A stretch of 64,000 bases of DNA. Source: a virus. Numbering within the stretch: the stretch's first letter is position 1; every line of letters begins with the position of its first letter. The stretch covers positions 19,536 through 83,535 of the IMG/VR virus record IMGVR_UViG_3300019360_000002; one strand, 5' to 3'. Of the stretch, positions 1 through 64,000 are shown piece after piece. The notes beneath the pieces are model-generated. The model worked only from the letters and a program-made list of their open reading frames with translations. It did no database searches and was not told the origin of the DNA. The translations under genes were made by a program, and so were the position numbers.

Positions 1-168
1 GGCGGCGAGGAGCTGGAGACCGAGAGTGTGACCGTGACCAAAGCTGGTCCGCTTCCAACCGCCGCTCTCGTCCAGAAGCCGGGCATGTCGAACAAGACCC
101 TGCTCATGATCGGCGGCGGTCTGGTGGCCGCCTACCTCCTGTTCGGCAAGAAGAAGAGGAGCAAGTAG
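1..168 (+). CDS. Partial small virion membrane protein (C-terminal TM plus basic tail)
   Basis: Frame 1 ends ...MSNKTLLMIGGGLVAAYLLFGKKKRSK*, TAG at 166-168. Confidence 0.7.
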   Translation, partial: GGEELETESVTVTKAGPLPTAALVQKPGMSNKTLLMIGGGLVAAYLLFGKKKRSK

Positions 169-417
169 ATGAGCTACGTTCTAAGAGGCGTAGGCGCCGG
201 CTTCGAGAAGGAAGGCGGAGGCGGCGCTCAGTCTGCGGTGCGCGGCGAGGGCCAATCGATCTCCGCTGGCCTTCAAGCGCTTGCCACCAAGATGTTCGGC
301 AACCAGCCCGGCCCGAGTGGTGGCGGTGGCGGTATGCTCAAGAGCCCGATCGTGCTCGGGGGCGGTGCCTTGGCCCTCTTCCTCTACCTGCGGTCGCGCA
401 AGAAGCGAGGCAGGTAA
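169..417 (+). CDS. Small Gly-rich virion membrane protein
   Basis: C-terminal TM IVLGGGALALFLYL followed by RSRKKRGR; abuts neighbouring genes. Confidence 0.7.
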   Translation: MSYVLRGVGAGFEKEGGGGAQSAVRGEGQSISAGLQALATKMFGNQPGPSGGGGGMLKSPIVLGGGALALFLYLRSRKKRGR

Positions 418-777
418 ATGGGCTACATCAAGGATGGACGCCTGAGCGGTCTCGGCGCTGTCACCTTAGTGCGCGACCACAGGGCCGGCGCCAAGGCCAC
501 CGAGTACGTGCAGCGAGAAGGCGAGACGCGTGCCCAGGCGACGGCCAGGGCCTACGCCGATCCCGCTGCGGCGGCGGCCGAGGCTGCGCAATACAAGCCC
601 GGCTATAAGCCCCCAGCGGCGCCCAAGGGCGGCGAGAGCGGTAGCAGCGAAGGCGGCGGTGCACCGCTTGCGCCCCAGACCTCGTTCTTCGGCATCCCGG
701 GCACCTACCTCCTTCTCGGAGGCGCGGGTCTGCTCGCACTTCTACTTTTGCGTCGCAAGAAGTCGGCGGCGCAGTAA
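418..777 (+). CDS. Small virion membrane protein
   Basis: C-terminal TM YLLLGGAGLLALLLL followed by RRKK; same architecture as the two preceding ORFs. Confidence 0.7.
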   Translation: MGYIKDGRLSGLGAVTLVRDHRAGAKATEYVQREGETRAQATARAYADPAAAAAEAAQYKPGYKPPAAPKGGESGSSEGGGAPLAPQTSFFGIPGTYLLLGGAGLLALLLLRRKKSAAQ

Positions 778-802
778 CATAGCGGCAATCCTGGAGGAAA
801 TC

Positions 803-1264
803 ATGCCCAAGTCGCGAGCGTTCGATCCCGAGAAGGAAGAGCTGAATCTCATCGCCGGAGATGGCCTGGTACGGACACAAGGGTCGATGGAGAAAGGCAT
901 CGCGTCCACGACCCGTCTCACCCAGAACGCTTTCGCTCACCCGATGATCCGCTACTCGGGCCGGTACGGCGAGTTCGTGCTGGAGGGCGACCTCTACCAG
1001 ATGCCGGTTTCGGCTGGCAAGTCCGAGCTGATGCTGCACATCATCTGCCCGGTGTGCTCGACGCCGGAGAAGCCGCACGCGCTACGCATCGTGTCGTCGA
1101 GGAAGAAGATGGAGTACGACAACACGCGCGGCATCTCGGTCGAGACCTTCGGTTGTACCTGGGAGCTGCCCGAGGCTGGAAACACGCCCGGTGCCTTGAA
1201 GTTCGGCATGGGCCTGTGCAAATGGCGAGTCGCAATCGAGAACAATCGCGCTCACGACGCATAA
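803..1264 (+). CDS. Hypothetical protein with putative Zn-binding Cys motifs
   Basis: GGAGG RBS before ATG 803 (MPKSRAF...); CPVC plus two later Cys. Confidence 0.7.
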   Translation: MPKSRAFDPEKEELNLIAGDGLVRTQGSMEKGIASTTRLTQNAFAHPMIRYSGRYGEFVLEGDLYQMPVSAGKSELMLHIICPVCSTPEKPHALRIVSSRKKMEYDNTRGISVETFGCTWELPEAGNTPGALKFGMGLCKWRVAIENNRAHDA

Positions 1265-1298
1265 CACGCCGTCCTAGGATGGCGAGGAGACCCGGCCT

Positions 1299-3746
1299 AT
1301 GGCCAACTTGTTCCTAGCCATCCCTGTACCCTCCGCCGACGGGCCTGGCGCGGCCGTCAACATCTCGGCGTTCGGCTGGGTCAAGTCGTTTTCGGTCGTC
1401 GGAAACCTCATCGGCAACATCACGCTTGAGATCTCGAACGACAACATCACCTGGAACCCGATCGCCACGCTGGTGGTCCCAGGCGACATCTGCACCTCGT
1501 TCGCGTCCATGTTCGTGCGCGCCAACGTCGCCGGCTACGTTTCTGGCGCAGCCATCATGGCAGTCGGCTCCGACGACGCAGGCACGCTCACCGCCGCCGT
1601 TTCAGTACCGCCCGGCAACGGCACGGGCGCACCTGTCAACATCTCGGCGTTCGGCCAGAAGAAGACCGTTCTCTACAGCGGCGGTACGATGTACACCGAC
1701 CTTACCGTCATCGTGGAAATCAGCGAAGACGGTGTGACGTTCTCGGAGCTGGCCTCCTTCTCCGGGCCGGTTCCGGCTGCACGCTCGTTCGAGTGCTCGC
1801 TCCAGTCTATCCGCACCACCGTTATCGGCTTTGTAAGCGGCGTGGTCACGGTGAGCGTATCGGCGGTGAACGATCCCGCATCGGGCTCGGACACGCTCCA
1901 GCAGGCATACGACGCCTCGACCGGGGTGCCTGTCGACATCCAGCTCTCCGTGGTCAACGGTGGTATTCGCATCCTGGGCGCTCCCGGCGTGCCGGACCCG
2001 CTATTCGCTGTCGTCGACAATGCCGGCAACATCGCACTCGCGGTGCAGAGCGCACCGGCCAGCGCCGTTGTGATTCGCAATCTCACGCTAAACGACGGCG
2101 GCACCGCCGCATTCCTCGAAGGCGACTCAGGTTCAACCGCGCCCGTGTCGGCCGCGTCAACCGGGCGTATCCGCTACAACGAGGTCGCCCAGAAGTGGCA
2201 GATCAGCGAGAACGGGGGCGCGTACTTCTCGCTCGACGGCATCACCACGCTGCAAGAGGCGTACGATGCCTCGGTTGGCACACCAGTCAACATCCAGCTC
2301 GCGGCAGTCAGAGGCGGCATCCGTATTCTCGATGTGGCCGCTCAGACCACGCCGTCATTCGAGGTGTCGTCCAGCGCATCCCCACAAGACTCAATCATGG
2401 TCACCCGCACATTTGCGGGCGGCGGCATCGGTATTGACGTATCGATGGCTGTCGGCACGACCGGCACCGGCATCAACATCAGCCACAGCGGCAGCGGTGC
2501 TCCGTTCGCCATCACGCACAGCGCGGGCGCGGCCACAAGTTGGGCATTGACACGCACCCCCGGCGTGGTGACTGCCGGCACCGGGATCAACATCGTGTAC
2601 GGCGCCAATACGACGGGGATAGTCGCTAATATCTCGCAGTCAGGCAGTGGCAACGTCATCCAAGTCACCAACACAGGCGCGGGCGCGATATTAAACTTGC
2701 TCGCGACGGGCGCGGGTCAGGTCGCTTCCTGGTCACACTCGGGTACCAACGCGACGCCGTTCTCGTGGAACAACAGCTCGAACACGGCCGGCGTCTCCAC
2801 CTCGTGGACACGACTTCCGACGGTGGCGACGGGCGGCACGATCTTCCGTCTCAGCTCTAACATCAACTTCACCGGCATCAGCCTTGAAATCATCTCCGGG
2901 GGCGCAGGCGGAACTGACACCGGCATCTTGATGATCATGCGCGGCAGTGGTGCCGGCGCGAGCTTTAGCGACCAGGCTCCCAACGCCCACACCGGCACGA
3001 TGCTGGCGCTTCAACACAACATCACCGGGTCAACCGGACTTCTGCTTTCCATGGCAAAGAACCCGGCGGCAGCTACCGCAGGCGACCTGTGCTCAATCAC
3101 AATGGGTGTTAACACGTCGGGCAACGTGTGGACAATTTCACAATCTGGTACGGGTCATGTGTTCAACGTCACCGAGACTGCGACAGGCACCGGCCGTCTC
3201 GTCAACACGAGTTGGCTGGGCACTGGTGAAATCTGGCGCTTTACCGGCACGGCCGGCGCCATCCTCAATGTCCGCACCGTAGACGGCCGCGAGGGCATCG
3301 GCGTCGTGCCGGCCACCAACGGTACCGGCGTATCACCGCTGCTTGCCTACAAGCGCCAGGGCGCCGGCTTCGCCAACTCCGAGGGCCAGATGGCTCACGG
3401 CACAGGAACGACGGTGGGGGCGGTGAGTTCGCAGATCATCACCCTCGCCTTGCTCGACAACACCACGTACATCCTGTGGGCCAAGGTCGCTGGGCGCGAC
3501 GCAGGCGGCGTGAACCGTGGCGCGTACATCCTCGCTGCCGGAGTGTTCCGGCAGGCTGCCGGCGTAGCAACCTTCATCGACGCGGCATCACCCTCGGTGG
3601 AGTTCGTTAGCCGAACCGTCGCCGGACTCACGGCGACGTTCGACGTGTCCGGCAACAACGTGCGCGTGACCGTTACCGGCATCGCCGCCCAGACCATCCA
3701 CTGGGCCGCCGACCTCTGGTACGAGCAGGTGACTACAAGTGCGTAA
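1299..3746 (+). CDS. Spike/fibre-like virion protein, paralog 1 (815 aa)
   Basis: AGGAG RBS; tandem ~95-aa beta-rich N-terminal domains shared with 5008 and 6956; duplicated TLQxAYDAS...IQL...GGIRIL module; long G/T/S/A beta-solenoid-like region. Confidence 0.7.
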   Translation: MANLFLAIPVPSADGPGAAVNISAFGWVKSFSVVGNLIGNITLEISNDNITWNPIATLVVPGDICTSFASMFVRANVAGYVSGAAIMAVGSDDAGTLTAAVSVPPGNGTGAPVNISAFGQKKTVLYSGGTMYTDLTVIVEISEDGVTFSELASFSGPVPAARSFECSLQSIRTTVIGFVSGVVTVSVSAVNDPASGSDTLQQAYDASTGVPVDIQLSVVNGGIRILGAPGVPDPLFAVVDNAGNIALAVQSAPASAVVIRNLTLNDGGTAAFLEGDSGSTAPVSAASTGRIRYNEVAQKWQISENGGAYFSLDGITTLQEAYDASVGTPVNIQLAAVRGGIRILDVAAQTTPSFEVSSSASPQDSIMVTRTFAGGGIGIDVSMAVGTTGTGINISHSGSGAPFAITHSAGAATSWALTRTPGVVTAGTGINIVYGANTTGIVANISQSGSGNVIQVTNTGAGAILNLLATGAGQVASWSHSGTNATPFSWNNSSNTAGVSTSWTRLPTVATGGTIFRLSSNINFTGISLEIISGGAGGTDTGILMIMRGSGAGASFSDQAPNAHTGTMLALQHNITGSTGLLLSMAKNPAAATAGDLCSITMGVNTSGNVWTISQSGTGHVFNVTETATGTGRLVNTSWLGTGEIWRFTGTAGAILNVRTVDGREGIGVVPATNGTGVSPLLAYKRQGAGFANSEGQMAHGTGTTVGAVSSQIITLALLDNTTYILWAKVAGRDAGGVNRGAYILAAGVFRQAAGVATFIDAASPSVEFVSRTVAGLTATFDVSGNNVRVTVTGIAAQTIHWAADLWYEQVTTSA

Positions 3747-3764
3747 GCCGCAGCGAGGTATATC

Positions 3765-4151
3765 ATGAGTCTCGGTCAGATCATCGCGGAATGGCGGGTC
3801 AACGCCGTCCTCACCGTCACGTCTATTGACAGTGCGTTCTTCCTGCCGACCGCCCCCAACAACTACCAGATCATCGAAGTCGGACTGTGGCGTCGCCTCG
3901 CCGGCCTCGCTGGGTCGACGGTCTTCGATCTCTTACAGGGTGCGGGTGGCGCCGCTGCCGCTACGCTCTACACGTCCCCCGCCAACCGGCCCACGGTCAC
4001 CGCCGCCTCGGGTAACAACCGCCTGGTGACTGCCATGTTGCCGGACATCGTAGTGGTACCTGCCGGCACCCGACTTGAGGTCAGCATCGCCGCTGTCGAG
4101 ACCGGCACCCCAACCGACGCGACCTTACGCGTGCTGATGAAGCGGCTATAG
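3765..4151 (+). CDS. Small beta-rich virion-like protein
   Basis: GAGGT RBS; alternating hydrophobic pattern; lies in the structural cluster. Confidence 0.6.
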   Translation: MSLGQIIAEWRVNAVLTVTSIDSAFFLPTAPNNYQIIEVGLWRRLAGLAGSTVFDLLQGAGGAAAATLYTSPANRPTVTAASGNNRLVTAMLPDIVVVPAGTRLEVSIAAVETGTPTDATLRVLMKRL

Positions 4152-4402
4152 CTCATGGCGAGCAACCTACCACTCACGCCGTTAAGCGCCGCCTCTATGT
4201 CGCTGACATCGGATGGACTGACGTTCGCCGATGTCATCGCCATCGCCCCAGTCGCGGGCAGCCTTGGCATCGTCGTCCGCAACATCCCATCCGGCATCCG
4301 TGGTGCTCCTGATTCCTACGATCCCGCCGACGTGCTGGCGTTCTTGGAGGGCTCGAAGCAGGCCATCCGGCTATTGTGATAGGCTTGCGCTGAGGAGAAA
4401 TC

Positions 4403-4696
4403 ATGGACTACAACAAAATTGAAAACTCTGCTCCCGCAATCCCGGCAACCGGCGCGCTTCCAGCGCAGGCGCCTCTCGTTCCGCCTGCGCCGCCCGAGGC
4501 TTTCTTGGTGGCCCGAGAAGACGTGCTCACCATCTTGCTCCAGCACGAACAGGAGCAGAGGCTCGCCGCTCAGACAGCGGCGCTCAAGACGGAGCAGACC
4601 CTACTGCGCCTCCAGCTGTCTCAGAAGTACGGGGTTGACTTCACCCAGTACACGATCGACACGCTAAACAACGTAGCGAAAAGGAACCCCAAATGA
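4403..4696 (+). CDS. Hypothetical protein, possible fibre assembly chaperone
   Basis: GAGGAG RBS; Pro-rich N-terminus then a coiled-coil segment. Confidence 0.6.
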   Translation: MDYNKIENSAPAIPATGALPAQAPLVPPAPPEAFLVAREDVLTILLQHEQEQRLAAQTAALKTEQTLLRLQLSQKYGVDFTQYTIDTLNNVAKRNPK

Positions 4697-4983
4697 ATGT
4701 CGATGTCGATTACGACACCCCGGAAAAACAGCCGGATGTGACCAAGTGCGTGCTCGTCATCAGTGGCGTCGACCCCCAGGCGCTCACCGTATCCGGCGTA
4801 TGCTTGCAGCAAGACGGGAGTGGCGTTACCCGGGGTTCGCCGATCCCGTTTATCAATCTGCCCGTAGGGATGGTTGGGCTCACAGCGCTCGCTGATGACA
4901 CGGTGGCGGCCCTTCAGACCGAGATAAACCCGTCCACCGGCAAGCCGTACTTGCCGAAAGGCAAGATCGTCGTCACGCCGTAG
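4693..4983 (+). CDS. Hypothetical protein
   Basis: ATGA overlap with the upstream gene. Confidence 0.6.
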   Translation: MNVDVDYDTPEKQPDVTKCVLVISGVDPQALTVSGVCLQQDGSGVTRGSPIPFINLPVGMVGLTALADDTVAALQTEINPSTGKPYLPKGKIVVTP

Positions 4984-5007
4984 TCGCGACTCACAAGGAG
5001 CTAGCAA

Positions 5008-6921
5008 ATGGCTAACGTGTTTCTCGACATCATCGTTCCGACCTCCAACGGCCCTGGCCCAGCGGTCAACATCGCGGCTTTGGGCTACCTCAAGCGGTTC
5101 TCGATGACGGGCGTGTTCGAAGGCACCGTCAACATCGAGATCTCAAACGATGGTGTCTTGTGGTCTCCGCTCACCACCTTCGTGGCCCCCGGCGACATCA
5201 AGAAGTCGTTCGCGGCGGGCTTCGTTCGCGCCAACGTGGTCGGCTACGTGTCCGGCGCCGCCGATCTGTCGGTCGGTTCGGACAACCCGGGCTCGGTGAT
5301 CGCGCTTCTGCCGGTGCCGGCTGGCAACGGTGTCGGAGCGCCCGTGATCGTCTCGGCGATGGGTCAGAACAAGACCTTCATCTACGACGGCGGCATGGAA
5401 GCCTCCATCATCATCGAGGTGAGCCAAGACGGTGTGACCTTCTCGCAGGCGGCAGCGTTTTCCGGCATGACGCCGGCCAACGTCAACGTCTGCGGCGCCA
5501 TCCAACAGGTGCGTATCCGTGTCGCCGGCTTCGTCATCGGCACGGCCGCTGTGTCGATGTGCGCCATCGTCGACTCCAGCGGTGGCGGCGGTGGCAGCGC
5601 CGGAGCCTTCGTTCCGATGGCCGGGCCGTTCCTCATTGGAGCCGGCACGCCCACGCGCTCTGGCGTCGGCATCTACGTGAACCCGATCGATCCGACGGCT
5701 GCCGACGACGGTAACCCGAGCACGCCCAAGCTCACCATCCAGGGCGCGCTCGACTCGATGACGCCGCAGGCCGGCGACGCGATCGAGGCGCAGAAGAGCT
5801 ACACCATCTTCGTCGCGCCCGGCTGCTATGACGCCGACATCAGCATCCCCAACAGCGTGTTCGCCTGGGCGATCAAGGTGACCCTCGTCGCACTCGGGCA
5901 CGTCACCATCGGCGACGGTGTGAACCCTGACGGCTCGTCCACGGTGCCGCGTAACGTGTTCTGGTCCACCGTGGGTACCGGCGAGTTCGGCTCCGAATCG
6001 TACGTCTCGTTCACCGCCCTCGATCCAGACGTGGCCTTCGGCGGCCCTCCCCCCGTACCGACTTGCTGGCGCGTCTCGGGCGACATCGTAGTTTCAGCCG
6101 TGGCCTTCGGAGGTGATCCGCCTGCGCCTGGTGGCCCGGCTGGTCCCCACACGCTGTGGCTCCATTCGATGCGCGTCGACGGCGGCATGAACACAACCAC
6201 CGACTCGCCGACCATCCGCTTCGTCTTCAGCGATGTGATCATCGTGGGCGACGCGATCTGCTTCACCGGTCCGCTTCTCCAAGCAGAACACGTATCCTTC
6301 TTCGGCGCCGCCCACTTCGCTGGTTGCGGCCTCGTCGAGAACAGCAACTTCCTTGGCGCGCTCACCAACTTCGAGGGCGGCTCTGTTCTCGCGGGTAGCG
6401 GAATGTTCGGGTGTCAAATCACCCTGAACCTCACCATCGCAGGCGGCGGTGTCATCTTCGTCGACGCCGTTACCAACAAGAATCTCGTCACCAACGGCGT
6501 GGTCGTAGTCGGCGGCGGCATGAAACTTCCAGCGCACGACGACCAAACGGTGATGTTCTGGGGCAACACCGATGTCGGCGCGGCTGCGGACACTCGCTTC
6601 CTCACACCCGGTTACGATACGGGGACTGCCAGTCTCACCAACGACAAGGAACTCGGTAACGGCGGCACCAAGACCGCGTACTGTCTCGAAGGCCGGCACA
6701 ACAACCCGGACGCTTCGGGCTTCAACGTCGTCTACACCCTGGTCGTGGACGGGGTTCCGTCCCTGCTCACGCTCACGCTGCCGGCCGGGGCGCCAGCGGG
6801 CAACAGCGCGCTTGTGAACGTCGATCTCGCCAGCGCCACCAAAATCTCCCTCCAAGCTGTGAAGACCGGCGCGCTCGTCGACGGTCTCCTCGGCGCGACC
6901 ATCACCCTGCGCGGCTACTAG
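5008..6921 (+). CDS. Spike/fibre-like virion protein, paralog 2 (637 aa)
   Basis: AAGGAG RBS; shared N-terminal domains; pectin-lyase-like entry motif (DG..STPKLTIQGALD...IFVAPGCY) suggests a beta-helix. Confidence 0.7.
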   Translation: MANVFLDIIVPTSNGPGPAVNIAALGYLKRFSMTGVFEGTVNIEISNDGVLWSPLTTFVAPGDIKKSFAAGFVRANVVGYVSGAADLSVGSDNPGSVIALLPVPAGNGVGAPVIVSAMGQNKTFIYDGGMEASIIIEVSQDGVTFSQAAAFSGMTPANVNVCGAIQQVRIRVAGFVIGTAAVSMCAIVDSSGGGGGSAGAFVPMAGPFLIGAGTPTRSGVGIYVNPIDPTAADDGNPSTPKLTIQGALDSMTPQAGDAIEAQKSYTIFVAPGCYDADISIPNSVFAWAIKVTLVALGHVTIGDGVNPDGSSTVPRNVFWSTVGTGEFGSESYVSFTALDPDVAFGGPPPVPTCWRVSGDIVVSAVAFGGDPPAPGGPAGPHTLWLHSMRVDGGMNTTTDSPTIRFVFSDVIIVGDAICFTGPLLQAEHVSFFGAAHFAGCGLVENSNFLGALTNFEGGSVLAGSGMFGCQITLNLTIAGGGVIFVDAVTNKNLVTNGVVVVGGGMKLPAHDDQTVMFWGNTDVGAAADTRFLTPGYDTGTASLTNDKELGNGGTKTAYCLEGRHNNPDASGFNVVYTLVVDGVPSLLTLTLPAGAPAGNSALVNVDLASATKISLQAVKTGALVDGLLGATITLRGY

Positions 6922-6955
6922 TTGCGAGTCACAACGTACTGAAAGGAGATTCTCG

Positions 6956-8323
6956 ATGGCAAACGCGTTTCTGAACATTCCAGTCCCTGCCGGCAACGGC
7001 GCAGGCGCACCCGTCGACACCTCGGCGCTGGGCTACGACAAGCTGTTCTCGCTGGTGGGGGCGTTCGAAGCGACGATCAACATCGAGATCTCAAACGACG
7101 GCGTGAACTGGGTCCAGCTCACCACGCTCACTGTCGCGAACGACATCCGAAAGCCGTTCGCGGCGCTGTTCATCCGCGCCGTTGTCTCAGGCTACCAATC
7201 AGGCGCCCCTGTTCTCTCCGTCGGTTCGGCCGATAGCACGGCCTCCAACATGGCCGCGCTGCCGGTACCCGTGGTTGACGGCGTGGGCGCCCCTGTAGAC
7301 GTGTCCATCTTCGGGCAACAGAAGACCATCCTCTACGCCGGGCTCGTGGCCTCGGTCACCATCGAGATCAGTCAAGACGGCGTGACCTTCTCGCAGGCGG
7401 CCTCGTTCTCCGGTCCGGTGCCGGCGAGCGTGAACTACTCGGGCGCGATCCGCTTCATGCGTGTGCGCGTAATGGGCCTGGTGAGTGGCACGGGCGTGGT
7501 GTCGGTGTGCGCGACCAAGGACGTGGGCGCGGCGGCAGCCTCCTCCATCCTGTGGGCTCCTGGCGGGGGAGGCGACGCCACGACCTGGGCCGAAGTCATG
7601 GGCTTCGTCGACGCTGCGAACGCGCCCATCACCATCTACGTGAACGCCAGCGCAACGATCCCGGTTGGCACCTACGAGCTTCACGGCTCCACGCTGGCCG
7701 CCGATCCGTCTTTCTCGGCCAGGGTAGTCACGTTCGCCGACGGCGCAGTGTTGAACAACCTGGGGCAGCTCTCTGGTCAACTCATCCTGGAAGGCACACA
7801 AACAGGCGGTCCGTGTCTTACCTTTGACGCGGCACCGCCAGGCACACCGAATTGTCTAATCCTTCATTTCACTCCCACCCTACGCAACAGTGGTATGGGA
7901 CCGATGATCGAAGTGCCGGCTGGCGGGTTCTTCATCTTCGCGTGTCTTTTCAACGGCACGTACGAATCAGGACCCGGCCAACCGCTCGCCAATCTGGGAG
8001 CAGGCGGCGTGTTTCTCATCGGCGCGTTCGGGTCGAGCCCGTTCGCCAACGACTTCCTCACCGGTCCAGTAGGATCGACACTGCTCTACCAGAACTTCGG
8101 TGGTATGCAATCTCCGCTACCGACGAACGCAGGCTTTCTCGGCACCACGCTCCAGAACATCCTATTCGGCGCGTCGTGCGTGAATGTAGCTGCGCGGCCG
8201 GTGAACCCATTTGGCGCGCTCAACGTCGGGACATCGGTCTTCGACCAGAGCCTCGGTGTCACCGGCCAGCCCATCTGGTGGGACGGCACGCAGTGGGTCG
8301 ACGCGACCGGAGCCCCGGCGTAG
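6956..8323 (+). CDS. Spike/fibre-like virion protein, paralog 3 (455 aa)
   Basis: AAGGAG RBS; shared N-terminal domains; C-terminal FD..LG..PIWWDGTQWVDATG motif typical of phage fibre/spike ends. Confidence 0.72.
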   Translation: MANAFLNIPVPAGNGAGAPVDTSALGYDKLFSLVGAFEATINIEISNDGVNWVQLTTLTVANDIRKPFAALFIRAVVSGYQSGAPVLSVGSADSTASNMAALPVPVVDGVGAPVDVSIFGQQKTILYAGLVASVTIEISQDGVTFSQAASFSGPVPASVNYSGAIRFMRVRVMGLVSGTGVVSVCATKDVGAAAASSILWAPGGGGDATTWAEVMGFVDAANAPITIYVNASATIPVGTYELHGSTLAADPSFSARVVTFADGAVLNNLGQLSGQLILEGTQTGGPCLTFDAAPPGTPNCLILHFTPTLRNSGMGPMIEVPAGGFFIFACLFNGTYESGPGQPLANLGAGGVFLIGAFGSSPFANDFLTGPVGSTLLYQNFGGMQSPLPTNAGFLGTTLQNILFGASCVNVAARPVNPFGALNVGTSVFDQSLGVTGQPIWWDGTQWVDATGAPA

Positions 8324-8337
8324 AATAGGAGATTGCG

Positions 8338-8628
8338 ATGCGCAATAACAGCTCGCCTGAAGAACACGCGCGCCGCGCCACCGAGGCAGAACGCAAGCTG
8401 GCAATCGAGGCCAGCTACTTCGACTCCTCGCGCATGGCGTACGCCGGCCTCACCCACTACGAGCTGTTTTGTCTGGAGCTGGGCGTGCTCGACGAGTGTT
8501 TGCGTTCAACAGGCAGCGTTACCGCCGTTGACGAAGCTCGCCTCGCCAGGTGGAACAAGGTCCGCGAAGTGATGCACATGAAGCTGAGACAAGCGCTCGG
8601 AAACAACGTCATGCCGGGACAGCGCTGA
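8338..8628 (+). CDS. Hypothetical protein
   Basis: AGGAG RBS; the ATG is the centre of a TTGCG-ATG-CGCAA palindrome. Confidence 0.6.
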   Translation: MRNNSSPEEHARRATEAERKLAIEASYFDSSRMAYAGLTHYELFCLELGVLDECLRSTGSVTAVDEARLARWNKVREVMHMKLRQALGNNVMPGQR

Positions 8629-8864
8629 TGCCCCGCCCGATCATCAGCTACGCGCCCCCGTCCCACCACGGCGTCACCACCCTCATGGCGGTAGGCAAGG
8701 ACGACGCACCCGAAGGAGACGCCATCTACTTCGACGCGGGCCGCGCCGTCAAGTACGCCGTCATCGGCGGCGCCGTGGGTGCGGTACGCGGCGGCCGGCG
8801 CACGACGAGCTACGCCCTCGTGGCCGCCGGTCTATCCCTCCTCGCCAACGCCTTCGGCAAATAA
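8628..8864 (+). CDS. Small membrane protein
   Basis: TGATG coupling; two hydrophobic segments. Confidence 0.6.
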   Translation: MPRPIISYAPPSHHGVTTLMAVGKDDAPEGDAIYFDAGRAVKYAVIGGAVGAVRGGRRTTSYALVAAGLSLLANAFGK

Positions 8865-8867
8865 TAG

Positions 8868-8896
8868 TTGACACGTCCCTGCCGCCCTGGCAGGCT
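8868..8896 (+). promoter_or_regulatory. Sigma70-like promoter
   Basis: TTGACA-17-CAGGCT. Confidence 0.5.
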
Positions 8897-8902
8897 CTCC
8901 TC

Positions 8903-8979
8903 TGCCGGGTCGTTGGCTCTGGGTTATCTCCGTAAAGAATGCACCTTCGGGTGCTCTCCCAGACCGCTTTTATCCGGCA
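8903..8979 (+). ncRNA. Candidate structured leader or small RNA
   Basis: Nested stems TGCCGGGT/ATCCGGCA and TCTGGG/CCCAGA plus a GCACC-TTCG-GGTGC hairpin, starting at the predicted TSS. Confidence 0.4.
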
Positions 8980-8988
8980 CCCTTTCTC

Positions 8989-9579
8989 ATGGGCTACGAA
9001 GCGACGCCACTACTCCGACCTCCTGCGATCGTTCGCGCCTTCGTGCCCGCTCTGCCTGGTAGCCTCTGGTCGCGCCTCGCCGTCGACTACGTGCGGGCTT
9101 TGCCGGACGTGATCCCGACGATGCTTCTCTCCCACCACTTGACGCCGCTGGCGATGCCGCCGTGGGACGAGTTCGCGCACCTGTTCTTCGGCACGGTGGG
9201 ATCGTGGTACGTGAACGTGGTTTTCGACGATCGCGACAAGCAGACCTTCGTCGAGCCCAGGATGATGCCGCCGCCCGAAGAGACCGAGTTCGCCATGGCG
9301 GAGGGCAGCGTGACCGCGCCGTGGCTGCCAGAGACCACACGCCCTCCGCTCTGCAAGTTCTGGACGGCTGGCGTCCCCAATATCCTCATCACCCGACCGC
9401 AGGGCAGGCCGCTCTCCACCGACGAGAAGACCATGATCGGCAAGTACGCGGCCGTGGTCACCGATATCGAAGCCGCCGTCGCCTCGATGGAGAAGGCGCT
9501 CGACCGACGCGTCTACACCTCACTGAACGTAGTCATAGAAGCCGAATTGCGATCCGCAACCGCCGGGGGTGCTCCGTGA
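8989..9579 (+). CDS. Hypothetical protein
   Basis: 196-aa ORF with high GC3; no SD in front. Confidence 0.65.
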   Translation: MGYEATPLLRPPAIVRAFVPALPGSLWSRLAVDYVRALPDVIPTMLLSHHLTPLAMPPWDEFAHLFFGTVGSWYVNVVFDDRDKQTFVEPRMMPPPEETEFAMAEGSVTAPWLPETTRPPLCKFWTAGVPNILITRPQGRPLSTDEKTMIGKYAAVVTDIEAAVASMEKALDRRVYTSLNVVIEAELRSATAGGAP

Positions 9580-9753
9580 GTCTGGAAAAACTTCAAGACC
9601 GCCACGTCACCGTCTTCTTCAAGGACTGCTCACGAGGGCGTCCTGCGCAAGCTCGCTCACCACGATCGTGCCTGGTGCGTCGAGGTGGAGAAGGACGGCA
9701 AGCTGTATCAGGTGCAGTTCCTCGACTGGGTTCCCTTAAACATCGTCGGCTAG
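9576..9753 (+). pseudogene. Small ORF apparently split by a frameshift near 9628
   Basis: GTG frame MSLEKLQDRHVTVFFKD continues plausibly only in another frame, HEGVLRKLAH...PLNIVG* (TAG 9751-9753). Confidence 0.4.
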
Positions 9754-9762
9754 GAGACCGCC

Positions 9763-10065
9763 ATGAGCAACCAGCACCCCATGCACGTTCTCTTCGAGAA
9801 GCTTCTGGCCGGCGCCCCCGAGGTCACTGGCGTCGACGGCAAGAAGGTCAAGGCGTTCACCGCCCAGGTGGCCTTCATCGGCAACACCGTGGCCGGCGCC
9901 ATCGCCGCCGGGCCGGCGGAGGGGACCTACATGATCCTCACCACCGGCAGGGACGAGCGCACCGGCATGGACATCGTGCTCGGTCGCATGTTCACCCCCG
10001 AGAACGTGCTCTACCTGGATGTGATGATCGGCGAAGGCCCCCGGGTCAAGCTCGCCGGCTCGTAG
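9763..10065 (+). CDS. Hypothetical protein
   Basis: AGGAG RBS; high GC3. Confidence 0.7.
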   Translation: MSNQHPMHVLFEKLLAGAPEVTGVDGKKVKAFTAQVAFIGNTVAGAIAAGPAEGTYMILTTGRDERTGMDIVLGRMFTPENVLYLDVMIGEGPRVKLAGS

Positions 10066-10099
10066 TCTGGTGTTCGCGTTTGCAGAAAGGAGGTAGACC

Positions 10100-10357
10100 A
10101 TGCGCCCAAGTACGTGCCGAAACGTCCTCTACCACAGCCACGACTTCAACGGAGAGTCGTTCGCGGCGATGATCACCGAAGTCAACCCGATCAAGGGATC
10201 GCAAGTCGACGAATCAGACGAACGAGGCTACCTCGTTGGTCTCCACGTAATGCCGCCGCCAAAAGGCGGCGTGGTCAGTGGCGCCTTCGACAAGGGATCT
10301 GTGCCGTTCTCGGCCGAAGTCAAGCCCGGCCACTGGTCCTGGCCGCCGCGCGTCTGA
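10100..10357 (+). CDS. Conserved small phage protein ending W-x-W-P-P-R-V
   Basis: AGGAGGT RBS; C-terminal HWSWPPRV. Confidence 0.65.
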   Translation: MRPSTCRNVLYHSHDFNGESFAAMITEVNPIKGSQVDESDERGYLVGLHVMPPPKGGVVSGAFDKGSVPFSAEVKPGHWSWPPRV

Positions 10358-11025
10358 TGCAGCGCATCGCTTTCGGCGGCCCCTGGTACCACTCCCAGGT
10401 CGACACCCGCCTCCTCATCTCCGTCGTCCAGCTCACGGGCACAGGCCCGCAGGTCGGTCTTCTACCCACGGTGCTATTGCCGGGCGACGGCATGCTCGAC
10501 CTCAGTCGTAACGTGCTCTTGGCCCAGGCGCTCGGCACCGACTGCGACTGGTACGTGTCGTTCGACGCCGACTGCTCCTTCATCGGCCAGATCGCTGCGC
10601 TTGCTACTACACTTGCGGAGCACAACCAGCCTAACGTGGCGTTGGTAGCGGCACCCGTACGGCTCGGGCAGAACTCGGTCTATAACGTTGTCCTCGACGA
10701 TCAGTGGCCGAGCTACACAGCCGAGATGGAGCGGCCAACGCTCGTGCAGGACGTGGCGCGCATCGGCTTCGCCTTCGTCGCGTTCCGTTTACAGTGGTAC
10801 CGCGAGAAGTGGCCCCGGATTGATGGCGGCACACCGCTCGACTACCAGACGTTCTTCCAGACCACGGTCGTGCCCGACGGGCATGGCAGCTTCAAGAGCA
10901 ACACCGAGGACTACTTCCACTGCGTCAAGGTCCACAACTTGGACGGGCGCATGGTGTGCGATCCGCGCCTCCGGGTCAAGCACCACATCGCAAGAGCCGG
11001 CTCGCCGGAGGCGGAGACAGAATAG
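10357..11025 (+). CDS. GT-A fold (family 2-like) glycosyltransferase
   Basis: DxD motif FDADC, GFAFVAF, EDYFHC and DPRLRVKH motifs; TGATG coupling. Confidence 0.7.
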   Translation: MQRIAFGGPWYHSQVDTRLLISVVQLTGTGPQVGLLPTVLLPGDGMLDLSRNVLLAQALGTDCDWYVSFDADCSFIGQIAALATTLAEHNQPNVALVAAPVRLGQNSVYNVVLDDQWPSYTAEMERPTLVQDVARIGFAFVAFRLQWYREKWPRIDGGTPLDYQTFFQTTVVPDGHGSFKSNTEDYFHCVKVHNLDGRMVCDPRLRVKHHIARAGSPEAETE

Positions 11026-11354
11026 ATTTTGGGGAGCCGCGCGTCCCCCCTTGAGCCACGAACGACTCGAATAGACCGGCAACGCGCATTTTTCCTAGGA
11101 GGGCTCCCGTGGTCGACTGCGAGTACAACGCCGATACCCGCCAGTTCACCATATTCGCGGGTCACAAGATACCGATGCCATGCGAGTGTCGCGTGTTTGG
11201 TGAACGCGTGACCGTCGTCCAGCACATCGCTTCGCCCGATCACGTCATGTCAGGCGCGGATGTCTTCGAGTGCTCTGCGTGCCGCGTCCGCGTCAGTTCC
11301 TCGATCATCGGGCCAATTTTATACCCGAACAACCGGGTGGTCTACTGATGAGGC

Positions 11355-11383
11355 TTGACACACAACAAATTTTTGTTTAGCCT
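11355..11383 (+). promoter_or_regulatory. Promoter with a 16-bp operator in its spacer
   Basis: TTGACA-17-TAGCCT; CAACAAATTTTTGTTT at 11363-11378; ATG 11391 could start a leaderless mRNA. Confidence 0.65.
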
Positions 11384-11965
11384 GCTCCCCATGCCGTGGA
11401 GCAGGATCGTCAAGACCGAGGCGCTGTCCATCGACCTCGCCATGCACCAACTACGCGGAAAGCTTAGGGAAATGCGCAACGAGGCCGAAGCGGGCGTCCG
11501 TGGGGACGACGGCCTTACTGATTACAACCACGACTTCCCCCGCCGCTTCATCGCGCGCCTCATGCGCGTCGAGTTCGGCATCGACCTGGGCGACCCGCAC
11601 GACGAGAGTCGCTACCCGGTTTGGGTGTGGGAGATCACGGGCTGCCAGTAATTGCGAACCGCAAGGGGAGGACGACAGGACATGTTCATCTGCGACGAGT
11701 GCGAGAGACCGAGCCAGCCGTGCGAGACGATGGTGAAGAGAACCATCATCGTCAAGACCGTCTACCATCCCGAGCACACCTACAAGGACAAGCACAAGCG
11801 CACGATTCACGATCCCGGCGGCCAAGGCACGCAAATCGTCAAGGAGGGCAAGCTCTGCCAGAGCTGCGCCTACGGCGGCTCCGTTGACAAGCTCAAGGCG
11901 AAGTTCAACGCGCCCATCGACGAGGTGCGCCCGGCCAAGATGCCGACCTCGCAGCCGGTGCTCGC

Positions 11966-12517
11966 GTGACCGCCCTGGTCGACAAGACTATTCTGGACTG
12001 CATCGACTCCGGCGACATCGTTATTCGTCCGTTCGACCGAGAGCGCCTCGGAACCAACAGCTACGATGTGACCCTCGGCTCGGTGTTGCGTGTCTACACT
12101 CCGTCTGACCAGCCGCTCAGTGTGCGAGAAGCGAGGTCCACTCTCGATATCCAGATCCCGGACACCGGTTTCGTGCTTGAACCCGGAGAGCTGTACCTGG
12201 CCTCCACTCTGGAATACACGGAGTCCAACAAGCACCTACCAGTGCTAAACGGTAAGTCGAGCTTGGGCAGGTTGGGTCTGAGTATACACATCACGGCTGG
12301 TACCGGAGATGTTTTATATAAAGGCCACTGGACATTGGAGATGACAGTGGTAAAGTCGCTCCGCGTGTATGCCGGAATGCCCGTCGGTCAGCTTTTGTGG
12401 TTCGAGGTCAGCGACACGCCGACCGTTGACTACGCGCGTAAGCCGTCAGCCAAGTACCGAGACGCAGCGGACCCCCTTCCGCAGGCGTCCAGAATGTGGC
12501 GAAACTTTGATAAGTAG
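11966..12517 (+). CDS. dcd: dCTP deaminase
   Basis: LGTNSYDVTLG, LEPGELYLASTLEY, GKSSLGRLGL, GHWTLEM, YAGMPVGQL motifs. Confidence 0.93.
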   Translation: MTALVDKTILDCIDSGDIVIRPFDRERLGTNSYDVTLGSVLRVYTPSDQPLSVREARSTLDIQIPDTGFVLEPGELYLASTLEYTESNKHLPVLNGKSSLGRLGLSIHITAGTGDVLYKGHWTLEMTVVKSLRVYAGMPVGQLLWFEVSDTPTVDYARKPSAKYRDAADPLPQASRMWRNFDK

Positions 12518-13139
12518 AGGTAACCGCGCAGTCGATCTTCGAGGAAGACGCTTCGGGCGTCTGCTCGCGATCAAAGAAACAAACAAACGCATGAATGGGC
12601 GAATCGCGTGGTTGTGCTTGTGCGACTGCGGGAAGAAAAAACTGGTCAGATCTTCCCACCTGATCGGCGGCCAAGTGCTTTCGTGCAAATGCCTGAGCCG
12701 AGAAATCGCATCCGCAGTCAACACCACGCACGGGCGTTCTAAGAGTCGGCTGTACGCGGTCTGGAACACGATGTGTGGACGCTGCCGCAACGCCGACAAC
12801 AAAAGCTACGGCGGGCGAGGAATTGCGGTTTGCAAGCGTTGGAGAGGTAGAGGCGGTTTCGTTAGCTTCGTAGCCGACATGGGCGAACCGCCGGCCGGTA
12901 TGACAATCGAACGCAAAGACAACGCCAAGGGTTACTCTCCTCCCAACTGCCGCTGGGCCACACCAAAAGAACAAGCCAGGAACAAGAGAACTACGCGCTA
13001 CGTCACGTTTCGTGGACAAACCAAGCCATTAATCGAATGGGCAGAAGAGCTTGGCCTGAACTACCAGAACACTCATCGCAGACTTTACGCGCGGGGCTGG
13101 TCGGTAGAACGCGCTTTTTCGAAAAAGGAGATGCCATGA
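12507..13139 (+). CDS. HNH homing endonuclease
   Basis: DLRGRRFGRL, WLCLCDCG, YGGRGIAVCKRW, TIERKDNAKGYSPPNCRWAT; lower GC3; inserted at the end of dcd; start uncertain. Confidence 0.88.
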   Translation: MISRGNRAVDLRGRRFGRLLAIKETNKRMNGRIAWLCLCDCGKKKLVRSSHLIGGQVLSCKCLSREIASAVNTTHGRSKSRLYAVWNTMCGRCRNADNKSYGGRGIAVCKRWRGRGGFVSFVADMGEPPAGMTIERKDNAKGYSPPNCRWATPKEQARNKRTTRYVTFRGQTKPLIEWAEELGLNYQNTHRRLYARGWSVERAFSKKEMP

Positions 13140-14418
13140 CCGCTCTCGCCAAGGACCCGACCGTCTTCCTGAGCGCCCTTCGTCAGAAGGTCAGGTCACT
13201 GGGCAGGCTTCGTGAAGAGCGGCAGAAGTACGAGAACGACGTGGTGAACGGCGCCGTCACCGAGGCGGCCAAGACGGGCCTGCGAACCGTGCTTCCCAAG
13301 ATCCGTGACTTGGCGGTCGAGATCGTCGACGCCTACGAGGAGCTGGACGAGTGGCTGGAGGGTGGCGGCGACGCGCCCAGCCAGTGGATCGAGGAGAAGA
13401 AGGAGTTCTAGGTGCGAGTGCGCCTCACGCACACCGAAGCGTCCCTTCTCTTGTCTGCCTTCGCGGTAAGAGAGCCCTTTTGCTGCGCTCGCGAATCAGA
13501 TGATACTGCTAGTCGCAACCTGCTCAACTTCAAAAGGCCGCTACGTCGCGTCATCGAGAGGATGGTGTACGATCACGCAGGTTGCGATCCCACGGCTGGC
13601 GAATGGATTATGGAGCGCTGGATCTCTAAACTTGCTTGGGTTCTGTAAAAAGGACTACAAGGAGACGCTGTGCCCAGGTTATACGCTCAACACATGGTGA
13701 AGCTGGAAGTGCTTCGCTTCGACTCGGCCTGGTTTATCTCGTACGAGGGTTTGCCGCTCAACGCCCTTGACGAGGTGGTGGCCACGGCCGTCGCCGACCC
13801 GAACGTAAGAGGCGTGCGGGTGTACCACCGAAAAGTGCACGAAGACGAGACGCCGCCCGAGTGGAAACTTCTCCACCTCATCGACATGTCCTGGAAGAAG
13901 AACTGGGAGAAGCTCTCATGATGAGCGAAGAGGCGATAGCAATCTACCAATCCATCGACAGGCTCACGGCCACCATGAAGGAGCTGGTCGTGCTGGTGGC
14001 CAAGCACGCCGAGGCGGCAGCGGCAGCCCCCACCGACAGCCCCGAGATGAAGGAGCTGCTCAAGATGGACGCACCGCCCACGGCGCCAGCCGTACCCGAG
14101 AAGCCGCCCACGGCGGCGCCGCCCAAGACGACCTTGACCTCGGTGCCGCCGCTCGACTCCCTGTGCCGCTGCATGCACCAGAGTCGCGAGCATGTCGACG
14201 GCGTGGGCGCGTGTTCGCGCACGAGCTGCACCTGTCAGAAGTTCGCCTACATGGTGGCGCCGCAGCCTACGCCTGGCGCGTGCGCGAACTGCGGCTGCGC
14301 GCCGTCGCAGGTGAAGATGATCGAGGGCGTGGTGCCGCCCATCTGCGAGAGCTGCCACAACATGGCGAACCTGCTCAAGCCGAAGGCGCCCACGCCGGAG
14401 CCCCCCAAGGTCTAGCTC

Positions 14419-15165
14419 GTGATCGAACACCTGGCCATGCGGTGGTGGCACCTCGACCAGCTCTCGGTCTCCGACCCCGAGATGCTGTGGTCGAACGTCC
14501 ACGAAGACGACAAGATTGCGGTTCGCAACCGCGTCTATTCGCTTCTGAATGGAGAGATCCTCCACAAGGACATGTCGCCGGCCGACAAGCTGGTGGCCAT
14601 CGGCAGAAAGCGTTGTGACGAAGACCTCGACGAGTTCGCGCGCAAGATCGACGACATGCTGCGCGGCGAGCCCGGCTGGGACGAGAGCATCAACCGAGTC
14701 ACGCGCTGGAGCAACTGGTGGGACAGCCTGTATGGGCAAAGCTGTAAAACCGTGTATCCACCACAGCCTCAGATCCAACAGTGCACGCGCCTGTTCGGCA
14801 ACACCAACATCGGCAACCTCGTTATCTGCAACCTTCAGGTCGCTGGACAACTTTGCTGTGATCAGGCGGCCTACCTTCGCTACTGGTACGTCGACACCAC
14901 GGTCTCTGAAGCCAATGCTGATGAGCTGGAAGAGGCGCTGCACAACAGCGTAGCCACGCTCATTATCGGCAACCGTCTTGCGGCACAACTCCCCTTGTCG
15001 GACCTCTTTTATAGCGTCCATCCGATCGACGAGATCTTGCCGACCAGGCAGAACTTTGCTGTCGAGATCTCGTGCTTCGGCCGAGCCAACGACATTCTGA
15101 ATAGCGCACTTCACAGTCCCCTGCGCGTCCACCTCGAAGGCGCCCACAAGCTCACGGTCTACTGA
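14419..15165 (+). CDS. Protein with a C-terminal domain resembling a single-jelly-roll capsid protein
   Basis: WDSL...RLFGNTNIGNLVICNLQVAGQL..DQ...TLIIGNR...LPTRQNFAVEI...VHLEG pattern, recognised from memory only. Confidence 0.45.
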   Translation: MIEHLAMRWWHLDQLSVSDPEMLWSNVHEDDKIAVRNRVYSLLNGEILHKDMSPADKLVAIGRKRCDEDLDEFARKIDDMLRGEPGWDESINRVTRWSNWWDSLYGQSCKTVYPPQPQIQQCTRLFGNTNIGNLVICNLQVAGQLCCDQAAYLRYWYVDTTVSEANADELEEALHNSVATLIIGNRLAAQLPLSDLFYSVHPIDEILPTRQNFAVEISCFGRANDILNSALHSPLRVHLEGAHKLTVY

Positions 15166-15329
15166 TGAACACGTCCAAGGTCTTGCCAAAGTTGCCGATT
15201 CCCTACGCTGGCATCGAGAAGTTCCACCTGCATCTCGACAAGTGCCAGCAGTGCCGTGAGCATCCGTTCGCCCTGTGCCTAGAGGGCTCCAAGCTCCTGC
15301 ACGACACGATGAAGCCGGCGTCCGCTCCC

Positions 15330-15372
15330 TGACAAATTTTTGTTGTCACCTGCCTCCGGCCTGTGGTAGGCT
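15330..15372 (+). promoter_or_regulatory. Promoter plus operator
   Basis: TGACAAATTTTTGTTG overlapping TTGTCA-18-TAGGCT; ATG 15380 lies 7 nt downstream. Confidence 0.55.
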
Positions 15373-15379
15373 CTCTGCC

Positions 15380-16297
15380 ATGACCGTACGCAAGCCCAAC
15401 GAGTCCGACATCGCCTACGCCCTGCGCGCCGCGCGTGAATTCGCGAGCGGCTTGTCGCAGTACGACGGCGTGGTGCTTCCGCAGGCTGCCTTCCGTCAGG
15501 CGCGCGACGTGATCGGCATCATCGGAGAGGCGGAGGGCTGGCACACCAACCACAAGGCCGAGAAGGCGCGCGAGGTCGAGGAGGCCCGTAGGGCGGGCTT
15601 TCACTGCGCCACGCCTACGCTGTGTGGATCGTGTGGCCCGGACTGCGGGGGTCGAAAGAAGGTCGTCAACCTCACCCACGCCGGCCAGCTCGCGGGCGTC
15701 CTGCCGCCCGACCCTGACCACGCAAAGGACTGCCGCTGCGTCGTGTGCACGGGCAACGCGCGGCCGTTCCAAGGCGCTTGGGGCAAGCTGGCACCGCCGA
15801 TCGCGGTGCCGAAGCGACCCGAGTCGACGCTCAACTACGGCAAGGAGCTTGCGAGTCGCGAGTTCAGAACGATCGAAGAGCTGCACGAGTGTTTGACTGC
15901 AAACGCGCAACGTTTGCAAGATCCGATGATCCACTTCTTCACCAGGGGGGAGCAGACTGCCAGCGGACTGTGGCAAAGGGTAGCCGACAACTACCCCAAG
16001 GCGAAGCTCCTCGGCGTCACGATCGTCGGGTTCGGTCTTCAGGTCAGACCCCACGATGTCGACGGCACGTTTCAGGTGCTTCACCGCATGGGAGAAACAC
16101 TCGTCCCGATCCTGGACATGCCTTCGTCGTACGGTGCGGCGGCGTTGTCTGTGCCGATCCACATCGACGCGGAGAAGGGCGCGGACAAGTTCGTCTGTCG
16201 TTTCACGCGTCGTGCGCACCCAGAAAAGAGCCCGGACATCGTGCCCACGTTTATTCGAGCCACGGCCAAGCTGGAGTGCCACTACAGCCAGGAGTAG
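15380..16297 (+). CDS. Hypothetical protein with a Cys-rich segment
   Basis: Long ORF directly after the promoter; CGSCGPDC and CRCVVC motifs. Confidence 0.65.
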   Translation: MTVRKPNESDIAYALRAAREFASGLSQYDGVVLPQAAFRQARDVIGIIGEAEGWHTNHKAEKAREVEEARRAGFHCATPTLCGSCGPDCGGRKKVVNLTHAGQLAGVLPPDPDHAKDCRCVVCTGNARPFQGAWGKLAPPIAVPKRPESTLNYGKELASREFRTIEELHECLTANAQRLQDPMIHFFTRGEQTASGLWQRVADNYPKAKLLGVTIVGFGLQVRPHDVDGTFQVLHRMGETLVPILDMPSSYGAAALSVPIHIDAEKGADKFVCRFTRRAHPEKSPDIVPTFIRATAKLECHYSQE

Positions 16298-16796
16298 CCC
16301 GTGACCAACGTCATCATCTTCGCGGTCTGGTCCTTGTTCGTCGGCTGGGTTGCCGCACTCTGGGGCTTCCGGCGCGGCTACAGGTACTCCCATCAGGAGC
16401 TTCAACTCAAGGCGGCCCTGGAGAAGTCGGCTGAGTTTCGCCCGCTGAATGAGCAGGAGAAGAAGTTCTTGGCCTCGTTCGCCGACAAGAGCGTGCGGCT
16501 ATGACGACGCCATCGAGACGCAGGCGCGTGTCGCGTAAGGGACCGGAGAAGGAACGGCGTTCGACCACGGTCAAGCTGGAGCGGCGCAAGAAGCCTCGTC
16601 CGCCCAGGCCGGAGCCGCTGCCGCAGTTGCCGCCAGGAGCCGACATCGACGGCGTGTTCACGGGCGAAGGCGACCTCGAACTCGCGCTGGCCGTGCGGCC
16701 TCGTCTGCGCATGGTCTTCCACGGCATGCCGACGTTCGAAGACATCGCCATCGTGCTCGCGACCGCAGCCTTGCTGGTCGCAAGAAGGAGTCTTGC

Positions 16797-17459
16797 GTGA
16801 GGTGGTGTTCGGTCTGCATGCAAGAGATCCCGGGCGAAGCGAAGCCTTTGCGCGTCGTGCGTCTGGTCGGCCGATATGCCTACACTCTGTGCGTGTGCTG
16901 CGGTCAGAAACCACGAGACCACAAGCGCGTTCATTATCGCAGCCGTTTCCGAAGATGGGTGAAGACCCATCTGATCACCGTAGAGGAGCCGCCCAAGCAG
17001 AGGCGCAGGGACTCGGTGTGCTGCACAGGTGCCTGCGGAACCGGCACGCCGGTCGGAGAACAATGCAAAGCCTGTCACGCACTCCGACGTGTCGCCGTTG
17101 ACAAGACGAGTAGGTTGTACCAACCGATTGTTCGTGCGCAAAAAGCGGGGCTGCCGGCCACTTTGACCATCGAAGAATGGGACCTAACTCTTGATCGTTT
17201 CGATCGGTCTTGCGCGTACTGCGGTGCGCCCTGGGTGGTGCTCGAACACGCACAACCCATTGCGCTGGGCGGCGGTACCACGGCCGACAACTGCTTGCCG
17301 GCGTGCCGAGTCTGCAACACCCGCAAACGCGACACGGCCTTGACCGCTCTTGCGACTCTCAAGCACTACCCTGGGACCAAGGTGCCGGTAGACAGGGTGC
17401 GCGTGAAGGCCGCCCTGGTGTGGCTGAAAGCCTGCCAACGCCTTGCTGTGGGCAGGTAG
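16797..17459 (+). CDS. HNH endonuclease with N-terminal Zn fingers
   Basis: LTIEEW...CAYCG...EHAQPIALGGGTTADNCLPACRVCNTRK. Confidence 0.85.
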   Translation: MRWCSVCMQEIPGEAKPLRVVRLVGRYAYTLCVCCGQKPRDHKRVHYRSRFRRWVKTHLITVEEPPKQRRRDSVCCTGACGTGTPVGEQCKACHALRRVAVDKTSRLYQPIVRAQKAGLPATLTIEEWDLTLDRFDRSCAYCGAPWVVLEHAQPIALGGGTTADNCLPACRVCNTRKRDTALTALATLKHYPGTKVPVDRVRVKAALVWLKACQRLAVGR

Positions 17460-18398
17460 TACGGTCTGCTGCTGCTTTCGGCCGCCGATCGCTCCTAGGG
17501 CAGCTAATGCGCTAAGTAGCGGAACCACATAAAAAACACCTAACTTATTTATATCGTTCATTGTTTCTGAAAGGAGTTTATTGTTGATAATGGCTATTAA
17601 AAGCCAAAACGGACGTGGTAAGTAGTTGATCTGGAGGACGCATGAAAAACGACCAAGGCCGCGAGGGATCAGCCGCGCCGGCCGACATACAAGGCGCTGC
17701 GACTAAAACCAGGACATTCTCGCACGGCTCGGCGCGCGTGGTGATCGACGAGTACGGCCTGCAATTCGCGGTGGGCGCTAGCGAGCTACCCGACCTGCTC
17801 GAAGTCGAGGCGCACGATCTACGAAGGGTGCTCACCATGGCGCTCGACGCCATCGCCCGAGACCACGGGCACACGCTCGCCGAGGCCGATAGCTTCTTAC
17901 GTAGCCAGCGCCTCGTCTGCGGTGCCGGTACGTGCTGCCGGCCTCGCGGACACGCCGGCCAGCATGATCAGTTCGATGGTCAACGTTCGCCTGACAGCTT
18001 GGACATCTTCGCGCTCGCTGCGGGGTGCGTGCTGTGCGGGGCTCAACCGCCCGAGTCGAAGCTCATGCTAGTGGTGACCGATGTCGTCGAAGCTGTTTGC
18101 GACGACTGCAATCGACCACGAAGGGGAAGGTGATGCGATGAGCGCGCCCCAGATCGAGTGCTTCATGTGCGGCTGCCCCGACAACCTGCGCGAGGTCAAT
18201 AACCAAGGCAACGTGTACGCATGCAAGGACGCTCGCGGCTGTATGGAACGGCAAGCCGTGATCGACAACGCCATGGCGACGCCAATCCAGCCGGCGCCTG
18301 CGCTCACGTCCGCGCCGCCCACCGCTGTGGTCACCTTCGTCTACGTGAACTGGCGCGCCAAGCGCCGCGTGATCGAGCGACTCGTGTAACGCTGGCCG

Positions 18399-19361
18399 AT
18401 GACCAAGAAGAAGCCCACAGCGCTGGTACCGGCCGCACCTGCCCCACTTGCGCCTCGCAATCTCTTCCGCGCGGACAAGCGCACGCCCGAGGAGAAGCTC
18501 GAAGACGCACTTGCGTCCCTGTGGCAGACCCTTGGTGAGAGCGCCGACACCGCCCGTGCGTACAAGTACGACTGGGGCGTGTGGACCAAGTGGCTCGCCG
18601 AGCACGGCGGTACACCGCTCGAAGCCCGTGCGGTCCACGTGCAGATGTTCTTAAACCACATGCGCGAGCGGGGCTTAGCCAAGTCGACGCGGGCGCGCAT
18701 GCTCTCGGTGCTGAAGCAAGTGTACGCCGCCTTGGTGGTCGGCGAGGCCCTCGACATGAACCCAGCGCGCGAGGCGAAGAACCTGCGCGTGGACTCGACG
18801 CCGAAGGCGCCGTGGCTCGTCGACACCGAGCTGGCCAAGCTCCTCGCCTACCCGAACCGCTCAACGTGGATTGACCGGCGCGACTGGCTCGTGCTCTGCG
18901 TCCTCATCGGCACGGGTTTGCGGCGCAAAAACGTCGCCACCTTGGCCGTCGAACAGCTCGTGCCCGCGCCCGGCGGCGGTATGGCCGCGAACGTCAAGGC
19001 CAAGGGCGGCAAGCAGGCGTCGATTCGCGTGCCGAGCTGGCTCGCCGAAGAGCTGCTTGCCTGGATTGCGGACCGCAAGATCGAGTCTGGTTCGCTATTC
19101 GACATCTCGCCGGGCACAGTCTACAACATCGTCAAGCGCACAGCGGCGCGGGTGGGGGTCTCGGTCGAGCGTTCGACGCCACACGCGATGCGTAGGTCGT
19201 TCACCACCGAGACTGGTAACCGAGGCGTGTCACTTGAGTCGCGGCAGGCGGCGCTTCTTCACTCAAACCGCGCTACCACCGAGATCTACGACAAGGCCGA
19301 CCGGGCATCGAGCCAGGCTCCTGGAGAGGTGCTCGCTAACCTCGTGGGGAAAAGAAAATGA
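18399..19361 (+). CDS. Tyrosine recombinase/integrase
   Basis: SAM-like core-binding domain; catalytic R (TGLRR), K (KGGK), HxxR (HAMRR), H (LLHS), Y (TEIY). Confidence 0.92.
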   Translation: MTKKKPTALVPAAPAPLAPRNLFRADKRTPEEKLEDALASLWQTLGESADTARAYKYDWGVWTKWLAEHGGTPLEARAVHVQMFLNHMRERGLAKSTRARMLSVLKQVYAALVVGEALDMNPAREAKNLRVDSTPKAPWLVDTELAKLLAYPNRSTWIDRRDWLVLCVLIGTGLRRKNVATLAVEQLVPAPGGGMAANVKAKGGKQASIRVPSWLAEELLAWIADRKIESGSLFDISPGTVYNIVKRTAARVGVSVERSTPHAMRRSFTTETGNRGVSLESRQAALLHSNRATTEIYDKADRASSQAPGEVLANLVGKRK

Positions 19362-19614
19362 CTGTTGAAGAAGAGATGCGCTACTGCCTTGAAGTCGCTG
19401 CCGCCGTGTTCAACCGGTACAAGAGCAAGCTCAATCACGACAGCCGGCTGCAAAACGACCTGGAAGACGCCATCGCCAAGGCGCTTTTCAGGGAGCGCAG
19501 GCTGGCGCGCATCGAAGCCTACGGCAACGTCGTTCACGAGATACAAGGCACGCGCGCCGACTGGGACTACGGACTAGTCGACGACCTCCAGAAGCTCATC
19601 ACTGCGGAGAAACT

Positions 19615-19830
19615 GTGAGGGTCGGCGACGTGTTTGGCAGGCTCACCGTGTTGTCGCTCGGCGGCAACGACTCTCGTTTGTGCAAGTGCGCTTGCGGCCG
19701 TCTCGTCAACGCACACGCTCCGAACCTGGCAAACGGCACGCTCCGCTCCTGCGGCTGCGACAGCCGACCCAAGACCAGGCCAGTCGGCAGAAAGCAGTTC
19801 TCGTGGCAGGGCACGAAGGGGGCGAAGTGA
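19615..19830 (+). CDS. Stand-alone HNH-associated N-terminal (CxCxCG) domain
   Basis: GDVFGRLTV...CKCACG...L..G..RSCGC with no nuclease domain. Confidence 0.6.
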   Translation: MRVGDVFGRLTVLSLGGNDSRLCKCACGRLVNAHAPNLANGTLRSCGCDSRPKTRPVGRKQFSWQGTKGAK

Positions 19831-20313
19831 GCAACAAGCTCACCCGCGTCGGACTCTTCGCTGGCGTCGGTGCCACGGGGGCCATCACGCCTATCTCGAT
19901 GCGGTCCAAGGACCAGTGCATGCGCGAATTGGAGCACAAAGGCATCGACCTCGGCCCGTGGGAGATGGGCGCGTGGGTAGGCTGCTTCGTTCCGCCTGAC
20001 GCAGAACGGTGGCTTATCGACTCTGCTGACTACGCCTGGGTGCCCGAGGATTCATGAGCCACATCAGTCTCTTCTCTGGCGTCGGCGCCGGACTCGTGGG
20101 TGAAGCCCTTTGTGCCGCCGGACGCCGAGAGCCGTATCACATACCGTGGCCGGTCTCTATGTGCGCGCCACACAAGCCCCTCTGTCCTCTCGCAGAGGCT
20201 TTCTGGTGGACGGGCATCGCTATCGGTCTTGACCTTCGTTTGCCAGATAACGGGAAAGGCACGGCCAACGAAATTTTTGTGGCGTGTCTTGGCGCCGTAC
20301 ACGACATGCACTC

Positions 20314-20706
20314 ATGATCCAGCACCTCCTCCACGGTCCTCTCGGCAAGCGTACCTGTCGACGCTGCGGCTGGTCCGAGCGGCATACGCCCGAGCCCTGC
20401 CGACGCCCGCGTGTCGAGCCGGGCATGGTGTTCGGCAAGCTTGTCGTGAAGCGACTCGCGGGCGCCGAGGAATGGGGCAAGTACAAGACCGGCCGGCAGA
20501 AGGGCCAGCCCAAGATGGGCTCGAAGATCTGGGCCTGCGTCTGCTCGTGCGGCAACGCGACAACGGTCCCCACGCACCGGCTCACCACGGGCGTGACGCG
20601 CTCCTGCGGCTGCATGCGCAAGAAGTCGGCGATGGGCAAGCGAGGCACCCAGTACGACAGGAGGCAGAGGAAATGGCGACACGCGAAATCTGGAAATACC
20701 ACATAA
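20314..20706 (+). CDS. Protein with an HNH-associated CxCxCG domain
   Basis: GMVFGKLVV...WACVCSCG...LTTGVTRSCGC. Confidence 0.6.
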   Translation: MIQHLLHGPLGKRTCRRCGWSERHTPEPCRRPRVEPGMVFGKLVVKRLAGAEEWGKYKTGRQKGQPKMGSKIWACVCSCGNATTVPTHRLTTGVTRSCGCMRKKSAMGKRGTQYDRRQRKWRHAKSGNTT

Positions 20707-20972
20707 CGCTAGACGATCCGGCACGCCTTGAGCTGCCAGATGGCGCTGAGGTTCGCATTGAGATGCCGGTCGGCGCCGAGGTTTTGTGTGTTCAGACACA
20801 AAGGGGGCAACCGACTATTTGGGCCATGGTCAACCCGGAAGAAGGTCGCACAGGTTTTCACTTTCGTGTGATCGCCACCGGGCAGGCTTTTAACGCAGAC
20901 CGTCTGGGTCGTTACATTGGGACCTACCAGCTTAGCAACGGGCTATTGGTGTATCACCTGTTCGAGGCGTAG
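20673..20972 (+). CDS. Conserved small phage protein (DUF7352-like)
   Basis: IWKY...IEMPVGAEVLCVQTQ...IWAMV...TGQ...YIGT...VYHLFE. Confidence 0.65.
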   Translation: MATREIWKYHITLDDPARLELPDGAEVRIEMPVGAEVLCVQTQRGQPTIWAMVNPEEGRTGFHFRVIATGQAFNADRLGRYIGTYQLSNGLLVYHLFEA

Positions 20973-21935
20973 GCTAAAGGCATGGCCAAGCCGAAACGCA
21001 GGGTGCTATCCATCCACGTCGGTGCGCAGGTAACGCTCGACTTGGTATGGCAAGACGACGTGTGCCTGGTGGTGTTTGCCGAGCGCGGTGCGCTTCAGAG
21101 ACGAACCATCGCGCCACTTCATCCCGATCAAGCCATGGAGGCGGCGCGGTTTTTAGCGCAAGTCAGTCCCCTGCCAACTACCGCTCCACCCCAAGACGAA
21201 GAGGAAGAAACCAAACCATGAGTCCACGAGGCGGGCATCTTCATCAGTGGTCGGCGCCAGGCACCAAAGCCGCCAAGTTCCGTGGCGGCGGCTTCAAGCG
21301 GGTGGCCGGTAACTACCCACCTGTCAGAACGCTGGCCGACATGAGCGAAGATGAGATCCAGGCCATCGAAAAGCGGTACAACATGCCGGTCATCCGGCCA
21401 ACAAGAAGAGTCGCGTTATGAGCACCAAGAAGAAAGCGGCTCGCGACGGGTTCTCTGGAAGCGGTAGGTTTAGGTCCGAGGATCACTACTACTCGGGCAC
21501 CAAACTCGATGAAGTCCTAGAGGACTTCATCGAGTTCACCGTCGATGAGCGCCAAGAGCTGGGCCGTTTCTCCGGCATTCGATCGACACGACGCGGCAAC
21601 ACGCGATAGACTTGCGGCTCGCAAGTGGAGGACAGCTATGGCAACCCTTGGAGAGATCAGGTGGTCGTGCGACGGCTGCAAGTACAAGATCGTCATCATC
21701 GACGCTCGCGGCCGTGAGGTGAAAAAAGTGCCCAGGACGTGCCCGTCCTGCGGTCGACCGACGAAGAAACCTGAGCCGAAATGACCGACCATCGCAAGCT
21801 ACAGCTCTATGCCACAGCCACGCGCCTGTCCAACATCTATGTGGATGCCGATCATGCAGGCAACAAGGCGCTGGCGGATCGCGCGCACCGCATCAAGTGG
21901 AAGATCTGGAATCGTGTGTCTCAGTGGCCTTCTGG

Positions 21936-21977
21936 CAACAAAAAATAATTGACAAGCCTTACGAGTCTCGGTACGCT
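21936..21977 (+). promoter_or_regulatory. Promoter plus operator-like site
   Basis: CAACAAAAAATAATTG overlapping TTGACA-17-TACGCT; GGAGGAC RBS and ATG 22000 downstream. Confidence 0.6.
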
Positions 21978-21999
21978 CCTTTCACACTTGGAGGACCCC

Positions 22000-22320
22000 A
22001 TGCAACTGAACGTGGACGATCAGAAGGTCATCGCCTTCCGCGAGCTGGAGAAGCGTGTCGCCGACATCGAGACGCGCAAGCAAGTGGCCGAGAAGAAGCA
22101 GCGCGAGGCGCACGAGACCTACCAGAACGCCAAGGCGGGCGCCGTGCGCGGCATGAACTCGTGGGACGCGCTCGGGCCGCTGCACGTGGCCGCCATGCAG
22201 GCGACCTACGAGATGGAGAAGCTCCAGGCCGAGGCGTCGACGGCGGCCACCGAGCTGCAAGCCGCCAAGCCGGTCATGGTCGAGGAAGTCCTCCGCGCCG
22301 CGCGCATCACGGTCAAGTAG
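22000..22320 (+). CDS. Coiled-coil hypothetical protein
   Basis: RBS, high GC3. Confidence 0.65.
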   Translation: MQLNVDDQKVIAFRELEKRVADIETRKQVAEKKQREAHETYQNAKAGAVRGMNSWDALGPLHVAAMQATYEMEKLQAEASTAATELQAAKPVMVEEVLRAARITVK

Positions 22321-22832
22321 CCGTGGCCGAGTTCCCTCTCCAGCCCAAGTCGCCGCTCGAACAAGAACTCCAGAAGCTTCTCACCTCACTCCGACGCGAC
22401 TGCGACCTCGACATGGGCCACGAGGTCTCGCGCTATCTGGCAAGCGACACCTGGCGGTCCCCGTTCAAGGACACGCGCGAGTTCCTGGACCGCCTGTACG
22501 TAGCACACACCACCGCTGCTGCCACCATCGACGCCTACTTGGTGAAGCACGCGCTCAGGGAACCGGACGAACCGGCGAAGGAGCCGACCGATGGCTGATC
22601 CAATCTACCAAGCGTGCTGCGTGTGCGGCGAGCAAACCAAGCACAGCTACGACTACCGGCCGCTCTGTCGCGACGCACGCTGCCGCGAGATCGCACTCGG
22701 CAAGGAGCGAGCTGCCGCCGACACGCACAGGTACCTCACCGAGCCGGCGCCTGTCGAACCTGCGACACCGCGCATCCCGTGGACGGGCGCGAACCGAGAC
22801 CCGATCACTGGCGCACCAGGGAGGGGAAAGCA

Positions 22833-23408
22833 ATGAACGCGACCCAGCGGAAGCAAGCCCGCAAGCAGAAGCGCCTCATCAATCTCGGTCGCGATGCGGC
22901 CGTCCACATCGCGGCGGCCGAGGCCGGCGCACAGCACGCCCTCGATCTGCTCGCGAACCGGGACGCGGTGCTGTCCGCGACCCTGGGCAAGGCCAAGACC
23001 CTCGAAGAAGCGGTCATGCTCGCGCGCGTGGAGGCGACCAAGGTCCAGGCCGCTCGCGACGAGGAAACCCGGCAGCACCGAGTGGAGCTGGCGGCCCTGG
23101 AGGACGCGCACAAGCTCACCATGGCCACCACGGTGTTCGAGATGGAACAAAAGCACGAGCGCAAGAGGTTCGAGATAAACGGGCACTGGATCGCGGACCA
23201 ATGCCAATACGAAACAACAATCCAAAACCTCCGGCTGAGAATGGACGAGCTGGAGGAAAAAGCCGAAGAGCCGGCCAAGCTGCGCAGGCGCCTGGCCGAG
23301 AAGCAGAAGCACATCGAAGAGCTTCAGACCGAGGTCTCGCAGCTCAAGTTGCGAGTCGCACCCGAGTCCGTACACGTGCCCTTCATCAACAGGAGGAAGG
23401 CCCAATGA
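22833..23408 (+). CDS. Coiled-coil hypothetical protein
   Basis: ATGA coupling; heptad-rich sequence. Confidence 0.6.
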   Translation: MNATQRKQARKQKRLINLGRDAAVHIAAAEAGAQHALDLLANRDAVLSATLGKAKTLEEAVMLARVEATKVQAARDEETRQHRVELAALEDAHKLTMATTVFEMEQKHERKRFEINGHWIADQCQYETTIQNLRLRMDELEEKAEEPAKLRRRLAEKQKHIEELQTEVSQLKLRVAPESVHVPFINRRKAQ

Positions 23409-23680
23409 ATTTCGGACAAGCGATCGAAGAGGCCAAGGCGGGCAAGCGGATCCAACGCGCTGGCTGGAACGGCAAAAACATGTGGGTGGCGCTGGTGCCA
23501 GGAGCAGACCTCCGAAAACACCAGTGGGTGTACGAGCACTGCGACGGCTTCAACAGCCCGAGTCCCGACACCAAGGTGTTGCCGTTCTTCGTGATGTACA
23601 CGGCCCAGGGCGCGATCCTGCCGGGCTGGTTGGCGTCGCAGACCGACATGACCGCGGAGGATTGGGAGGTGGTGCTGTGA
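23405..23680 (+). CDS. DUF2829 / Tad2-family anti-defence sponge candidate
   Basis: MNFGQAIEEAKAGKRIQRAGWNGKNMWV...PGWLASQTDMTAEDW. Confidence 0.85.
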   Translation: MNFGQAIEEAKAGKRIQRAGWNGKNMWVALVPGADLRKHQWVYEHCDGFNSPSPDTKVLPFFVMYTAQGAILPGWLASQTDMTAEDWEVVL

Positions 23681-24366
23681 ACAAGAACGACGAGAAGCGG
23701 GTGCGCGAGATCGTGCGCGACATCATCACGGAGGAGCTGCCGGAGGCGATCGAGAAGGCACTCAAGGCGTTCAAGAAGGAACAGGCTACCGCGCTCGCGC
23801 GAAGGCCGGCGCCACCATCCGAGAGCGGCTTCACCGACTCCCCGCCCAGGCCGAAGACCCTGCCCATCGACGACATGGTGGACGCGCTCGAAGAGCAGGC
23901 GTTCGCCCCCGTCGCCCAGGAGTACCATAAGCGGCGCGAGGTGGGCATGTCCAAGGCGCTGGCGGAGGTCATGGCCAAGCTGGAGCAGGGCATGGACCTC
24001 ACGCCGATGGGCTTCGGCATGCCGGCCCACAGCTACTTCGGTAGGGACGAGCGCGAGGTGTCACCGACCGGCATGGGCGCCACGAACATCGTCGTGGGCG
24101 GCGTGGCGGGCTTCCGCGAGCACTTCATCCAGCTCGTCAGGGACGGCGCCAACGACCTCCACGCGGCCTACGAGGCGACGTGCCAGAAGTTCGGCGTGCC
24201 GTCACTCAAGAAGGCGGGGCTGTATGTAGGTGTGTTCGCCGAGCTGCCCGACACGGCAGGAGGCGGGTTCGCGCTGGGTCGTGGTCAAGCGGAAGAGAGA
24301 GTGGGCGGAAACAGGCAGCTCGGTCCGTTCGATGACGAGCCGACCGAAGATGAGGACGATCTCTAG
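23677..24366 (+). CDS. Hypothetical protein
   Basis: GGAGG RBS, GTGA coupling. Confidence 0.6.
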   Translation: MNKNDEKRVREIVRDIITEELPEAIEKALKAFKKEQATALARRPAPPSESGFTDSPPRPKTLPIDDMVDALEEQAFAPVAQEYHKRREVGMSKALAEVMAKLEQGMDLTPMGFGMPAHSYFGRDEREVSPTGMGATNIVVGGVAGFREHFIQLVRDGANDLHAAYEATCQKFGVPSLKKAGLYVGVFAELPDTAGGGFALGRGQAEERVGGNRQLGPFDDEPTEDEDDL

Positions 24367-25091
24367 TTCGTGAACACCCCGTCGTATAGCCCACGCAGAC
24401 TCTCGTTCTCCTCCAAGATCTCACGCACCTCTTCCACGTCGTCCGAGAGCGGCTCGCTGGCGTCCTCGGGCGACACCTCGTCCGAGACCTGCGATGACTC
24501 CGACCGCACCTCGTTCGCCTCGTCGCGGTCCTCGCGCTCTTCATCCATGGCGCGCTCGGACTCCAGCTCGCCGGGGCTCACGTAGCGGATGCCATTCGAC
24601 ACGCCGCGCCTGCGGCCGTTCTTGCCGTTCCGATAGCCGCTCAGGCCCGTCTTTCCGCCGGCCACGCTCGGCGCAGTCATCACAGGCTGGCCGTCGATGA
24701 GGCCGACGAGACCAGGCAGGTAGGTCTGGAGGAGCGATTGAAAAAGCGCAATGGCGGAGCCGATGAGGATGGGCTCCTGGTACTTGCGAGCCTTCTCCCA
24801 CTTGTTGGCGGCGTACCAGAGGCCGATGAGGGTCGCCAGGCTGCCGAGGGGGCCGAAGTGCCGGGCGAACCGACCACCGGCAAGGCGCTGGCCGAGGAGC
24901 ACCCGGCCGAACTTGCCGCCCAGGCGGGTGACGGCGTAGCCGCCGATGCCGGGGCCGACCATCATCGCCATGCCCGTGGCCATGTCCATGGCCTGGGACG
25001 CCGGGTTCTTGCGATGCGCAACCGGCTGTCTGCGCGCGTTACGGAACGACGCCAGCTTGCTTCGCGAGGCCGCAGACTTTTTCTTGGACAT
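24363..25091 (-). CDS. Membrane protein with a basic N-terminus (RKNP) and an acidic C-terminus; virion-like
   Basis: GGAG RBS; three hydrophobic segments; MSKKKSAASRSK...RKNP. Confidence 0.65.
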   Translation of the reverse strand: MSKKKSAASRSKLASFRNARRQPVAHRKNPASQAMDMATGMAMMVGPGIGGYAVTRLGGKFGRVLLGQRLAGGRFARHFGPLGSLATLIGLWYAANKWEKARKYQEPILIGSAIALFQSLLQTYLPGLVGLIDGQPVMTAPSVAGGKTGLSGYRNGKNGRRRGVSNGIRYVSPGELESERAMDEEREDRDEANEVRSESSQVSDEVSPEDASEPLSDDVEEVREILEENESLRGLYDGVFTN

Positions 25092-25398
25092 AAGCGGTTC
25101 TCCCCATCGTGGCCCCAGCGCCCGGAGAGACGCACGGGGGATACGGGCTGAGTCTACGCGGGGTTGGGGTCGGAGGTCAACCGCCTTGGCGGTGTCCATT
25201 ACTTGCGACTGGCAAGGCTCTTGGCAAACAGGTCTTGGCACACAACACAGGCGGCCAAGACATCCCCAAAATTAGCGTGGGAGCAGTGATCGCAGAGCCA
25301 CTTGGAGATGATCTTGTAGCCGTCGCCGTAGATGTGATGCTCGGTGGCTTGGCGATCAAAACATCGCTGGCACCTGCGATAGCCCATCCGTGCGGGTG

Positions 25399-26152
25399 CT
25401 AGTTCTCCAGGTGGCGGAGGTAGCTCTCGTAGCCGGGGACCTGGAGAAGCACGTGCAGGGCCAGCATCTCCTCAGCCGCCGGCACGGTGTAGTCGTGCAC
25501 GCAGAGCGGGATGCCCTCGTCGAGGTCGAAGAGGCTCCGGTGGTACTCGGCGAGCGAGTCCTTGGCGTGGCGGCTGGTCACAGCGGTGGCCGGTCGACGC
25601 GCCCTGGGTCACGAAGCGGTTGTGCCGGCGGAAGTCCTCCATCTGCTCGGGGCTCAGGAACGCCTCCAGGACGCCGCGCGCCTTGATCTCCGCCTTCACG
25701 AAGTCGGGCGCGGGGCAACCGCGCGTGGGAGCGGCGACGGCCGTGGCGCCGGTTATCGCCTTGGCGGGGGCGTCCTTGATGCCATCCGGCTCCGGCGGCT
25801 CCTTGGCCTCGCGGACCTCCTCCATCGACCCGTCGGTGAAGCGGACGGCGGTCACGACGGTGCGGCCAGGCTTGAGCAGCTTCACCAGGCTCTTCTGGAG
25901 CTTGATGAGTGGCACGCTCAGGACGTGCTCGCCAGCCTCCATCACGAACGCCTTCTCGCCCTTGGTGCGCGCCGCGTCGAACCAGCCCTTCTTCAAGGCC
26001 ATCTCCGACAGCTTGGCCAGGGCAATCTTCTCGCTCGCGGACAGCTTCTCGGCGATGAGCACGGTCTTGTCGTCGTCGTGCTTGTGCGGCTCCAGCCGGA
26101 TGTCGCCGTAGAACGAGGGCACGTACAGAACAGGAATTCTCAGCATGGTCAT
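25399..26152 (-). pseudogene. Phage protein split by a frameshift near 25582
   Basis: ...FVTQGASTGHR joins naturally to VTSRHAKD...LCVHDYTVPAAEEMLAL in another frame. Confidence 0.55.
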
Positions 26153-26820
26153 CCTCCGCTTCCGATAGTAGCAGGTTCCGTTAAAAGCGGCGGCGAATCC
26201 GGCGCCTTCTCTTCCGATGGCGGGTCGAGGTAGTCGTCGACAGACACGCGCGGGACGAAGACGCTCGTCTGGCCCACGGGCGCGGTGATCGCCTGGGCGG
26301 CCAGCTCCTTGATGCGCGGCGTGAGCTTCTCGGACTCCTCGACGAGGCCCGCGTGCTTGAGCTGGCGGCGCATGTGTATCAGCTCGTCGAGCTGGGCGGC
26401 GACGCTCGGCGGCGGAGGCGTCTTCTCCGTGGTCTTCTGAAGCATCATCATCGACTCACGAAGGATCTGCGCCATGTCGCCCATGCCGCCTTGGAGAACG
26501 CCACCGAGGTTGACGGGTTGGCCGATGTCATCCTCGTCGAGCGCCATCTCCTCGTTGTTGGGGTAGCCGTTCATGTAGGCGCCGCCGATGAGCGGCCTGA
26601 AACCATCGCCGTCGGGCTCGGGCTTGGCGAAGTCCCCCACCCGAGTCGCATACCGCTGCCGGATGGACTTGGTGATGCGCGCGAGCGACTCGATGCGCCC
26701 GTAGCGGGCCACGTCCGACGACGCCAGCTCCACGGCCATGAGCTTGTCGAGGGCGGTGACGACCTCTTGACCGGCGTCGGTGACTTCCTTGGTGATCATC
26801 TGTCCGGGTCTCGGCCTCAT
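26149..26820 (-). CDS. Hypothetical protein
   Basis: ATGA coupling at both ends. Confidence 0.65.
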   Translation of the reverse strand: MRPRPGQMITKEVTDAGQEVVTALDKLMAVELASSDVARYGRIESLARITKSIRQRYATRVGDFAKPEPDGDGFRPLIGGAYMNGYPNNEEMALDEDDIGQPVNLGGVLQGGMGDMAQILRESMMMLQKTTEKTPPPPSVAAQLDELIHMRRQLKHAGLVEESEKLTPRIKELAAQAITAPVGQTSVFVPRVSVDDYLDPPSEEKAPDSPPLLTEPATIGSGG

Positions 26821-27464
26821 GGCTTACCTTTCAGCTTGCGAACCGCAAGCGGTGTCGAATCGAGGATGGTGAGCGTGCCGACGCTACGCGGCTCGTCCGT
26901 CCGCCACACCATCCAAGCATACGCGCAGTTGTCGGTCCTGCCGTTTACGAACTGCGGCCGGTTGGGCAGGACGAAGATGTCGGGGGTGTGCGCCTTGACC
27001 CACTCCACGCGCTCATCGCTCTCCAGAAACCCGACGCGCAGGAGCATGATGACGAACCTCGCCATCTGAAAGCTCCGCTCGATCACCTCCATCGCGATGC
27101 TGTACGGCGGGTTCGAGATGATCACGTCCCACCTGTCACGAGACATGCCGGGGTCGAAGGCGCCGCTAGTCACCTCCAGGAAGTCACCAATCACGATCTC
27201 TGACGGGTCTACGACCTCGGTGAGCGCGGGCAGGGCAAGCACGCGTAGCTCGATGGCCGACCACTCGGGCGCGTCGCAGTCGTTGTCGAGGCACGTGTCG
27301 TTGATGGTCTGGATGATGGCGCCGTCGCCAGCGCACGGCTCTAGCCACTTGCCGCCGAGGGGGATGTCGGCGGGAAGCTTTTCGAGAAAACGCACCACGG
27401 GCCAGGACGGCGTGGGGTAGTTGTCGTCCTTCTCGCGCTCTCCGCCTCGGTTAGTGGCGCTCAC
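26817..27464 (-). CDS. Amino (N6A/N4C) DNA methyltransferase
   Basis: DNYPTP, SAM motif LEPCAGDGAI, catalytic NPPY. Confidence 0.88.
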   Translation of the reverse strand: MSATNRGGEREKDDNYPTPSWPVVRFLEKLPADIPLGGKWLEPCAGDGAIIQTINDTCLDNDCDAPEWSAIELRVLALPALTEVVDPSEIVIGDFLEVTSGAFDPGMSRDRWDVIISNPPYSIAMEVIERSFQMARFVIMLLRVGFLESDERVEWVKAHTPDIFVLPNRPQFVNGRTDNCAYAWMVWRTDEPRSVGTLTILDSTPLAVRKLKGKP

Positions 27465-27694
27465 GCGGATCTCCAATTGGAGATGTCCTTCATGGCGAAC
27501 GTACACGTTGTCTTCTCGTCAACGTCGAAGGCTAGAAGCAACCACTGCTCTTCGGAATAATGCACAGACGTGCCGAAGCCGAGTGTCCCTGGAACCACGT
27601 GCCGCTCGGACACCTCTCCCTTCCAGTTCTTGTACGTGAATCGGACGTGTGTTCCTTCCACCTTCGTCAGGTCCCCTCCAACCAAACGCGGCAT
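27461..27694 (-). CDS. Stand-alone WYL-like domain protein
   Basis: FTYKNWKGEVSERHVVP...QWLLLAFDVD....TFAMKDI. Confidence 0.75.
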   Translation of the reverse strand: MPRLVGGDLTKVEGTHVRFTYKNWKGEVSERHVVPGTLGFGTSVHYSEEQWLLLAFDVDEKTTCTFAMKDISNWRSA

Positions 27695-27696
27695 GT

Positions 27697-28605
27697 TTAC
27701 CCCTTGGCCAGGAGCTTCTTGATCTTGGCCACGAACTCCTCCCCCTCGCGCTTGGTCGGCCAGTCGACCATGAACGGGGTCACAGACGGATCGCCGATCA
27801 GCACGCGCAGCGCCTCCAGCTCGACGGCCGAGAACGTCATGGCGTTGAGCTTGAAGTCCTCGAACGCTTCCCAGGCGAGGGGACAGCGCGCCTTGACGAA
27901 TGAAGCCATCGCCTCGGCGAACACGCGAATCTCGTACTGCGCGTGCTTGTCGAGGCGCAGCCCGAGGAAGTGGAGCAGGTTGTGGAGGTCGATCTTCCAG
28001 TACCAGCGGGTATACGCCGAGAGCGGCAGGTTGATGCGCGCCAGCTCACGCGCGAGGCCGCCGCCCTGGGAGAGTTCGTAGGTGTCGTTCGGGTGCAGGG
28101 CACGCTCGGTCTCCTGCTCATCCGGCTGCGTCTTCGGGACCTGTTGGCCGAGGTATTCGTGGTAGTGAAGGAACGCCGTCTTGGCATCATCGAGCATGGC
28201 CTCGGCGATCTTAATCGCGATCGCTTGCGGGATTGGCTCGGCGCTCCCTTGCTTGTTGGTCTTCGATTGGAAGCCCATCTCCTTCGGCAACGGCGTGTAG
28301 AAGATGTCCGGCAACATCGAGTACCGAGCACTCACCTCGTTCACGCTCGCGGTGCGGTGCCTGATCCACTGCCGAGCCACGAAGATTGGCATCTGGCAGT
28401 GGAACTTGAACTCACACATTTCGAACGGGGTTGTGTGCCGGTTCCGGTAGAGGTACCGGATGAGCGCCCGATCCTTGGCCTCGTCCGGCTCTTGCTTGTC
28501 CCGCTGGTAGCTCACGCGCGCCGCCTGGAGGATGGCCTGGTCGTCGCCCATCACATCGACGAGTTCGACAAAGCCGTGGTCCAGACACTTGATCGGGTCG
28601 CTCAT
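27697..28605 (-). CDS. thyX: FAD-dependent thymidylate synthase
   Basis: AARVSY, HTTPFE, PIFVARQWIRHRTASVNEVSARY, ELARINLP, HAQYEIR. Confidence 0.96.
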   Translation of the reverse strand: MSDPIKCLDHGFVELVDVMGDDQAILQAARVSYQRDKQEPDEAKDRALIRYLYRNRHTTPFEMCEFKFHCQMPIFVARQWIRHRTASVNEVSARYSMLPDIFYTPLPKEMGFQSKTNKQGSAEPIPQAIAIKIAEAMLDDAKTAFLHYHEYLGQQVPKTQPDEQETERALHPNDTYELSQGGGLARELARINLPLSAYTRWYWKIDLHNLLHFLGLRLDKHAQYEIRVFAEAMASFVKARCPLAWEAFEDFKLNAMTFSAVELEALRVLIGDPSVTPFMVDWPTKREGEEFVAKIKKLLAKG

Positions 28606-28645
28606 CGAAGCGCCTTACTGATTTCGTAGCCTGAGTCGTCACTCA

Positions 28646-28951
28646 TCAGTCGTCCTCCCTTACGAGTTTGCCTCTGGGCCGGCGTATACCACTCAGCTCT
28701 TCGAGGCCCTGCGCTACTTTCTCGACATCTTCCGGGGTCGGCGCGGCGCGCAAATTAACGAGTAACTGACGAACCTCGTAGCCCTCGCGGGGCGTCATTC
28801 GTTTGCCATCAAGCAACAGCATCTCAATCCAGAGCTTTGCGTCTTCCTCGTAGGGAAAGATGGCGACGGGGGCGTACGTCGGCGGGTCACCGCAGCCAAC
28901 GACGAACACGGCGAAGTAGAGACTAGCCGGACTCTTGATCGGGTCGCTCAT
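28646..28951 (-). CDS. Hypothetical protein
   Basis: GGAGGAC RBS; its first 18 nt are identical to the thyX start. Confidence 0.6.
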   Translation of the reverse strand: MSDPIKSPASLYFAVFVVGCGDPPTYAPVAIFPYEEDAKLWIEMLLLDGKRMTPREGYEVRQLLVNLRAAPTPEDVEKVAQGLEELSGIRRPRGKLVREDD

Positions 28952-28991
28952 TTTCGTCCTCCCTTGCGAGTCGCAAGTTGTTATTTCGGTG

Positions 28992-29480
28992 TTACCCCGG
29001 GGCGCGCTCGATACGCTCGTCTTCTTCGAGACCCCTAACCACGCCCGACAGGATGAGCGGATCGAAGAGCGGCTCGGGCAACTTGTCGACATCGAACCAG
29101 CGCCACTCCTTGCACTTGTCCGGCTCCATCACCCTCGGTGTGCCGACCCACTCGTCGATGACGAAGAACAGCGTGAGCGACTGCACGCCGCTCTTGAAGA
29201 TGGTGTTGGTGTACGGGATGCGGTACTGCCGAACGGAGTAGACGCCCCGGACCACACCAACCACGAGATCGGTCTCCTCAGCGATCTCGCGCACGACGGC
29301 CTCCTCGGGCGTCTCGCCGTGCTCCATCCAACCACCGGGCAGACTCCAGGTTCCAGGACCGTGCTTGCCGCAGCGCTGACCCATGAGGATCTGGGTCAGA
29401 TCGCGGACACGTCGCGTGATGATGCCGGCGGTGCCGACATGCACGCGAACGCACGGCAGCGGCGAGTGCTCGATGCCCAC
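28992..29480 (-). CDS. Nudix hydrolase (MutT/NUDT15-like)
   Basis: Nudix box GGWMEHGETPEEAVVREIAEETDL; MEPDKCKEWRWF. Confidence 0.92.
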   Translation of the reverse strand: MGIEHSPLPCVRVHVGTAGIITRRVRDLTQILMGQRCGKHGPGTWSLPGGWMEHGETPEEAVVREIAEETDLVVGVVRGVYSVRQYRIPYTNTIFKSGVQSLTLFFVIDEWVGTPRVMEPDKCKEWRWFDVDKLPEPLFDPLILSGVVRGLEEDERIERAPG

Positions 29481-29962
29481 TACCCGTCCGCCCGCACGCT
29501 GTGGAACTCGACCACCTCATCGAGCGTGGTGCAGACCTGGGTCACGGCGTTGTCGTCCTCGGGGCCGTCGCCGTCGTTCTCGGTCAGGTACATCAGCTCG
29601 GCCGTGATCGGCTCGCCGGGCGGCAGGTAGATGGACACCGGCTTGCCCTTGCCGATCGCCCAGCCGGCCTCGATGTGCGCGGATCGGCCAGAAGGCAGGA
29701 TCAGGCAGAACTCGTCGGCCCACTTCATGGCACCGAAGTCGGAGTTGAAACCGGCCTGCGCGAGCGGATGCTGGAGGGCCTTCTTGTACTGCTCGGCCGT
29801 CCAGCTCTGCCAGTTCGGGTCGATCTCCGACCACGCGAACCCCTTGAGGCCGTGCGGCGGGTTTCGGAAATCGTATACCTCCAAGCCTGCCTTGCGCAGT
29901 GCCTCGACGACGCCGGGGTAGTAGGTGTTCTTCCACGACGACGCCACGTAGATCTTGCTCAT
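29480..29962 (-). CDS. Nucleoside 2-deoxyribosyltransferase-like protein
   Basis: KIYVASSW...YDFRNP...DFGAMKWAD...SGRSAHIEAGWAIGKGKPV. Confidence 0.75.
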   Translation of the reverse strand: MSKIYVASSWKNTYYPGVVEALRKAGLEVYDFRNPPHGLKGFAWSEIDPNWQSWTAEQYKKALQHPLAQAGFNSDFGAMKWADEFCLILPSGRSAHIEAGWAIGKGKPVSIYLPPGEPITAELMYLTENDGDGPEDDNAVTQVCTTLDEVVEFHSVRADG

Positions 29963-30602
29963 GAGATGGGGGGGGTCCTTTCTTCTTGTGAATCGCAAGC
30001 ACCTTCTCGGCCATGTGCTTGACGTTTCTCTCGATGGACATTTCGCCATCGATGAGTTCGAGGAAGGGCGATCGCTTCGCCATGCCTCGGTAGCGGGCGC
30101 GCTTGTCGGCGAGGTTCTTCTCGTAGATCTCGTTCTTCGCCTCGCCGTTCTTGCCCGAACGCGCGGCGATGCGCGCCTCGGCGACGTGAATGCCTACGTC
30201 GACGATGAAGCCGATGTCGGGGCGGATGAACTGGTCGAGCTGGATGATCTCGGCCACCGCCTGCTCGTTACGGCTCTCGTCGACGTTGTAGGCGAACGCG
30301 GTGATGGGCGTGTACCGGTCGCAGATCACGATTTGCCCCTTGTCGAGGGCGACACGAAGATCGATCTGCGAGTCGAGCGCGTCGGCGACAAAGAGGTAGA
30401 GCATCGACTCCAGCCGACACAGCTTCGGATCGGTGAACACTTGGCGGATGAGCTGGCCGGGCGCGGTGGTCTTGGTCGGGAAGCGAAAGAGAAAGGGCGA
30501 GTTGACGGCCGTGGCGAGCTTCTCCGCCAAGGTCGACTTGCCACCGCCGTCGATACCGTCGAGAATCACGAGCGTACCGGGGTCGGAGATCACGTTGATC
30601 AT
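29517..30602 (-). CDS. tmk: Thymidylate kinase (real end probably near 29960; C8 run problem)
   Basis: P-loop DGIDGGGKST, FP, LFVAD, ICDRY, PDIGFIVDV. Confidence 0.85.
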   Translation of the reverse strand: MINVISDPGTLVILDGIDGGGKSTLAEKLATAVNSPFLFRFPTKTTAPGQLIRQVFTDPKLCRLESMLYLFVADALDSQIDLRVALDKGQIVICDRYTPITAFAYNVDESRNEQAVAEIIQLDQFIRPDIGFIVDVGIHVAEARIAARSGKNGEAKNEIYEKNLADKRARYRGMAKRSPFLELIDGEMSIERNVKHMAEKVLAIHKKKGPPPSHEQDLRGVVVEEHLLPRRRRGTAQGRLGGIRFPKPAARPQGVRVVGDRPELAELDGRAVQEGPPASARAGRFQLRLRCHEVGRRVLPDPAFWPIRAHRGRLGDRQGQAGVHLPAARRADHGRADVPDRERRRRPRGRQRRDPGLHHAR

Positions 30603-30952
30603 CGCCTCTTCCTTCCGTTGTCGGGCTTGAGCGCTCTAATCTCGAACTTGGATAGCCGCCCGGTGGGTGGTCTCGGGCCAACGAACACCGAGCCTTTGCC
30701 GTCGCAGCCCGTGCACTTTGTCCCGCGACTGTACCCGCGTCCAGCACAACCGTGGCACTTGTGCCAGCCCCGCTTCTTCGCCTTGGGCGGGTCGACTGGC
30801 CTTGCCACCACCCGGCCAGGGTCTACCTTGGGCTTACGCCCACGCCGCTTCTCTGCGATCTCGTGGACGAGATGCACGCCCGCGATGTCGCAGCGATCGT
30901 CTCGACAGATGGCAGCTAGGTCGCTCAAGGAGTCGGGCTTCTTCGTGGTCAC
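30599..30952 (-). CDS. Basic protein with CxxCxGxG zinc-finger repeats
   Basis: CHGCAGRG...CTGCDGKG. Confidence 0.6.
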   Translation of the reverse strand: MTTKKPDSLSDLAAICRDDRCDIAGVHLVHEIAEKRRGRKPKVDPGRVVARPVDPPKAKKRGWHKCHGCAGRGYSRGTKCTGCDGKGSVFVGPRPPTGRLSKFEIRALKPDNGRKRR

Positions 30953-31533
30953 TGTTCGTCGTCAGTGAGTTCGAGCTTCATGACGAAACGGCGAAGGAGG
31001 TACCGACAGACGTAGTCGACCGGCGACTTGGCCATCCGAATGCCGGGCGTGTTGGTCCGCCCCGACGGCTCGAAGCTCGTACCGATGAGGCGCCTGCACA
31101 GGTCTTCGAGCGGGTGGCCGAGCTGGAGCAGGATTGAAGAGGCGATGGCCCACTGGTCGGCGAAGCCCGAGGCGACCGAGCCTTGTTTTGCGAGGCGCAA
31201 GAAGAACTCGCCCACTTCGCCGTTTGGATAGAAGCTCACCGTCACGTAGCCGTCCTCGTCGCCTTCAGCCGAGTGGATGGTGAACTTGTGGGTGAGTGAC
31301 TGGCGTTCGGCCGGTAGTTTGACGCGGCGCGGCAAAGAGGTTGCGGCCGACAGGTCGGCGAGCTTGACCCCCAGCTCGTCCCTGGCGGCCACAGCCGCCT
31401 TCAGATGGGCCTGGGAGCGCGCCAGGTCGCTCGTGAGCTGCCCGACCTGGGTGGTTGCTTGTTCCAGCTCGGCCCGGGTTTCGGCGAGCTGGGCTCGGCA
31501 GGTGTCTAGGTGAGTGGTCGTGAACTTGGGCAC
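30949..31533 (-). CDS. Stand-alone class II RNR C-terminal (TSCPD-like) domain with an N-terminal coiled coil
   Basis: KLPAERQSLTHKF...GYVTV..Y..G..GEFF...KQGS...SILLQLG...FEPSG.T..P.IRMAKSPVDY. Confidence 0.8.
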   Translation of the reverse strand: MPKFTTTHLDTCRAQLAETRAELEQATTQVGQLTSDLARSQAHLKAAVAARDELGVKLADLSAATSLPRRVKLPAERQSLTHKFTIHSAEGDEDGYVTVSFYPNGEVGEFFLRLAKQGSVASGFADQWAIASSILLQLGHPLEDLCRRLIGTSFEPSGRTNTPGIRMAKSPVDYVCRYLLRRFVMKLELTDDEQ

Positions 31534-31539
31534 GGCGAA

Positions 31540-31581
31540 ACAGTGCCAAATGCGGGTGGGGCGGTCAACAAATATTTGTTG
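31540..31581 (-). promoter_or_regulatory. Promoter with a perfect 16-bp operator palindrome
   Basis: CAACAAATATTTGTTG at 31566-31581 overlapping TTGACC-17-CACTGT; GTG 31533 follows. Confidence 0.6.
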
Positions 31582-31700
31582 TAAAAGGATTTATTTTTTA
31601 GAGAGGTCGCAACCCTACACACGACAGAGGCAACGCTACACCAATTGTAATGGCGCCTAGAGTTTTGACCGTTTTTTGATGAAAACATTTGAATTTCTCA

Positions 31701-31763
31701 AGTGGTCATACCACTAATTGATCAGGCGCCAAATGCGTCCGATCAATTAGTGGTCAGACCACT
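31701..31763. repeat. 23-bp inverted repeat with internal palindromes in an AT-rich origin-like gap
   Basis: AGTGGTCATACCACTAATTGATC-N17-GATCAATTAGTGGTCAGACCACT. Confidence 0.85.
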
Positions 31764-32189
31764 AACTTAAATAGCGACAAAAGTCGGTTTCTCTAGCCGA
31801 CATTACAATTGGTGCCGGGTTGTCTGGTTTTTGCGCGGGGTTGACGCCCGCCGTTTTGCCCAGGTGTTTCGCCTGTTTAAGTCCGTGCGTAGGGTTTTGG
31901 GGTGTTTTTAACTATATGCGAGAAATATGCGTTAATTGGAAAACGACGGAAATTGATCGGCTACCCGAAATTAGCGTTTTTTGGGGGTATTTCATTTCTC
32001 GCGCGCCTTGAATTAAAGTGAAATATTTGTATGAGTTTAGAAGGCCCCTTAACCCTGCACAGCGATTACCTTACCTGGCAAAAAATCGAATTTCTTGACC
32101 TCTGACTACAGCATGGCGTAGATCATCAGCCCTCGGGTAGTTTGACCATCAGACGACCTCTGGCGTGGGGGTCGCGAAAGGGAGCGGGG

Positions 32190-34973
32190 ATGCTCGATGA
32201 GGCGCGCAGCTTCTTCAAGCTGCTATGGCCAGACACGTCGCTCGTGGACCACCTTCGCGTCACGCTGTGGCGGCTACCCGATCGAGCCAGCCTCCACGTC
32301 CCGCCGTCGAGCGTCCTGGATGCCCTCCAGGGCTTCGCCACCCTGCCGGTGGCCACCGGGACGTTCGACAAGCCCTACGAGCCCGCCAGCGGGCCGCCAG
32401 GCACGCACGCGATGTATTACGGGGTCGGGCTGCGCCGGCCTGATCTACCGCCGACCAGCCGAGGTCTCGACGACGATGTGACGGCCTGGCCGGGAGTCTG
32501 GGTCGACCTCGACTACGGCACAGAGGGGCACGCAGGTGAAAACTACCCGCCTACCGATAGGGAAGCGCTGGAAATTGCAGATAAATTTCCTGCGCCTCCA
32601 ACACTGACCGTGCAGTCAGGTCACGGTTTTCACTTGTACTGGTTGTTCGACAAGCCGCTGGTCGGGGACAGCAAGAAGTTTTCTAGTCTTATTAAAGGGT
32701 TACAGAAGAAGTTTCGGGAGCTTGCTGCGCCCTTTTCAGTCGACAAGACGGACGACGTAGGCCGTGTGCTCGGCATCCCTGGCCTTTGGAACTGCAAGAA
32801 GCTGGTCCCGCCCGTGCGAGTCGCAATTTTGCTTGACGACGGACCGCGCTACAAGATAACAGACCTGGAAGCTTTTCGCGGACGCCCCGGACGCCCGCTC
32901 AAATCCCCGCCGCCCGCCGCCACCGGTCAAGCCGTTCAAGGGCCGCCACCCTTAGACAGCGGAATTAAGACCGGTGGCGGTGCCGGCTCTTCTGCAAAAC
33001 GTGGCCGCCCCGCCAACGTCGACAAGTGGCCGGCGTGGGTGCTGGGCGTGCGTCGCCGCGTCAAGAACACGACCGACGCCGAGAAGAAGCGCCGAGCTGA
33101 GCTACTCATCGATGGCGAGCCGTTCGCCGAGTCGGGCGAGCGGAATAACACTTGCAACAGCATGGTGGGGCTGCTCACGAACTACGTGTTCAAGGAGAAG
33201 CCGCAAGCGACAGCCGAGGAGGTCTACGACACCTTCTTCTCCGCCGCCATCATCAAGATGGCGCTTCTAGAAGACGACCCGTCGAACCCGGCTCTGCAAA
33301 AGGACGAGGTGCTCGGCCAGATCTCACGCATGTGGGAACTCGTGCTCGAAGAGGACGCGCGTGCCAAGGAGCAGGCCAAGCGGTTCGCCGACGCGCTTCG
33401 GCGTGGCGCGCTTCGGCGCAAGGGCGGAGGCGGAGGAGGCAACGGAAGTAACGGTCACGCGAACGGCAACGGTCACGCGAACGGTCACGGTGAACCGGAA
33501 CCGGGCGGTAGTTCCACCCAGGCGCTTGTGGTGCGCGAATCCGAGCCTGAGATAGGCGAGTACGACACGCCTGATGGGTTGCCGCCCGTGCCTCCGCCGC
33601 AGAGCCACGACGCGTTCGGCGAAGATCCGCTGGAGCTGCTCATCATCCAGTACGAGGATGCCTACTTTGTCTGGCGCGATGAGCAATACAAGGCTCCGGT
33701 GTCGAGTAAAGCCCTGGAGACGAGCCTACGTCGTGACCTCGCCTACGCAGACGGCGTGACGTGGTACTACGAGAACGACAAGGGGGTCGAGAAGCGAAAG
33801 ACCCTCCAGCAGTTCAAGAACGACTACTGCACAGTGGCGCGGCACCTCGTCTTCGATCTCACCAATCCGAACACCGAGTACGACCCGGACTCGGAGACGC
33901 TGTTCGTGGCCGCAGCGCCACTGCGTGACCTGGAGCCGACGTTCAACGAGCACATCCACGAGTGGCTCACGCTCTTCGGGGGAGACGGCGCCGATCGCCT
34001 GATCGATTGGATTGCCACCATCACGGATCTCTCCTATCAAAGCTGCGCTCTTTACGCCTCCGGGCACTCGCGTACGGGTAAGTCGCTCCTCGCCCAAGGG
34101 CTTGCCAAGCTGTGGAGCGCACACGGAGAGCCGACCGCGCTCAAAAATGTGTTGGAGAACTTCAATGCGGACCTGCTTCGCTGCCCGCTCATCCACGCCG
34201 ACGAAGCGCTTCCGTACGGAACCCACACCACCGACTTGCGCGAGATGATTGGCTCGTCGAGCCGTACCGTCACGCAGAAGTATTTGCCGAATGCCACTTT
34301 GCGGGGCGCAATTCGCATGGTGCTCACTGCCAATAACCACGACATGCTGGCGACCGGCGACGAGCATCGAGGCCCGCAGGACGTAGAAGCGGTCGCGGAG
34401 CGGTTTTTACACATCACGCCGCCCGCGTCGGCAGGGAAATTTTTGGCCGAGCTGGGCGGCAAGGCAGGTAAGACAAAAGACTGGGTGGATGGGGACCTAA
34501 TCGCCCGTCACGCGCTCTGGTTGCGGGACCACAAGCGGATCGGGTTTGTCCCCGGCACACGTTTCATCGTGGAGGGCACCAAGACCGAGGTGCACCGCGC
34601 ACTCGTCATGTCTGGTCCCGTGTCGTCGCTGGTCCTTGAGTGGCTCGCCAAGTTTTTGAACAAGCCGCTCGCGGGAGTCATCAAGCAAGGGCTCGTGCTC
34701 TGGGGTAACGGTGAGCTGCTCGTCAACACCTCGGCCATCACCGACCACTGGGAGCACTTCATCAATTCTCACCCGGTGTACTCGACCACGCGCATCGGCA
34801 CCGCTCTCCGCTCCATCGCACGCGGGCTGAGGCGAGGGGACGGTCCGCACCGGAACAAAAACTTCTGGATCGTCGACCCGATGTACGTGATCGACTGGGC
34901 GCAGCAGAACAACATCGGCGACGTGGACGCGATGTGGACCAGCATCAACACCGCCAAGCCGGTTCTCAACTGA
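32190..34973 (+). CDS. Primase (AEP/RepB-like) fused to an SF3-like helicase
   Basis: VWVDLD and SGHGFHLYW primase motifs; PriCT-like GERNNT; Walker A GHSRTGKS, Walker B IHADE, LTAN. Confidence 0.85.
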   Translation: MLDEARSFFKLLWPDTSLVDHLRVTLWRLPDRASLHVPPSSVLDALQGFATLPVATGTFDKPYEPASGPPGTHAMYYGVGLRRPDLPPTSRGLDDDVTAWPGVWVDLDYGTEGHAGENYPPTDREALEIADKFPAPPTLTVQSGHGFHLYWLFDKPLVGDSKKFSSLIKGLQKKFRELAAPFSVDKTDDVGRVLGIPGLWNCKKLVPPVRVAILLDDGPRYKITDLEAFRGRPGRPLKSPPPAATGQAVQGPPPLDSGIKTGGGAGSSAKRGRPANVDKWPAWVLGVRRRVKNTTDAEKKRRAELLIDGEPFAESGERNNTCNSMVGLLTNYVFKEKPQATAEEVYDTFFSAAIIKMALLEDDPSNPALQKDEVLGQISRMWELVLEEDARAKEQAKRFADALRRGALRRKGGGGGGNGSNGHANGNGHANGHGEPEPGGSSTQALVVRESEPEIGEYDTPDGLPPVPPPQSHDAFGEDPLELLIIQYEDAYFVWRDEQYKAPVSSKALETSLRRDLAYADGVTWYYENDKGVEKRKTLQQFKNDYCTVARHLVFDLTNPNTEYDPDSETLFVAAAPLRDLEPTFNEHIHEWLTLFGGDGADRLIDWIATITDLSYQSCALYASGHSRTGKSLLAQGLAKLWSAHGEPTALKNVLENFNADLLRCPLIHADEALPYGTHTTDLREMIGSSSRTVTQKYLPNATLRGAIRMVLTANNHDMLATGDEHRGPQDVEAVAERFLHITPPASAGKFLAELGGKAGKTKDWVDGDLIARHALWLRDHKRIGFVPGTRFIVEGTKTEVHRALVMSGPVSSLVLEWLAKFLNKPLAGVIKQGLVLWGNGELLVNTSAITDHWEHFINSHPVYSTTRIGTALRSIARGLRRGDGPHRNKNFWIVDPMYVIDWAQQNNIGDVDAMWTSINTAKPVLN

Positions 34974-35014
34974 AAAATTTTTGTTGACAATGCTGCTTGG
35001 CATACGGCTAAATA
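34971..35014 (+). promoter_or_regulatory. Promoter plus operator before the exonuclease-polymerase operon
   Basis: TGAAAAATTTTTGTTG overlapping TTGACA (34984-34989); the -10 element is ambiguous. Confidence 0.5.
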
Positions 35015-35033
35015 ACCCACTGCGTGTGAGATA

Positions 35034-36566
35034 ATGGCGATTCTTAAAACGTCGGCTTCGCAGGTCGAAGCTTTCATCCGCTGCAACCGTTATTGGTACA
35101 ACAAAAGCGTGTTGAAGTTGCCAGAGCCTTTTTCGCCGGCCGCCGCCAAGGGCTCGCGCGTGCACAGCATAAGCGAATACTGGTTAAAGTCCGGCCTTCT
35201 CTCACAACCGCCAGGCGCTACTGACGAGGACACGGAGATCGCGCAGGCAGCTATTGCCACCATGCCCGCGCGTGGGCCGGAGCTGCTTATCGAACACGAG
35301 TTCGAGATTCCGACGTACGAAGGTGGCCCAATGTGGCTAGGCTACATCGACCTTGTTGATCCTCGTGGCGATCTGGTTCACGTGCTTGACCACAAGACGC
35401 GTAGTGATTTTCGCTACTGCCTTAAGCCCGAAGACCTTTTGAAATCGATTCAAATGATTTCATACGCCAAGTGGGCAATGGATTATTTCGTTAAAGAGGC
35501 GGTGTTGATTGGCCACAAATACGTGTGCACCAAACGAACTGCCAAACCGCCTTACTACAAAACGATGCTTGTGACAGCGGTTGCGAATCGCAAACAGGTG
35601 GACAAGGTGTGGGCGAATCTCATGCCGGTCATTCGTGAAATGATGGCTTGGCGTGAGAGAAACCCCAAGACCGCAGACGATCTTTCGCCCAATACGGCAG
35701 CGTGTGGCATGTACGGAGGGTGCGCGTACAGGCCGCAGTGTGGATTCTCACCGGCACTCGGCACGTTCTCCATTCGAAAGACGAAGACCATGAGCGACAC
35801 GCCCACTGCGCCCGTGAATGGAACCACCCCGCGTCCGATGTCCCTCTCCGAGAAGCTCGCCGCCAAGAAGGCGGCAGCCGCCGCAGCCGCGCCGCCGGCT
35901 ACCACGGCCCCGGCCGCAGGAGCGCCCGCTGTCGGCCTCGTGCCGCCGGACGCGCCGCCCAACCTGCCGGCAGGCCAGCCGCCCGAGGACGCCAAGCCCG
36001 AGGAGAAGAAGACCAAGGCGAAGAAGGGCTCGGCCGCGCGTGACGCGATTTTGGCGGCGGCCGGCGGCGAGCCCGAGAGCGGGACCCTGCCGGGCGTGTC
36101 GACGACGCCGCCTCCGGCGAAGCCGGATCTGGGGCGTGTGGCCGAGGAGAGCACGGCCTCGCAGTTCAAGGGAGTGAAGGAGGAGGCAGAGCGCAAGGCG
36201 CTCGTCGCCGAGAACGCCGCCGCGCCTGGCGCCGAGACGGCTCCGTCCGCCCCCGTCAAGGCCGTCGCGACCAAGAAGCGCCTCTCCATTTTTGTCGATT
36301 GCCTACCTGTGAAAGGAGGCGGCAGCTTCACCTTGTTCGAGGACTGGGCCGCGCCGCTCTTCGCCCACGTGGCCGAGGGCCTCGGCCTCTCCGACTACCG
36401 CCTGGCGCAGTTCGCCTCGTGGAAGCCTCACTTCGCCAACGCCGTGCGCGAGAGCCTAGACACGCTGCCGGAGGTGCTGGTGATGTCGAGCTACGGCCCC
36501 GGCGTGCAGGAGGCCCTCGACGCGCTCACGCCCCACGCCACCTTGATCGTCAAGAAGCTGGGGTAG
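35034..36566 (+). CDS. PD-(D/E)xK Cas4/RecB-like exonuclease with a low-complexity linker and extra C-terminal domain
   Basis: SASQ...C, GSRVH, EHEF, GYIDLV, VLDHKT, QxxxY, CGMYGGCAYRPQC (Fe-S type). Confidence 0.85.
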   Translation: MAILKTSASQVEAFIRCNRYWYNKSVLKLPEPFSPAAAKGSRVHSISEYWLKSGLLSQPPGATDEDTEIAQAAIATMPARGPELLIEHEFEIPTYEGGPMWLGYIDLVDPRGDLVHVLDHKTRSDFRYCLKPEDLLKSIQMISYAKWAMDYFVKEAVLIGHKYVCTKRTAKPPYYKTMLVTAVANRKQVDKVWANLMPVIREMMAWRERNPKTADDLSPNTAACGMYGGCAYRPQCGFSPALGTFSIRKTKTMSDTPTAPVNGTTPRPMSLSEKLAAKKAAAAAAAPPATTAPAAGAPAVGLVPPDAPPNLPAGQPPEDAKPEEKKTKAKKGSAARDAILAAAGGEPESGTLPGVSTTPPPAKPDLGRVAEESTASQFKGVKEEAERKALVAENAAAPGAETAPSAPVKAVATKKRLSIFVDCLPVKGGGSFTLFEDWAAPLFAHVAEGLGLSDYRLAQFASWKPHFANAVRESLDTLPEVLVMSSYGPGVQEALDALTPHATLIVKKLG

Positions 36567-36569
36567 GTC

Positions 36570-37286
36570 GTGTTGAAGATCGTAAAGCGCGGGCTAGCGG
36601 TCATCTGCGAGTTGCTTCAGATTGGGGTGTTCCTCATTCTGTTACCGATCGACTATGCTGGTATCAAGCTTCGTCGTGTAGCTGCCCGGCTTACGCGACA
36701 CCCGTACTACTGGTTGGTTCAGTCCAAGCGCTTGCTCCGTGGGGAGCCGACTTGGCAGGAACACGATTGGAAGATCGGCATTCCACCGCCAGGGTGGAAG
36801 CCGGTGCCGTGTGATATTCGCGAGTTCGCACAAAAGGCCAGGGGCGAGGTAGTCGAGGAGAAGGAGGAGAAAATGGACGCGTCGGATAATCCGATGAAGC
36901 CTCGCTTCTGCGCCAATTGCGGCGAGATCGTGTCGTGGAACTACCCGTCGGGCGACGAGACGTGTGCCGAGGTCGCGTGCCAGCACTGCGGCGCCGGCTA
37001 CGACATCTGCTTCGACGGGTGCAGTGTGCGAGCAGGCCGACAGCGGGACGAGAAGGACGCCAAGCTAGGTCGCGAGCTGGTGGCGCTCCTCTCCGAGGTC
37101 GTCGGCGACAGCGGTGTGTCGGAGGGAGCTGTCGATTGCCTGAAGCGGCAAATTGCGGATCGCAAGGCGTTCGCTTTGGCACTCAGGGAAGTAGATCAAT
37201 TCATGTTCGCCGCATGCATGCTCTGCCATCGCAAGCACGCTCAGGATTGTCCGTTTCACAGAGCAATGGCGATCTACATCCGGTAA
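36570..37286 (+). CDS. Hypothetical protein with a TM segment and zinc ribbon
   Basis: Hydrophobic N-terminus; CANCG...CQHCG. Confidence 0.55.
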   Translation: MLKIVKRGLAVICELLQIGVFLILLPIDYAGIKLRRVAARLTRHPYYWLVQSKRLLRGEPTWQEHDWKIGIPPPGWKPVPCDIREFAQKARGEVVEEKEEKMDASDNPMKPRFCANCGEIVSWNYPSGDETCAEVACQHCGAGYDICFDGCSVRAGRQRDEKDAKLGRELVALLSEVVGDSGVSEGAVDCLKRQIADRKAFALALREVDQFMFAACMLCHRKHAQDCPFHRAMAIYIR

Positions 37287-39124
37287 TGCCCACGCTGTCT
37301 GAAAAGCTGATGGCCAAGTTCGGCCTGCCGCACCCACGGTCGAGCGCCGGATTGGCACTTGCGCAGGGTGGTGTATGTCTTTCGCCTGAGCTGGCGCGCA
37401 TCCTGGCGCTGCCCAGGCGACCGGCGGAAGGCTCTGCGCCTGATCTCACCGAGCTTTACTCAAGGGGTGTGGCGAACTGCGGCGTCGCACACTGCCGAGT
37501 GTGCGTGGCCGGCGAGCCAAGGCTTCGGCCCATCCAGTCCCAGATGCTCTGGGAGGGCGACCGTCGGCAAGGGCTCCTCGGCATGGCCAAGATCGGCTCG
37601 GGTAAGACGCTCGCCTCCCTGCTCATGCATGACGCGATGAACGCCACCCGCACCGTGCTGCTCGTCAAGTCGAGTCTGCGTGATCAGCTCATTAACATCG
37701 ACATCCCAGCCTACGGCCGCCACTTCAAGCTGCCCCCGGTTTGGTCCGCCAAGAACACCAGAAACTACGAGCGCTCGGGCGTGTACGTGCTCTTCTATCA
37801 CGAACTGTCGGATTCGCACAAAGGCCATTGGCTTGAGCGCATTGCGCCCGACCTAGTGGTTGCTGACGAGGCGCAGGTTTTCCGTAACGTGCATTCGGCT
37901 CGGTCCAAAAAGTTCTACCGCTACATGGACGAGCACCCGGAGTGTCGGTATTGTCCGCTATCCGGGTCGATTGCCAAGCGGTCAATCCGCGATGTAGGAC
38001 CGCCGAGCGAACTTGCGCTTCGCAAGGACAGCCCGCTGCCCAAGGGACGGGCGCTCTTCGAGTGGTCGTGTGCGCTCGATCGCGACGTGGAAAAGCCACT
38101 TGGCCCCGGCAAGCTCATGCTGTTTTGCGGCCCCGGCGAGGACCATCACGACGGTTTCCGTCGGAGACTTCGCGAGACCGAAGGTGTGGTGGCGTCGGAG
38201 AAAGACACTATCGACACGGCGCTTGAGGTCTTGCCGCATAGTCCACCGCTCTCGCCGGTCATTAGCGCCGCCTTGGCTGAGCTGGCCAGGCTGTGGCGCT
38301 GGAACGAAGACGAGATTTCCGACGCGCTCCACTATGCGCGTCTCGCCAAGCAGATCGCCCAGGGCTTCTACCTCAAGTGGGATTGGCCCGGCGGTGTGCT
38401 CGATGAGGAATGGCTCACAGCGCGGTCAGCCTGGCACAAGGAGGTGCGCGAGTACCTTCGCTACCACTCAGTTCCAGGAATGGACTCCACGCTCCAGCTC
38501 GCCAATGCCGCACGCCACGGGCACTGGCTGTCTGAGGCGTGGCCCGCCTGGAATGTGGTCAAGGACCGACCCGAGCCGCCCACCGAGGCAGTGTGGCTAG
38601 ACACCGCGTACATGCCGGGTGTGGTGGCCAACCTCGTCGAGGAACTGAACGCGTCCGACGAACCGCTCGGGAAAAAGAACGCTTCGGGCGCGACGCGAGG
38701 TCTCATTATATGGTATGAAAACATATCAATGGGCGACCTCTTGGAGAAGACGTACCCGAGATTCGGTCCAGGCGATCGAGCGGCTGCGCAATTGGCAAAG
38801 ATGCACCCGAAGGACCACCCGGTCATTGTGTGCTCTCGGGCATCGCACGGTGAGGGGAAGAACCTTCAGGACTACACCGATGCGTTCTTCATCACGCCGC
38901 CGGCCAACTCCCTTGATTGGAATCAGACAGTCGGTCGTGAGCTGAGGCCCGGCCAACTGGCAGATACGGTACGGGTGAAATGGCTGGCGAACACCATCGA
39001 CCTTCAGAAGGCGTTCGTGAACGCGGTCAAGAACGCCGAGACCTTGCAGAAAAACACGGGTGAGGAGCAAGTGCTCCTGATCGCCGACGGAGCGGCCCTA
39101 GCAGAGACGGCGAAGGCCGCGTGA
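37286..39124 (+). CDS. SNF2-like SF2 helicase
   Basis: LRPIQ, GSGKTL, VADEAQ, LSGS, GEGKNLQ, QTVGRELRPGQ. Confidence 0.85.
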   Translation: MPTLSEKLMAKFGLPHPRSSAGLALAQGGVCLSPELARILALPRRPAEGSAPDLTELYSRGVANCGVAHCRVCVAGEPRLRPIQSQMLWEGDRRQGLLGMAKIGSGKTLASLLMHDAMNATRTVLLVKSSLRDQLINIDIPAYGRHFKLPPVWSAKNTRNYERSGVYVLFYHELSDSHKGHWLERIAPDLVVADEAQVFRNVHSARSKKFYRYMDEHPECRYCPLSGSIAKRSIRDVGPPSELALRKDSPLPKGRALFEWSCALDRDVEKPLGPGKLMLFCGPGEDHHDGFRRRLRETEGVVASEKDTIDTALEVLPHSPPLSPVISAALAELARLWRWNEDEISDALHYARLAKQIAQGFYLKWDWPGGVLDEEWLTARSAWHKEVREYLRYHSVPGMDSTLQLANAARHGHWLSEAWPAWNVVKDRPEPPTEAVWLDTAYMPGVVANLVEELNASDEPLGKKNASGATRGLIIWYENISMGDLLEKTYPRFGPGDRAAAQLAKMHPKDHPVIVCSRASHGEGKNLQDYTDAFFITPPANSLDWNQTVGRELRPGQLADTVRVKWLANTIDLQKAFVNAVKNAETLQKNTGEEQVLLIADGAALAETAKAA

Positions 39125-39197
39125 GGATGGCTGTACGTGGCGGCACAAGCCGCTGCGATTTGCGGCTCGCAAGAGCCGATAGATGGAGAGGTGACCG

Positions 39198-39686
39198 ATG
39201 GGGAGATTTTCTGGTATCAAGGATGCGAAGTGGAATCCGGGCGGTGTGTACTTTGAGCCGGGACAGTTCTTGGTTCGGGTGGACACGGTGAAGGTGATCG
39301 AGAGCCGCAAGAAGGAGGAGATGTTCATCGTCGAGAACACCCTGCTCGACAGCGATCATCCCAAGCTCAAGCGCGGGTCGTCGGTGTCCTGGGTGGTGCT
39401 CAGCTCTTGGGACACGTACCTTGGATCGATCAAGCACTTCGTCTCCGTCGCTCAGGAGATCGAGATGGATGATGTCGACGAGTCCGGCATCGAGATGGTG
39501 GTGTCCGAGGACAACCCGTGTTCGGGTACCATCCTCAAGGTCGAGGCCAAAAACGTCCGAAAAAAGGACGGCGGCGACTTCACCAAGTGCGTGTGGTCGT
39601 GGCCCGAGCCCGAGGACTTCGCCAAGATCGGGCTCAAGCCCGACGGCACCAAGCTCGACAAGCCGGTCGAGCAGAAGACGGCGTAG
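39198..39686 (+). CDS. Putative single-stranded DNA-binding protein
   Basis: GAGGTG RBS; beta-rich; sits between the helicase and polymerase genes. Confidence 0.5.
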   Translation: MGRFSGIKDAKWNPGGVYFEPGQFLVRVDTVKVIESRKKEEMFIVENTLLDSDHPKLKRGSSVSWVVLSSWDTYLGSIKHFVSVAQEIEMDDVDESGIEMVVSEDNPCSGTILKVEAKNVRKKDGGDFTKCVWSWPEPEDFAKIGLKPDGTKLDKPVEQKTA

Positions 39687-39694
39687 CAAGTTCT

Positions 39695-39756
39695 GGTCAT
39701 CGGCGGGGGCGGTGTCCGGGGAATGAGCCCTTCGTGCACCGCCCCCGTCGGCGGCC
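39695..39756 (+). terminator. Long GC-rich hairpin (terminator, attenuator or processing site)
   Basis: GGTCATCGGCGGGGGCGGTGT pairs with GCACCGCCCCCGTCGGCGGCC, followed by TTCT. Confidence 0.55.
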
Positions 39757-39792
39757 TTCTACCGTTTTGACTCGCAATTCTGGAGGGCGCGG

Positions 39793-41853
39793 ATGTACGA
39801 CCTTGTTCCGGTTCAACCCGAAGAGCCGTACCTCTGTGCGTTCGACACCGAGACCTTCCTCATCCGGCAGGGTCTCCTAATCCCCAAGCTCGTATGTCTC
39901 AGCTACGACGACGGGAAAGCCTCTCTACTCTACGCACGTGAGGATGGTCTTGACTGGCTAGAAGAGCGTCTGCGCGATCCGAACACCGTCTTGACCACGC
40001 ACAACGGCCCGTTCGACCTCGCGGTGTGTGTGGCTCGAAGGCCGCGCCTTTTGCCACTCGTGTTCGACGCCTACCAGACCGGTCGCATTCGCGACACGCG
40101 CATCAGGCAGAAGCTCATCGACATCGCGAACGGCGAGCACAAGTTTCACTTCGACCAGCGCAAGGCCGATGCCGGCGAGCCTGGCCGGCAGAAGTCCAGA
40201 TACGGCCTCGACAACCTCGTGTGGCGTCACCACGGCGTGGTCTTGGATAAGGCCAACACCTTCCGCCTGCGCTTCGCCGAGCTGGACGGCGTGCCGGTCT
40301 CGGAGTACCCCGAGGCCGCCAAAGTCTACGCGATGGACGACTCCCGGTGGACGCGCCTTGTGCACGTCTCCCAGGACAAGGCGATGGAGTACGACGCGGC
40401 TGAGACCGTGCCGTTTTTCCCCAACGAGCTACCGCAGACGTGCGCCGCCTGGGCGCTCCATCTGATGAGCGCCTGGGGGCTGAGGACCAACAAAGAAGCC
40501 GCTTACAAGCTCCGGGACAAGTATAAGGGCCTCGTCGACGCTGCTTGGAAGAAGCTCAAGGTGTGGGGGATGGTGCGTGGCGACGGCACCAAGAACATGG
40601 CTGCCATCCGCGAGGCCATCGCTCAGTGCTACACGTCGCGCGGTGTCCAAGTCCCACTCACGGCCGGTGGGGACGGCTCGACCGACGCCGACACCCTCGC
40701 CGAGATCGTCATGCACGAAGACGAATTCGAGGCGCTGGAGAAGAGTGACTTGCCGCTTCCAGAGTGGCCGCCCGAGGCGCGCGTCACCGTGCTCGACAAC
40801 GTAGGTGAGGCCGAGCACGCCTTGACCGCGTTCGTGCCCATCGTCTTGGCCGGTGTCGACTCGCCCATCAACCCGGGCTTCAACGCGCTCGTCGAGACCG
40901 GTCGAACCTCGTGCGAGAAGCCCAATCTACATAACCCGCCTCGCAAGGGCGGAGTCAGGGAGACATTCGAAGCCAGGCCGGGCTTCGCCTATGTGGGTGC
41001 GGACTACTCGACGCTAGAGCTTCGTACGCTGGCTCAGTGCTGCTTAGAAATCGTGGGCCAGAGCGAAATGGCCGAGGCCATCAAGCGCGGTGAGGATCTG
41101 CACGCGTCCTTCGGCGCCGAACTCATGGGTTTGTCCTACGAGGAGTTCGATAGGTTGATCAAGGACGGAGACAAGGCTGCCGAGGACATGCGCCAGCTCT
41201 CCAAACCCGCCAACTTCGGCTTCCCCGGGGGCATGGGGGGAACCGCGTTTGCGGCGTATGCACGCGGTTACGGTGTGAACATCGACACCAAGCGCGGCAA
41301 GGAGCTTCAGAAGGACTGGCTCAAGAAGTGGCCGGAGATGCCGCCTTACTTCCGCCACATCACTGCTATTACGTCGCGTGGAGAAGGGACGGTTATTCAG
41401 CTTCTATCTGAGCGCGTGCGTGGCGGACTGAGCTACACGAAAGCGGCCAACACCTACTTTCAGGGCCGCGCCGCCGACCTCGCCAAGGACGCGCTCTGCC
41501 ACGTGACGCGCGAGTGCCACCTCGGGGTCAAGCCCGACGGCACACCGAGCCCATTGGCTGGCTGTCGTCCGGTAATCTTCCTTCATGACGAGATCATCCT
41601 GGAGGCCCCGTACGACAAGGCGCGGCCCGAACTCGCCTCCGGCGCTGCCAAGCGCTTGAAGGAAGTCATGGAGGAACGCGGCAACTACTGGTGCCCAGAT
41701 GTGCCCATCGAGGCTGGCGCCGTCATGATGAAAAATTGGTGGAAGGGAACCAAAGCGGTGTACGACGACAAGGGCAACATGTTGCCGTCGCGTCCTGAGA
41801 AGGTAAAAGGATCAGACGGCAAGGAGAAAACCAAGTGGGTTGCCGTCAATTAG
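39793..41853 (+). CDS. polA: Family A DNA polymerase with 3'-5' exonuclease
   Basis: Exo motifs DTET, HNGPFD, YAMDD; TGRTS; motif A DYSTLELR; motif B RQLSKPANFG; motif C LHDEI. Confidence 0.95.
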   Translation: MYDLVPVQPEEPYLCAFDTETFLIRQGLLIPKLVCLSYDDGKASLLYAREDGLDWLEERLRDPNTVLTTHNGPFDLAVCVARRPRLLPLVFDAYQTGRIRDTRIRQKLIDIANGEHKFHFDQRKADAGEPGRQKSRYGLDNLVWRHHGVVLDKANTFRLRFAELDGVPVSEYPEAAKVYAMDDSRWTRLVHVSQDKAMEYDAAETVPFFPNELPQTCAAWALHLMSAWGLRTNKEAAYKLRDKYKGLVDAAWKKLKVWGMVRGDGTKNMAAIREAIAQCYTSRGVQVPLTAGGDGSTDADTLAEIVMHEDEFEALEKSDLPLPEWPPEARVTVLDNVGEAEHALTAFVPIVLAGVDSPINPGFNALVETGRTSCEKPNLHNPPRKGGVRETFEARPGFAYVGADYSTLELRTLAQCCLEIVGQSEMAEAIKRGEDLHASFGAELMGLSYEEFDRLIKDGDKAAEDMRQLSKPANFGFPGGMGGTAFAAYARGYGVNIDTKRGKELQKDWLKKWPEMPPYFRHITAITSRGEGTVIQLLSERVRGGLSYTKAANTYFQGRAADLAKDALCHVTRECHLGVKPDGTPSPLAGCRPVIFLHDEIILEAPYDKARPELASGAAKRLKEVMEERGNYWCPDVPIEAGAVMMKNWWKGTKAVYDDKGNMLPSRPEKVKGSDGKEKTKWVAVN

Positions 41854-41970
41854 GCACGTTATTGCGATTCGCACATCAAGTTGTTCCGGTGCTGAATTAG
41901 CGGCCCGTTACAGAGTCAGCCGCGCCGTAATCAGTAGCGTTTTACTTCGTAAAACCTGGAAGCACGTGCC

Positions 41971-42519
41971 TTAGTTCACGTGCTTGTCGGACAGCCGATC
42001 CATCGACCGCTCCGGGCTTGCGCTTCGCAATTTATGACGGTGCAGGTACCATAGCCCGATGCCGATGGCGTCGAAGATGTTCTCGTTCTGCTTGGCGCTC
42101 TGCACCAGCATCACGTTGTCCATCTCCCTCGGCTTCAGATCCGCCAGGCAGCGGTTCTTGGTCACGATCTTCTTGACCTGGCCCTTCCACTCGGCGGGCA
42201 GGATGAACAGCTTTTCCTTCACCGGAGCCAAGGAGGCGTAGCGCTCCATGATGGCCCCGGCCACCGCCGCCACCGCGATGAGGTCGTTCGGGTCGCCTTT
42301 GGACTTGTCGACGCCGTACACCTGCGGTAGTTCTATGACCACGGCCGCGTACTCGTAGCCGCCTATGAACGCCGCGCAAGAAACATCGACCACCGACTGG
42401 GCCAAGTTCTTCTCGGTGTTCTTGACGAGATGGGCGCGACGCAGGTAGTAGCGGTTCTGGTGGTGGTCCCACACCGCTACCCCCGTGAACCGCACGCCCG
42501 GGTCGATGGTGACGATCAC
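41971..42519 (-). CDS. RuvC-like Holliday junction resolvase
   Basis: IDPG, VVIELPQ, PAEWKG, NIFDAIGIG. Confidence 0.82.
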   Translation of the reverse strand: MIVTIDPGVRFTGVAVWDHHQNRYYLRRAHLVKNTEKNLAQSVVDVSCAAFIGGYEYAAVVIELPQVYGVDKSKGDPNDLIAVAAVAGAIMERYASLAPVKEKLFILPAEWKGQVKKIVTKNRCLADLKPREMDNVMLVQSAKQNENIFDAIGIGLWYLHRHKLRSASPERSMDRLSDKHVN

Positions 42520-42747
42520 TTGACCGGCCTCCGCACGAGCACCGTGCGTTCAGTGGTGCGTGTGCGACCCTCTGTAAGTTCGATGACCTCTTGGGCGTAA
42601 CCGGCGCGCTTGTAGCTGGCAGCCGATTCTTGAAGGTATTTTGCAATAACCTCCATTTTCTTCTCGTCTTTGATTACAAGATCCCCCTCTTGCGTATCTC
42701 CGGGGGCGATGAAGCGGTACTCGACTACGCCGTGAAGTTTCAGCATG

Positions 42748-42978
42748 TCACGCCGCCGTCTTCCACGGCTTGATCTTCTTCTTCACCACCTTCCAGTCCG
42801 GCCACGACTGAAGGGAAACCTTGCCGTCGGTCCATACCTCGATCACCGCCGCCAGGTGCAGGCTCGGGGTGCAGCTCTTGGCCACGAGCATGTGAACGTA
42901 CGCCTTGGTCTTGCCGAGAGCCTTGGCGGCGGTCTCGGCGTCGATCTCGTTTTCTTTGAGGAAACCCTCGAAGTCCAT
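42748..42978 (-). CDS. Cro/CI-like HTH regulator
   Basis: AETAAKALGKTKAYVHML...PSLHLAAVIEVWTDGKV. Confidence 0.82.
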   Translation of the reverse strand: MDFEGFLKENEIDAETAAKALGKTKAYVHMLVAKSCTPSLHLAAVIEVWTDGKVSLQSWPDWKVVKKKIKPWKTAA

Positions 42979-42984
42979 GCTTAT

Positions 42985-43013
42985 GAGGTAAACAATTTTT
43001 TGTTGCTTGTCAA
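42985..43013 (-). promoter_or_regulatory. Promoter of the HTH gene with an operator in its spacer
   Basis: TTGACA-17-TACCTC; AAACAATTTTTTGTTG at 42990-43005; ATG 6 nt after the -10 (leaderless). Confidence 0.6.
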
Positions 43014-43028
43014 ATAAGTCGAACCCCG

Positions 43029-43122
43029 AAAAAGGCGACCCCCGCGCCTTGGATCAGAAGGCCGGGGGTCTTGAGCGCGATGGCCGGGTTAGGCGTGTGG
43101 AGGACGACTTCCGGGAGGCGCT
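43029..43122 (-). ncRNA. Candidate ~94-nt small RNA with an anti-SD loop and intrinsic terminator
   Basis: Own promoter; 5' stem AGCGC/GCGCT plus CCGG/CCGG enclosing GUCGUCCUCCAC; terminator stem GACCCCC/GGGGGTC followed by GCCTTTTT. Confidence 0.5.
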
Positions 43123-43128
43123 AGGAAA

Positions 43129-43157
43129 AGAGTAGCAAGTGCCCAGGGTTTGGTCAA
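43129..43157 (-). promoter_or_regulatory. Extended -10 promoter
   Basis: TTGACC-17-TACTCT with TGn immediately before the -10. Confidence 0.6.
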
Positions 43158-43217
43158 TGCGAAAGCGGACTTGCGAAGCACAAGTGGAAGCCTTTAGACT
43201 ACGAGCCGGAGGGACCC

Positions 43218-43427
43218 ATGCCTGCCAAGCAAACCTACTTGATACGTCGCCTCGCAGACGGGACGCAGCGGACGGTGCAAGCCTTCTCTGGGCGCGGCGC
43301 GATGCAGGTGTTCGTCGCCGGGTACGGACCTCCGGTCGGCGAGGACTTCGCCGTCAAGGTTCGTGGCGAAGACGGGTGGGAGCACTTCCGCGTCACGTCT
43401 GGCGGCATCCGCAAGCTTGCCGGTTAA
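43218..43427 (+). CDS. Hypothetical protein
   Basis: GGAGG RBS; upstream TTGCGA-18-TAGACT. Confidence 0.6.
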   Translation: MPAKQTYLIRRLADGTQRTVQAFSGRGAMQVFVAGYGPPVGEDFAVKVRGEDGWEHFRVTSGGIRKLAG

Positions 43428-43439
43428 CCAGGAGCAATC

Positions 43440-43709
43440 ATGTCCGAAGATAACTTCGAGATCATCAAGGAGTTCCGGTCGGTGGATGGCGTGGTTGCGA
43501 CTATCACAGCGCGTCTGCGAAATGGGAGAAGGAATTATACTTACTCCCTGAAGAAAGAGTTCGACAAGGAGGGCGGCGTCGCCCAGACACCGTGGCTCCA
43601 GAAGCAACACCTCAAGGCGGCAAGGGCGCTGCTCGATCAGGTCGAGGAGTTCATTCAGCAGGCCGAGGATGTTGACCGCGCCGCCTACCGAGACCGCTTG
43701 GCAAAGTAG
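43440..43709 (+). CDS. Hypothetical protein
   Basis: AGGAG RBS. Confidence 0.65.
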   Translation: MSEDNFEIIKEFRSVDGVVATITARLRNGRRNYTYSLKKEFDKEGGVAQTPWLQKQHLKAARALLDQVEEFIQQAEDVDRAAYRDRLAK

Positions 43710-44141
43710 ACCGAGCGCCTTATGATAGGGCCTCATGTGGTGGCTGCTGCTCGTGCTGGTTACCGTCTTGGCCCCGTGGGTGCTGTTTGCGTGCACCCTC
43801 CGGCCGACGGTGGGCGAGTGGCAGCTCTGTGACAGGGCTGAGGCCCAATGCCGTAGCGTAGACCCTGAGCTGGAACGGGAACGGCTCTTCCGGCCGCCCG
43901 ACACCTGGGACCATACCGGGCCGGGGCGAGCCCGGCGAAAGCGAGGCGGCGCCGGCAGACCGAGGTGGAAACAGGGCGAAAGCTCCCACCACGTCTGTCG
44001 GGCCGCCTCGTCTGCTTTTCGGGACCCAGTTGCCGTTGTCGTCGACGTTGGCAATGAGCCAGCACGCCGCCGCAATCAGAGGCAGGGTAACCCCCGCAAT
44101 TACCAGTACAGTCCACATGGGACGCGCAGTATAATCAGGCC

Positions 44142-44936
44142 ATGGCCACGGAGAAGCGAAAAGTGCTCGACGCTCAAGGCCGCTCCATTGGTGCCGAGTG
44201 GCAGCTCGACACCGCGCACGGCACCGTGATGGTGTTCCAGCCCGAGGGCTACTCCAGCTCGGATGGATCGGTCCTCTACGTTCATGGCTACTTCGACACC
44301 GTGCTCACGGCCTGGAAGAAGCACCGGCTGCCCGAGCAGTTCTACGTGAGTGGGGTCAAGGCCCTGTTCATCGCCCCCGAGGCACCCAAGTCGAGCGGGG
44401 ACTCGGTGAAGTGGGCTAGTCTATCGTCACTCCTCGACACGGTGGCGATGATGACAGGTGTCCGCCCCGGCGACCCAGTGGTTGCGATCGGCCACTCGGC
44501 CGCGTTCGAGACGCTCAACAAGTGGCTCCCCGAGCCAAGGCTCGTCCATATCACCTTGCTCGACGCCTTGTACGGCTTCGCAGCCGCCTTCCGTGATTGG
44601 GGAAACCAGGCCGGACACACCATGACCCTGCTCGTCACCAAGAGCGGGGCGCCCAGGACCAACTCGGAGAAGATCCTGCCCACGCTGTTCTCGACCGTGA
44701 AGTGGGCCGGCGTGCCGCCCGTCTACGACGACTTCTCCCAGGCGGCCAAGGACGCCAAGACCCTCTACATCGTGGCCAACGAGAGCCACATGCAGCTCGT
44801 CGAGGGCCGCCCCGGCAAGCCCATCGGCTCGTGGGTCATCCCGATTTTGCTTCGCAAGACGCCGCTAGGAGGGGGGTCGCTCGGCCTTTTTTTGCTCCTG
44901 GGGGCGGCGCTCCTCGGGGCCGCCGTACTTCGCTAG
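44142..44936 (+). CDS. Alpha/beta-hydrolase-like protein with a C-terminal TM anchor
   Basis: LYVHG, GHSAA nucleophile elbow, LLDALYG, late His; terminal GLFLLLGAALLGAAVLR. Confidence 0.65.
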   Translation: MATEKRKVLDAQGRSIGAEWQLDTAHGTVMVFQPEGYSSSDGSVLYVHGYFDTVLTAWKKHRLPEQFYVSGVKALFIAPEAPKSSGDSVKWASLSSLLDTVAMMTGVRPGDPVVAIGHSAAFETLNKWLPEPRLVHITLLDALYGFAAAFRDWGNQAGHTMTLLVTKSGAPRTNSEKILPTLFSTVKWAGVPPVYDDFSQAAKDAKTLYIVANESHMQLVEGRPGKPIGSWVIPILLRKTPLGGGSLGLFLLLGAALLGAAVLR

Positions 44937-44947
44937 GAGGCAAGCCT

Positions 44948-45382
44948 GTGCCGAAAGTCACCCTGCACTTCGCCGTAGACGAGTTCGCTCGTAAGGCTCG
45001 CCCAGACGCCGGCTTCCCCAAGGCCGCCCCTTACCCGCCCGGATGGGTCGAAAGCCGTCTACGGCCCCTGTGCGAGGCCCTGGAGGTCATCAGGGAGGCC
45101 CTGGGCGGCAAGAGCATCAAGGTCGGCTCCGGCTACCGTGACCCCTCCTACAACACCGCCATCGGCGGCGCCAAGGCCAGCCAGCACATGGCCGGTCGTG
45201 CGGCCGACATCACCGTGGTGGGCGTGCCGGCGACGGTGCTCCACAGACAGATTCTCACGCTGTGTGAGGAGGGCATGTTGCCGATGGTGCACGGGCTAGG
45301 GCAATATCCGAATTTCGTCCATGTCGATGTGAGACCGGGGAAGAAGCTCGTGCGCTGGTCGGGTAGCCGCAAGGATAACTAG
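44948..45382 (+). CDS. Peptidase M15A (endolysin-like)
   Basis: SGYR...N..IGGA..SQHM.GRAADI...FVHVDVR. Confidence 0.9.
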   Translation: MPKVTLHFAVDEFARKARPDAGFPKAAPYPPGWVESRLRPLCEALEVIREALGGKSIKVGSGYRDPSYNTAIGGAKASQHMAGRAADITVVGVPATVLHRQILTLCEEGMLPMVHGLGQYPNFVHVDVRPGKKLVRWSGSRKDN

Positions 45383-45580
45383 CATGTGCTGCGAGAACTG
45401 CGGCAGAACCGAGCCAGCAACGCGTTCGGCGCGTGGGCTACCTCTTGCCCGGCCTACGTGGCACAAAAACACCAAGGGTCGTATCGCGTGCAGTGCGTAC
45501 TGCGCTGGCGCTTTGGACCAGAAGAGCGGCCTGCGTTGGGACGCGCCGTCAACTTGGAAGGAATTCACGCCGCCGGCAAG

Positions 45581-46993
45581 TTAGGGTGTCCAGGGCGAGT
45601 CAAAGCCGAGCGGCCGGTCGTTGTCGCTGTTGCGGCGGCGCCTTGGGTTTTCGCGCTCACCGCCGGCAGCGCCGAAGATCTCCTCCAGCATCTTGTCCTG
45701 CTTGACTTGATCGGGTGTCTTCAGGCGCTTCGCTGCGTACGTCGCTTCGAGAGCCGGGCGAATGTCACCAACTTCCCACGGGTCGACTTCCAGGAAGGCG
45801 AGAAACTCAAGCGCCTTGAGCACCTCGTCTTTTTTCATGGCGTCGTATCCGCCAACCTTAACCTTGTCTCGGTCCCAGCCTGGCAGTCGGTCGCCCTTGC
45901 CCTTTATCTGGCGAACACGCTCTACGTCTTGGTTGTGCATCTGCGCTTCGATGGTGAAGAGCGGCTTGCCAGACGGCCGGCGCAGGGAGAAGATCTTGGT
46001 ATCGCCTCGCTTGACCGCGCCCGCGTAGCCGTACTGCGTGTCGCCGACGCAGATGCCGAGCGCCGAGCCCTCGGCCTTCAGCTCCGACGAAAGTAGATCG
46101 ACCACGTAGAAGCCGTCCTTGAAGCGGTAGACGATTCGCTCCTCCGGCGGTGTCGCAGCCTCCTCGATGAGTTCCTCGCCGAGGGTTTCACGCGCCGCCG
46201 CCTCCACCTTGTCCCAGTTCACATCGGCCACGAAGTAGTAGCCGATGTCTCCGTAGTCGATTTGAAACTCGTACTTGGGGAACAGGTCGTCGAATTTGAT
46301 GCGGAGGTACGTATTATTGTTGATCTGCTTGACCGCTTCTTCGATCTCGTCCGCGAACATAGGATCGGTAAGGTTCGCCAGGTCCCTTTTGTCGAAGTAG
46401 ATGCCGCCGTGGTCGGAGACGCTTTCCCTGAAGATCCCCTCGCGGCTGTATTCGTTGCCGCTAATGTGGAAATCGTAGTTGTCGGCATCGCGAAGCGCTT
46501 CGTTGATGGCGCCTCGAACCTCGTCTGGAGACGGCGACTCGCCACCCTCGGGCATGAGCTTGTCGGTGAGCTGCTCGACTTCTTCTTGGATGCCTCGGTG
46601 ATCGATGATCTCGTCTTGTTCGCCGAGCCATTGGGCGAAGTAATCGGAGCCACTCTCGATCCACTGCTGTTTGGTGATTTCGTCCGGTTCGAGCAACCGC
46701 TTCTCGCGCTCGACAAAAGCGTCGACCAGCTCCTTCACTCGGGCCAGGCTTTCTGGGTCGTTTTCCAGGATGCATTCCTGGTCGTCGGCGTCGAGAGAGT
46801 TCCACTCCTCCTCGTTGAAGGCGTCGCGAGGCAGAGCCCGAACTTGTGCTCTGCTCATCCCCTCCACGTAGGCACCGCCCACGACCAGGGGTCCCGACCG
46901 CACCGCCGTCATCTTGGGCTTGCCCTCTTCGTCGCGCTCGAACAAGTCCGGGTGCTCACCGATCTTGGGGTTCACGCACTTGTTCTTGCGCAT
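45581..46993 (-). CDS. Acidic protein with a C-terminal PcfJ-like domain
   Basis: ELKAEGSALGICVG...IFSLR...KPLFTIE...QIKGKGDRLP; basic RENPRRRR tail; ATG sits inside a TTGCG-ATG-CGCAA site. Confidence 0.65.
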   Translation of the reverse strand: MRKNKCVNPKIGEHPDLFERDEEGKPKMTAVRSGPLVVGGAYVEGMSRAQVRALPRDAFNEEEWNSLDADDQECILENDPESLARVKELVDAFVEREKRLLEPDEITKQQWIESGSDYFAQWLGEQDEIIDHRGIQEEVEQLTDKLMPEGGESPSPDEVRGAINEALRDADNYDFHISGNEYSREGIFRESVSDHGGIYFDKRDLANLTDPMFADEIEEAVKQINNNTYLRIKFDDLFPKYEFQIDYGDIGYYFVADVNWDKVEAAARETLGEELIEEAATPPEERIVYRFKDGFYVVDLLSSELKAEGSALGICVGDTQYGYAGAVKRGDTKIFSLRRPSGKPLFTIEAQMHNQDVERVRQIKGKGDRLPGWDRDKVKVGGYDAMKKDEVLKALEFLAFLEVDPWEVGDIRPALEATYAAKRLKTPDQVKQDKMLEEIFGAAGGERENPRRRRNSDNDRPLGFDSPWTP

Positions 46994-47001
46994 CGCAATT
47001 C

Positions 47002-47049
47002 CTCTCTGAAGGCAAGCAGCTCTCTGAAGGCAAGCAGCTCTCTGAAGGC
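47002..47049. repeat. 18-bp tandem repeat, about 2.7 copies
   Basis: CTCTCTGAAGGCAAGCAG x2 plus CTCTCTGAAGGC. Confidence 0.9.
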
Positions 47050-47054
47050 CGATC

Positions 47055-47428
47055 CTACCGCTTCTTGGTGAGCGCTCGGTAGGCCAAGATGCCGCCCAGG
47101 ACCAAGGCCACCTTGCCGAGCGGCGACCTGACGAATTTCTTGATGTCGGCTTCCATGCCGGTGCTGGATCCACCGCTCCCGGAGTAGTTGGCTCCCAACG
47201 CCATGCGCCTCACGACGCTGGCGCCGGCCCGACGGGCGAGGCACGGGTTGTCGTAGGTGCGGCCGTCCGAGGCGAGCACCGGGTCGAAGCCGGTGCACGG
47301 GTCGGCGACCACGAACACGTCGGGCGACGGGTAGTTGTACCAGGGACCGCCGCCGTACCAGGGGCCTCCGCCTCCCCGCAACCGCCTCCGCCATGGATGT
47401 CCGTGACCGTGGTGACCGTGTGGGGCAT
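47055..47428 (-). CDS. Small membrane-anchored protein with a Kazal-like motif; apparent frameshift just after the ATG
   Basis: PCTGFDPVLASDGRTYDNPC; C-terminal TM plus KKR; AAGGAG-ATG at 47428 is out of frame by one base. Confidence 0.55.
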
Positions 47429-47443
47429 GGTGATCTCCTTTAT

Positions 47444-47755
47444 TTACACAGGCCCGTAGGCGTCAGGGCCGCTGCCAGGTTCTGTGAAGAACCAGTAAAA
47501 CCGGTTTTGGTCCTCGAACAGAAAGTCGTCTTCGTATCCGACACCCTGTTCTTGCGCACGCTTAAGCGCGTGCCTGTCGTTCGCAACCGCGTATACAGGA
47601 AGAAACTCTTCGATGTGAATGATGGCGTAGCTGTCTTGTTCAGACAGGCTGATTTCATGGCCCCCGTTTGCGCCGAGGTGGGCTAGCAGCTCTCCGAGCG
47701 CGATGAACGCGGCTCCTGAACCGCGTACCTCTTTTTTGTATAGACTGATATCCAT
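47444..47755 (-). CDS. Hypothetical protein
   Basis: AGGA RBS. Confidence 0.55.
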   Translation of the reverse strand: MDISLYKKEVRGSGAAFIALGELLAHLGANGGHEISLSEQDSYAIIHIEEFLPVYAVANDRHALKRAQEQGVGYEDDFLFEDQNRFYWFFTEPGSGPDAYGPV

Positions 47756-47759
47756 GATT

Positions 47760-48356
47760 TCATCCTTTCAAGACGTAGTAGAGCCCGCCCAGGATGAGGG
47801 CGTAGCCTACGACGCCGATGCCAGTTTCTGTGAAGATGGGGATGTTGTTCTGTACGGCGCGCTCACGCACACCAGGCCGCCACTGGTCAACAGGCACGAG
47901 TGGTTCGGCCGGGATAGGGATGAAGCCGAACTGCTTCGACGGGAAGCCGCCGACCGGAATGCCGAAGCGGCCGGTGTACTCGGAGAGCCTGTCGGGCTTG
48001 ATCTTGAGGTCGAAGTGCAGGTGCGCTGCTGACTGCTTGATACCCGAGGCGCCAGACTCGGCGATCTGCTGGCCGGCGCGCACGATGTCCCCTACCTTCA
48101 CCTGGCGAACCGACAGGTGGAGGTAGCGCGACAAGATGCCGTTATCGTGTTGGATCGCGATGATGTCGCCCGCCGGATCGGGCAGGGCATTCTTCGAGGT
48201 GACGACCTTGCCATCGCCGACGGCGAAAATAGGTGTGCCGACGCTGGCGCGAAAGTCTAGACCTTCGTGTTTCTCACCTTCGCCACGATACGGGCGAGGG
48301 TCCCCCCACCCGCTCGCCACGAAACTCGGTCTCGGAACCGGGCTGACGAACGTCAT
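47760..48356 (-). CDS. M23 family peptidoglycan endopeptidase with a C-terminal TM anchor
   Basis: HEGLDF, YLHLS, AHLHF; terminal IGVVGYALILGGLYYVL. Confidence 0.9.
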   Translation of the reverse strand: MTFVSPVPRPSFVASGWGDPRPYRGEGEKHEGLDFRASVGTPIFAVGDGKVVTSKNALPDPAGDIIAIQHDNGILSRYLHLSVRQVKVGDIVRAGQQIAESGASGIKQSAAHLHFDLKIKPDRLSEYTGRFGIPVGGFPSKQFGFIPIPAEPLVPVDQWRPGVRERAVQNNIPIFTETGIGVVGYALILGGLYYVLKG

Positions 48357-48624
48357 GGTGCACCTTGGTCGCAGCGAAGGCTGCCGTAAGTACGAGGACG
48401 AGGAGGATCAGCACTGCGGTTGCGAGGCGCAAGGCGGTCCTGTCCGGCGGCCGGTAGGTGGTGGGTGCACCGTCGAGCCAGGTGGTCTCGGACATGTGGA
48501 AAGCGAGCGTCCGCGAGAGGATCTGCTCGCGGGTCTTCTTGGATGCCTTGCGTTCCTCGTACGACAGGTTTTCGGACATGATTGCCCTCCAGATTGGTGG
48601 TGCGGTGTTGATTATGCAGCACGG

Positions 48625-49371
48625 TTATCCCTCGTCCCGGACTTCCATGCGGTAGAACACGCCGGGCGGTGCACTCGGCCCGGTGAGAAACAGGAGCAGT
48701 ACGTCGAAGCTGTCGTCGAACGGGCGGTTGAACACGAAGGAGCTGGCCGCCGCTACTGCGACCACACCCGGGGTCAGGTCGGTATCCTTCGGCCCAGATC
48801 CGCCTGCGATGTTGAGCGAACGGCCAACCACGCGCACGCCGATCGCCGCCGCCCCTGGGTTCGCCACGTTGACGAACAGCGTCTTGCGCCCGTAGCAGTA
48901 GATGAAGGCGATGAGGCTTTCGCCGGCCGGTACGCCGATATTGTCCTGGGCGAACTTCGGCACGCGCCGAGTCGCTCTTGTCACATGTGGCTTGAGCGCA
49001 AACCAGATGTCGACGAACGGCGCAGGGTCGGCAGGGGCGCCCAGAAGAGCGGTGGTGTCGATCGGCCTGCCGCCTTGGATGATGAGGCGCGTAGGCTGGC
49101 CGTTCGGCGGCGGCAGTCGGAAGGTGATGGGCGCCCAAGGCGCGAGCTGGGCGCTGTTCAGCTCCAGCGTGGAGACAACAGGCGTAGGCCAGCTCACACT
49201 GAACAGATCCAGGTCGGACATGCCGCCGACCATGATGCCGGCCACACCGCTCGGCAATTCGAAGAGCGCAGGGAAGCGCACGTCGTCGATGTCGCCCGTG
49301 AGGCGATACACATCGTCGCCGCGCTGGATGGCCTGGCTGATTGAATCACCGTTGTTCGGGTTGATACCCAT
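48625..49371 (-). CDS. Beta-rich virion-like protein
   Basis: GAGGTG RBS; alternating hydrophobic beta pattern. Confidence 0.55.
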   Translation of the reverse strand: MGINPNNGDSISQAIQRGDDVYRLTGDIDDVRFPALFELPSGVAGIMVGGMSDLDLFSVSWPTPVVSTLELNSAQLAPWAPITFRLPPPNGQPTRLIIQGGRPIDTTALLGAPADPAPFVDIWFALKPHVTRATRRVPKFAQDNIGVPAGESLIAFIYCYGRKTLFVNVANPGAAAIGVRVVGRSLNIAGGSGPKDTDLTPGVVAVAAASSFVFNRPFDDSFDVLLLFLTGPSAPPGVFYRMEVRDEG

Positions 49372-49374
49372 GGG

Positions 49375-49794
49375 TCACCTCCGCCCCAAAACACGAGCAA
49401 GCATGGAGGAGATTGTCGGCGCCACGGCCCTCACCCCGTTTAGGATCTCCAGGAGCCACGGGTACGGCTCGACCTGGACCGACACCCGCTGAAGCGAGTC
49501 GGATGCGATGTAGAGACGCGTGAGCGGCACCATGACGATCTTCACATCTTCGTCCGCCGGCAGGAGGCGGCCCTTGCCGCTGCCCACTGGCATCAGCTCT
49601 TCCTGGTTGCCGACAGAGACCGGCCCCGGGCTTTCGAGTCGCAAGGTGATGAGCGACCAGTTGGGCAAGGACAGGAGCAGATCGGTCTGTCCTGGCGTGG
49701 TGAACACCGTGTAGATGTTGGTGGCGATACCGGTGTACAGATCGGGGCCGGTCGTGCCTGGCTGAATCGGAGTCTTCGTCGGAATCGGACCCAT
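49375..49794 (-). CDS. Beta-rich virion-like protein
   Basis: GGAGGT RBS; small jelly-roll-like pattern. Confidence 0.55.
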   Translation of the reverse strand: MGPIPTKTPIQPGTTGPDLYTGIATNIYTVFTTPGQTDLLLSLPNWSLITLRLESPGPVSVGNQEELMPVGSGKGRLLPADEDVKIVMVPLTRLYIASDSLQRVSVQVEPYPWLLEILNGVRAVAPTISSMLARVLGRR

Positions 49795-49796
49795 AG

Positions 49797-50465
49797 CTAC
49801 CTCCAGATGAGGAGCGCCAGGCCGGCTGCGGCGATGAGGCCGAATCCGAAGCCTGGCGAGCGCGGCAGCACCACGCCCTTGGGGAGCGCGTAGGTGATGC
49901 CGGCTGGGGCCGGTACCATGACCGGCACCCCTACGGTTGGGAAGGCGATCTGAGCGCCTTCATTCCACAAGGTTTCCACAGAGGTAGTGCGAGCCAGGAC
50001 TTTGCCAGCAGGATAACCGGACACGGTGACGTTCGGGTGTGCCTTTACGTACGCAAGCAGGGTTGGAAAGTGCGCCGAGCCGACGAGTGCTACCAGCTTG
50101 GTGACGGCGCCGATGCCGAGCGCGAATACGAGCCGCGCCATCTTCCACTGCTCGGGTGAGCCAGGCACAATGACCGGATAGCGAACCGCAATTCTGGCTG
50201 CCTCGATGTTGTACTCCAGGCCGGCGAGAAAGATGTTGCCCTCTGGGTCCTTGCGGACCTCGGGGTTTACGCCTACGGTGCGCGGGAAGCTTTCTGTAAT
50301 TTGGTAGTAACCAGCCTCTCCTAGACGAGGATCACCAGTGACCATGCGACCAGAGGATTCGTGGTCGGCAATGGCCGCAAAAAAGCCGACTGGCATGCCG
50401 CCACGATAGCGGTCAAGCTCGACACGATGCTGATCGTAGAACTTCTTGGCGCCAGAAACCGACAC
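49797..50465 (-). CDS. Lytic transglycosylase-like protein with a C-terminal TM anchor
   Basis: AIADHESSG (catalytic E), GYYQI, DPEGNI; terminal FGLIAAAGLALLIWR. Confidence 0.7.
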   Translation of the reverse strand: MSVSGAKKFYDQHRVELDRYRGGMPVGFFAAIADHESSGRMVTGDPRLGEAGYYQITESFPRTVGVNPEVRKDPEGNIFLAGLEYNIEAARIAVRYPVIVPGSPEQWKMARLVFALGIGAVTKLVALVGSAHFPTLLAYVKAHPNVTVSGYPAGKVLARTTSVETLWNEGAQIAFPTVGVPVMVPAPAGITYALPKGVVLPRSPGFGFGLIAAAGLALLIWR

Positions 50466-50497
50466 GCACGTTCGCTTCTACCGGGGAGAAGCCCAGT

Positions 50498-51088
50498 TTA
50501 GGCCTTCGGCTTGCACCTTGCAAGCAGCACGTCGCGGGCGGCATTCAAGCGCTTCATCGACTCTGTGGAGCCGCCCTTGTCCGAGTGGTAGATCTGGGCG
50601 AGCTGTTTGTAGCGTGCCTTGACCAGCTCCACGGTGAGCTTGGTGGCCGGTTCGAAGCCCAGGACCACCATGGGGTCCTCCACGGGCACCCGGCGAGGCG
50701 GAGGCGGCCCAGGAGGTACCTGGGGCCGCTTGGGCGGGACACCCTTTCGAGCGGCGTTCGCCTTCTCGGCGGCGGCCCTGGTACGGTCCCAGGCCTCTTT
50801 CACGGCCTCCCTGCGCTCGCCAGGGGCCTTGGGCGTCGATACCCGGTCCACGAGGTGGGCGAAGCCGTCTACGAAGCCCACAACGCGACCAAGCGCGCCT
50901 TGGACCCTGGGGTTATCGAACACGTCGTCGAGGAACTCGTCGACGATCTCGGCGCCCTCGGAGACCTCATCCTCCTCATCGCCATAGACCTCAGCCTCGT
51001 GCTCCTCGCAGAGCGGTGGGTTGCCTTCACCGACGCGGGTGCACTGACGACCGCGAACGAGAAAGGTGCACTTGCGCGAATTGGGCAT
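50498..51088 (-). CDS. J-domain protein (HSD variant) with an N-terminal Zn-finger-like motif
   Basis: DPMVVLG...VKARYKQLAQIYHSDKGGSTESMKRLNAARDVL; C..C..C..H at the N-terminus. Confidence 0.75.
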   Translation of the reverse strand: MPNSRKCTFLVRGRQCTRVGEGNPPLCEEHEAEVYGDEEDEVSEGAEIVDEFLDDVFDNPRVQGALGRVVGFVDGFAHLVDRVSTPKAPGERREAVKEAWDRTRAAAEKANAARKGVPPKRPQVPPGPPPPRRVPVEDPMVVLGFEPATKLTVELVKARYKQLAQIYHSDKGGSTESMKRLNAARDVLLARCKPKA

Positions 51089-51089
51089 G

Positions 51090-51467
51090 CTACGGAGCCG
51101 GCGGTAGGGTAGGAGGACGAGGCGTTACGTGGTTCTCTCGCTTCTTGTTCACCTTGGCGTCCGTCTTGTGACTCACAACCTCCCTCGGCCAGTTCTGCCG
51201 GATGCCAGCTCTGTCCACGCGGTCCATGGCGTAGTCGGTGGCGATCTCGTGCTTCTTCTCGGCCGAGTGCGGCGCCTTGCCCAGCTTGATGAGCACGCGC
51301 GCCTTCTCTTCTGCGAGCGCTACGCCGTCCTCCACCCTGAGGACCGAGCCGATCACCACCGTCATCGTGTTGGGCGGTTCGATAGAGCTGCCGCCGTCAG
51401 CGAAGGCAAGCGCCGTCCAGACCATGAGCACGCCGACGAACAGGCACAAGGACAAGACCCATTTCAT
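51090..51467 (-). CDS. Possible holin
   Basis: Hydrophobic N-terminus; V..AEE....SAEK...A..Y pattern reminiscent of LL-H-type holins; lysis context. Confidence 0.4.
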   Translation of the reverse strand: MKWVLSLCLFVGVLMVWTALAFADGGSSIEPPNTMTVVIGSVLRVEDGVALAEEKARVLIKLGKAPHSAEKKHEIATDYAMDRVDRAGIRQNWPREVVSHKTDAKVNKKRENHVTPRPPTLPPAP

Positions 51468-51531
51468 GAGAGAACCCTCGCTACCGGATAGCCAGAGGAT
51501 ATCACAGGTCACCGGTAGGGCGCCTTGATCG

Positions 51532-52125
51532 GTCGGTTTCGTCCCTTTCCGCTGGGGTCAACATCCTCGCCCCGGGCTATGCGCTCGATGATGTCGGAAC
51601 TTCTTCCCCGTTCCGCTGGGGTTGTCACCTGCTTGTTGGGACGCATGCGAATCCTCCCGTCTGCGTGTCGGAACTTCTTCCCCGTTCCGCGGTGGTTGTC
51701 ACGCGGCCAAGCAGCCTCATGCGCTTCCGGTCCACGTAGTCGGAACTTCTTCCCCGTTCCGCGGGGGTTGTCACGGCGCCGATGTTTGCCACGGCTGTCG
51801 GAACCTCTTCCCCGTTCCGCGGGGGTTGTCATCCGCTGCCTGCCACGAGTCACCTCTACAGCTTGACGGTCGGAACTTCTTCCCCGTTCCGCGGGGGTTG
51901 TCACCCGGTTGTCGTTGATGTAGATCTGGCACTTCAAGATCAGGTCGGAACTTATTCCCCGTTCCGCTGGGGTTGTCACAGGACTGTCCGTCATCATTGA
52001 TGGATGGTTTCCGTCGTCGGAACTTCTTCCCCGTTCCGCGGGGGTTGTCACCTGCGAACCCTTGCTCGCGTGGGCGTGCTACCGACCGAGTCGGAACTTC
52101 TTCCCCGTTCCGCGGGGGTTGTCAC
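51532..52125 (-). CRISPR. CRISPR array: 8 full 36-bp repeats plus one degenerate terminal repeat, 8 spacers
   Basis: Plus-strand repeat GTCGGAACTTCTTCCCCGTTCCGCGGGGGTTGTCAC at 51593, 51667, 51739, 51797, 51869, 51944, 52016, 52090; degenerate copy at ~51532-51562; unique spacers of ~30, 38, 36, 22, 36, 39, 36, 38 nt; decay at the left end implies minus-strand transcription. Confidence 0.97.
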
Positions 52126-53717
52126 GGCGCATCCTGATTCGCCTTGGCGGGTGCGGAGTTAATGCGGCGCTTGCGAGCGCCATCGCGCATCCGCTCCTGC
52201 CGCGCCGATAAGCCTGCGGATCCATTACCGGCGTCCGGGTCCAGCACGTGCGCGCTCGCGCTCGCTAGCAAGTTCGTGCCTGCCTGTTCGTCCTGGTCGG
52301 TCGCGACGCCGCAGCTCTGGCAGGTGAGCATGAGCTGGCGGCGCTCATCGTCCTTCCAGTCGTTTACATGCCCGCACTGGCAGCAGCGCAGTGTGGTGTC
52401 GGCGGCGGGGGCGTCGAGCACGATACAGCCGTGCGTGGCCTGGCGCAGCGTGGACACCAGCTCGCCGGGCGCGGCCCAGCGCTGGAGGATGCGCTCGTGG
52501 TGACGAGACGGCGCCTCGCCGTCGCGCTTCTCTCCGAACGTCGTCAGGCCGCTGTCATCCTCGACGGCGATCACCTCGTAGCGCCGTGTCCAGGTTGCGG
52601 CGAGTTGCCGGAATTGCTCCTGACGGATGTGCTGTGCGCGCCTTCGGTGCTCGGCCGCCTGGCGCACCGCCGAGCGCCACATGAGCGCGGCGGCAGGGGC
52701 AGTGCCCTCCGTCTTGAGTCTTGCAACCAGCGAAAGGAGGCGCTCTCGCTTGCGAGGCCACGCTATCTCGGGGTGATCGGCGCGCAGCGCGTTCTGGAGG
52801 TCATCGGCTTCGCCGTCGAGCCCAGCGGCGCGGGTGTAGAGCGTTTCGACGCGCGGATCGAGCCGCACCTCCTCCTGTCGTCCCGCCGAGTCGACGAGGT
52901 AGGCGAGGCGTACGCCGCCGTCGGGAAGCCTGCGCCAGCCCACGTCGAGGCCGGCACGGTCGCGCGATCCAGTTGACGCCCGATCCAGTCCCCGATCCGC
53001 TGGGGTCTCGCACACAAACTGCACGGTCCAGCGCACGAGTGGACCAACGGGCACACGCTTCGCCACCACCCACTTCACTACCGCGCCCTCGGCGATCGGC
53101 CGGTGGTAGCGGATCTGGAAGCGCGCGAAGATGGGTTCGCGGCCTTCAGACCCGATACGCAGGAGGGCGTCGGCCAAACAGCGACCTGCGCCACCGCCAT
53201 ACTTCTTGTCGCTGACCGCGAGGCGTACGCGCGTGTCTTCTCCGAGCAACTCCGTTACGGAGGCCCCGTTCTGGAGCTGGACGGCGATCAGGCCGCTGCG
53301 GTCCCAGCGACGAAAGGACGGACGCGGGCTCCGGCTCGCCTGCTCAGCCGCCTTTTCGACTTGGAGGTACGTTCCCCAGTACACACCACACACGGCACGC
53401 GCTCGCCGGATGATGTCTCGGTAGCGTTCGTTGATGGTCATGAGCACACTCTTCGCCGGTCCCGCTGCGGCGCGCTTTCGCGCTTCACGAACCATCTTCC
53501 AGGCGGCGTCTTTGTCGGCATGAGGCGCGTCGGGCGGGAGACTGAGCGCCGTGGCCCGTTCGTCGACGCTGTGCTCATCGAGAGTGTTAGAGACGGCACC
53601 GAAGCGAGCGCGCGCCATCTCCACGAGGAGGTTGTAGTAGCGGTGCGCCCGCCACAACTGGTCCTCGACATCACGCTCGTGATCCATGAGCCGCGCGCCG
53701 TACTTGTACACGATCAT
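52122..53717 (-). CDS. cas12m: Compact type V CRISPR effector, Cas12m (V-U1/C2c4)-like, 531 aa
   Basis: GAGGTG RBS; IVYKYG...QLWRAHRYYNLLV, GVYWGTY, FRRWDRSGLIAVQLQ, LRIGS...YHRPI; RuvC-I GLDVGWR, RuvC-II IAVEDD, WAAPGEL, Zn finger CCQCG/CQSCG, RuvC-III DQDEQAGTNL; abuts the array. Confidence 0.82.
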   Translation of the reverse strand: MIVYKYGARLMDHERDVEDQLWRAHRYYNLLVEMARARFGAVSNTLDEHSVDERATALSLPPDAPHADKDAAWKMVREARKRAAAGPAKSVLMTINERYRDIIRRARAVCGVYWGTYLQVEKAAEQASRSPRPSFRRWDRSGLIAVQLQNGASVTELLGEDTRVRLAVSDKKYGGGAGRCLADALLRIGSEGREPIFARFQIRYHRPIAEGAVVKWVVAKRVPVGPLVRWTVQFVCETPADRGLDRASTGSRDRAGLDVGWRRLPDGGVRLAYLVDSAGRQEEVRLDPRVETLYTRAAGLDGEADDLQNALRADHPEIAWPRKRERLLSLVARLKTEGTAPAAALMWRSAVRQAAEHRRRAQHIRQEQFRQLAATWTRRYEVIAVEDDSGLTTFGEKRDGEAPSRHHERILQRWAAPGELVSTLRQATHGCIVLDAPAADTTLRCCQCGHVNDWKDDERRQLMLTCQSCGVATDQDEQAGTNLLASASAHVLDPDAGNGSAGLSARQERMRDGARKRRINSAPAKANQDAP

Positions 53718-53847
53718 CGCTACACCTCGTCCTTCCGAAAGGATTGCAGCACAGTACGGGCCTTTCTAGGAACGCGTTTTCGCATCCAGTAGTTGTTCGC
53801 AGTAAAAGCACGCCAGCAGATCGTGTTCGGCAGCCTTCTTTACACGC

Positions 53848-54201
53848 TCACGCATCCGCGATCTTCTTACCCGCGATCAGCTTCATCCACGGGTTCTCCT
53901 CCGAGGCGTCGATGAGGGCGTCGAGGCAGCGGTTGAAGGTATCCTCGGGCACGTCGAGCTGGGTCATGAGGTAGTGGGCGAGGAAGGCCACGATGACCGT
54001 ACGCTCGAACACGTCGCCGGTTGCGAGCGACAAGCGGGCGACCAGCTCATCGAAAAACGGGCCGTGTTCCTCGATGATGGCCGTCATCTGCTTGCGAAGC
54101 TCGGTCTGCGCGGCGTGGAACGCCTCGTGCTCCTCTTCGGTGTGGTACCCGCCGCAGTCTTCGCACGCGGGTGGGATCTTGGTGGTCGGATCAGGCATCA
54201 C
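53848..54201 (-). CDS. Hypothetical protein
   Basis: AGGAG RBS; CEDC motif. Confidence 0.6.
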   Translation of the reverse strand: MMPDPTTKIPPACEDCGGYHTEEEHEAFHAAQTELRKQMTAIIEEHGPFFDELVARLSLATGDVFERTVIVAFLAHYLMTQLDVPEDTFNRCLDALIDASEENPWMKLIAGKKIADA

Positions 54202-54342
54202 TTCTTCTCCTTGTAGTTGGGACAGCCAGCCTTGGCGCCGGCCGCGACGGCTTGGGAACGAAACCGTTCTCGTCTTCCTGCTCGGTGTCGGTGATGCAGT
54301 GCGGGCAAACCACGTCGCCGCCGTTGGCGTAGCAAATCACGC

Positions 54343-54729
54343 TCATGTTTGTGTCTCCTCTCCTAGATCCTTCCACAGTTTCTTGCCCAGCCGAAATGCT
54401 GCCGTGTTGCCGTTCGCGCACGCCTCGTCGCCGTCGAAGCCTTGCAGGTACGAGATCACCCAGTCGAGGTCTACGCCGAGCGCCTCGGCGACCATCTCTT
54501 CGAGAAGGAACTCGCTCGTGAGCACGGCGGTGGATTCCTTCTCGGAGAGCAGGCACGCACACACCGGGCACACCTTCGGCGTCTTGGCCATCTTGCCGGC
54601 GGTCTTGGTGCAGCCGTCGTAGGTGCCGCAGGCGCCCTGGCACAGGCGCTTGCCCTGCTTGCCGACCTTCTTGATTGCGGCTCGCAAGTAATTGTCGGCG
54701 GCGAGGTCGGAGTAGCTCGCTTCGCTCAC
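54343..54729 (-). CDS. Zn-finger hypothetical protein
   Basis: CQGAC...CPVC; GTGA/ATGA coupling. Confidence 0.6.
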   Translation of the reverse strand: MSEASYSDLAADNYLRAAIKKVGKQGKRLCQGACGTYDGCTKTAGKMAKTPKVCPVCACLLSEKESTAVLTSEFLLEEMVAEALGVDLDWVISYLQGFDGDEACANGNTAAFRLGKKLWKDLGEETQT

Positions 54730-55003
54730 GGCAACCTGAGCTTGTGCTTGTTTGCGAACCGGCCCCAGCGGCGCGTGTTGAACAGCTCGTCGAGCCGTTG
54801 CTGGGCCTTGGCTTCTTTGGCTTTGCTCACTTTGGAGCCCGGCGAGCGCTCCATGAGGTCGTAGAGGGCCTTGGCCGCGTCCAAGGCGCCGCTGTTCACG
54901 GCGCGACCGTGGGCAGAACCCGGTTCCACCGTCGGTTCAGGCGCGATGTTGTAGGCCCCGAAGAGAGGGTCTTCGAACGTCCTCCGCTTGGGCAGGTTGA
55001 TTT

Positions 55004-55339
55004 TCATGCCCCGTTCAGCGCCAGCGACGCCGCCTCCAGGAGCATGCGCTGGGCCTGTCCAGCGGACCGACACACCGTGTCGTTCCACTCGACGGTGTCG
55101 AGGCCGGCACCGTTTCCACCCATATCCGTGACCACCACGGCGTCGGTGATCAGCAAGCACCTGCCGGTGCGCGATCCGATCTTGCTGGCTTGATCGGGAG
55201 ACTCGTCGCACGCCATGCGAATTACGAACGAGACGCAGTGACGCCCTTTCCCGTCAGTCCCGACGTTTCGGCACCAGCCGGTTGCCGACAGGATTGTGGC
55301 TGCCTTGTCGAGCAGCCGTGCTTCCATTTTTTTCTTCAT
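55004..55339 (-). CDS. Conserved small phage protein (DUF6197-like)
   Basis: LLDKAATIL...GWC...GRHC...EWND..RS......LLEAA; TGGAGGACGAC RBS. Confidence 0.6.
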   Translation of the reverse strand: MKKKMEARLLDKAATILSATGWCRNVGTDGKGRHCVSFVIRMACDESPDQASKIGSRTGRCLLITDAVVVTDMGGNGAGLDTVEWNDTVCRSAGQAQRMLLEAASLALNGA

Positions 55340-55470
55340 CGTCGTCCTCCAGATGCCCAGAACGCCAAAGGGGGCCGGCACTTGTGCGCCGACCCCCTTG
55401 GACGATCACAGTACGGGTGTTGTGCTCGCGTGAGCATAGCCTGCGCTCGCTCCGCTCGCGTGGGCCACGC

Positions 55471-56457
55471 CTACTCGGCGGCCTTCTTGCCCTTCTTGCC
55501 CTTCTTGCCGCCCTCGCCGGCCGCCCACTCCTTCGCCTTGGCCGCCGCCTCCTTCGCCTTCTCCTTGGCGTTGGCCTCGGCCGCCTTCACGAAGTCCTTC
55601 CAGTCCGAGCCCATGCGGCCGAGCGCGATGGAGCCCTGGGCGAAGCGCAGGGTGTCGAACACGCCCTGCACGTAGTCGGTGCGCTTGACCTCCTTCTCGT
55701 CGGTCTCGTCGACGATCTGGACCATGGCCTTCAGGATCTTCGTCCCCGGGCGGTCCGACTTGCCCGCCTTCGCCTTGGCGGCCTTGCGTGCCTTCGACTT
55801 GCCCGACCGGCCGCCCGAAGCGATCGCCTTGAGCGCCTCGTCGACGCCCTCCTCCTGCGTGTCGAAGTCGTACTTGCCGGGCTTGTCGTCCTCGCCCTCG
55901 ACCCACTTGGCGGTCTTGGCCAGGGTTTCCACCGTGTCATCGGCGAGCTTGCCCGACTTCCACGCCTTCTTGAGCGCCGGGCCGCACTTCTCCAGGGCGT
56001 CGAGCTTGCGCGACACCCAGGTCTCCGACTTGTGGAGCGCCTTGGCGATGGTCTTCTGGTTGTCGCCCATGAGCTTCAGCTCGGCGCACTGCACCGCGAT
56101 CTCGTACGAGGAGAGCGCGTCGCGCAGGATGTTGTCGGCGAGGGCGTTGTAGCGCGCGTCCTTGAGCGTGTCGCCGGAGACGAAGTGGCACGGCACGCCC
56201 TGGGAGAAGCCGTTGGCGCGGCCTTCCTCGATGAGCAGGGTGATCGCGGCCTCGCGGCGGAAGCCGCCCACGAGCACCATGATCTCCTCGCCGTCCTTCT
56301 GCGTCTTCCACACCTGGAGCGGGTTCAGAAGCCCCCGCGCCTCGATGTCGTCGGCGAGGTTCTTGATGTCCTCCAGCTTCTCGCGCGGGTTCTTGAAGCC
56401 GACCTCCTCGCCAGGGGTCAGCTCGTCGAGCTTGATGGTGTCGTAGTTTGAATCCAT
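55471..56457 (-). CDS. ParB/KorB-like CTPase-HTH DNA-binding protein
   Basis: NPR...LADDIEARGLLNPLQV...LVGGFRREAA; DNILRDALSSYE; HTH QKTIAKALHKSETWVSRKL; Lys/Ala-rich tail. Confidence 0.85.
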   Translation of the reverse strand: MDSNYDTIKLDELTPGEEVGFKNPREKLEDIKNLADDIEARGLLNPLQVWKTQKDGEEIMVLVGGFRREAAITLLIEEGRANGFSQGVPCHFVSGDTLKDARYNALADNILRDALSSYEIAVQCAELKLMGDNQKTIAKALHKSETWVSRKLDALEKCGPALKKAWKSGKLADDTVETLAKTAKWVEGEDDKPGKYDFDTQEEGVDEALKAIASGGRSGKSKARKAAKAKAGKSDRPGTKILKAMVQIVDETDEKEVKRTDYVQGVFDTLRFAQGSIALGRMGSDWKDFVKAAEANAKEKAKEAAAKAKEWAAGEGGKKGKKGKKAAE

Positions 56458-56492
56458 GTCACGTCCTCCGTTGGTTGCGGTTCGCAATCGGG

Positions 56493-56801
56493 CTAGCTCG
56501 GCAGAAGCGCCAGCTTGCCCACATCGATCCAGTCGAAGCGGAACCTCTCCGATCCGGCCTGCACCTTGATGATCTCGTCCAGCTTGTCGAACACCGTCTC
56601 CATGTCCTTCTTCGCGAGGGCCTTCCACTCCGCTTCGGTCTTGCCCTGCACGGTGACAGGGACGCCCAGCTCCTTGCCGGCGCGGAAAAAGGCGGCGAGC
56701 GGGGTGGTGTCGCTCCGCTTGTAGTAGGAGCGGGTGAGCTTCACGTACCTCTTGGCGACATCAGACACGGCGGCACCCTTGGGTGCCCTGGCAGTTTTCA
56801 T
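56493..56801 (-). CDS. Hypothetical protein
   Basis: GTGGAGGACGAC RBS before ATG 56801. Confidence 0.6.
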   Translation of the reverse strand: MKTARAPKGAAVSDVAKRYVKLTRSYYKRSDTTPLAAFFRAGKELGVPVTVQGKTEAEWKALAKKDMETVFDKLDEIIKVQAGSERFRFDWIDVGKLALLPS

Positions 56802-57443
56802 CTCGTCGTCCTCCACTCACGGGTGTACCTGAGAGACTTGCGGCTTGCAACTCTTTTTTGCCTTGTTCTTGAAGATTCTGATGCGTGTGTGCCCCCTGGC
56901 CGTTTTGCCTTGTGCAAGGTTTCTTTCGCGACGTTTCTTGTGGTTAGTGCGGCTGTTTCGTGCCTTGGCGACGAGGTACGCCTCGTAGTCCATGGTGCCT
57001 ACCTGGCTCGAAAGCGTCCGACACTGAAAGCGTTTCCCTTCGGGGGCGCTGGCATCGAACCTGATGCCGAGATTCCCGCAGGAGGCGAAGATCATGTCCC
57101 CGACGGAGAACACCCTCAGGTCGTCGAGCGCGGCGGCCAGCACTACTTGCTCTCGACCTTGGTGGTGATGCGTGCGAGCATCCCCGCCGCTTCCTTGTGC
57201 TTGGGGACATCGGTCCAGCACCCGGCAGGCACAAGCCCACGCCACCTGGGCAGACCGGTGACCTTGCTCTTTGGGAGTTTTTGTCTCTTGCCCATGTCGT
57301 CCTCCAGTGATGGCCGAGCACCCCGCGCTGTCTGTCTTGAGCATCACCGCCCGAGAGTTGCTCCGAGTCGCTGTGCTCGGAGTGCGGCGATTCCACTTGC
57401 GGCGAAGAAGACAGACAGCGCGCGGCACTCGGCCGCCGTACCG

Positions 57444-58517
57444 CTACGCCGCCTTCTTGGTCACGTCGTAGGCGACGGACATCATGTCGAAGCGCTTGTC
57501 GGCGTCCGACTCCTTGCCGGCCAGCCAGGTGAGCGCGTTCGCCATGCGCCACATAGAGTTGCCCGGCGGCAGGTTCTCCACGTCGGCACCGTTATAGCAA
57601 TCGATCACCTCCTTGGCCTTGCCGGCGCCGAGCTGCTTCTTCAGGAATTCCTGCATCGACTTCGGCTCCACCTCCTTGTCGTGCGCCGCCTTGATGAGGT
57701 TCATGCGCTCCTGGATCTTGTGGGGCGAGAGGTACCCCTTGATGGCGTCGTGAACCATGCTCGCGCTCCGGTCGGTGTCGAGCTTGTAGGTCCTTGACGA
57801 CCAGATCTCCTCGTCCTCCAGGCGACCGCCCAGGTGGACCTGGCGAAGCGTCTCCTCGCCGGTCATGCCGTTCGCGCACTTGACGCGCAGGATGTACTCC
57901 TTGAGCGTGTGCGCGCCGTTGCCGAAGTCGGAGTTCTGCCACGAGTACCCCAGGCACATGAACTCGCCGGGGATCGGCTCGTAGATGGTGGGCAGGAGGA
58001 TCTGGATCGACACCCGGGTGTCGTTGAAGATGCCGTCCGTCGGCAAGGCGCCGACCGCCTGGCACGCCTTGGCGATGTTGTCCACGATGGGCCGCGAGTC
58101 GAGTCGGCGGAACTTGTTCGAGAGCAGCGCCCGCATCTCGCTCGCGTACGAGCGCGTGAGGTACTTGGTGGTCTTCTGGTGCGCGAACACCGTCCGCAGG
58201 TTGTGGGCGAGCAGCTCGTTGCCCCAGGCGTCATCCGGTTGGTTGCGAGTCGCCAGCTCCCTGGCGTACTCGCCGGGGATGCCGGCGCGCTCCATCACCT
58301 GGCCCCAGGCGTTTCGGTGGAGCCGCTCGCGCTCCACCGACTCCGGGACGCGGAAGAAGATGCCGCTCTCGTCGGCCTCGAAGTTCAGAGCGGTCGCCTT
58401 GACGATTCGGTCCTGGGGAACCTCGTTCTGGATCTTCTCCATCACCAAGATGGCGTTCTTGCGCCCCCTGTCGATGATGCGCTGCAACACTGCTTTCATT
58501 TCGGCCTTGGTGCTCAT
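57444..58517 (-). CDS. DUF932-like phage protein
   Basis: RALLSNKFRRLD...QNSDFGNGA...LRVKCANGM...RQVHLG; own promoter. Confidence 0.7.
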   Translation of the reverse strand: MSTKAEMKAVLQRIIDRGRKNAILVMEKIQNEVPQDRIVKATALNFEADESGIFFRVPESVERERLHRNAWGQVMERAGIPGEYARELATRNQPDDAWGNELLAHNLRTVFAHQKTTKYLTRSYASEMRALLSNKFRRLDSRPIVDNIAKACQAVGALPTDGIFNDTRVSIQILLPTIYEPIPGEFMCLGYSWQNSDFGNGAHTLKEYILRVKCANGMTGEETLRQVHLGGRLEDEEIWSSRTYKLDTDRSASMVHDAIKGYLSPHKIQERMNLIKAAHDKEVEPKSMQEFLKKQLGAGKAKEVIDCYNGADVENLPPGNSMWRMANALTWLAGKESDADKRFDMMSVAYDVTKKAA

Positions 58518-58551
58518 GTCGTCCTCCTGGTTGGTGCCTGATCCGTTGTTG

Positions 58552-58593
58552 ATACTACTTGCGAGTCACAAGCTAGGCAAGAAAAATTTGTTG
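58552..58593 (-). promoter_or_regulatory. Promoter carrying both motif classes
   Basis: TTGCCT-17-TAGTAT; TTGCGAGTCACAA in the spacer (58559-58571); CAAGAAAAATTTGTTG at 58578-58593. Confidence 0.65.
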
Positions 58594-58648
58594 GCCGCGT
58601 GTCGATCATCGCTTCGAGGTGGCACTGCCAAGGTAAATAATGTCGTGC

Positions 58649-59584
58649 TCATGTTGCCTCGCCGTACACCCAGTCAACGTCATCGCCGAACCGGTCCATC
58701 GCCCACTTCTCGATCCAGTCGGCGGCGATGCGCGCCATCGCGTGGTTGGCGGGCGTGTAGCCCGGGCGGATGGCGAGGAACCATCGCTCGGCGAGACGAT
58801 CTGGCCGCTTCGGCAGCCCGCTGAGATCGACGGTGGCGCAACCTCGCGCCTTCGACAGCGTGCCGACTAGGCAGGCGCACTCGCCGTCGTAGACGGAGCC
58901 GTCGACTTTTCCTTCGTGCAGCGCGGCGAGCAGGGCCGGCGCCTCGTCGGGCGCGAGGTCGAGCACCTGCCACAGATCCTCGCGGACGCCCTCCAGGTTC
59001 GCGCCCTCCAGGTTCGCGCCCTCCAGGTTCGCGCCCTCCAGGTTCGCGCCCTCCAGGTGCGCGCCCTCCAGGTTCGCGCCCTCCAGGTGCGCGCCCTCCA
59101 GGTTCGCGCCCTCCAGGTGCGCGCCCTCCAGGTTCGCGCCCCGCAGGTTCGCGCCCAGCAGGTCCGCGCCCCGCAGGTTCGCGCCCCACAGGTTCACGTC
59201 CTGCAGGTCCGCGCCCGACAGGTTCACGTCCTGCAGGTCCGCGCCCGACAGGTTCGCGCCCTCCAGGTTCGCGCCCTCCAGGTTCGCGCCCGACAGGTTC
59301 GCGCCCGACAGGTTCGCGCCCGACAGGTTCGCGTCCTGCAGGTCCGCGCCCGACAGGTCCGCGCCCGACAGGTCCGCGCCCGACAGGTTCGCGCCCGACA
59401 GGTCCGCGCCCGACAGGTTCGCGCCCCGCAGGTTCGCGCCCCACAGGTCCGCGCCCGACAGGTTCGCGCCCTTCCCGCGCGCTTTCTCGACGGCGCTGCG
59501 CAGCGGATTCGGGTCGTCGTCGGCGGCCTCGTAGGAGTAGAGGCACGCGTTGTCCCAGAGCCGGCGAATCTTAATCTTGGCCAT
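58649..59584 (-). CDS. Pentapeptide repeat protein
   Basis: About 32 A(N/D/H)L(S/E/R/W)G-type pentads encoded by a 15-bp tandem repeat; conserved C-terminal domain DGSVYDGECACLVGT. Confidence 0.92.
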   Translation of the reverse strand: MAKIKIRRLWDNACLYSYEAADDDPNPLRSAVEKARGKGANLSGADLWGANLRGANLSGADLSGANLSGADLSGADLSGADLQDANLSGANLSGANLSGANLEGANLEGANLSGADLQDVNLSGADLQDVNLWGANLRGADLLGANLRGANLEGAHLEGANLEGAHLEGANLEGAHLEGANLEGANLEGANLEGANLEGVREDLWQVLDLAPDEAPALLAALHEGKVDGSVYDGECACLVGTLSKARGCATVDLSGLPKRPDRLAERWFLAIRPGYTPANHAMARIAADWIEKWAMDRFGDDVDWVYGEAT

Positions 59585-59616
59585 GTTGTCCTCCTGGTTG
59601 GTGTTTGATCCGTTGC

Positions 59617-59823
59617 TTAGGGCGTGAAACACATCCACTGGGGCCGCGTGTCGATCATCGCTTCGAGGTGGCACTGGGCGGGCGCCTCGCACGTCCGCTT
59701 GGGCAGGCACAACGAGGCGTCCGCTTCGCATCCCGATAGGCAGCACGGAGCACCCGGCACGCCGCACACCTCGGCGTCGTCACCGCAGCCGATCAAGAAA
59801 ATGGCGAGGAACAAAAAACGCAT
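59617..59823 (-). CDS. Small Cys-rich lipoprotein
   Basis: Signal MRFLFLAIFLIG-C; several more Cys. Confidence 0.6.
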   Translation of the reverse strand: MRFLFLAIFLIGCGDDAEVCGVPGAPCCLSGCEADASLCLPKRTCEAPAQCHLEAMIDTRPQWMCFTP

Positions 59824-59827
59824 GAGA

Positions 59828-62800
59828 TTACTTCTTTCCGGGGCGCACTTGGCGCTCCCCGTTGAACTTTGTCTCGGGGGCGAATGAATCGCCTGCCTTT
59901 TTCTCGCACTTGTCGAGTGCTCGCTTGAGCGCCTCGTAGAGCGAGTTTCCCGAGCCCACGTAGTGGCCGAGGTCTTGACGGCTGTCGAGGGAGATCGTCC
60001 ACAGATTGCCGGTCGCAACTGCCGTCATCATGAGACCGTGCTTGGTGAGGAGCTTGTCGAGATCCTCGATGCGACTTTCGGGCGTGAGAAACATGTTCAC
60101 CCTCCCAGGCCAGGCATAGGGCCGCTGATCTCCATGTAGTGTACTGAACCGGTACGAGACAGGCCATCGCGAAGAAGCGCCACGGCGCGCGAGTCCCCCA
60201 CCACCGTGAGAACAGCCAGCTCGCCCGTGAGCACGAACGAGATGTCGATGGGCGACGGAAAGATCGAGCTTCCCATCAAGATGTCGAGGGTGTGGGTGTA
60301 GATGATGCGCGTCCCTTTTGCGACCAGACGAAGTGTCCCGGTCACGGCCGCACCTGGAAGGTCGTGGCCTTGGAGACCTCGGCCGAGACCTCCTTTTTGA
60401 GAGCCTCGGCCGCGTACTCGACCAGCTTGAGTAGCGGGTCCTCCAGGATGTCGGCCACGGTCTGCTCGTAGTCCTCCTGGGCTGTCTCGTCCATCTTGGC
60501 GTACTCGGACTCCTCCAGGTACACCGAGATCTCGACCTTGTACATGAGGCGCATCTAGCGGTGGCCTCCCTGTCCGCCACCACGACCCCGCCAGTACGAG
60601 GCGTGCATGGTGATCGAACGGCTCGTACCGGCCGCCCCGGCGCACTTGGCGCTCCGGCACCGGTAGGTGCGATAGGTGCAGCTATCGCACTCCTGCACGT
60701 CCATCTTGGACACGAGGAAGTAGTGCTTGCAGCACGCGCACCGTGCGTGTTTGGTCTGGCTCACGGGTCGTTACTCCTTTTTCAGGTTCGTAGAAATAAG
60801 TGGCTTCTCGGCAGCAACACTTCGCTCCAGTTGTGTCGCCAGCGACTCTTGCTCGGCGATCCAGCGAGCCAAAACCTCGGGGAGGGCGCGCACCACGTCG
60901 CGCAGCGTCAGGGCAGGGCAGGTGCGCCGACCGAACCCGTGCGCGTTGGAGGCGTAGTGATTGTTGCTTCCGCACCAATCGCGGTGCTCTTGCTCGCTTG
61001 GCGCGAGGAGCATACCGTCAATCGTCGTGCGGTTGGTCTCGACGCGGCGCGGATAGGCCCCGTTGCCCCACTGCGATACCTCGCAGTTGAGCTTGTCGCG
61101 GATTACGAGGACGTGGCCAGCGACCCTCAGCTCCGTACCGGCGGGTACTTCGCGCAGAGTCTCGCAGAGGTGATCTGCCAGCGCCTCTCGTGCGTCACGG
61201 ATGCGCCCGAGTGCCATCTTGATGGTTTCGCTCACAGTCTCGGTCGAGGTTTTCACTTTTGACATGTCACTTCCCCTCTTTCTTCTCGCCCTTGCAGTGC
61301 TTGATATGCTGATGCACGCCTTGTGGCCGGAAGAAGACTCGGCCGCACTTGTGGCACGACGCCTTGACCTCCCGGGTCTTCGGCGTCTTCTTCGCCTTCT
61401 TCTTCGGCTTGCGAGTCGCAAGCCCCGGGGAATTCAGGATGGTGTCGAGCGAAACCCCGGCTTGCGCCTCGAAGATTCCCGGACCGCGCATGATCGTAAG
61501 CTGCGAAACGGCCGCGATGATCACCGCGCCGCCGACCTTGTACATGTACGTTTTCATCATTTGCGTCCTCCAGGACTGCGAAAGTCTACCAGGCAACAAA
61601 AATTTGTCTAGCGCGAGTAGTTTTCGTACAGGCGCTCGGCGCTCGTATCCCCATAGACAGCCGGCTGGTCCTTGATCCAGTGCAAATGGCCAATGACCAC
61701 GCCGCGAACGCTCGTTGGAATCGACAAGCAGAACTCCTTGACCGAGTTGAAGTGGAAGTAACCCACTCCGTTTATAGTGTTACGAATCGCCTCGGCTGCC
61801 GCGCGCCACGTCGTCTTGGGCAAAACGACGTATTCGTACGGGCGATTGCCCTTGCGCGGCACCAGACGCAACTCGTGCCTGTCAAACAGGATCTCCGACA
61901 CATGAAGTACGGCGTCGTACCACTTGTGAAACAGTTCATCGCGAGCCTCGTCCTGAGCCTTGTTCTGCTCATCTTCGCCCTCGACGCCCCTAGCGGACTC
62001 CAAGTAGTAATCGACGTTATAGTCGTCAAGCTTATCCCATGAGATGAGCCTGAACATCTCGGCTAGCTCGTCGATGTTTATCTTGTGAGTCGCCATCTTC
62101 AGACCTCTCGCGTGACGCGATAGTTTCCCTCGTAGTCAGTGCTCCACTCGGCCACAAGACCTGAGACGAGGTTTTTGCCTCGAAGCGTTGTGCGCGTACC
62201 AACGGTTGCGACTGATTCTTTGAGGGAGTTCATGGTTGCCTCCTACGTGTGGATCGACCAGTCCGGCTTCTCATCCGACCCGTGATTGATGACGCCGCCG
62301 TTCATGCTTCGTATACCTTTCGGCGTGCGAATGTCGAAGTAGTAGCCGGCCGAATCACGGTGTAGGTTGACCACGGCCGACTCCCACACGTTGAACGTGG
62401 TGTTGCGTGCGATACGCTTGAGCTGGTCCAGCTTGTCACGGAGCCCTTGGTCGGTAGCGGCTCGCGTGAGCGCGTCGGTGCCGTGCGGGTCTACGTTCAC
62501 GCAACCCTTGGCTTGTCCGTAGCGTTCGAGTAGGCGCCGCCACGTCCGCTTGGGGATCTCGACCTCGTGCTCCGTCCCCTTGGGGGCACGATCCAAGTGC
62601 TTGAAGTGCCACCTTGCGAGTCGCAAGATGATCTTCTGTACCTGATACGGCATCGAGACAACCCGGAAAGGGATGTCGGCGCGTCCCGTCGTGGCTTGGG
62701 GCATCTCCCAGTCGAAGAAGGTCCACTGTTCGCCGTCGTGCTTGCACAGGTGGTAGCCGTCTACCGACATCGCTTGCTTGCCCGCGACCACGTGTTTGAA

Positions 62801-63989
62801 CTCGGCGCGCGTCCAGTAGAAGTACACCGACGCCATCGGCACTGGCGGACGCGGGTCATCGCGGGGGAGGTTGTACTCTGGGGTGTGCGCCCGCAGGATC
62901 ACGTAGTCGGCGCCATCCGCCTTGCGGAAGGTGAAAATGACGGTCTCGAAGTCGAGCACGACTACACGAGCCCCGCGCGACGAAGAAGGTCAAGCGCCTT
63001 CGCAGCACTTGCCGGACGCTCCAGCGCCAGCTGGTCTTCGCGAGGCGCGTCTTTGATCGCGTCTCCACAAGCGTTGCTGATAGCCCACCAACGCCTGGCG
63101 GCGATCTTGGTGCCGTCTGCCCACGACGGTGGAGGACCCATCGCTGCGTACGCCACGCATGTGTTACGGTTGTGATAGTCGAGGACTTCGGCTTCTGCAT
63201 CCGATAGCACCCGCGACAGCTCTTCGTCGGTTAGCTTCGTCTCCATCGTCACGCCTCCTTGTAGAGCCGCTTCGCGTTGAACTGATCGCGCGTGCCCAGG
63301 TTCCACTTTTGGATCGTGCGCCCGTAGTTGTTCACGCCCAGCTCGTAGTCGTACTCGGTGCGCCGACCCCAGTCGGCCTTGCGCATGTACATCGTGCCAA
63401 CCGTCTCCATCGGGCGAGTGAACACGTCTGCGGACACGTGCAGCTTGTCGAGCACGTCGTTCACCACGTTGTGGAACGCCACCCAGTCGTCCCACTCCAA
63501 AAAACGCGTCGTGCGCTTCTTGCGCCCGTTCAGTTCGCACGGGCCGGGGTGCTGGCCGCAGTACGGCTTGGGCGTGACGAGGCGCACCGAACGCACCTCA
63601 ATGAGCTTGCCGCAGTTGGTCAAGTCGCAAGTGAAGCGACCGTCCTTGCGAATCGCAAGCGCAAGCGCATCGAAGACGCACTCACACAGCGAGCCGATCG
63701 CCGCGTGCGGCGCAGGTTTGATGGTGTAGGGCATGGGCTACTCCTTTTTCTCCCGAGGCAGACCGATGGCGTCCCACACCGCGTCGGGAATGAACGCGAC
63801 GCGTTTGTGACAAACATCCTCTACTGTTTCGCCCGCGTTGAGCATTCGACGCACCGCCTCTTCTCTGAGAACGCACCACCCTCCGGTGCGGTAAGGGTTC
63901 TCGGAGGGGGTTTCGTCCTTGACGGAGATGAAGATGATGCCTGCTTCCATGTGCGCAGCGCACTCGTCGCACGGCTTCTTGTCGAACAC
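59828..63989 (-). other. Cluster of about 11 small leftward hypothetical early genes
   Basis: Tightly packed minus-strand ORFs (e.g. 60342-60554, 60555-60764, 61608-62096, 62243-62959, 63249-63734, 63738-63989); operator CAACAAAAATTTGTCT at 61594-61609. Confidence 0.65.
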
Positions 63990-64000
63990 AGCCGCGCGAG

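What the first reader, a model, noticed from the sequence alone, without database searches (positions are those of the whole stretch)
8333..63658. Genome-wide 13-bp palindrome TTGCGA-N-TCGCAA, a candidate target array for the ParB-like protein
Seen: 20 exact TTGCG-N3-CGCAA copies, every one with A as the first or T as the last central base. Near-copies occur at 1223, 2068, 4984, 6922, 12823, 15849, 16771, 23349, 25203, 29986, 32814, 41862, 43171, 49632, 51166, 56838 and 58559, giving roughly one site per 2 kb in both genes and gaps. A rough estimate at ~65% GC gives under 0.1 exact copies per 64 kb by chance. One copy (56475) is directly upstream of the RBS of the ParB-like gene, and no parA is visible in the window. 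Known analogies: the dispersed 13-bp KorB operators of IncP plasmids and E. coli matS sites. Inference: a viral genome-organising, silencing or packaging system in which a CTP-dependent clamp or another protein loads at many sites.
Basis: partly seen in the sequence, partly recalled or inferred. Interest (0 to 1): 0.82.

Follow-up and report, generated by a model that had tools for sequence, protein, structure and literature searches.

The report
Virus-wide palindrome array, likely ParB sites
A newly seen 83.5-kb bacterial virus carries 31 evenly scattered copies of one short DNA palindrome, written even into its genes, which most likely serve as docking sites for the virus's own ParB/KorB-type DNA clamp protein.

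Summary
TTGCG-N3-CGCAA occurs 24 times in the window, not 20, against 0.2 in shuffles, and 31 times in the complete 83,535-bp virus record. Nineteen copies lie inside genes, against 0.8 expected from codon-preserving shuffles, and they use rare codons.

I did not find a host-style abundance: 401 sampled Pseudomonadota genomes had at most 32 copies each. The host is unknown.

Sites sit at matching positions in related metagenome contigs. One fills the 17-nt spacer of a conserved promoter-like element heading the operon that contains the ParB-like gene.

That gene belongs to the ParB/Noc/KorB family and keeps the GxRR and NxQR nucleotide motifs. No ParA was found.

The site is a 6-1-6 palindrome like the KorB operator. 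Best reading: loading or operator sites of an orphan viral ParB/KorB-type clamp (confidence about 0.5). The pairing is circumstantial, and a Cro/YdaS-like protein is a real rival.

The parts
8333..8345 (.). exact site TTGCGATGCGCAA; its ATG is the start codon of gene 8338-8628
9547..9559 (.). exact site inside gene 8989-9579 (+)
11652..11664 (.). exact site, intergenic: directly after the stop of 11391-11651 and just upstream of the GGAGGA and ATG of 11682-11969
14516..14528 (.). exact site inside gene 14419-15165 (+)
18448..18460 (.). exact site inside the tyrosine-integrase gene 18399-19361 (+)
19066..19078 (.). exact site inside the integrase gene; centre GAC, one of two copies with neither A6 nor T8
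21612..21624 (.). exact site, intergenic, just upstream of the GGAGGA and ATG of 21638-21784
25009..25021 (.). exact site inside gene 24363-25091 (-)
26836..26848 (.). exact site in the 3' end of the methyltransferase-like gene 26817-27476 (-), 36 nt upstream of the next gene's start
28964..28976 (.). exact site, intergenic, directly upstream of the GGAGGA and ATG of 28646-28951 (-)
31188..31200 (.). exact site inside gene 30949-31533 (-)
34299..34311 (.). exact site inside the primase-polymerase gene 32190-34973 (+); centre GGG, no A6 or T8
35581..35593 (.). exact site inside the exonuclease-like gene 35034-36566 (+)
37153..37165 (.). exact site inside gene 36570-37286 (+)
38013..38025 (.). 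exact site inside gene 37505-39124 (+)
39160..39172 (.). exact site, intergenic, 25 nt upstream of the start of 39198-39686
42018..42030 (.). exact site inside the weakly RuvC-like gene 41971-42519 (-)
46986..46998 (.). exact site overlapping the start codon of the PcfJ-like gene 45581-46993 (-)
48420..48432 (.). exact site, intergenic, 63 nt upstream of the M23 peptidase gene 47760-48356 (-)
54675..54687 (.). exact site inside gene 54343-54729 (-). The identical 13-mer sits at the matching codons in L006, L007 and L008, whose protein is 55% identical. Encoded as Leu-Arg-Ala-Ala with the rare codons TTG, CGA and GCA.
56475..56487 (.). exact site 17 nt upstream of the ATG of the ParB-like gene. 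L010 has an exact copy 22 nt upstream of its parB. L006, L007 and L008 have a one-mismatch copy at the matching place.
61409..61421 (.). exact site inside gene 61267-61560 (-); L007 has a one-mismatch copy at about the matching codons (47-49)
62614..62626 (.). exact site inside gene 62243-62959 (-)
63646..63658 (.). exact site inside gene 63249-63734 (-)
58559..58571 (.). one-mismatch site (TTGTGACTCGCAA on the - strand). It fills the 17-nt spacer between TTGCCT and TAGTAT upstream of gene 57444-58517, the first gene of the run that ends in parB. The same arrangement is seen in L007 (exact site) and L009 (one mismatch).
56838..56850 (.). one-mismatch site (TTGCA variant) upstream of the ribosome-binding site of gene 56493-56801 (-); the same variant sits at the matching place in L006, L007, L008 and L009
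43171..43183 (.). one-mismatch site in the divergent intergenic region beside the Cro/YdaS-like gene
55471..56457 (-). orphan ParB/Noc/KorB-family gene (328 aa, P0001): GGFRR and DNIQR motifs, KSETWVSR helix, Lys-rich C-terminal tail; candidate binder of the motif
42748..42978 (-). 76-aa Cro/YdaS-like HTH candidate; rival binder
   Evidence: no Pfam hit; Atlas feature score 0.95, a lead only

Best explanation
The 13-bp palindrome (C/A)TTGCG(A)-N-(T)CGCAA(G/T) is a protein-binding site kept by selection at about one copy per 2.7 kb over the whole viral genome. It sits in the short gaps between genes. Inside genes it sits wherever the protein sequence allows [L/I/V]-A-x-R-[K/N] or L-R-x-A.

The most likely binder is a dimer of the virus's own orphan ParB/Noc/KorB-family protein (55471-56457). 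By analogy with KorB, Noc and ParB, this protein would nucleate on each site through its HTH, close into a nucleotide-dependent clamp and slide onto flanking DNA. A site every 2-3 kb would then let it cover the whole genome.

One site lies in the spacer of the promoter-like element heading the operon that contains parB, and another lies just before parB. This points to autoregulation, and more widely to KorB-like repression from dispersed operators.

Shown: the array, its enrichment, its selection at DNA level, its conservation by position, and the family membership of the protein.

Inferred: that this protein binds these sites, that a nucleotide switch is used, and the downstream role (silencing, organisation or tethering).
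For: Array and selection
- 24 window copies and 31 genome copies, against about 0.2 and 1 in controls.
- It is by far the top 5+5 inverted repeat at any spacer from 0 to 8.
- In-gene copies: 19 observed against 0.82 in codon-preserving shuffles. They are built from rare codons: TTG 10%, GCA 10%, CGA 9%, ATT 12% of their amino acid.
- The two halves are symmetric: position 6 is A in 58% and never T, and position 8 mirrors it. This fits a dimeric DNA binder.
- Spacing is more even than random: CV 0.69 against 0.96 +/- 0.16, P = 0.02, smallest gap 618 bp.

Conservation
- 5 of 6 sites (up to one mismatch) in the syntenic part of L007 lie at positions matching sites in this genome. One is an identical in-gene 13-mer at 55% protein identity.
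- The motif fills the 17-nt spacer of a TTGCCT/TTGCCA ... TAGTAT/TACTCT element in all 3 genomes where that region is available: own, L007 and L009.

The protein
- PHROG ParB-like, E 3e-18.
- The family profile hits Noc 7OL9 (2e-16), Spo0J 1VZ0 (1e-14) and KorB 8QA8 (4e-5), with GxRR aligned to GERRxRA and NIQR aligned to NLQR.
- G65, R67, R68 and N109 are invariant in 14 homologues.
- The Pfam KorB HTH domain scores 21.3 bits, just under its cut-off of 22.3.
- Pfam at E < 0.01 gave no other recognised HTH protein: 40 predicted proteins were scanned singly and the other 94 together, leaving one of the 135 predicted genes unscanned.

Links between protein and motif
- An exact site lies just upstream of parB here and in L010 (48% identical ParB).
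- G001 is an otherwise unrelated 58-kb phage fragment. Only ParB, plus one marginal hit, of 135 proteins is shared. Its ParB homologue has the same KSETWVSR helix. Its top palindrome, AGTTTGC-N5-GCAAACT in 9 copies, contains the same TTGC-N5-GCAA core.
- The KorB operator core TTTAGCGGCTAAA is likewise a 13-bp 6-1-6 palindrome (PMC11790492, passages read).
Against: - No binding data exist, and no protein-DNA model could be made.
- The relatives carrying the motif (L006-L010) were fetched by their ParB gene, so their co-occurrence is not independent.
- L006, L007 and L008 are near-copies of one sequence.
- The G001 palindromes are mostly intergenic, fold at -10 to -16 kcal/mol and have A and T tracts on their flanks. 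They may be bidirectional terminators, so the shared core could be coincidence.
- On this protein alone, Pfam ParB_N scores 16.2 bits against a cut-off of 26.3, and the KorB domain is just under its cut-off.
- A second DNA-binding candidate exists, the Cro/YdaS-like protein, with a near-copy in its intergenic region.
- Most of the roughly 135 proteins have no detectable family, so an unrecognised binder is possible.
- Canonical ParB sites are clustered and few. A site every 2.7 kb inside genes has no characterised ParB precedent that I found.
Confidence: 0.5

Rival explanations
1. The sites are operators of another virus-encoded regulator. The leading candidate is the 76-aa Cro/YdaS-like HTH protein (42748-42978); an unrecognised protein is also possible. 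It would act at many dispersed sites, as the cluster A mycobacteriophage repressor does at stoperators or the P1 C1 repressor does at its scattered operators.
For: - The 76-aa protein resembles YdaS/Cro HTH clusters: Atlas feature score 0.95 with 189 shared features, a lead only.
- It sits at a divergent gene junction whose intergenic region holds a one-mismatch site at 43171.
- A palindrome fits a small dimeric HTH protein.
- One site lies in a promoter spacer, the classical operator position.
- Repressors with many genome-wide sites are described for mycobacteriophages (PMC9283540, abstract seen in the listing).
Against: - Only one near-copy, and no exact copy, lies in the protein's own intergenic region.
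- No Pfam hit.
- G001 has a related palindrome and a ParB homologue but no tblastn match to this protein at E <= 1e-3.
- Stoperators are asymmetric and oriented with transcription (abstract); these sites are symmetric.
- 19 of 31 sites lie inside genes.
Confidence: 0.2
2. The motif is read by a host protein or belongs to a host genome-wide signal, such as a host nucleoid, segregation, repair or uptake factor. The virus copies it to recruit or evade that factor.
For: - The host is unknown, so its genome could not be counted.
- Genome-wide, evenly spaced short motifs are typical of host systems. The examples Chi, uptake sequences and matS are recalled, not taken from a call.
Against: - No sampled genome comes near the viral density of 371 per Mb.
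- In 401 Pseudomonadota genomes the maximum was 32 copies in 6.8 Mb, similar to the reversed-pattern control.
- Five genomes from five phyla held 1-17 copies each.
- In 151 Actinomycetota genomes the 12-base extended form occurred at most 3 times per genome, against 12 in the virus.
- Of 99 IMG/VR loci hit by the 14-base form, only 1 had two or more core motifs.
Confidence: 0.1
3. The motif is the target of a viral DNA-modifying or DNA-cutting enzyme, such as the 219-aa methyltransferase-like protein, one of the HNH or PD-(D/E)XK nucleases, or a nicking enzyme. The sites would then mark epigenetic positions or programmed nicks.
For: - A methyltransferase-like gene lies at 26817-27476: phrog_799 E 7e-41, with weak PrmC, KsgA and TaqI similarity.
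- Several HNH families and 'restriction endonuclease' PHROG hits are present.
- The genome has a nucleotide-metabolism cluster with ThyX, dCTP deaminase-like, nucleoside deoxyribosyltransferase and NUDIX proteins.
- Palindromes are typical targets of type II enzymes (general knowledge).
Against: - Targets of restriction or modification enzymes are usually avoided or neutral in a phage's own genome, not enriched about 25-fold and conserved by position (general knowledge).
- No Tet/JBP dioxygenase is present at E <= 1. The ParB-activated thymine dioxygenase system of PMC13229309 (abstract and section 8 read) therefore does not apply. Those ParBs also lack a DNA-binding domain.
- The 219-aa methyltransferase-like protein has no Pfam hit.
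Confidence: 0.08
4. The motif acts in RNA as a 5-bp stem with a 3-nt loop, for example as an mRNA stability or processing signal placed before ribosome-binding sites.
For: - Several intergenic copies lie directly upstream of the GGAGGA ribosome-binding site.
- Single sites with their flanks fold at -3.7 to -8.5 kcal/mol.
Against: - Compensatory double variants are at background, 1-2 copies each.
- Among the nine one-mismatch copies changed at the position 4/10 pair, those that give a C.A mismatch in the transcript (6) outnumber those that give a U.G wobble (3) (my count from the oriented list).
- The loop and flank preferences are symmetric on both strands.
- 19 of 31 copies are inside genes, in two reading frames.
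- The stem sequence is invariant rather than covarying.
Confidence: 0.03

Closest known systems
KorB and its OB operators on IncP plasmid RK2
   Same: - The protein is a ParB-family CTPase-fold protein with an HTH. The family profile hits KorB 8QA8 at 4e-5 and 1R71 at 1e-3, and the Pfam KorB domain scores 21.3 bits.
- The site is a 13-bp 6-1-6 palindrome dispersed over the replicon. The OB core is TTTAGCGGCTAAA in PMC11790492 (passages read).
- At least one site lies within a promoter-like element.
- The KorB mechanism, a clamp that slides from distal sites to silence promoters, is described in that paper's abstract and main text.
   Different: - No ParA/IncC partner, and no KorA-like lock has been identified.
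- The replicon is a virus, not a plasmid.
- There are 31 sites, most of them inside coding sequence, about 2.7 kb apart. RK2 has about a dozen mostly promoter-associated sites (number recalled, not taken from a call).
- The site sequence is unrelated.
- The sequence match to Noc and Spo0J is stronger than to KorB.
Noc and its NBS sites in Bacillus subtilis
   Same: - The best solved-structure match of the family profile is Noc 7OL9, E 2e-16; the NCBIfam Noc model hits at 2e-7.
- Noc is an orphan ParB paralogue without its own ParA.
- Its palindromic sites are scattered over a whole replicon rather than clustered.
- Noc nucleates on NBS and spreads with CTP (abstracts seen in the listing).
   Different: - Noc is chromosomal and binds the membrane through an N-terminal amphipathic helix (recalled). 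This protein's N-terminus is acidic (MDSNYDTIKLDELTPGEE) and it has a Lys-rich C-terminal tail instead.
- NBS is 16 bp (abstract); this site is 13 bp.
- The score is far below the Noc model cut-off: 30.5 bits against 315.
Canonical ParABS centromeres (parS), including plasmid-prophage systems such as P1 and N15
   Same: A ParB-fold protein with conserved GxRR and NxQR motifs, palindromic sites, and a mobile element. N15 is recalled to have a few dispersed centromere palindromes (not taken from a call).
   Different: - No ParA in the genome.
- No [LFI]G[KR]G[LFI] ParA-binding motif in the N-terminus. The motif definition comes from PMC12704722 (passages read); the sequence is.
- Sites are not clustered (smallest gap 618 bp) and number 31.
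Stoperators of cluster A mycobacteriophages
   Same: A 13-bp class of site present in tens of copies across a phage genome, within and between genes, and bound by one phage regulator that affects transcription genome-wide (PMC9283540, abstract in the listing; the 13-bp length and copy numbers are recalled).
   Different: Stoperators are asymmetric, oriented with transcription and bound by a monomeric repressor (abstract). The present sites are symmetric palindromes with no orientation bias, and the candidate binder is a ParB-family protein.

Membership tests
ParB/Noc/KorB CTPase-fold DNA-binding proteins (the protein 55471-56457) | N-terminal ParB domain with the GxxRxxA (GERRxRA) nucleotide-binding motif | tested here: met
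   GGFRREA is aligned to Noc AGERRWRA and Spo0J AGERRYRA in the profile search. G65, R67 and R68 are invariant in 14 homologues. PHROG ParB-like E 3e-18; TIGR00180 E 3e-10 but under its cut-off. Caveat: Pfam PF02195 on this protein alone scores 16.2 bits against a cut-off of 26.3. Five of 14 listed homologues carry a precomputed PF02195 hit.
ParB/Noc/KorB CTPase-fold DNA-binding proteins (the protein 55471-56457) | ENLQR-type motif of the nucleotide pocket | tested here: met
   ADNILR here, and DNIQR in the family consensus, is aligned to ENLQRE of Noc and Spo0J. N109 is invariant and R112 is in at least 90% of homologues. The acidic residue is D instead of E.
ParB/Noc/KorB CTPase-fold DNA-binding proteins (the protein 55471-56457) | Central helix-turn-helix DNA-binding domain | tested here: met
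   The profile alignment runs through the HTH region of Noc, Spo0J and KorB 1R71. Pfam KorB domain: residues 132-184, 21.3 bits against a cut-off of 22.3. S144, W147, V148, S149 and R150 are invariant.
ParB/Noc/KorB CTPase-fold DNA-binding proteins (the protein 55471-56457) | CTP binding and hydrolysis, and clamp closure on the cognate site | not testable with these tools
   This needs biochemistry. PMC12704722 (passages read) shows that the fold can bind CTP, ATP or GTP, so the nucleotide cannot be assumed.
Canonical ParABS partition system | Adjacent ParA ATPase and an N-terminal ParA-binding motif in ParB | tested here: not met
   No AAA_31 match in the whole genome at E <= 1, while all 14 control genomes matched. 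No ParA-type family appears in the Pfam scans of 134 of the 135 predicted proteins. The N-terminus lacks [LFI]G[KR]G[LFI] (sequence; motif from PMC12704722).
Canonical ParABS partition system | One or a few clustered parS sites near the par genes | tested here: not met
   31 sites over 83.5 kb; smallest gap 618 bp; spacing more even than random.
KorB-type dispersed operator array | 13-bp palindrome with two 6-bp half-sites and one central base, in many copies over the replicon | tested here: met
   The symmetrised matrix shows TTGCG fixed, position 6 A in 58% and never T, and a free centre. There are 31 copies. The OB core for comparison comes from PMC11790492.
KorB-type dispersed operator array | Sites bound by the ParB-family protein and repressing promoters, with a KorA-like locking partner | not testable with these tools
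   The only indirect evidence is a site in the 17-nt spacer of a conserved promoter-like element. No KorA-like protein was recognised. The promoter scan found nothing there (the element matches 8 of 12 positions, below that tool's threshold).
Stoperator-type repressor sites | Asymmetric site with orientation tied to the direction of transcription | tested here: not met
   The site is a symmetric palindrome. The A6-only and T8-only forms both occur in genes of one strand.
Structured RNA hairpin element | Base pairs kept through compensatory changes; strand-specific | tested here: not met
   Compensatory variants occur in 1-2 copies each. Among the nine copies changed at the position 4/10 pair, one-sided changes giving C.A in the transcript (6) outnumber U.G (3) (my count from the oriented list).
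Host genome-wide motif (uptake, Chi or matS-like) | Comparable or higher density in the host chromosome | tested here: inconclusive
   The host is unknown. High density was not found in the genomes sampled: 401 Pseudomonadota, 151 Actinomycetota and 5 genomes of five phyla. The samples include the unpublished genomes G393 and G458, which had 3 and 1 matches.

The most novel reading that the evidence does not exclude
A virus has written a loading site for its own orphan ParB/KorB/Noc-type nucleotide-switch clamp into its DNA about every 2.7 kb, using rare codons inside genes. The whole genome, rather than a centromere or a few promoters, could then be coated by sliding clamps. This would be a 'centromere everywhere' design. 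It could silence the whole genome during a carrier or plasmid-like state, compact or tether the DNA (possibly to a membrane if the virion is of the unusual, non-tailed type suggested by another reader), or shield it from host defences. The virus has no detectable terminase, portal or HK97 capsid by Pfam or PHROGs, so the clamp array could even take part in genome encapsidation.
Probability: 0.3. Interest if true: 0.85.

Novelty: new variant of a known kind. Interest (0 to 1): 0.62.

Why it matters
Orphan ParB-fold proteins are common on phages and other mobile elements, but their roles are mostly unknown (PMC12704722, abstract and passages read).

Here the likely DNA target can be read straight from the genome. 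There are 31 near-identical sites, conserved by position in relatives, with clear signs of selection at DNA level. This gives a ready experimental system of one 328-aa protein and one 13-bp duplex. It can test whether viral ParB-type clamps work genome-wide, which nucleotide they use, and what coating a whole viral genome achieves.

It also shows how strongly a DNA-level signal can shape codon choice in a virus. The rare codons TTG, CGA, GCA and ATT are fixed at the sites.

If the binder proves to be another protein, the array is still one of the densest palindromic site arrays noted in a phage genome.

Tried and rejected
- Close relatives in isolated phages: none. Megablast of 10 kb found no match. 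tblastn of the DNA polymerase gave at best 28% identity. tblastn of ParB gave only two weak partial hits.
- Single-protein scans of IMG/VR with ParB and the DNA polymerase found nothing.
- The ParB alignment A1 found one distant IMG/VR locus (L005), six metagenome loci and nothing in genome contigs.
- The 78.7-kb and 19.4-kb contigs that carry P0006 and P0002 would have been the best test.
- Complex prediction was not used. It takes no DNA, so it cannot test the key claim.
- The look-up of sequencing runs: none was listed.
- The ParB-activated thymine-dioxygenase idea from PMC13229309 was rejected. There is no Tet_JBP match at E <= 1, and those ParBs lack a DNA-binding domain (abstract).
- RNA hairpin and terminator readings were rejected. 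The terminator-like scan was at shuffle level, 17 found against 15.9 expected.
- The sigma-70 scan gave 1 site against 2.3 expected and did not flag the conserved TTGCCT-17-TAGTAT element. Its promoter status rests only on conservation in three genomes.
- Literature search for the motif strings, six spellings matched anywhere: 0 papers.
- Supplementary files were not consulted. The SI trees of PMC12704722 might place this ParB clade.
- The gene map is my own crude codon-bias caller. Starts may be off by a few codons, which affects the in-gene versus intergenic labels of sites near gene ends.

Full report
**1. What is in the sequence**

The pattern TTGCG-N3-CGCAA occurs 24 times in the 64-kb window. 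Dinucleotide-preserving shuffles give a mean of 0.20 and a maximum of 2, and 0 of 100 reach 24.

The window is bases 19536-83535 of an 83,535-bp IMG/VR virus record. The record has 123-bp direct terminal repeats, is rated complete, and has 63% GC. The whole genome has 31 copies, and the reversed-pattern control has 1.

I scanned all 5+5 inverted repeats with spacers of 0 to 8. TTGCG with spacer 3 stands alone at 31 copies. The next best, CTTGC with spacer 5 (12 copies) and TGCGA with spacer 1 (10 copies), are the same motif extended outward or inward. Unrelated repeats reach 7 at most.

In fact 22 of 24 window copies do, and 29 of 31 genome copies do: 7 have both, 22 have one, 2 have neither.

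**2. It is selected at the DNA level**

I made a rough gene map of 135 genes covering 86% of the genome. On this map 12 of 31 copies are intergenic or overlap a start codon, and 19 lie inside genes.

I ran 300 shuffles that keep every protein sequence and each gene's codon usage.
- In-gene copies averaged 0.82 with a maximum of 5, against 19 observed.
- One-mismatch copies were 28 observed against 16.4 +/- 2.2, with intergenic DNA left untouched.

In-gene copies use only two of the three reading frames. Thirteen read [L/I/V]-A-x-R-[K/N] and six read L-R-x-A. None uses the frame that would need Cys.

The copies rely on codons that are rare in this genome: TTG is 10% of Leu, GCA 10% of Ala, CGA 9% of Arg and ATT 12% of Ile.

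The two halves are symmetric. Position 6 is A in 58% of half-sites and never T, position 8 mirrors it, and the flanks prefer C/A and G/T. The consensus is therefore a 13-bp 6-1-6 palindrome, TTGCGA-N-TCGCAA, often extended to 15 bp.

An RNA hairpin is unlikely.
- Compensatory double variants occur only 1-2 times each.
- The most common single change is C to T at position 4, seen in 9 of 28 one-mismatch copies.
- In transcript orientation, that change gives a C.A mismatch 6 times and a U.G wobble 3 times (my count from the oriented list).

Spacing is somewhat more even than random. The CV of the gaps is 0.69 against 0.96 +/- 0.16 (P = 0.02). The smallest gap is 618 bp. The largest, 9.7 kb, holds three one-mismatch copies.

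**3. It belongs to the virus lineage, not to any genome I could sample**

The 14-base extended form gave 99 IMG/VR stretches. Each held a single site, and only 1 of the 99 loci had two or more core motifs. Four of those viral records, searched whole, had 1, 2, 1 and 1 copies.

In genome contigs the first 120 stretches were single hits scattered over many phyla.

Counts of the core motif or its 12-base extended form in bacterial genomes:

| Sample | Pattern | Result |
|---|---|---|
| Five genomes of five phyla | core motif | 1-17 copies each |
| 401 sampled Pseudomonadota | core motif | at most 32 per genome; similar to the reversed control |
| 151 sampled Actinomycetota | 12-base extended form | at most 3 per genome |
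| This virus | 12-base extended form | 12 |

The virus has 371 core copies per Mb. The densest sampled genome has about 7 per Mb.

The host remains unknown, so the host-motif idea is weakened but not excluded. No sequencing run was listed.

**4. Conservation in relatives**

ParB homologues at 37-77% identity exist in metagenomes. Six metagenome loci and one IMG/VR locus could be fetched. L006-L010, whose ParB is 72, 72, 72, 64 and 48% identical, all carry the exact motif in 2, 4, 2, 2 and 1 copies within 3-11 kb.

In the syntenic stretch shared with L007, 5 of its 6 sites (up to one mismatch) lie at positions that match sites here:
- Window 54675 matches L007 9634. The 13-mer is identical inside a gene whose protein is 55% identical.
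- Window 56475 matches L007 8334.
- Window 56838 matches L007 8029. The same TTGCA variant is also in L009.
- Window 58559 matches L007 6473 and L009 2045.
- Window 61409 matches L007 5602.

The 58559 site is the most informative. In all three genomes where the region is available, the 13-mer fills the 17-nt spacer between a TTGCCT or TTGCCA hexamer and a TAGTAT or TACTCT hexamer. This element lies upstream of the 357-aa gene that heads the same-strand run of genes ending in parB. That is the position of a classical operator. The consensus promoter scan did not flag the element, which matches 8 of 12 positions.

**5. The candidate binder**

The gene at 55471-56457 encodes a 328-aa protein. The evidence for its family:
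- It matches PHROG ParB-like families, best E 3e-18.
- It matches TIGR00180 at 3e-10 and the Noc model at 2e-7, both under their cut-offs.
- It matches the Pfam KorB HTH domain at 21.3 bits, against a cut-off of 22.3.
- A profile of 14 homologues hits solved Noc (2e-16), Spo0J (1e-14), ParB (about 1e-10) and KorB (4e-5 and 1e-3).
- In that profile alignment, GxRR lines up with GERRxRA and NIQR with NLQR.
- G65, R67, R68, N109 and the helix S-x-x-W-V-S-R are invariant.

The genome has no ParA. The N-terminus lacks the ParA-binding motif defined in PMC12704722. The protein is therefore an orphan ParB, a class that paper reports as common on mobile elements.

I scanned 134 of the 135 predicted proteins against Pfam: 40 singly (with some re-checked) and the other 94 together. 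One gene spanning the window edge was left out. No other recognised HTH protein appeared at E < 0.01. However, the 76-aa protein at 42748-42978 resembles Cro/YdaS HTH proteins by language-model features, with a score of 0.95, which is a lead only.

**6. An independent but ambiguous co-occurrence**

The IMG/VR record G001 is 58 kb, estimated 27% complete, and 52% GC. Of this virus's 135 proteins it shares only ParB (29% identity, E 3e-20) and one marginal hit.

Its ParB has the same KSETWVSR helix. Its top palindrome is AGTTTGC-N5-GCAAACT in 9 dispersed copies, against at most 4 for unrelated repeats. This palindrome contains the same TTGC-N5-GCAA core. Two copies are exact TTGCG-N3-CGCAA.

Six of the nine lie between my crude ORFs of at least 90 codons, and the other three lie inside one. 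Four were folded and give -10 to -16 kcal/mol. Their flanks are A and T tracts. They may therefore be bidirectional terminators. I count this as weak support.

**7. Most likely mechanism**

Shown:
- a selected, position-conserved, symmetric 13-bp site array;
- an orphan ParB/Noc/KorB-family gene with intact nucleotide-pocket motifs;
- sites at and before the operon that holds this gene.

Inferred: the ParB-like dimer nucleates on each site, closes as a nucleotide-dependent clamp and slides. This is how KorB acts from its 13-bp OB operators (PMC11790492, abstract and passages read) and how Noc acts from its scattered NBS sites (abstracts). A site every 2-3 kb would give cover over the whole genome.

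The downstream role is open. It could be autoregulation and wider silencing, genome organisation, or tethering. I put the ParB pairing at about 0.5. That the array is a binding-site array for some sequence-specific protein I put at about 0.85.

**8. Rivals**

- Another viral regulator, such as the Cro/YdaS-like protein: 0.2.
- A host factor or host-type motif: 0.1.
- A target of the viral methyltransferase-like protein or of a nuclease: 0.08.
- An RNA hairpin: 0.03.

The ParB-activated thymine dioxygenase system (PMC13229309; abstract and section 8 read) does not fit. No Tet/JBP gene is present.

**9. Novelty**

Dispersed palindromic sites for ParB-family proteins are known from KorB and Noc. 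Genome-wide repressor sites are known in phages as stoperators.

What is new here is the combination. An orphan ParB-family protein sits in a very divergent virus. The palindromic array is about ten times denser per kb than my recalled figure for RK2. Most of the array is inside coding sequence, and it is kept in place by rare codons.

I found no paper containing the motif strings. It has not been noted on other DNA.

**10. Limits**

- There are no binding data, no structure and no host.
- The relatives were ascertained through ParB.
- L006, L007 and L008 are near-duplicates.
- My gene starts are approximate.
- Supplementary files were not read.

Noticed in passing
window 52122-53717 (-): A 531-aa protein with a Cas12f1-like/TnpB TNB domain (Pfam E 7e-6) and transposase PHROG hits.
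   Followed up: no
whole genome; virion-side genes at G000 2937-27858 (L012 and window 1-8323): No terminase, portal, HK97-type capsid or tail family was found in the Pfam scans of 134 of the 135 predicted proteins, or in PHROG searches of 20 proteins singly plus the other 94 in a survey that lists only its 25 best families. The only structural hit is a 43-residue match to a 'virion structural protein' PHROG in gene 6956-8323.
   Followed up: partly
window 25472-28605 (-) and other genes not located: A nucleotide-metabolism set: ThyX (27697-28605); a 219-aa methyltransferase-like protein (26817-27476, phrog_799 E 7e-41, no Pfam hit); and, at positions I did not determine, dCTP deaminase-like, nucleoside deoxyribosyltransferase and NUDIX proteins. 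The viral DNA may carry a modified base.
   Followed up: partly
one of the 94 proteins of alignment A2 (position not determined): A Tad2-like (Thoeris anti-defence 2) domain, Pfam E 2e-25, and a WYL domain, E 2e-5, are present somewhere in the proteome.
   Followed up: no
window 18399-19361 (+): A tyrosine recombinase/integrase with an N-terminal SAM-like domain (Pfam E 5e-14 and 1e-11) that itself contains two exact motif sites. A temperate or plasmid-like lifestyle is possible.
   Followed up: partly
G000 14456-15127, 15943-16245, 32261-32662 and others: There are many homing-type nucleases. Three HNH PHROG families each hit 2-4 members of the 94-protein survey. Two places match a 'restriction endonuclease' PHROG. 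A weak LAGLIDADG hit lies in G000 6616-8076.
   Followed up: no
window 58649-59638 (-): A 329-aa pentapeptide-repeat protein (Pfam E 1e-64) lies between genes whose homologues in L007 flank only a roughly 200-bp gap with no pentapeptide match. It therefore looks like an insertion in this virus. In L009 a pentapeptide-like stretch lies downstream of parB instead.
   Followed up: partly
G001 (IMGVR_UViG_3300032731_001278), 9 places from 4437 to 56140: An unrelated phage fragment carries nine copies of the 19-bp palindrome AGTTTGC-N5-GCAAACT with A and T tracts on its flanks. Six of the nine lie between my crude ORFs, and the four copies folded give -10 to -16 kcal/mol. They are either terminators or sites of its own ParB homologue.
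   Followed up: partly
many gene starts, e.g. window 11665-11684, 28952-28963, 56458-56474: An extended ribosome-binding motif, GGAGGAC(G), precedes many start codons.
   Followed up: no

Follow-up and report, generated by a model that had tools for sequence, protein, structure and literature searches.

Described Cas12m systems and the viral locus

The closest described systems are those built around Cas12m, which the available text of PMC10442227 divides by RuvC triad into HEK/HQK, HDD, DED/NED and DED/DND/NED clades. The same source raises possible DNA hydrolysis by the D-E-D clades 3 and 4, but conversion of the H-D-D triad of Cas12m2 to D-E-D left cleavage unrestored. PMC11013384 reports, in the part available, that dsDNA was left uncut by four D-E-D Cas12m variants and that MsCas12m, once purified, cleaved neither target nor collateral DNA; the role of the conserved acidic site in D-E-D Cas12m lacks an explanation in the literature examined, which was available in part. 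Tight DNA binding is tied to two insertions, the helical "Roof", whose name and role come from PMC11013384, and a RuvC helical insertion (PMC11013384). The crRNA contacts of Cas12m2 include His269 and Arg270 (PMC10442227). The available text of the PmCas12m preprint (bioRxiv 10.64898/2026.03.26.714355) reports a cut after repeat nucleotides 2-3. Virus-borne Cas12m is already in print (a 2024 review and a 2026 preprint, as far as their available texts go), and MvCas12m, from myxophage MV-1, is presented as the first phage Cas12m (bioRxiv 10.64898/2026.09.14.751636, available text). Further afield, TnpB of IS200/IS605 elements shares the RuvC/TNB core, and its guide-RNA module adjoins the 3' end of its ORF or extends into it; omega-RNA is reportedly made by TnpB from its own mRNA (PMC10278001, available text).

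Here, we describe a cas12m gene and CRISPR array in a complete virus genome. The window, the 64,000-nucleotide stretch that was analyzed, corresponds to bases 19536-83535 of a virus record 83,535 bp long, which has direct terminal repeats and is rated 100% complete by CheckV. On balance, we regard the locus as probably a minimal, virus-encoded CRISPR system of type V-M (Cas12m), with an effector gene and array only, that binds its targets rather than cutting them. Overall, it is a further example of a known system and leaves knowledge of the system type unchanged. Its features are as follows (all on the minus strand).

51532..51565 (approx.), minus: decayed ninth repeat at the array end distal to cas12m, from local alignment to the repeat
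51566..51592, minus: eighth, short spacer of ~26 nt
51593..52125, minus: CRISPR array of eight 36-nt repeats and seven spacers, with repeat 1 at 52125-52090
52122..53717, minus: cas12m gene, 531 aa with an ATG start, encoding a predicted compact type V-M effector
52290..52292, minus: D476 codon, RuvC-III (DQDEQ), aligned to D590 of GoCas12m
52311..52385, minus: zinc-finger/TNB segment, C445-x2-C448 ... C466-x2-C469 (Pfam Cas12f1-like_TNB, E 7.1e-06, residues 427-482)
52560..52562, minus: E386 codon, RuvC-II (IAVEDD), aligned to D485 of Cas12m2 and D497 of GoCas12m
52581..52931, minus: RuvC helical insertion, 117 aa against a median of 144 in relatives
52944..52946, minus: D258 codon, RuvC-I (GLDVGWR), aligned to the H of the H-D-D triads in Cas12m2 and GoCas12m
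53103..53105, minus: H205 codon, in the HR pair of YHRPI, with R206 at 53100-53102
53376..53597, minus: REC helical Roof, between R39 and W114; 74 aa long, where the median of relatives is 106
53718..53847, minus: intergenic region upstream of cas12m, 130 nt, with a GAGG ribosome-binding site

The gene is present in a single copy in the 83,535-bp genome. The initial annotation had found no cas1 or cas2 in 64 kb, which holds for the complete record as well: Cas1 (PF01867), Cas2 (PF09827) and Cas4 (PF01930) gave no match at E<=1 across all 83,535 bp. The absence itself is supported, but as a special trait, which the initial annotation had made of it, it does not stand, because V-U1/V-M loci typically lack adaptation genes (PMC11013384, available text); Cas1 was likewise found in 0 of 5 checked records of Cas12m-bearing IMG/VR contigs. 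The complete genome contains no Y1 transposase (Y1_Tnp), a search of it for tRNA genes found none, and Rfam gave no match in 50500-54500. The suggested placement between a lysis module and the early genes was not borne out, as 0 of the 10 ORFs flanking cas12m matched a lysis family; they yielded a weak DnaJ domain, DUF6197, a ParB/KorB-like protein and PHROGs without assigned function. A promoter for the cas12m-array transcript, presumed rather than seen, would lie in the intergenic region upstream of the gene. A scan of 50900-54400 returned 0 promoter-like sites, with the sigma-70 consensus absent, and 3 terminator-like sites where 2.4 were expected.

The effector and its relatives

Profile comparisons place the protein in Cas12m (type V-M), in agreement with the first assignment. 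It matches PADLOC Cas12u1 at E 4.5e-44, covering positions 65-531 of the 533 in that profile, and its best PDB match is the Cas12m chain 23vw_A (E 1.3e-26). A family profile built from the query and 125 relatives aligned with five Cas12m PDB sequences from end to end (23vw, 9.3e-170; 8hhl, 1.6e-92; 8hio, 1.8e-92; 8pm4, 5.5e-86; 23vu, 1.5e-73), whereas the next PDB matches, TnpB-like or Cas12f, were at E 3.5e-16 or weaker and confined to the C-terminus. Assignment to Cas12f (V-F) was rejected, since Cas12f PDB chains align with profile positions ~430-566 only (E 2.6e-10 to 4.4e-05). The PADLOC model PDLC01692, labelled Cas12f, comes close to Cas12u1 in score (E 5.1e-43); it appears to be a V-U1-like profile that carries a V-F label. 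The only family offered by NCBIfam was guided_TnpB, at E 1.5e-10 and below its cut-off (41 vs 100 bits), with IS607_TnpB also below (E 1.1e-04), and PHROG "transposase" families were matched at E 3.7e-10.

The 531-aa ORF carries all of the motifs listed in the initial annotation, both in its translation and in the conserved columns of the family alignment. D258, E386 and D476 occupy true RuvC columns, those of the H-D-D residues in Cas12m2 and GoCas12m (H322/D497/D590 in GoCas12m), and among 126 relatives these columns hold D in 109, E in 106 and D in 125, respectively. The four zinc-finger columns are Cys in 117-124 of 126. H205 and R206, the latter nearly invariant, align to His269/Arg270 of Cas12m2 (profile "HRplP" vs "HRWLP"). 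The triad is consistent with the D-E-D clades of PMC10442227. The canonical triad that had been singled out is real but ordinary: D-E-D is the majority state, in 102 of the 126 nearest cluster representatives and 17 of 28 viral homologues, the other 11 of the 28 having lost it.

From sequence, the WED-REC-RuvC-zinc finger architecture is common to the protein and the known Cas12m members of bacteria and plasmids (MmCas12m2, 8hhl/8hio; GoCas12m, 8pm4; MsCas12m; PmCas12m; 23vw). To members with solved structures it is ~30% identical or less. It is smaller, at 531 aa compared with 577-614 aa for the solved proteins, and its Roof and RuvC helical insertion fall ~32 aa and ~27 aa, respectively, below the medians of its relatives. 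A Roof as short or shorter occurs in 11 of 125 relatives, and an equally short RuvC insertion in just 1 of 125; K or R accounts for 13 of the 74 Roof residues.

Cas12m was found on ~45 IMG/VR contigs. The idea of a single viral branch was not sustained, because the 28 IMG/VR homologues are dispersed across the tree, though the nearest ESM Atlas clusters are mostly viral. Leaving aside the one in the related virus G004, identity of the viral homologues to the query is 24-39%, and the closest relatives (P0012, P0018, P0027 and P0062) come from short contigs of 2.5-20.8 kb. Like the present locus, Cas12m-bearing IMG/VR contigs have a same-strand array after the gene, with 36-nt repeats ending in GAC. 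When synteny with the Cas12m-bearing contigs L013, L006 and L011 was assessed by blastp, cas12m itself was the sole match, and tblastx gave noisy short matches; L013 retains only a 157-aa N-terminal fragment of the homologue. A scan of genome contigs recovered 7 relatives only, all in MAGs and from six different phyla-level groups.

Two viral systems invite closer comparison. MvCas12m resembles the present system in being virus-borne, with an eight-spacer array, no cas1/cas2/cas4, a D-E-D triad and no protospacers found, as described in the available text of its preprint. It differs in its length of 610 aa, its triad positions (D305/E463/D555) and its location in a prophage-like element of a MAG, compared with a 531-aa protein in a complete virus here. 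Because the frame here allows at most 547 aa, the protein is distinct from MvCas12m, set apart by the published description. The second system, that of G004 (an 81.5-kb DTR virus; locus L052), belongs to a virus that shares a replication module of 11 ORF pairs at 26-54% identity. Its 511-aa Cas12m is in another clade, with 26% identity to the query and 46-47% to the homologues at loci L037 and L043, has a D-K-D triad and is encoded at a non-syntenic position.

The array, its junction with the gene and its targets

The 36-bp-repeat array noted beside the effector was recovered as eight repeats and a decayed ninth, on the same strand as cas12m. Four of the eight repeats are exact copies; of the other four, two carry a single substitution and two carry 2. 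Starting next to cas12m, the spacers measure 38, 36, 39, 36, 22, 36 and 38 nt, followed by the short eighth, and all eight are different. With the family covariance model R1, the 8 repeats were all recovered on the minus strand (E 1.4e-05 to 1.4e-03), and no other site in the genome scored below E 0.1; the next-best match, at 9069-9106 of the window (minus; 15.3 bits, E 0.12), lies within coding DNA and was taken as chance. R1 did not detect the decayed ninth repeat, whose alignment score of 29 lies above those of all 500 shuffles (mean 15.4, sd 3.0, maximum 28) and which accounts for the earlier start coordinate of 51532. The 5-nt string GCGCC stands before repeat 1 and before the repeat that follows the 22-nt spacer, and inspection by eye revealed no convincing longer duplication around it. 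A DNA search of the 83.5-kb genome for a tracrRNA anti-repeat found no reverse-complement repeat copy with <=8 mismatches. The exact repeat had 0 matches in IMG/VR viral contigs and 0 in metagenome contigs, scans that possibly did not include the virus's own record.

The cas12m stop codon, TGA, consists of nucleotides 2-4 of repeat 1, and the junction in G004 matches it exactly. An array abutting the gene is the layout across the family: the first repeat overlaps the stop codon or lies <=25 nt past it in 16 of 25 related loci. A k-mer finder detected an array in 35 of 53 related locus rows, with up to 21 repeats. The downstream same-strand array, 36-nt repeat, pseudoknot handle with its register and lack of adaptation genes are common to known type V-M systems, whereas the stop codon within repeat 1 and the carriage by a complete virus genome are unlike those known from bacteria and plasmids. 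Three features are distinctive: the shortening of two insertions that contact DNA, the stop codon within the repeat, and the same junction in a distantly related virus.

To assess the fold of the guide RNA handle, 26 repeats of related loci were read on the gene strand against a pseudoknot that pairs -28..-26 with -17..-15 and -23..-18 with -8..-3. Pairing was seen in 88.5% of cells compared with 66.4% in shuffles, and 0 of 500 shuffles were as high. Double-sided changes occupied 63 cells against 20.6 expected, and slid controls gave 34-48%. This register equals that of the PmCas12m crRNA pseudoknot (bioRxiv 10.64898/2026.03.26.714355, available text). Covariation thus supports folding of the repeat into the pseudoknot described for Cas12m crRNA, with no shift of register. 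By our own count from the variant list, 5 of the 6 substitutions in the repeats affect pseudoknot positions that are unpaired. Single-strand MFE folding of the repeat gave z-scores of -0.16 and -0.29 on the two strands, which is uninformative because pseudoknots lie outside its model.

Searches for spacer targets yielded none. The virus's own genome had no match, full-length at <=25% mismatches or over the first 20 nt at <=3 mismatches, and there were 0 spacer matches in the loci compared (556,736 bases) and 0 in G004. When the array was compared by blastn with 50,697 phage records and 72,556 plasmids, only chance-level matches appeared: the best was at E 0.2, to Microbacterium phages at query positions 530-565, and plasmids gave E 2-7, mostly in an IS66 region. 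Conversely, 181 spacers of related arrays had 13 matches in the virus genome, compared with 22 for shuffled spacers. Since the eight spacers all differ and none matches the virus itself, their putative targets would most likely be rival phages or plasmids, or else genes of the host. Lacking Cas1-Cas2 and a leader, the virus would not acquire spacers by its own means.

Binding, cutting or decay

In the mechanism we consider probable, cas12m and the array would be transcribed as one RNA, as the zero-length junction suggests, so that the pre-crRNA would be the 3' UTR of the cas12m mRNA. Each repeat folds into the Cas12m pseudoknot handle, a fold shown by covariation whose register agrees with that of the PmCas12m crRNA. 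By analogy with characterized Cas12m, the effector would bind this handle and trim the RNA to the handle plus a guide of ~17-20 nt, and the complex would most likely bind PAM-flanked dsDNA that matches the guide, blocking transcription or replication without cutting. Binding without cutting is proposed from the behavior of every Cas12m tested so far, D-E-D types included. The Cas12m of G004, which combines D-K-D with the same junction, also counts for binding over cutting, whereas the lack of a spacer target, the two short spacers, the substitutions in 4 of the 8 repeats and the lack of a visible promoter count against the reading as a whole.

Could the same system instead employ its compact D-E-D protein as an RNA-guided nuclease or nickase? 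We judge this unlikely. In its favor, the protein retains the three RuvC acids and the four zinc-finger cysteines, and D-E-D is kept throughout the compact 5-member clade to which the query belongs, at only 33-45% identity, which implies selection on the acidic site. Moreover, both insertions linked to binding-based silencing are trimmed, so that such silencing may be weaker here or act differently, and hydrolysis by D-E-D clades has been raised as possible in print (PMC10442227). Set against this are the published failures to cut, in 4 of 4 D-E-D variants, in MsCas12m and in the D-E-D conversion of Cas12m2, as well as the loss of the triad in viral relatives. The nearest solved structure, 23vw_A, is itself D-E-D and was deposited in the PDB under the name "DNA-binding protein".

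The locus could also be a decaying relic, an effector and array taken from a plasmid or another virus and now non-functional, which we think very doubtful. The imperfect repeats, the decayed ninth repeat, the short spacers of 22 and 26 nt, the lack of a protospacer in any of the sets searched, the absence of the exact repeat from other contigs and the truncated homologue in L013 would all fit such decay. The 531-aa frame is open, however, with nearly invariant family residues kept, R1 scores every one of the 8 repeats at E 1.4e-03 or better, and the substitutions mostly spare paired positions of the pseudoknot. In addition, a guide of ~17-20 nt suffices in published Cas12m (PMC11013384 and the PmCas12m preprint, available texts), so the 22-nt spacer can still serve.

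The reading as an IS200/IS605- or IS607-type TnpB with omega-RNA, carried as a transposon passenger, is already contradicted and extremely improbable: its matches to guided_TnpB and IS607_TnpB are far under the cut-offs, they and the "transposase" similarity meet full-length Cas12m matches where TnpB similarity is limited to the C-terminal RuvC/TNB part, and although the ORF runs at its 3' end into the RNA module, as with an omega-RNA, the single gene copy, the lack of a Y1 transposase or other sign of mobility, and the many differing guides in place of one (up to 21 repeats in related arrays) differ from the TnpB with transposon ends and omega-RNA that the initial annotation had named as its refutation.

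Within the Cas12m reading, a bolder idea, to which we give little credence, is that the compact D-E-D clade keeps catalysis and that maturation of crRNA-1 cuts the cas12m mRNA within its own stop codon. With the stop codon at nucleotides 2-4 of repeat 1, such maturation would sever the message inside that codon. If the first part were true, the compact D-E-D clade would be the first Cas12m to nick or cut DNA. If the second were true, the cas12m message would become a non-stop mRNA, limiting synthesis of the effector; G004 has an identical junction.

For the family, the locus adds a complete virus genome to a growing set of Cas12m-carrying viruses. Its 531-aa protein, with D-E-D intact and the insertions trimmed, provides a natural case for asking why D-E-D Cas12m fail to cut, and also bears on the minimum size of a programmable DNA binder. 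The stop codon within the repeat offers a simple model of self-limiting expression that would resemble that of TnpB and omega-RNA.

Cas12m and its locus

The source record, an IMG/VR virus of 83,535 bp that carries direct terminal repeats and is rated 100% complete by CheckV, encodes a single copy of cas12m; the window covers its bases 19536-83535. The ORF and adjoining array of 36-nt repeats described in the initial annotation are both present:

52122-53717, minus strand: cas12m ORF, 531 aa (ORF translation)
52125 down to 51593, minus strand: CRISPR array, eight 36-nt repeats, beginning without a gap after cas12m

Four of the eight repeats are exact copies, two differ at a single position and the other two at two positions; the spacers, counted outward from cas12m, are 38, 36, 39, 36, 22, 36 and 38 nt long. 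Beyond repeat 8, the outermost of these, come a spacer of 26 nt and a ninth, decayed repeat at ca. 51565-51532, whose alignment score of 29 exceeds those of all 500 shuffles (15.4 +/- 3.0, highest 28). On the minus strand, the last five bases of the 22-nt spacer (51775-51796) are identical to the five bases before repeat 1 (52126-52130), which form the end of the cas12m ORF; with the repeats, this gives two identical 42-nt stretches (repeat family D1). The identity may be a trace of a recombination event by which the spacer became shorter.

The reported lack of cas1/cas2 in 64 kb holds for the entire 83,535-bp record, where Cas1, Cas2, Cas4 and Y1 transposase gave no match at E<=1. The locus had also been placed between a lysis module and the early genes, but none of the 10 neighboring ORFs matched a lysis family. 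The window encodes a phage-type replication set, comprising a DNA polymerase (PHROG 17, E 3.8e-61), primase, helicase, exonuclease and ParB-like protein. Among ten large ORFs scanned against PHROGs (window 1-64000 and the remainder of the record, G000:1-19535), none matched a terminase, portal, capsid or tail family, and a weak "virion structural protein" (E 4.8e-08) was the sole structural match. The gene directly downstream of the array (51090-51512, minus) has no family match. Its start is most likely an internal ATG near 51468, with a predicted N-terminus that resembles a signal peptide (MKWVLSLCLFVGVLMVWTALAFA...), and it would lie on the array transcript if there is no terminator between them. 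The 196-aa protein encoded at 50498-51088 (minus) has a J-domain-like C-terminal stretch (Pfam DnaJ, E 0.0055, below the cut-off) in which HSD replaces HPD; DnaJ is also listed in the Cas12m-bearing myxophage MV-1 in the available text of a preprint (10.64898/2026.09.14.751636).

General domain models say little about the protein: the only Pfam match is the TNB zinc-ribbon domain (E 7.1e-06), and the only NCBIfam match, guided_TnpB, scores 41 bits against a cut-off of 100. The PADLOC model for Cas12u1, the former name of Cas12m, matched positions 65-531 of 533 at E 4.5e-44, with a model labeled Cas12f scoring close to it (5.1e-43). Among PDB sequences, the best match was 23vw_A, "CRISPR-associated DNA-binding protein Cas12m" (E 1.3e-26), followed by UnCas12m4a (4.7e-12), versus 5.4e-04 or weaker for TnpB and Cas12f chains. 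In an exhaustive phmmer search, 2340 cluster representatives passed E<=1e-3 and 350 of them E<=1e-30; P0012 was the closest, at 45% identity. A family profile built from the query and 125 of the 150 listed representatives aligned over the full length of all five Cas12m PDB sequences (9.3e-170, 1.6e-92, 1.8e-92, 5.5e-86 and 1.5e-73); the next matches, to TnpB-like proteins, Cas12f, Cas12g and CasPhi, started at 3.5e-16 and covered only the C-terminal RuvC/TNB part. The original description as Cas12m-like is upheld by this comparison, and membership of the Cas12m family is well supported by sequence. The closest cluster to the ESM Atlas model of this protein (pLDDT 0.74) lies at TM 0.81 and has 61 members, with 87% viral among the 15 of known phylum.

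The protein is compact, with 531 aa versus a median of 586 in its relatives, only 6 of 125 being equally short. The shortfall lies in two places, one of them the helical "Roof" region of REC, with 74 aa versus a median of 106 (equally short in 11 of 125). Both shortened elements are described as features added in Cas12m that contribute to tight binding of DNA (PMC11013384, in part). In a FastTree phylogeny of 93 rows, built without an outgroup and excluding partial matches and duplicate contigs, the query and P0012 form a pair (support 100) inside a five-row clade with three further representatives, P0018, P0027 and P0062 (support 99), all 512-546 aa long.

Guide RNA and the stop-codon junction

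Arrays were gathered beside homologues in IMG/VR and genome contigs, and 26 repeats of 36-37 nt, including that of the query, were aligned on the gene strand. All but one, the query's among the 25, end in GAC (the exception in GAG). A pseudoknot of four pairs (repeat positions 8-11 with 20-23) and six pairs (positions 14-19 with 29-34) was tested on this set. Its cells were paired in 88.5% of cases, versus 66.4 +/- 1.9% in shuffles (0 of 500 as high), and pairing fell to 34-48% when the partner was slid 1-3 columns. Changes on both sides occurred in 63 cells, versus 20.6 +/- 3.5 expected, and involved nine of the ten pairs; the outermost pair is weak, being unpaired in 16 of 26 cells. With numbering from the spacer, -28..-26 pair with -17..-15 and -23..-18 with -8..-3, the same register as in the PmCas12m crRNA, for which a preprint gives -28..-26 with -15..-17 and -23..-20 with -3..-6 (10.64898/2026.03.26.714355, available text).

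Each of the eight repeats was matched on the minus strand by a hairpin covariance model (E 1.4e-05 to 1.4e-03), which had no other match below E 0.1 in 83.6 kb. The best match outside the array, at 9069-9106 (minus; 15.3 bits, E 0.12), lies within coding DNA and is probably due to chance in GC-rich sequence. Array orientation, presumed co-transcription with cas12m and the decayed repeat at the trailer end agree with one another. No anti-repeat was found anywhere in the virus genome, in keeping with published Cas12m guides, which are reported to work without a tracrRNA (PMC11013384, in part).

The cas12m stop codon, TGA, is nucleotides 2-4 of repeat 1. Among 25 related loci with a placeable ORF end and a full-length repeat, the first repeat begins within 25 nt of the stop codon or overlaps it in 16, with overlap in four; six array-bearing loci were excluded, five for an incomplete repeat consensus and one (L009) whose ORF ends beyond its array. 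Because 16 of 25 loci share it, this "leaderless" arrangement belongs to the family at large and does not set this virus apart. PmCas12m is described as cutting pre-crRNA after repeat nucleotides 2-3 (10.64898/2026.03.26.714355, available text). A similar cut at repeat 1 would fall within the stop codon and yield a non-stop cas12m mRNA. Such processing would resemble that of TnpB, which is reported to make omega-RNA from its own mRNA (PMC10278001, in part).

Spacers gave no match above chance in the virus's own genome, the related DTR virus G004, 0.56 Mb of collected loci, cultured phages or plasmids. Nor do spacers of relatives target this virus, which they matched 13 times, versus 22 for shuffled controls. 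No other IMG/VR or metagenome contig contains the exact repeat.

Cas12m in other viruses

Virus encoding had been presented as exceptional, a view that does not stand. Two IMG/VR scans found 12 and 45 loci with relatives, on about 45 distinct contigs and at 23-39% identity; a k-mer finder placed arrays in 35 of 53 locus rows, and Cas1 was found in none of the five viral records checked, of which three are complete and have terminal repeats. A phage Cas12m is also in print: MvCas12m, from a myxophage, has 610 aa, eight spacers and no adaptation genes, and its authors call it the first phage Cas12m (preprint of September 2026, 10.64898/2026.09.14.751636, available text). In the available text of a landfill virome paper, Cas12m appears only as a reference clade (PMC12607003). 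The single viral branch that had been proposed is not shown: the viral proteins are scattered over the 93-row FastTree phylogeny.

G004, an 81,505-bp virus with terminal repeats and 100% completeness, has 11 ORF pairs in common with this virus at 26-54% identity, including a colinear primase/exonuclease/helicase/DNA polymerase module (its loci L066-L070, 46563-61932, versus window 27697-42519; 30-54% identity). Its GC content is 56%, versus 63% here. Its Cas12m (511 aa, 26% identical to the query) has a D-K-D triad and belongs to another clade; the cassette, L052, occupies another genome site but has the same junction, with the stop codon TAG again at repeat nucleotides 2-4. Thus, distantly related viruses carry different Cas12m cassettes with an identical junction type.

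A 157-aa ORF at L013:4001-4474 (IMGVR_UViG_3300021178_000012, 83,579 bp) matches only query residues 1-130 (39% identity, E 1.7e-16). No array was detected near it, and at E<1e-6 its flanks have no other protein in common with this virus. The ORF represents either a remnant left by truncation or an N-terminal piece that stands alone.

The RuvC triad and probable function

The three acidic residues picked initially occupy the right columns and form a D-E-D triad (D258/E386/D476). In profile-to-chain alignments, the D258 column holds the H of Cas12m2 and GoCas12m, the E386 column their D (D485 and D497, respectively), and the D476 column the last D of both triads (D590 in GoCas12m); published residue numbers are from PMC11013384 and PMC10442227, each in part. 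The triad had been supposed to be exceptional, but D-E-D is the commonest state. It occurs in 102 of 126 sequences of alignment A1 (the query and 125 relatives); in a second alignment, 56 of the 62 representatives have it, as do 17 of the 28 viral homologues, the other 11 having lost the triad. All four members of the query's clade in alignment A2 (query, P0012, P0018 and P0027) have it.

According to the available text of the published work, D-E-D occurs in two of the four clades of the family (PMC10442227), and "gradual inactivation" within V-M was described in PNAS 2023 (PMC10691335). None of eight variants tested, four of them D-E-D, cleaved dsDNA, and purified MsCas12m, itself D-E-D, lacked both target and collateral cleavage (PMC11013384); changing Cas12m2 from H-D-D to D-E-D did not restore cutting (PMC10442227). 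Because D-E-D is the commonest state and the D-E-D proteins tested in print did not cleave, the triad is weak evidence of nuclease activity. We consider a nuclease-competent variant unlikely. A binding role is favored because at least one such viral Cas12m, the D-K-D protein of G004, cannot use RuvC catalysis.

We conclude that this is a genuine and probably functional virus-encoded type V-M system, and we favor, with reasonable though not high confidence, a role in which it binds DNA under RNA guidance and thereby silences host genes or competing elements. Its remaining interest lies in the compact architecture, the junction with the stop codon inside the repeat, and the role of D-E-D in Cas12m.

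Follow-up and report, generated by a model that had tools for sequence, protein, structure and literature searches.

The gene for a phage-encoded, Cas12m-like effector ends inside the first repeat of the CRISPR array that follows it on the same strand, with zero bases of leader in between. We think it probable that this is a working phage type V-M locus that carries no adaptation genes and whose array is the 3′ continuation of the cas12m message. The window analyzed here is a 64,000-nt stretch (positions 19,536 to 83,535) of the complete, 83.5-kb virus record IMGVR_UViG_3300019360_000002, and its relevant features are as follows.

51090..51512, minus strand, next co-directional ORF after the array, probable start ATG near 51466
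51532..51562, minus strand, degenerate ninth repeat of 31 nt, pseudoknot partner lost (read by eye)
51593..52125, minus strand, CRISPR array of 8 repeats and 7 spacers (repeat search, covariance model)
52090..52125, minus strand, repeat 1, 36 nt, no mismatch to the array consensus (repeat search, covariance model)
52122..52124, minus strand, TGA stop of the effector, coinciding with repeat 1 bases 2-4
52122..53717, minus strand, cas12m-like effector gene, 531 aa, P0001 (ORF, profiles, family columns)
53718..53847, minus strand, intergenic region of 130 nt upstream of the effector start, possible promoter place

The gene-array junction in the window and in related loci

On the minus strand the junction reads ...GAT GCG CCG TGA C AACCCCC..., in which the final sense codon is CCG and its G doubles as the first base of repeat 1. 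Gene and array overlap by 4 nt (52125..52122), and the intergenic distance is zero. The earlier note had claimed both the stop within the first repeat and the missing leader, and the junction bears out the two claims. The 531-aa frame is open from its ATG to the TGA at 52124..52122 (table 11), and the earlier true stop codon that the note had allowed for is absent from it. We found no description of an effector ORF that ends inside its first repeat in the titles and abstracts of the literature searched. The part of this junction that is above chance is the adjacency of gene and array rather than the position of the stop, which falls in the repeat because the array abuts the ORF and the repeats of this lineage begin with GTGAC, where the family consensus has GTTGC or GTCGC. 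The TGA is carried by the repeats of the array generally, apart from the variants neighboring R5, and is not special to repeat 1.

The adjacency is a family-wide property. Among clusters of homologous loci, a same-strand array lies within 181 nt after the stop in 51 of 62, with a median gap of 30 nt; the gap is zero or negative in 6 of the 51, 1-30 nt in 20, 31-100 nt in 13, and more than 100 nt in 12, with repeat boundaries in some relatives good to about ±3 nt. The locus is thus not a one-off, as half of the related loci (26/51) leave at most 30 nt between stop and repeat 1 and several overlap. Three of 78 loci were left out of this tally, namely, L070 (where the match is confined to residues 1-130), L073 (which has 106 nt of DNA downstream), and L084 (a partial match, with a lone repeat-like element overlapping its TAA), and L061 was counted among the loci that lack an array, despite a repeat-like element beginning 3 nt past its stop. 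In the six overlapping loci the stop lies at repeat nt 2-4, at nt 23-25, at nt 31-33, inside repeat 2 in two cases, and beyond a read-through of six repeats in L050. Six overlaps made in six different ways look like recurrent drift or compaction of sequence and not like a conserved device. The stop-in-repeat overlap is the tight extreme of a layout shared throughout the Cas12m family, not a new kind of system; as the locus shows, a type V-M array can do without its own leader.

The array itself consists of eight copies of a 36-nt unit, whose starts lie 74, 72, 58, 72, 75, 72, and 74 nt apart. Counted from the effector-proximal end, the spacers are 38, 36, 39, 36, 22, 36, and 38 nt long, and the repeats carry 0, 0, 2, 0, 2, 0, 1, and 1 mismatches to the consensus, such that four of the eight are identical and the others have two changes at most. 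A covariance model built from 39 related repeats (R1) gives full-length matches (model 1-36) at 52090-52125 and at the seven other copies; it does not report the degenerate ninth repeat, which is preceded by a last spacer of 30 nt (51563-51592), at E = 5. No Rfam family matched in 50500-54500, the repeat pattern of the window has zero matches in the viral, metagenome, and genome contig collections, and the phage has no solitary repeats outside the array (best non-array matches E 1.2 and E 0.45). At the level of DNA alone, no stretch at least 13/16 complementary to the repeat, as the anti-repeat of a tracrRNA would be, occurs in 47000-58000 outside the array. This search also met a same-sense, partial repeat-like hairpin inside the effector gene. 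The 22-nt spacer and the repeat after it have an upstream GCGCC in common with repeat 1, and the spacer was considered as a duplicate of the 3′ end of the gene, from array growth by duplication. We rejected this (local alignment score 5 versus 5.8 on average in shuffles, p 0.89); a pair of short L051 spacers fares no better as copies of the gene end (p 0.31 and 0.67).

The effector and its predicted crRNA handle

Judged by profiles and family columns, the effector is a member of the Cas12m family (type V-M, formerly V-U1). A phmmer search of the PDB with the protein returns 23vw ("Cas12m") at E 1.3e-26, and the family profile A1 returns 23vw at 4e-147, Cas12m2 (8hio/8hhl) at 1e-82, 8pm4 at 1e-75, and UnCas12m4a (23vu) at 1.5e-64. 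The next match is a TnpB-like protein at 1e-11, and the view of the effector as a TnpB-derived type V protein is supported. PADLOC matches Cas12u1 over residues 37-488 (4.5e-44), and Pfam PF07282 scores 26.5 bits against a cutoff of 26.3. In the C-terminal part a RuvC-like domain is predicted, into which a zinc-ribbon (TNB) domain is inserted; D258, E386, and D474/D476 of RuvC and C445/C448/C466/C469 of the zinc ribbon fall on the invariant columns of the family. The D-E-D triad is present, and PAM-dependent DNA binding without cleavage, together with self-processing of pre-crRNA, both biochemical properties of the Cas12m family, may by analogy extend to the window effector; D-E-D variants of Cas12m are also reported to fail to cut DNA (PMC11013384). 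The complete 83,535-bp record yields zero matches to Cas1, Cas2, and Cas4 (PF01867, PF09827, and PF01930), with controls that responded.

The adjoining repeat, of about 36 nt, is predicted to form a stem and pseudoknot handle 5′ of the spacer, like the crRNA of Cas12m2. In repeat 1 the model places an unpaired 5′ flank at nt 1-7, a stem at nt 8-11/20-23, and a pseudoknot helix at nt 14-19/29-34, and the stop codon lies within the unpaired flank. This structure is borne out by covariation: in the 39 repeats, 88% of cells are paired versus 59% in shuffles (0 of 500 as high) and 30-46% in slid controls, and 10 of 10 pairs have changes on both sides. The count of 20 G·U versus 7 A·C among the pairs favors the effector strand as the RNA sense. 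A G at column 20 (35/39 repeats) and an A at column 43 (39/39) match the G(−23):A(−2) pair reported for the Cas12m2 crRNA, whose −36 to −30 region, reported as disordered, corresponds to the 7 unpaired nt at the 5′ end of the repeat (PMC10442227). For Cas12m2, the cut is reported to fall upstream of the scaffold (PMC10442227), and Cas12m crRNAs are described as carrying about 30 nt of repeat-derived sequence after processing within the repeat (PMC11013384).

Transcription, spacer supply, and alternative readings

In half of the loci the gap, at 0-30 nt, is too short to hold an intergenic promoter, and the simplest reading is then that the 3′ portion of the effector transcript serves as pre-crRNA. 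From the layout we infer that array and effector are co-transcribed, which is the best reading of the locus at hand. No sigma70-like promoter is found in 51000-54500, and the last 600 nt of the gene hold none even at a relaxed 8/12 matches. The absence of such a match inside the gene is weak evidence, as the promoters of the host may depart from this consensus; the earlier note had named a leader or start site within the 3′ end of the gene as fatal to its reading, and while none of the sigma70 type is there, a non-consensus internal promoter is possible. In 46000-64000, both strands considered, the only promoter-like site is 61610-61583 (minus strand), about 8 kb upstream. Between this site and the array the minus strand has only 5-pair, chance-level terminator-like stems, at 57429-57417 and at 53036-53020, the latter inside cas12m. 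The leftward gene cluster has a single sizable gap, the 130-nt region upstream of the effector start, and the search of this region gave no consensus promoter. No −10-like box of the type II-C style is visible by eye within the repeat, and no consensus terminator was found between the array and the following ORF, the product of which has a signal-peptide-like N-terminus.

The mechanism that we propose is that cas12m and its array are packed into the leftward gene cluster, the array having no leader of its own, and that a promoter upstream of cas12m or further up the cluster would drive the array as the 3′ continuation of the message. By analogy with other Cas12m proteins, which are about 30% identical to this one, the effector may cut within the unpaired 5′ flank of each repeat, before the stem-pseudoknot handle begins, and the released crRNAs would consist of about 30 nt of handle and the spacer. 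Since a handle of the Cas12m type stands on the 5′ side of the spacer, the RNA would need no sequence ahead of repeat 1, and the C-terminal tail of the protein, variable and of low complexity, could extend as far as the first repeat or enter it. In the window phage the repeat's own GTGAC start would then supply the effector stop. Because nearly every repeat bears this stop, duplication or recombination of repeat 1 re-creates the same gene end, and the stop is robust to spacer gain and to recombination between repeats.

The earlier note had held that polarized acquisition is unlikely in an array without a leader and had proposed that arrays of related viruses be compared for effector-proximal turnover. 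Such turnover is present in the relatives and does not support the former claim. The L064 array has two extra effector-proximal spacers followed by spacers 1-7 of L057/L059 in order, and L049 and L051 share the gene and have no spacers in common. In the window and in L002, L003, and L004, the proximal repeats follow the consensus and the distal ones decay. The evidence for turnover comes from relatives, as the three collections contain no close relative of the window phage. Gene-proximal spacer turnover is also described for the Lalka phage Cas12r locus, across a 15-bp gap, with host adaptation in trans proposed (10.64898/2026.04.20.719267). Spacers are probably added by host Cas1-Cas2 in trans, with the 3′ end of the gene as the leader-side flank.

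These observations also admit other readings. A cryptic array leader, with a promoter and a recognition site for host Cas1-Cas2, could lie in the final 100-300 nt of the cas12m coding sequence, and the array would then be transcribed independently of the effector mRNA; we regard this as unlikely. Proximal spacer gain and loss in relatives, together with distal repeat decay, make the gene side behave like a leader end, any leader function in the 26 clusters with gaps of 0-30 nt must be coding sequence, and the tail, being poorly conserved as protein across the family, leaves room for signals at the level of DNA. Against this stand the empty promoter search of the gene end and the Lalka locus, in which gene and array are described as one abundant transcript and the construct as driven from upstream of the gene (10.64898/2026.04.20.719267). 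A leader of this kind is moreover compatible with read-through transcription, so the two are not exclusive.

The overlap could instead be regulatory, a proposal to which we assign little probability: a terminating ribosome would unwind stem 1, and binding or cutting of repeat 1 would couple effector synthesis to loading of the first crRNA, through autorepression or cis-assembly, like TnpB processing its own mRNA (PMC10278001). The geometry of the junction is suggestive, as stem 1 starts 4 nt past the UGA and a cut in repeat 1, consistent with the position reported for Cas12m2, would leave an mRNA that ends at or near its stop. However, the stop falls differently in each of the six overlapping loci, TGA recurs in the repeats beyond the first, and most relatives have a gap, which argues that no conserved geometry is under selection. 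The idea that the junction is an accident, with the original stop lost or misassembled, the ORF running on, and the locus possibly inactive, is the most improbable of all. It could draw on the basic, low-complexity tail (residues 487-531, 26/45 being G/S/P/A/Q/N), on the scarcity of stop codons at a GC content of 62-66%, on the L050 read-through, and on the lack of spacer targets: a search of GenBank phages gave only two weak matches (36 nt, 86%, E 0.2), PLSDB plasmids gave none, and the longest exact match of a spacer to the phage's own genome is 14 nt among the matches listed. The ORF, however, is intact with all RuvC and zinc-ribbon columns, the tail, at 45 aa, falls inside the length range of the family and carries the basic patch found there, the repeats are well kept, and the same layout recurs in independent contigs. 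A message that continues into the array is the reading that we retain.

Relation to known systems

Characterized type V-M systems (MmCas12m; Cas12m2, PDB 8HHL/8HIO; GoCas12m, 8PM4) share with the window effector homology over the full length; a 36-nt repeat with stem and pseudoknot, G:A pair, and invariant 3′ AC; an array directly downstream on the same strand; and the absence of adaptation genes and, within the 47000-58000 searched, of an anti-repeat. The window effector differs in being shorter (531 aa versus about 575-615), in sharing no more than about 30% identity with the other proteins found, in residing on a complete phage genome rather than a plasmid or chromosome, and in having its stop inside repeat 1. 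Leaders are not discussed in the available text of PMC11013384, PMC10442227, and PMC10691335, where the word occurs zero times.

The earlier note saw in the overlap an echo of TnpB and its omega-RNA. In IS200/IS605 elements the guide RNA gene begins where the nuclease ORF ends, or overlaps its 3′ end, in the same orientation (PMC10691335), the guide is at the 3′ end of the RNA, and the protein can make it from its own message (PMC10278001); a PDB profile search gives distant homology to the effector. The echo is a partial one: the overlap in the window consists of 4 nt of unpaired repeat flank and not of RNA scaffold. The window also has 8-9 repeats with 7-8 different spacers, as opposed to a single transposon-end guide, and a handle of about 30 nt as opposed to about 150 nt. 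A bolder synthesis, which we consider rather unlikely, is that the array arose from the omega-RNA end of a TnpB gene, and behaves like one to this day, and that the 3′ end of the gene is the leader in Cas12m. The mRNA would be the pre-crRNA, host Cas1-Cas2 would insert at the junction of coding sequence and repeat, and Cas12m, at the stop in repeat 1, would compete with termination, curb its own synthesis, and take up the first guide in cis. The locus, as a small and defined piece of DNA, makes it testable whether Cas12m arrays retain the gene/guide arrangement of their TnpB ancestors, and also how leaderless arrays without Cas1-Cas2 are transcribed and supplied with spacers; the proximal turnover in relatives says that they are supplied. 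For tool use, it suggests that cas12m and its guides could be one very compact transcript.

Other phages carry comparable loci. The Lalka phage Cas12r-CRISPR of Thermus, which we compare with the window by locus layout as described (10.64898/2026.04.20.719267), is a phage-borne, TnpB-like type V effector gene followed by a short array, likewise without adaptation genes. Its junction is a 15-bp gap rather than an overlap, its repeats are 29 bp long, it cleaves DNA, its crRNA is described with the spacer 5′ and the repeat 3′, and its authors regard it as a separate type V subtype. The MV-1 myxophage encodes a Cas12m-like protein of 610 aa (MvCas12m) with an adjoining array; the available part of its description reports no cas1/2/4 and no spacer targets and does not discuss the junction (10.64898/2026.09.14.751636). 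Virus Rctr197k (GenBank KX853510.1) is a phage with a Cas12m-like gene and an annotated CRISPR that starts 33 nt after it. The "first phage Cas12m" claim in the available part of 10.64898/2026.09.14.751636 is at odds with this entry and with the 54 Cas12m-like loci in IMG/VR.

The effector gene and its junction with the array

In domain searches, the product of cas12m matches only a Cas12f1-like TNB zinc-ribbon domain in Pfam, barely over the cut-off, and NCBIfam gives weak TnpB matches. A single-sequence search of solved structures returns "Cas12m" 23vw (E 1.3e-26), and a profile built from the window protein and 12 relatives, run against the same kind of target, recovers every solved Cas12m (23vw, 4e-147; Cas12m2 8hio/8hhl, 1e-82; 8pm4, 1e-75; UnCas12m4a, 1.5e-64) before its next match, a TnpB-like protein, at 1e-11. 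Among PADLOC models the best match is to Cas12u1 (4.5e-44), as the subtype was formerly called. The RuvC columns are D258, E386, and D474/D476, and the zinc ribbon is C445/C448/C466/C469. The virus record is complete (83,535 bp, with direct terminal repeats), and no matches to Cas1, Cas2, or Cas4 were found in it. Effector homology, the RuvC and zinc-ribbon columns, the predicted repeat fold, and the lack of cas1, cas2, and cas4 all agree with type V-M; cas12m and its array form a phage-borne type V-M locus that lacks adaptation genes, with putative DNA binding and self-processing of pre-crRNA.

Features at the junction (window coordinates)
53717..52122, minus strand: cas12m, ORF (table 11)
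52125..52090, minus strand: repeat 1, direct repeat of 36 nt
52125 down to 51593, minus strand: array, 8 repeats
51562..51532, minus strand: degenerate repeat copy, 31 nt, spotted by eye

The cas12m ORF runs from the ATG at 53717 to the TGA at 52124..52122 and encodes 531 aa. Its 3' end reads GCG CCG TGA C, and repeat 1 starts at the G of CCG; gene and array therefore share 4 nt, the TGA occupying bases 2-4 of the repeat. The earlier note had placed the stop codon within the first repeat, and comparison of the ORF end with the repeat coordinates bears this out to the base. An earlier true stop would have undone that reading; the whole ORF holds no in-frame stop upstream of the TGA (table 11), and the frame is open from the ATG into the repeat. 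The last RuvC motif, NLLAS, lies at residues 482-486 and is followed by a tail of 45 residues, 26 of which are G, S, P, A, Q, or N, with one RKRR patch. Tails in relatives differ in length, some being very short and others reaching several tens of residues; they align poorly and often carry a basic patch. The tail thus varies, and its length is probably unconstrained, in which case the frame would be free to end at whatever stop comes next.

Repeat RNA and the position of the stop codon

The array consists of eight 36-nt direct repeats with 0, 0, 2, 0, 2, 0, 1, and 1 mismatches to the consensus, counted from the gene side, separated by spacers of 38, 36, 39, 36, 22, 36, and 38 nt. A final spacer of 30 nt leads to the degenerate copy, which, read by eye, has no 3' pseudoknot partner. 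A covariance model built from related repeats gives full-length matches at exactly the eight repeat coordinates. In an alignment of 39 repeats from related loci, we tested a structure with a 4-pair stem (repeat nt 8-11/20-23, window numbering) and a 6-pair pseudoknot helix (nt 14-19/29-34). Pairing is found in 88% of cells, compared with 59% in shuffled alignments (0/500 as high) and 30-46% with a slid partner, and all 10 pairs show two-sided changes. The alignment has 20 G·U cells to 7 A·C cells, which favors the effector strand as the RNA strand.

The predicted stem and pseudoknot, together with a G before the pseudoknot in 35/39 repeats and a penultimate A in 39/39, agree with the Cas12m2 crRNA as described in the available text of PMC10442227, where base pairs join C(-22)..C(-17) to G(-8)..G(-3) and G(-23) to A(-2), and the stretch from -36 to -30 at the 5' end is disordered. 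The accessible portion of Bigelyte et al. (PMC11013384) puts ∼30 nt of the crRNA as repeat-derived, with processing inside the repeat. Since the predicted fold fits the Cas12m2 crRNA with its disordered 5' end, the cas12m stop codon sits in the seven 5'-most repeat bases, which are predicted to fall outside the handle. The TGA itself is created by a lineage variant of the repeat start, GTGACAA, as opposed to GTTGCAA or GTCGCAA in most relatives; the variant is found in other repeats of the window array too.

The array repeat does not occur elsewhere in three large sequence collections (viral, metagenome, and genome contigs), and a search of the whole phage genome (the window plus locus L098) for solitary repeats outside the array gave none, the top matches having E values of 1.2 and 0.45. 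We note a 20-nt same-sense match to the stem part of the repeat within cas12m (52988-53007, minus strand; 14/16 in the best windows), which has no pseudoknot partner and, in GC-rich coding sequence, could be due to chance.

Junction layout and spacer turnover in related loci

Beside the window we gathered 77 loci, of which IMG/VR supplied 54 distinct ones and species-representative genomes (largely MAG contigs) 20, the rest being a phage record in GenBank and two plasmids. L070, L073, and L084 were left out of the tally, and grouping the 75 loci kept at ≥90% nucleotide identity across the 3' end of the gene gave 62 clusters. A same-strand array starts at most 181 nt past the stop in 51/62 clusters, with a median gap of 30 nt in a hand-curated table in which certain repeat boundaries are accurate only to a few nucleotides. 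Six of these clusters have a gap of ≤0, 20 have one of 1-30 nt, 13 one of 31-100 nt, and 12 one of >100 nt. The tightest non-overlapping loci, among them Methylomonas koyamae plasmid pLM6, have gaps of 3, 3, 5, 8, 9, 10, and 10 nt.

Overlaps between effector ORF and array (coordinates internal to each locus)
Window: stop at repeat nt 2-4
L071: stop at about nt 23-25 of repeat 1
L031: stop at nt 31-33 of repeat 1
L094 (4162-4236): ORF crosses repeat 1 and spacer 1; stop in repeat 2
L034 (4764-4854): ORF crosses repeat 1 and spacer 1; stop in repeat 2
L050 (= L008; 4451-4974): frame translated through six repeats, without a stop before them

In these sequences, an array abutting the effector gene is the family norm, with the window at the tight end of a continuum. 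The six overlapping loci overlap in six differing ways, so no single overlap geometry is conserved; this speaks for drift or compaction that happened repeatedly and against a dedicated device. L094 has no stop in repeat 1 because that copy carries GTCACC in place of the GTAACC of later repeats. Two other loci carry a lone repeat-like element that is not directly followed by an array, in L084 across the effector stop codon (4863-4898) and in L061 (= L011) 3 nt past it (∼4750-4785), with two more repeat-like copies ∼560 nt downstream in L061; these may be single-guide, omega-RNA-like arrangements. L001 (6842-8156; = L030) has a composite array, in which 36-nt repeats at a 72-nt period come first, followed by seven identical 28-nt repeats (7382-7775, 61-nt period) in which the 3' portion of the family's repeat is retained, and then by degenerate copies.

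The earlier note held that polarized acquisition is unlikely without a leader and named fixed spacers as one possibility, and the relatives speak against both. L064 (4731-5430; gap 62 nt) has two extra effector-proximal spacers, followed by spacers 1-7 of L057/L059 (4731-5790) in the same order. L049 (4769-4951) and L051 (4769-5278) belong to one gene cluster (≥90% nucleotide identity, 3' end) and have 2 and 7 spacers, none in common. To judge from these loci, arrays of the Cas12m family are clearly not fixed. Consensus repeats are gene-proximal and divergent copies distal in the window, L002, L003, and L004, as is typical of arrays that grow from the gene side. The note had also proposed looking for effector-proximal turnover in relatives, and the difference in L064 is of this kind; it would be explained equally well by polarized gene-side gain or by proximal deletion in L057/L059. 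Were a spacer inserted at the window junction, duplication of repeat 1 would re-create ...CC/GTGA..., and the gene end would thus survive both acquisition and inter-repeat recombination.

L051 also has two half-length spacers (∼18-19 nt), resembling the 22-nt spacer of the window at 51775-51796. Against the phage's own genome, the longest exact spacer match among the matches listed is 14 nt; protospacer searches gave two weak matches in GenBank phages and none in plasmids.

Transcription, proposed mechanism, and precedents

The cas12m locus sits within a tightly packed run of minus-strand ORFs, with a 130-nt gap upstream and the next ORF ∼65 nt past the degenerate repeat. Since no intergenic bases separate the two, transcription of the array has to start inside cas12m or upstream of it. 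A sigma70-type consensus, which may not be that of the host, finds no promoter in 51000-54500, and relaxing the threshold reveals none in the final 600 nt of cas12m or in the upstream gap; across 46000-64000 it finds a sole promoter-like site, at 61610-61583 on the minus strand. Between this site and the array, the terminator-like stems of the minus strand are all of 5 pairs and lie at 57429-57417 and 53036-53020 (within cas12m); terminator-like sites over the whole scan are at shuffle level (16, with 15.1 expected).

The simplest model would be a single message carrying cas12m and then the array, from which Cas12m would release crRNAs by cutting every repeat in its 5' flank. In this family the spacer follows the handle, so RNA upstream of repeat 1 would not be required and no transcribed leader would be needed; the degenerate last repeat would block a spurious guide from downstream sequence. 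That the 3' end of the gene serves as the leader, with the stop in the repeat coupling translation termination to guide loading, strikes us as improbable. The leftward cluster that holds cas12m also carries, ∼1.8 kb upstream of it, a gene for a ParB-like partition protein (55471-56628, minus strand; PHROG matches down to 4e-18).

An experimental precedent comes from another phage type V system, the Cas12r of Thermus phage Lalka. The available part of that preprint (10.64898/2026.04.20.719267) describes the TnpB-like cas12r and its array as 15 bp apart, with nuclease then array on one of the phage's most abundant transcripts; the gene-nearest spacers differ among isolates, the last spacer is common, and host type I-E adaptation in trans is proposed. 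Among the papers listed in literature searches, we found none that mentions an effector ORF with its stop in the first repeat or a missing V-M leader, and "leader" does not appear as a word in the accessible text of PMC11013384, PMC10442227, and PMC10691335. More interesting than the junction itself are the family-wide near-absence of a leader and the gene-proximal spacer turnover. Phage-borne Cas12m is claimed as new, and as the first of its kind, in the accessible part of a 2026 myxophage preprint (10.64898/2026.09.14.751636). As worded there, this claim is at odds with at least 54 Cas12m-like loci in IMG/VR and with a 2016 GenBank record, KX853510.1 (Virus Rctr197k; our L095, 2444-5860), in which a Cas12m-like gene is annotated "similar to transposase" and a CRISPR is annotated 33 nt downstream of it.
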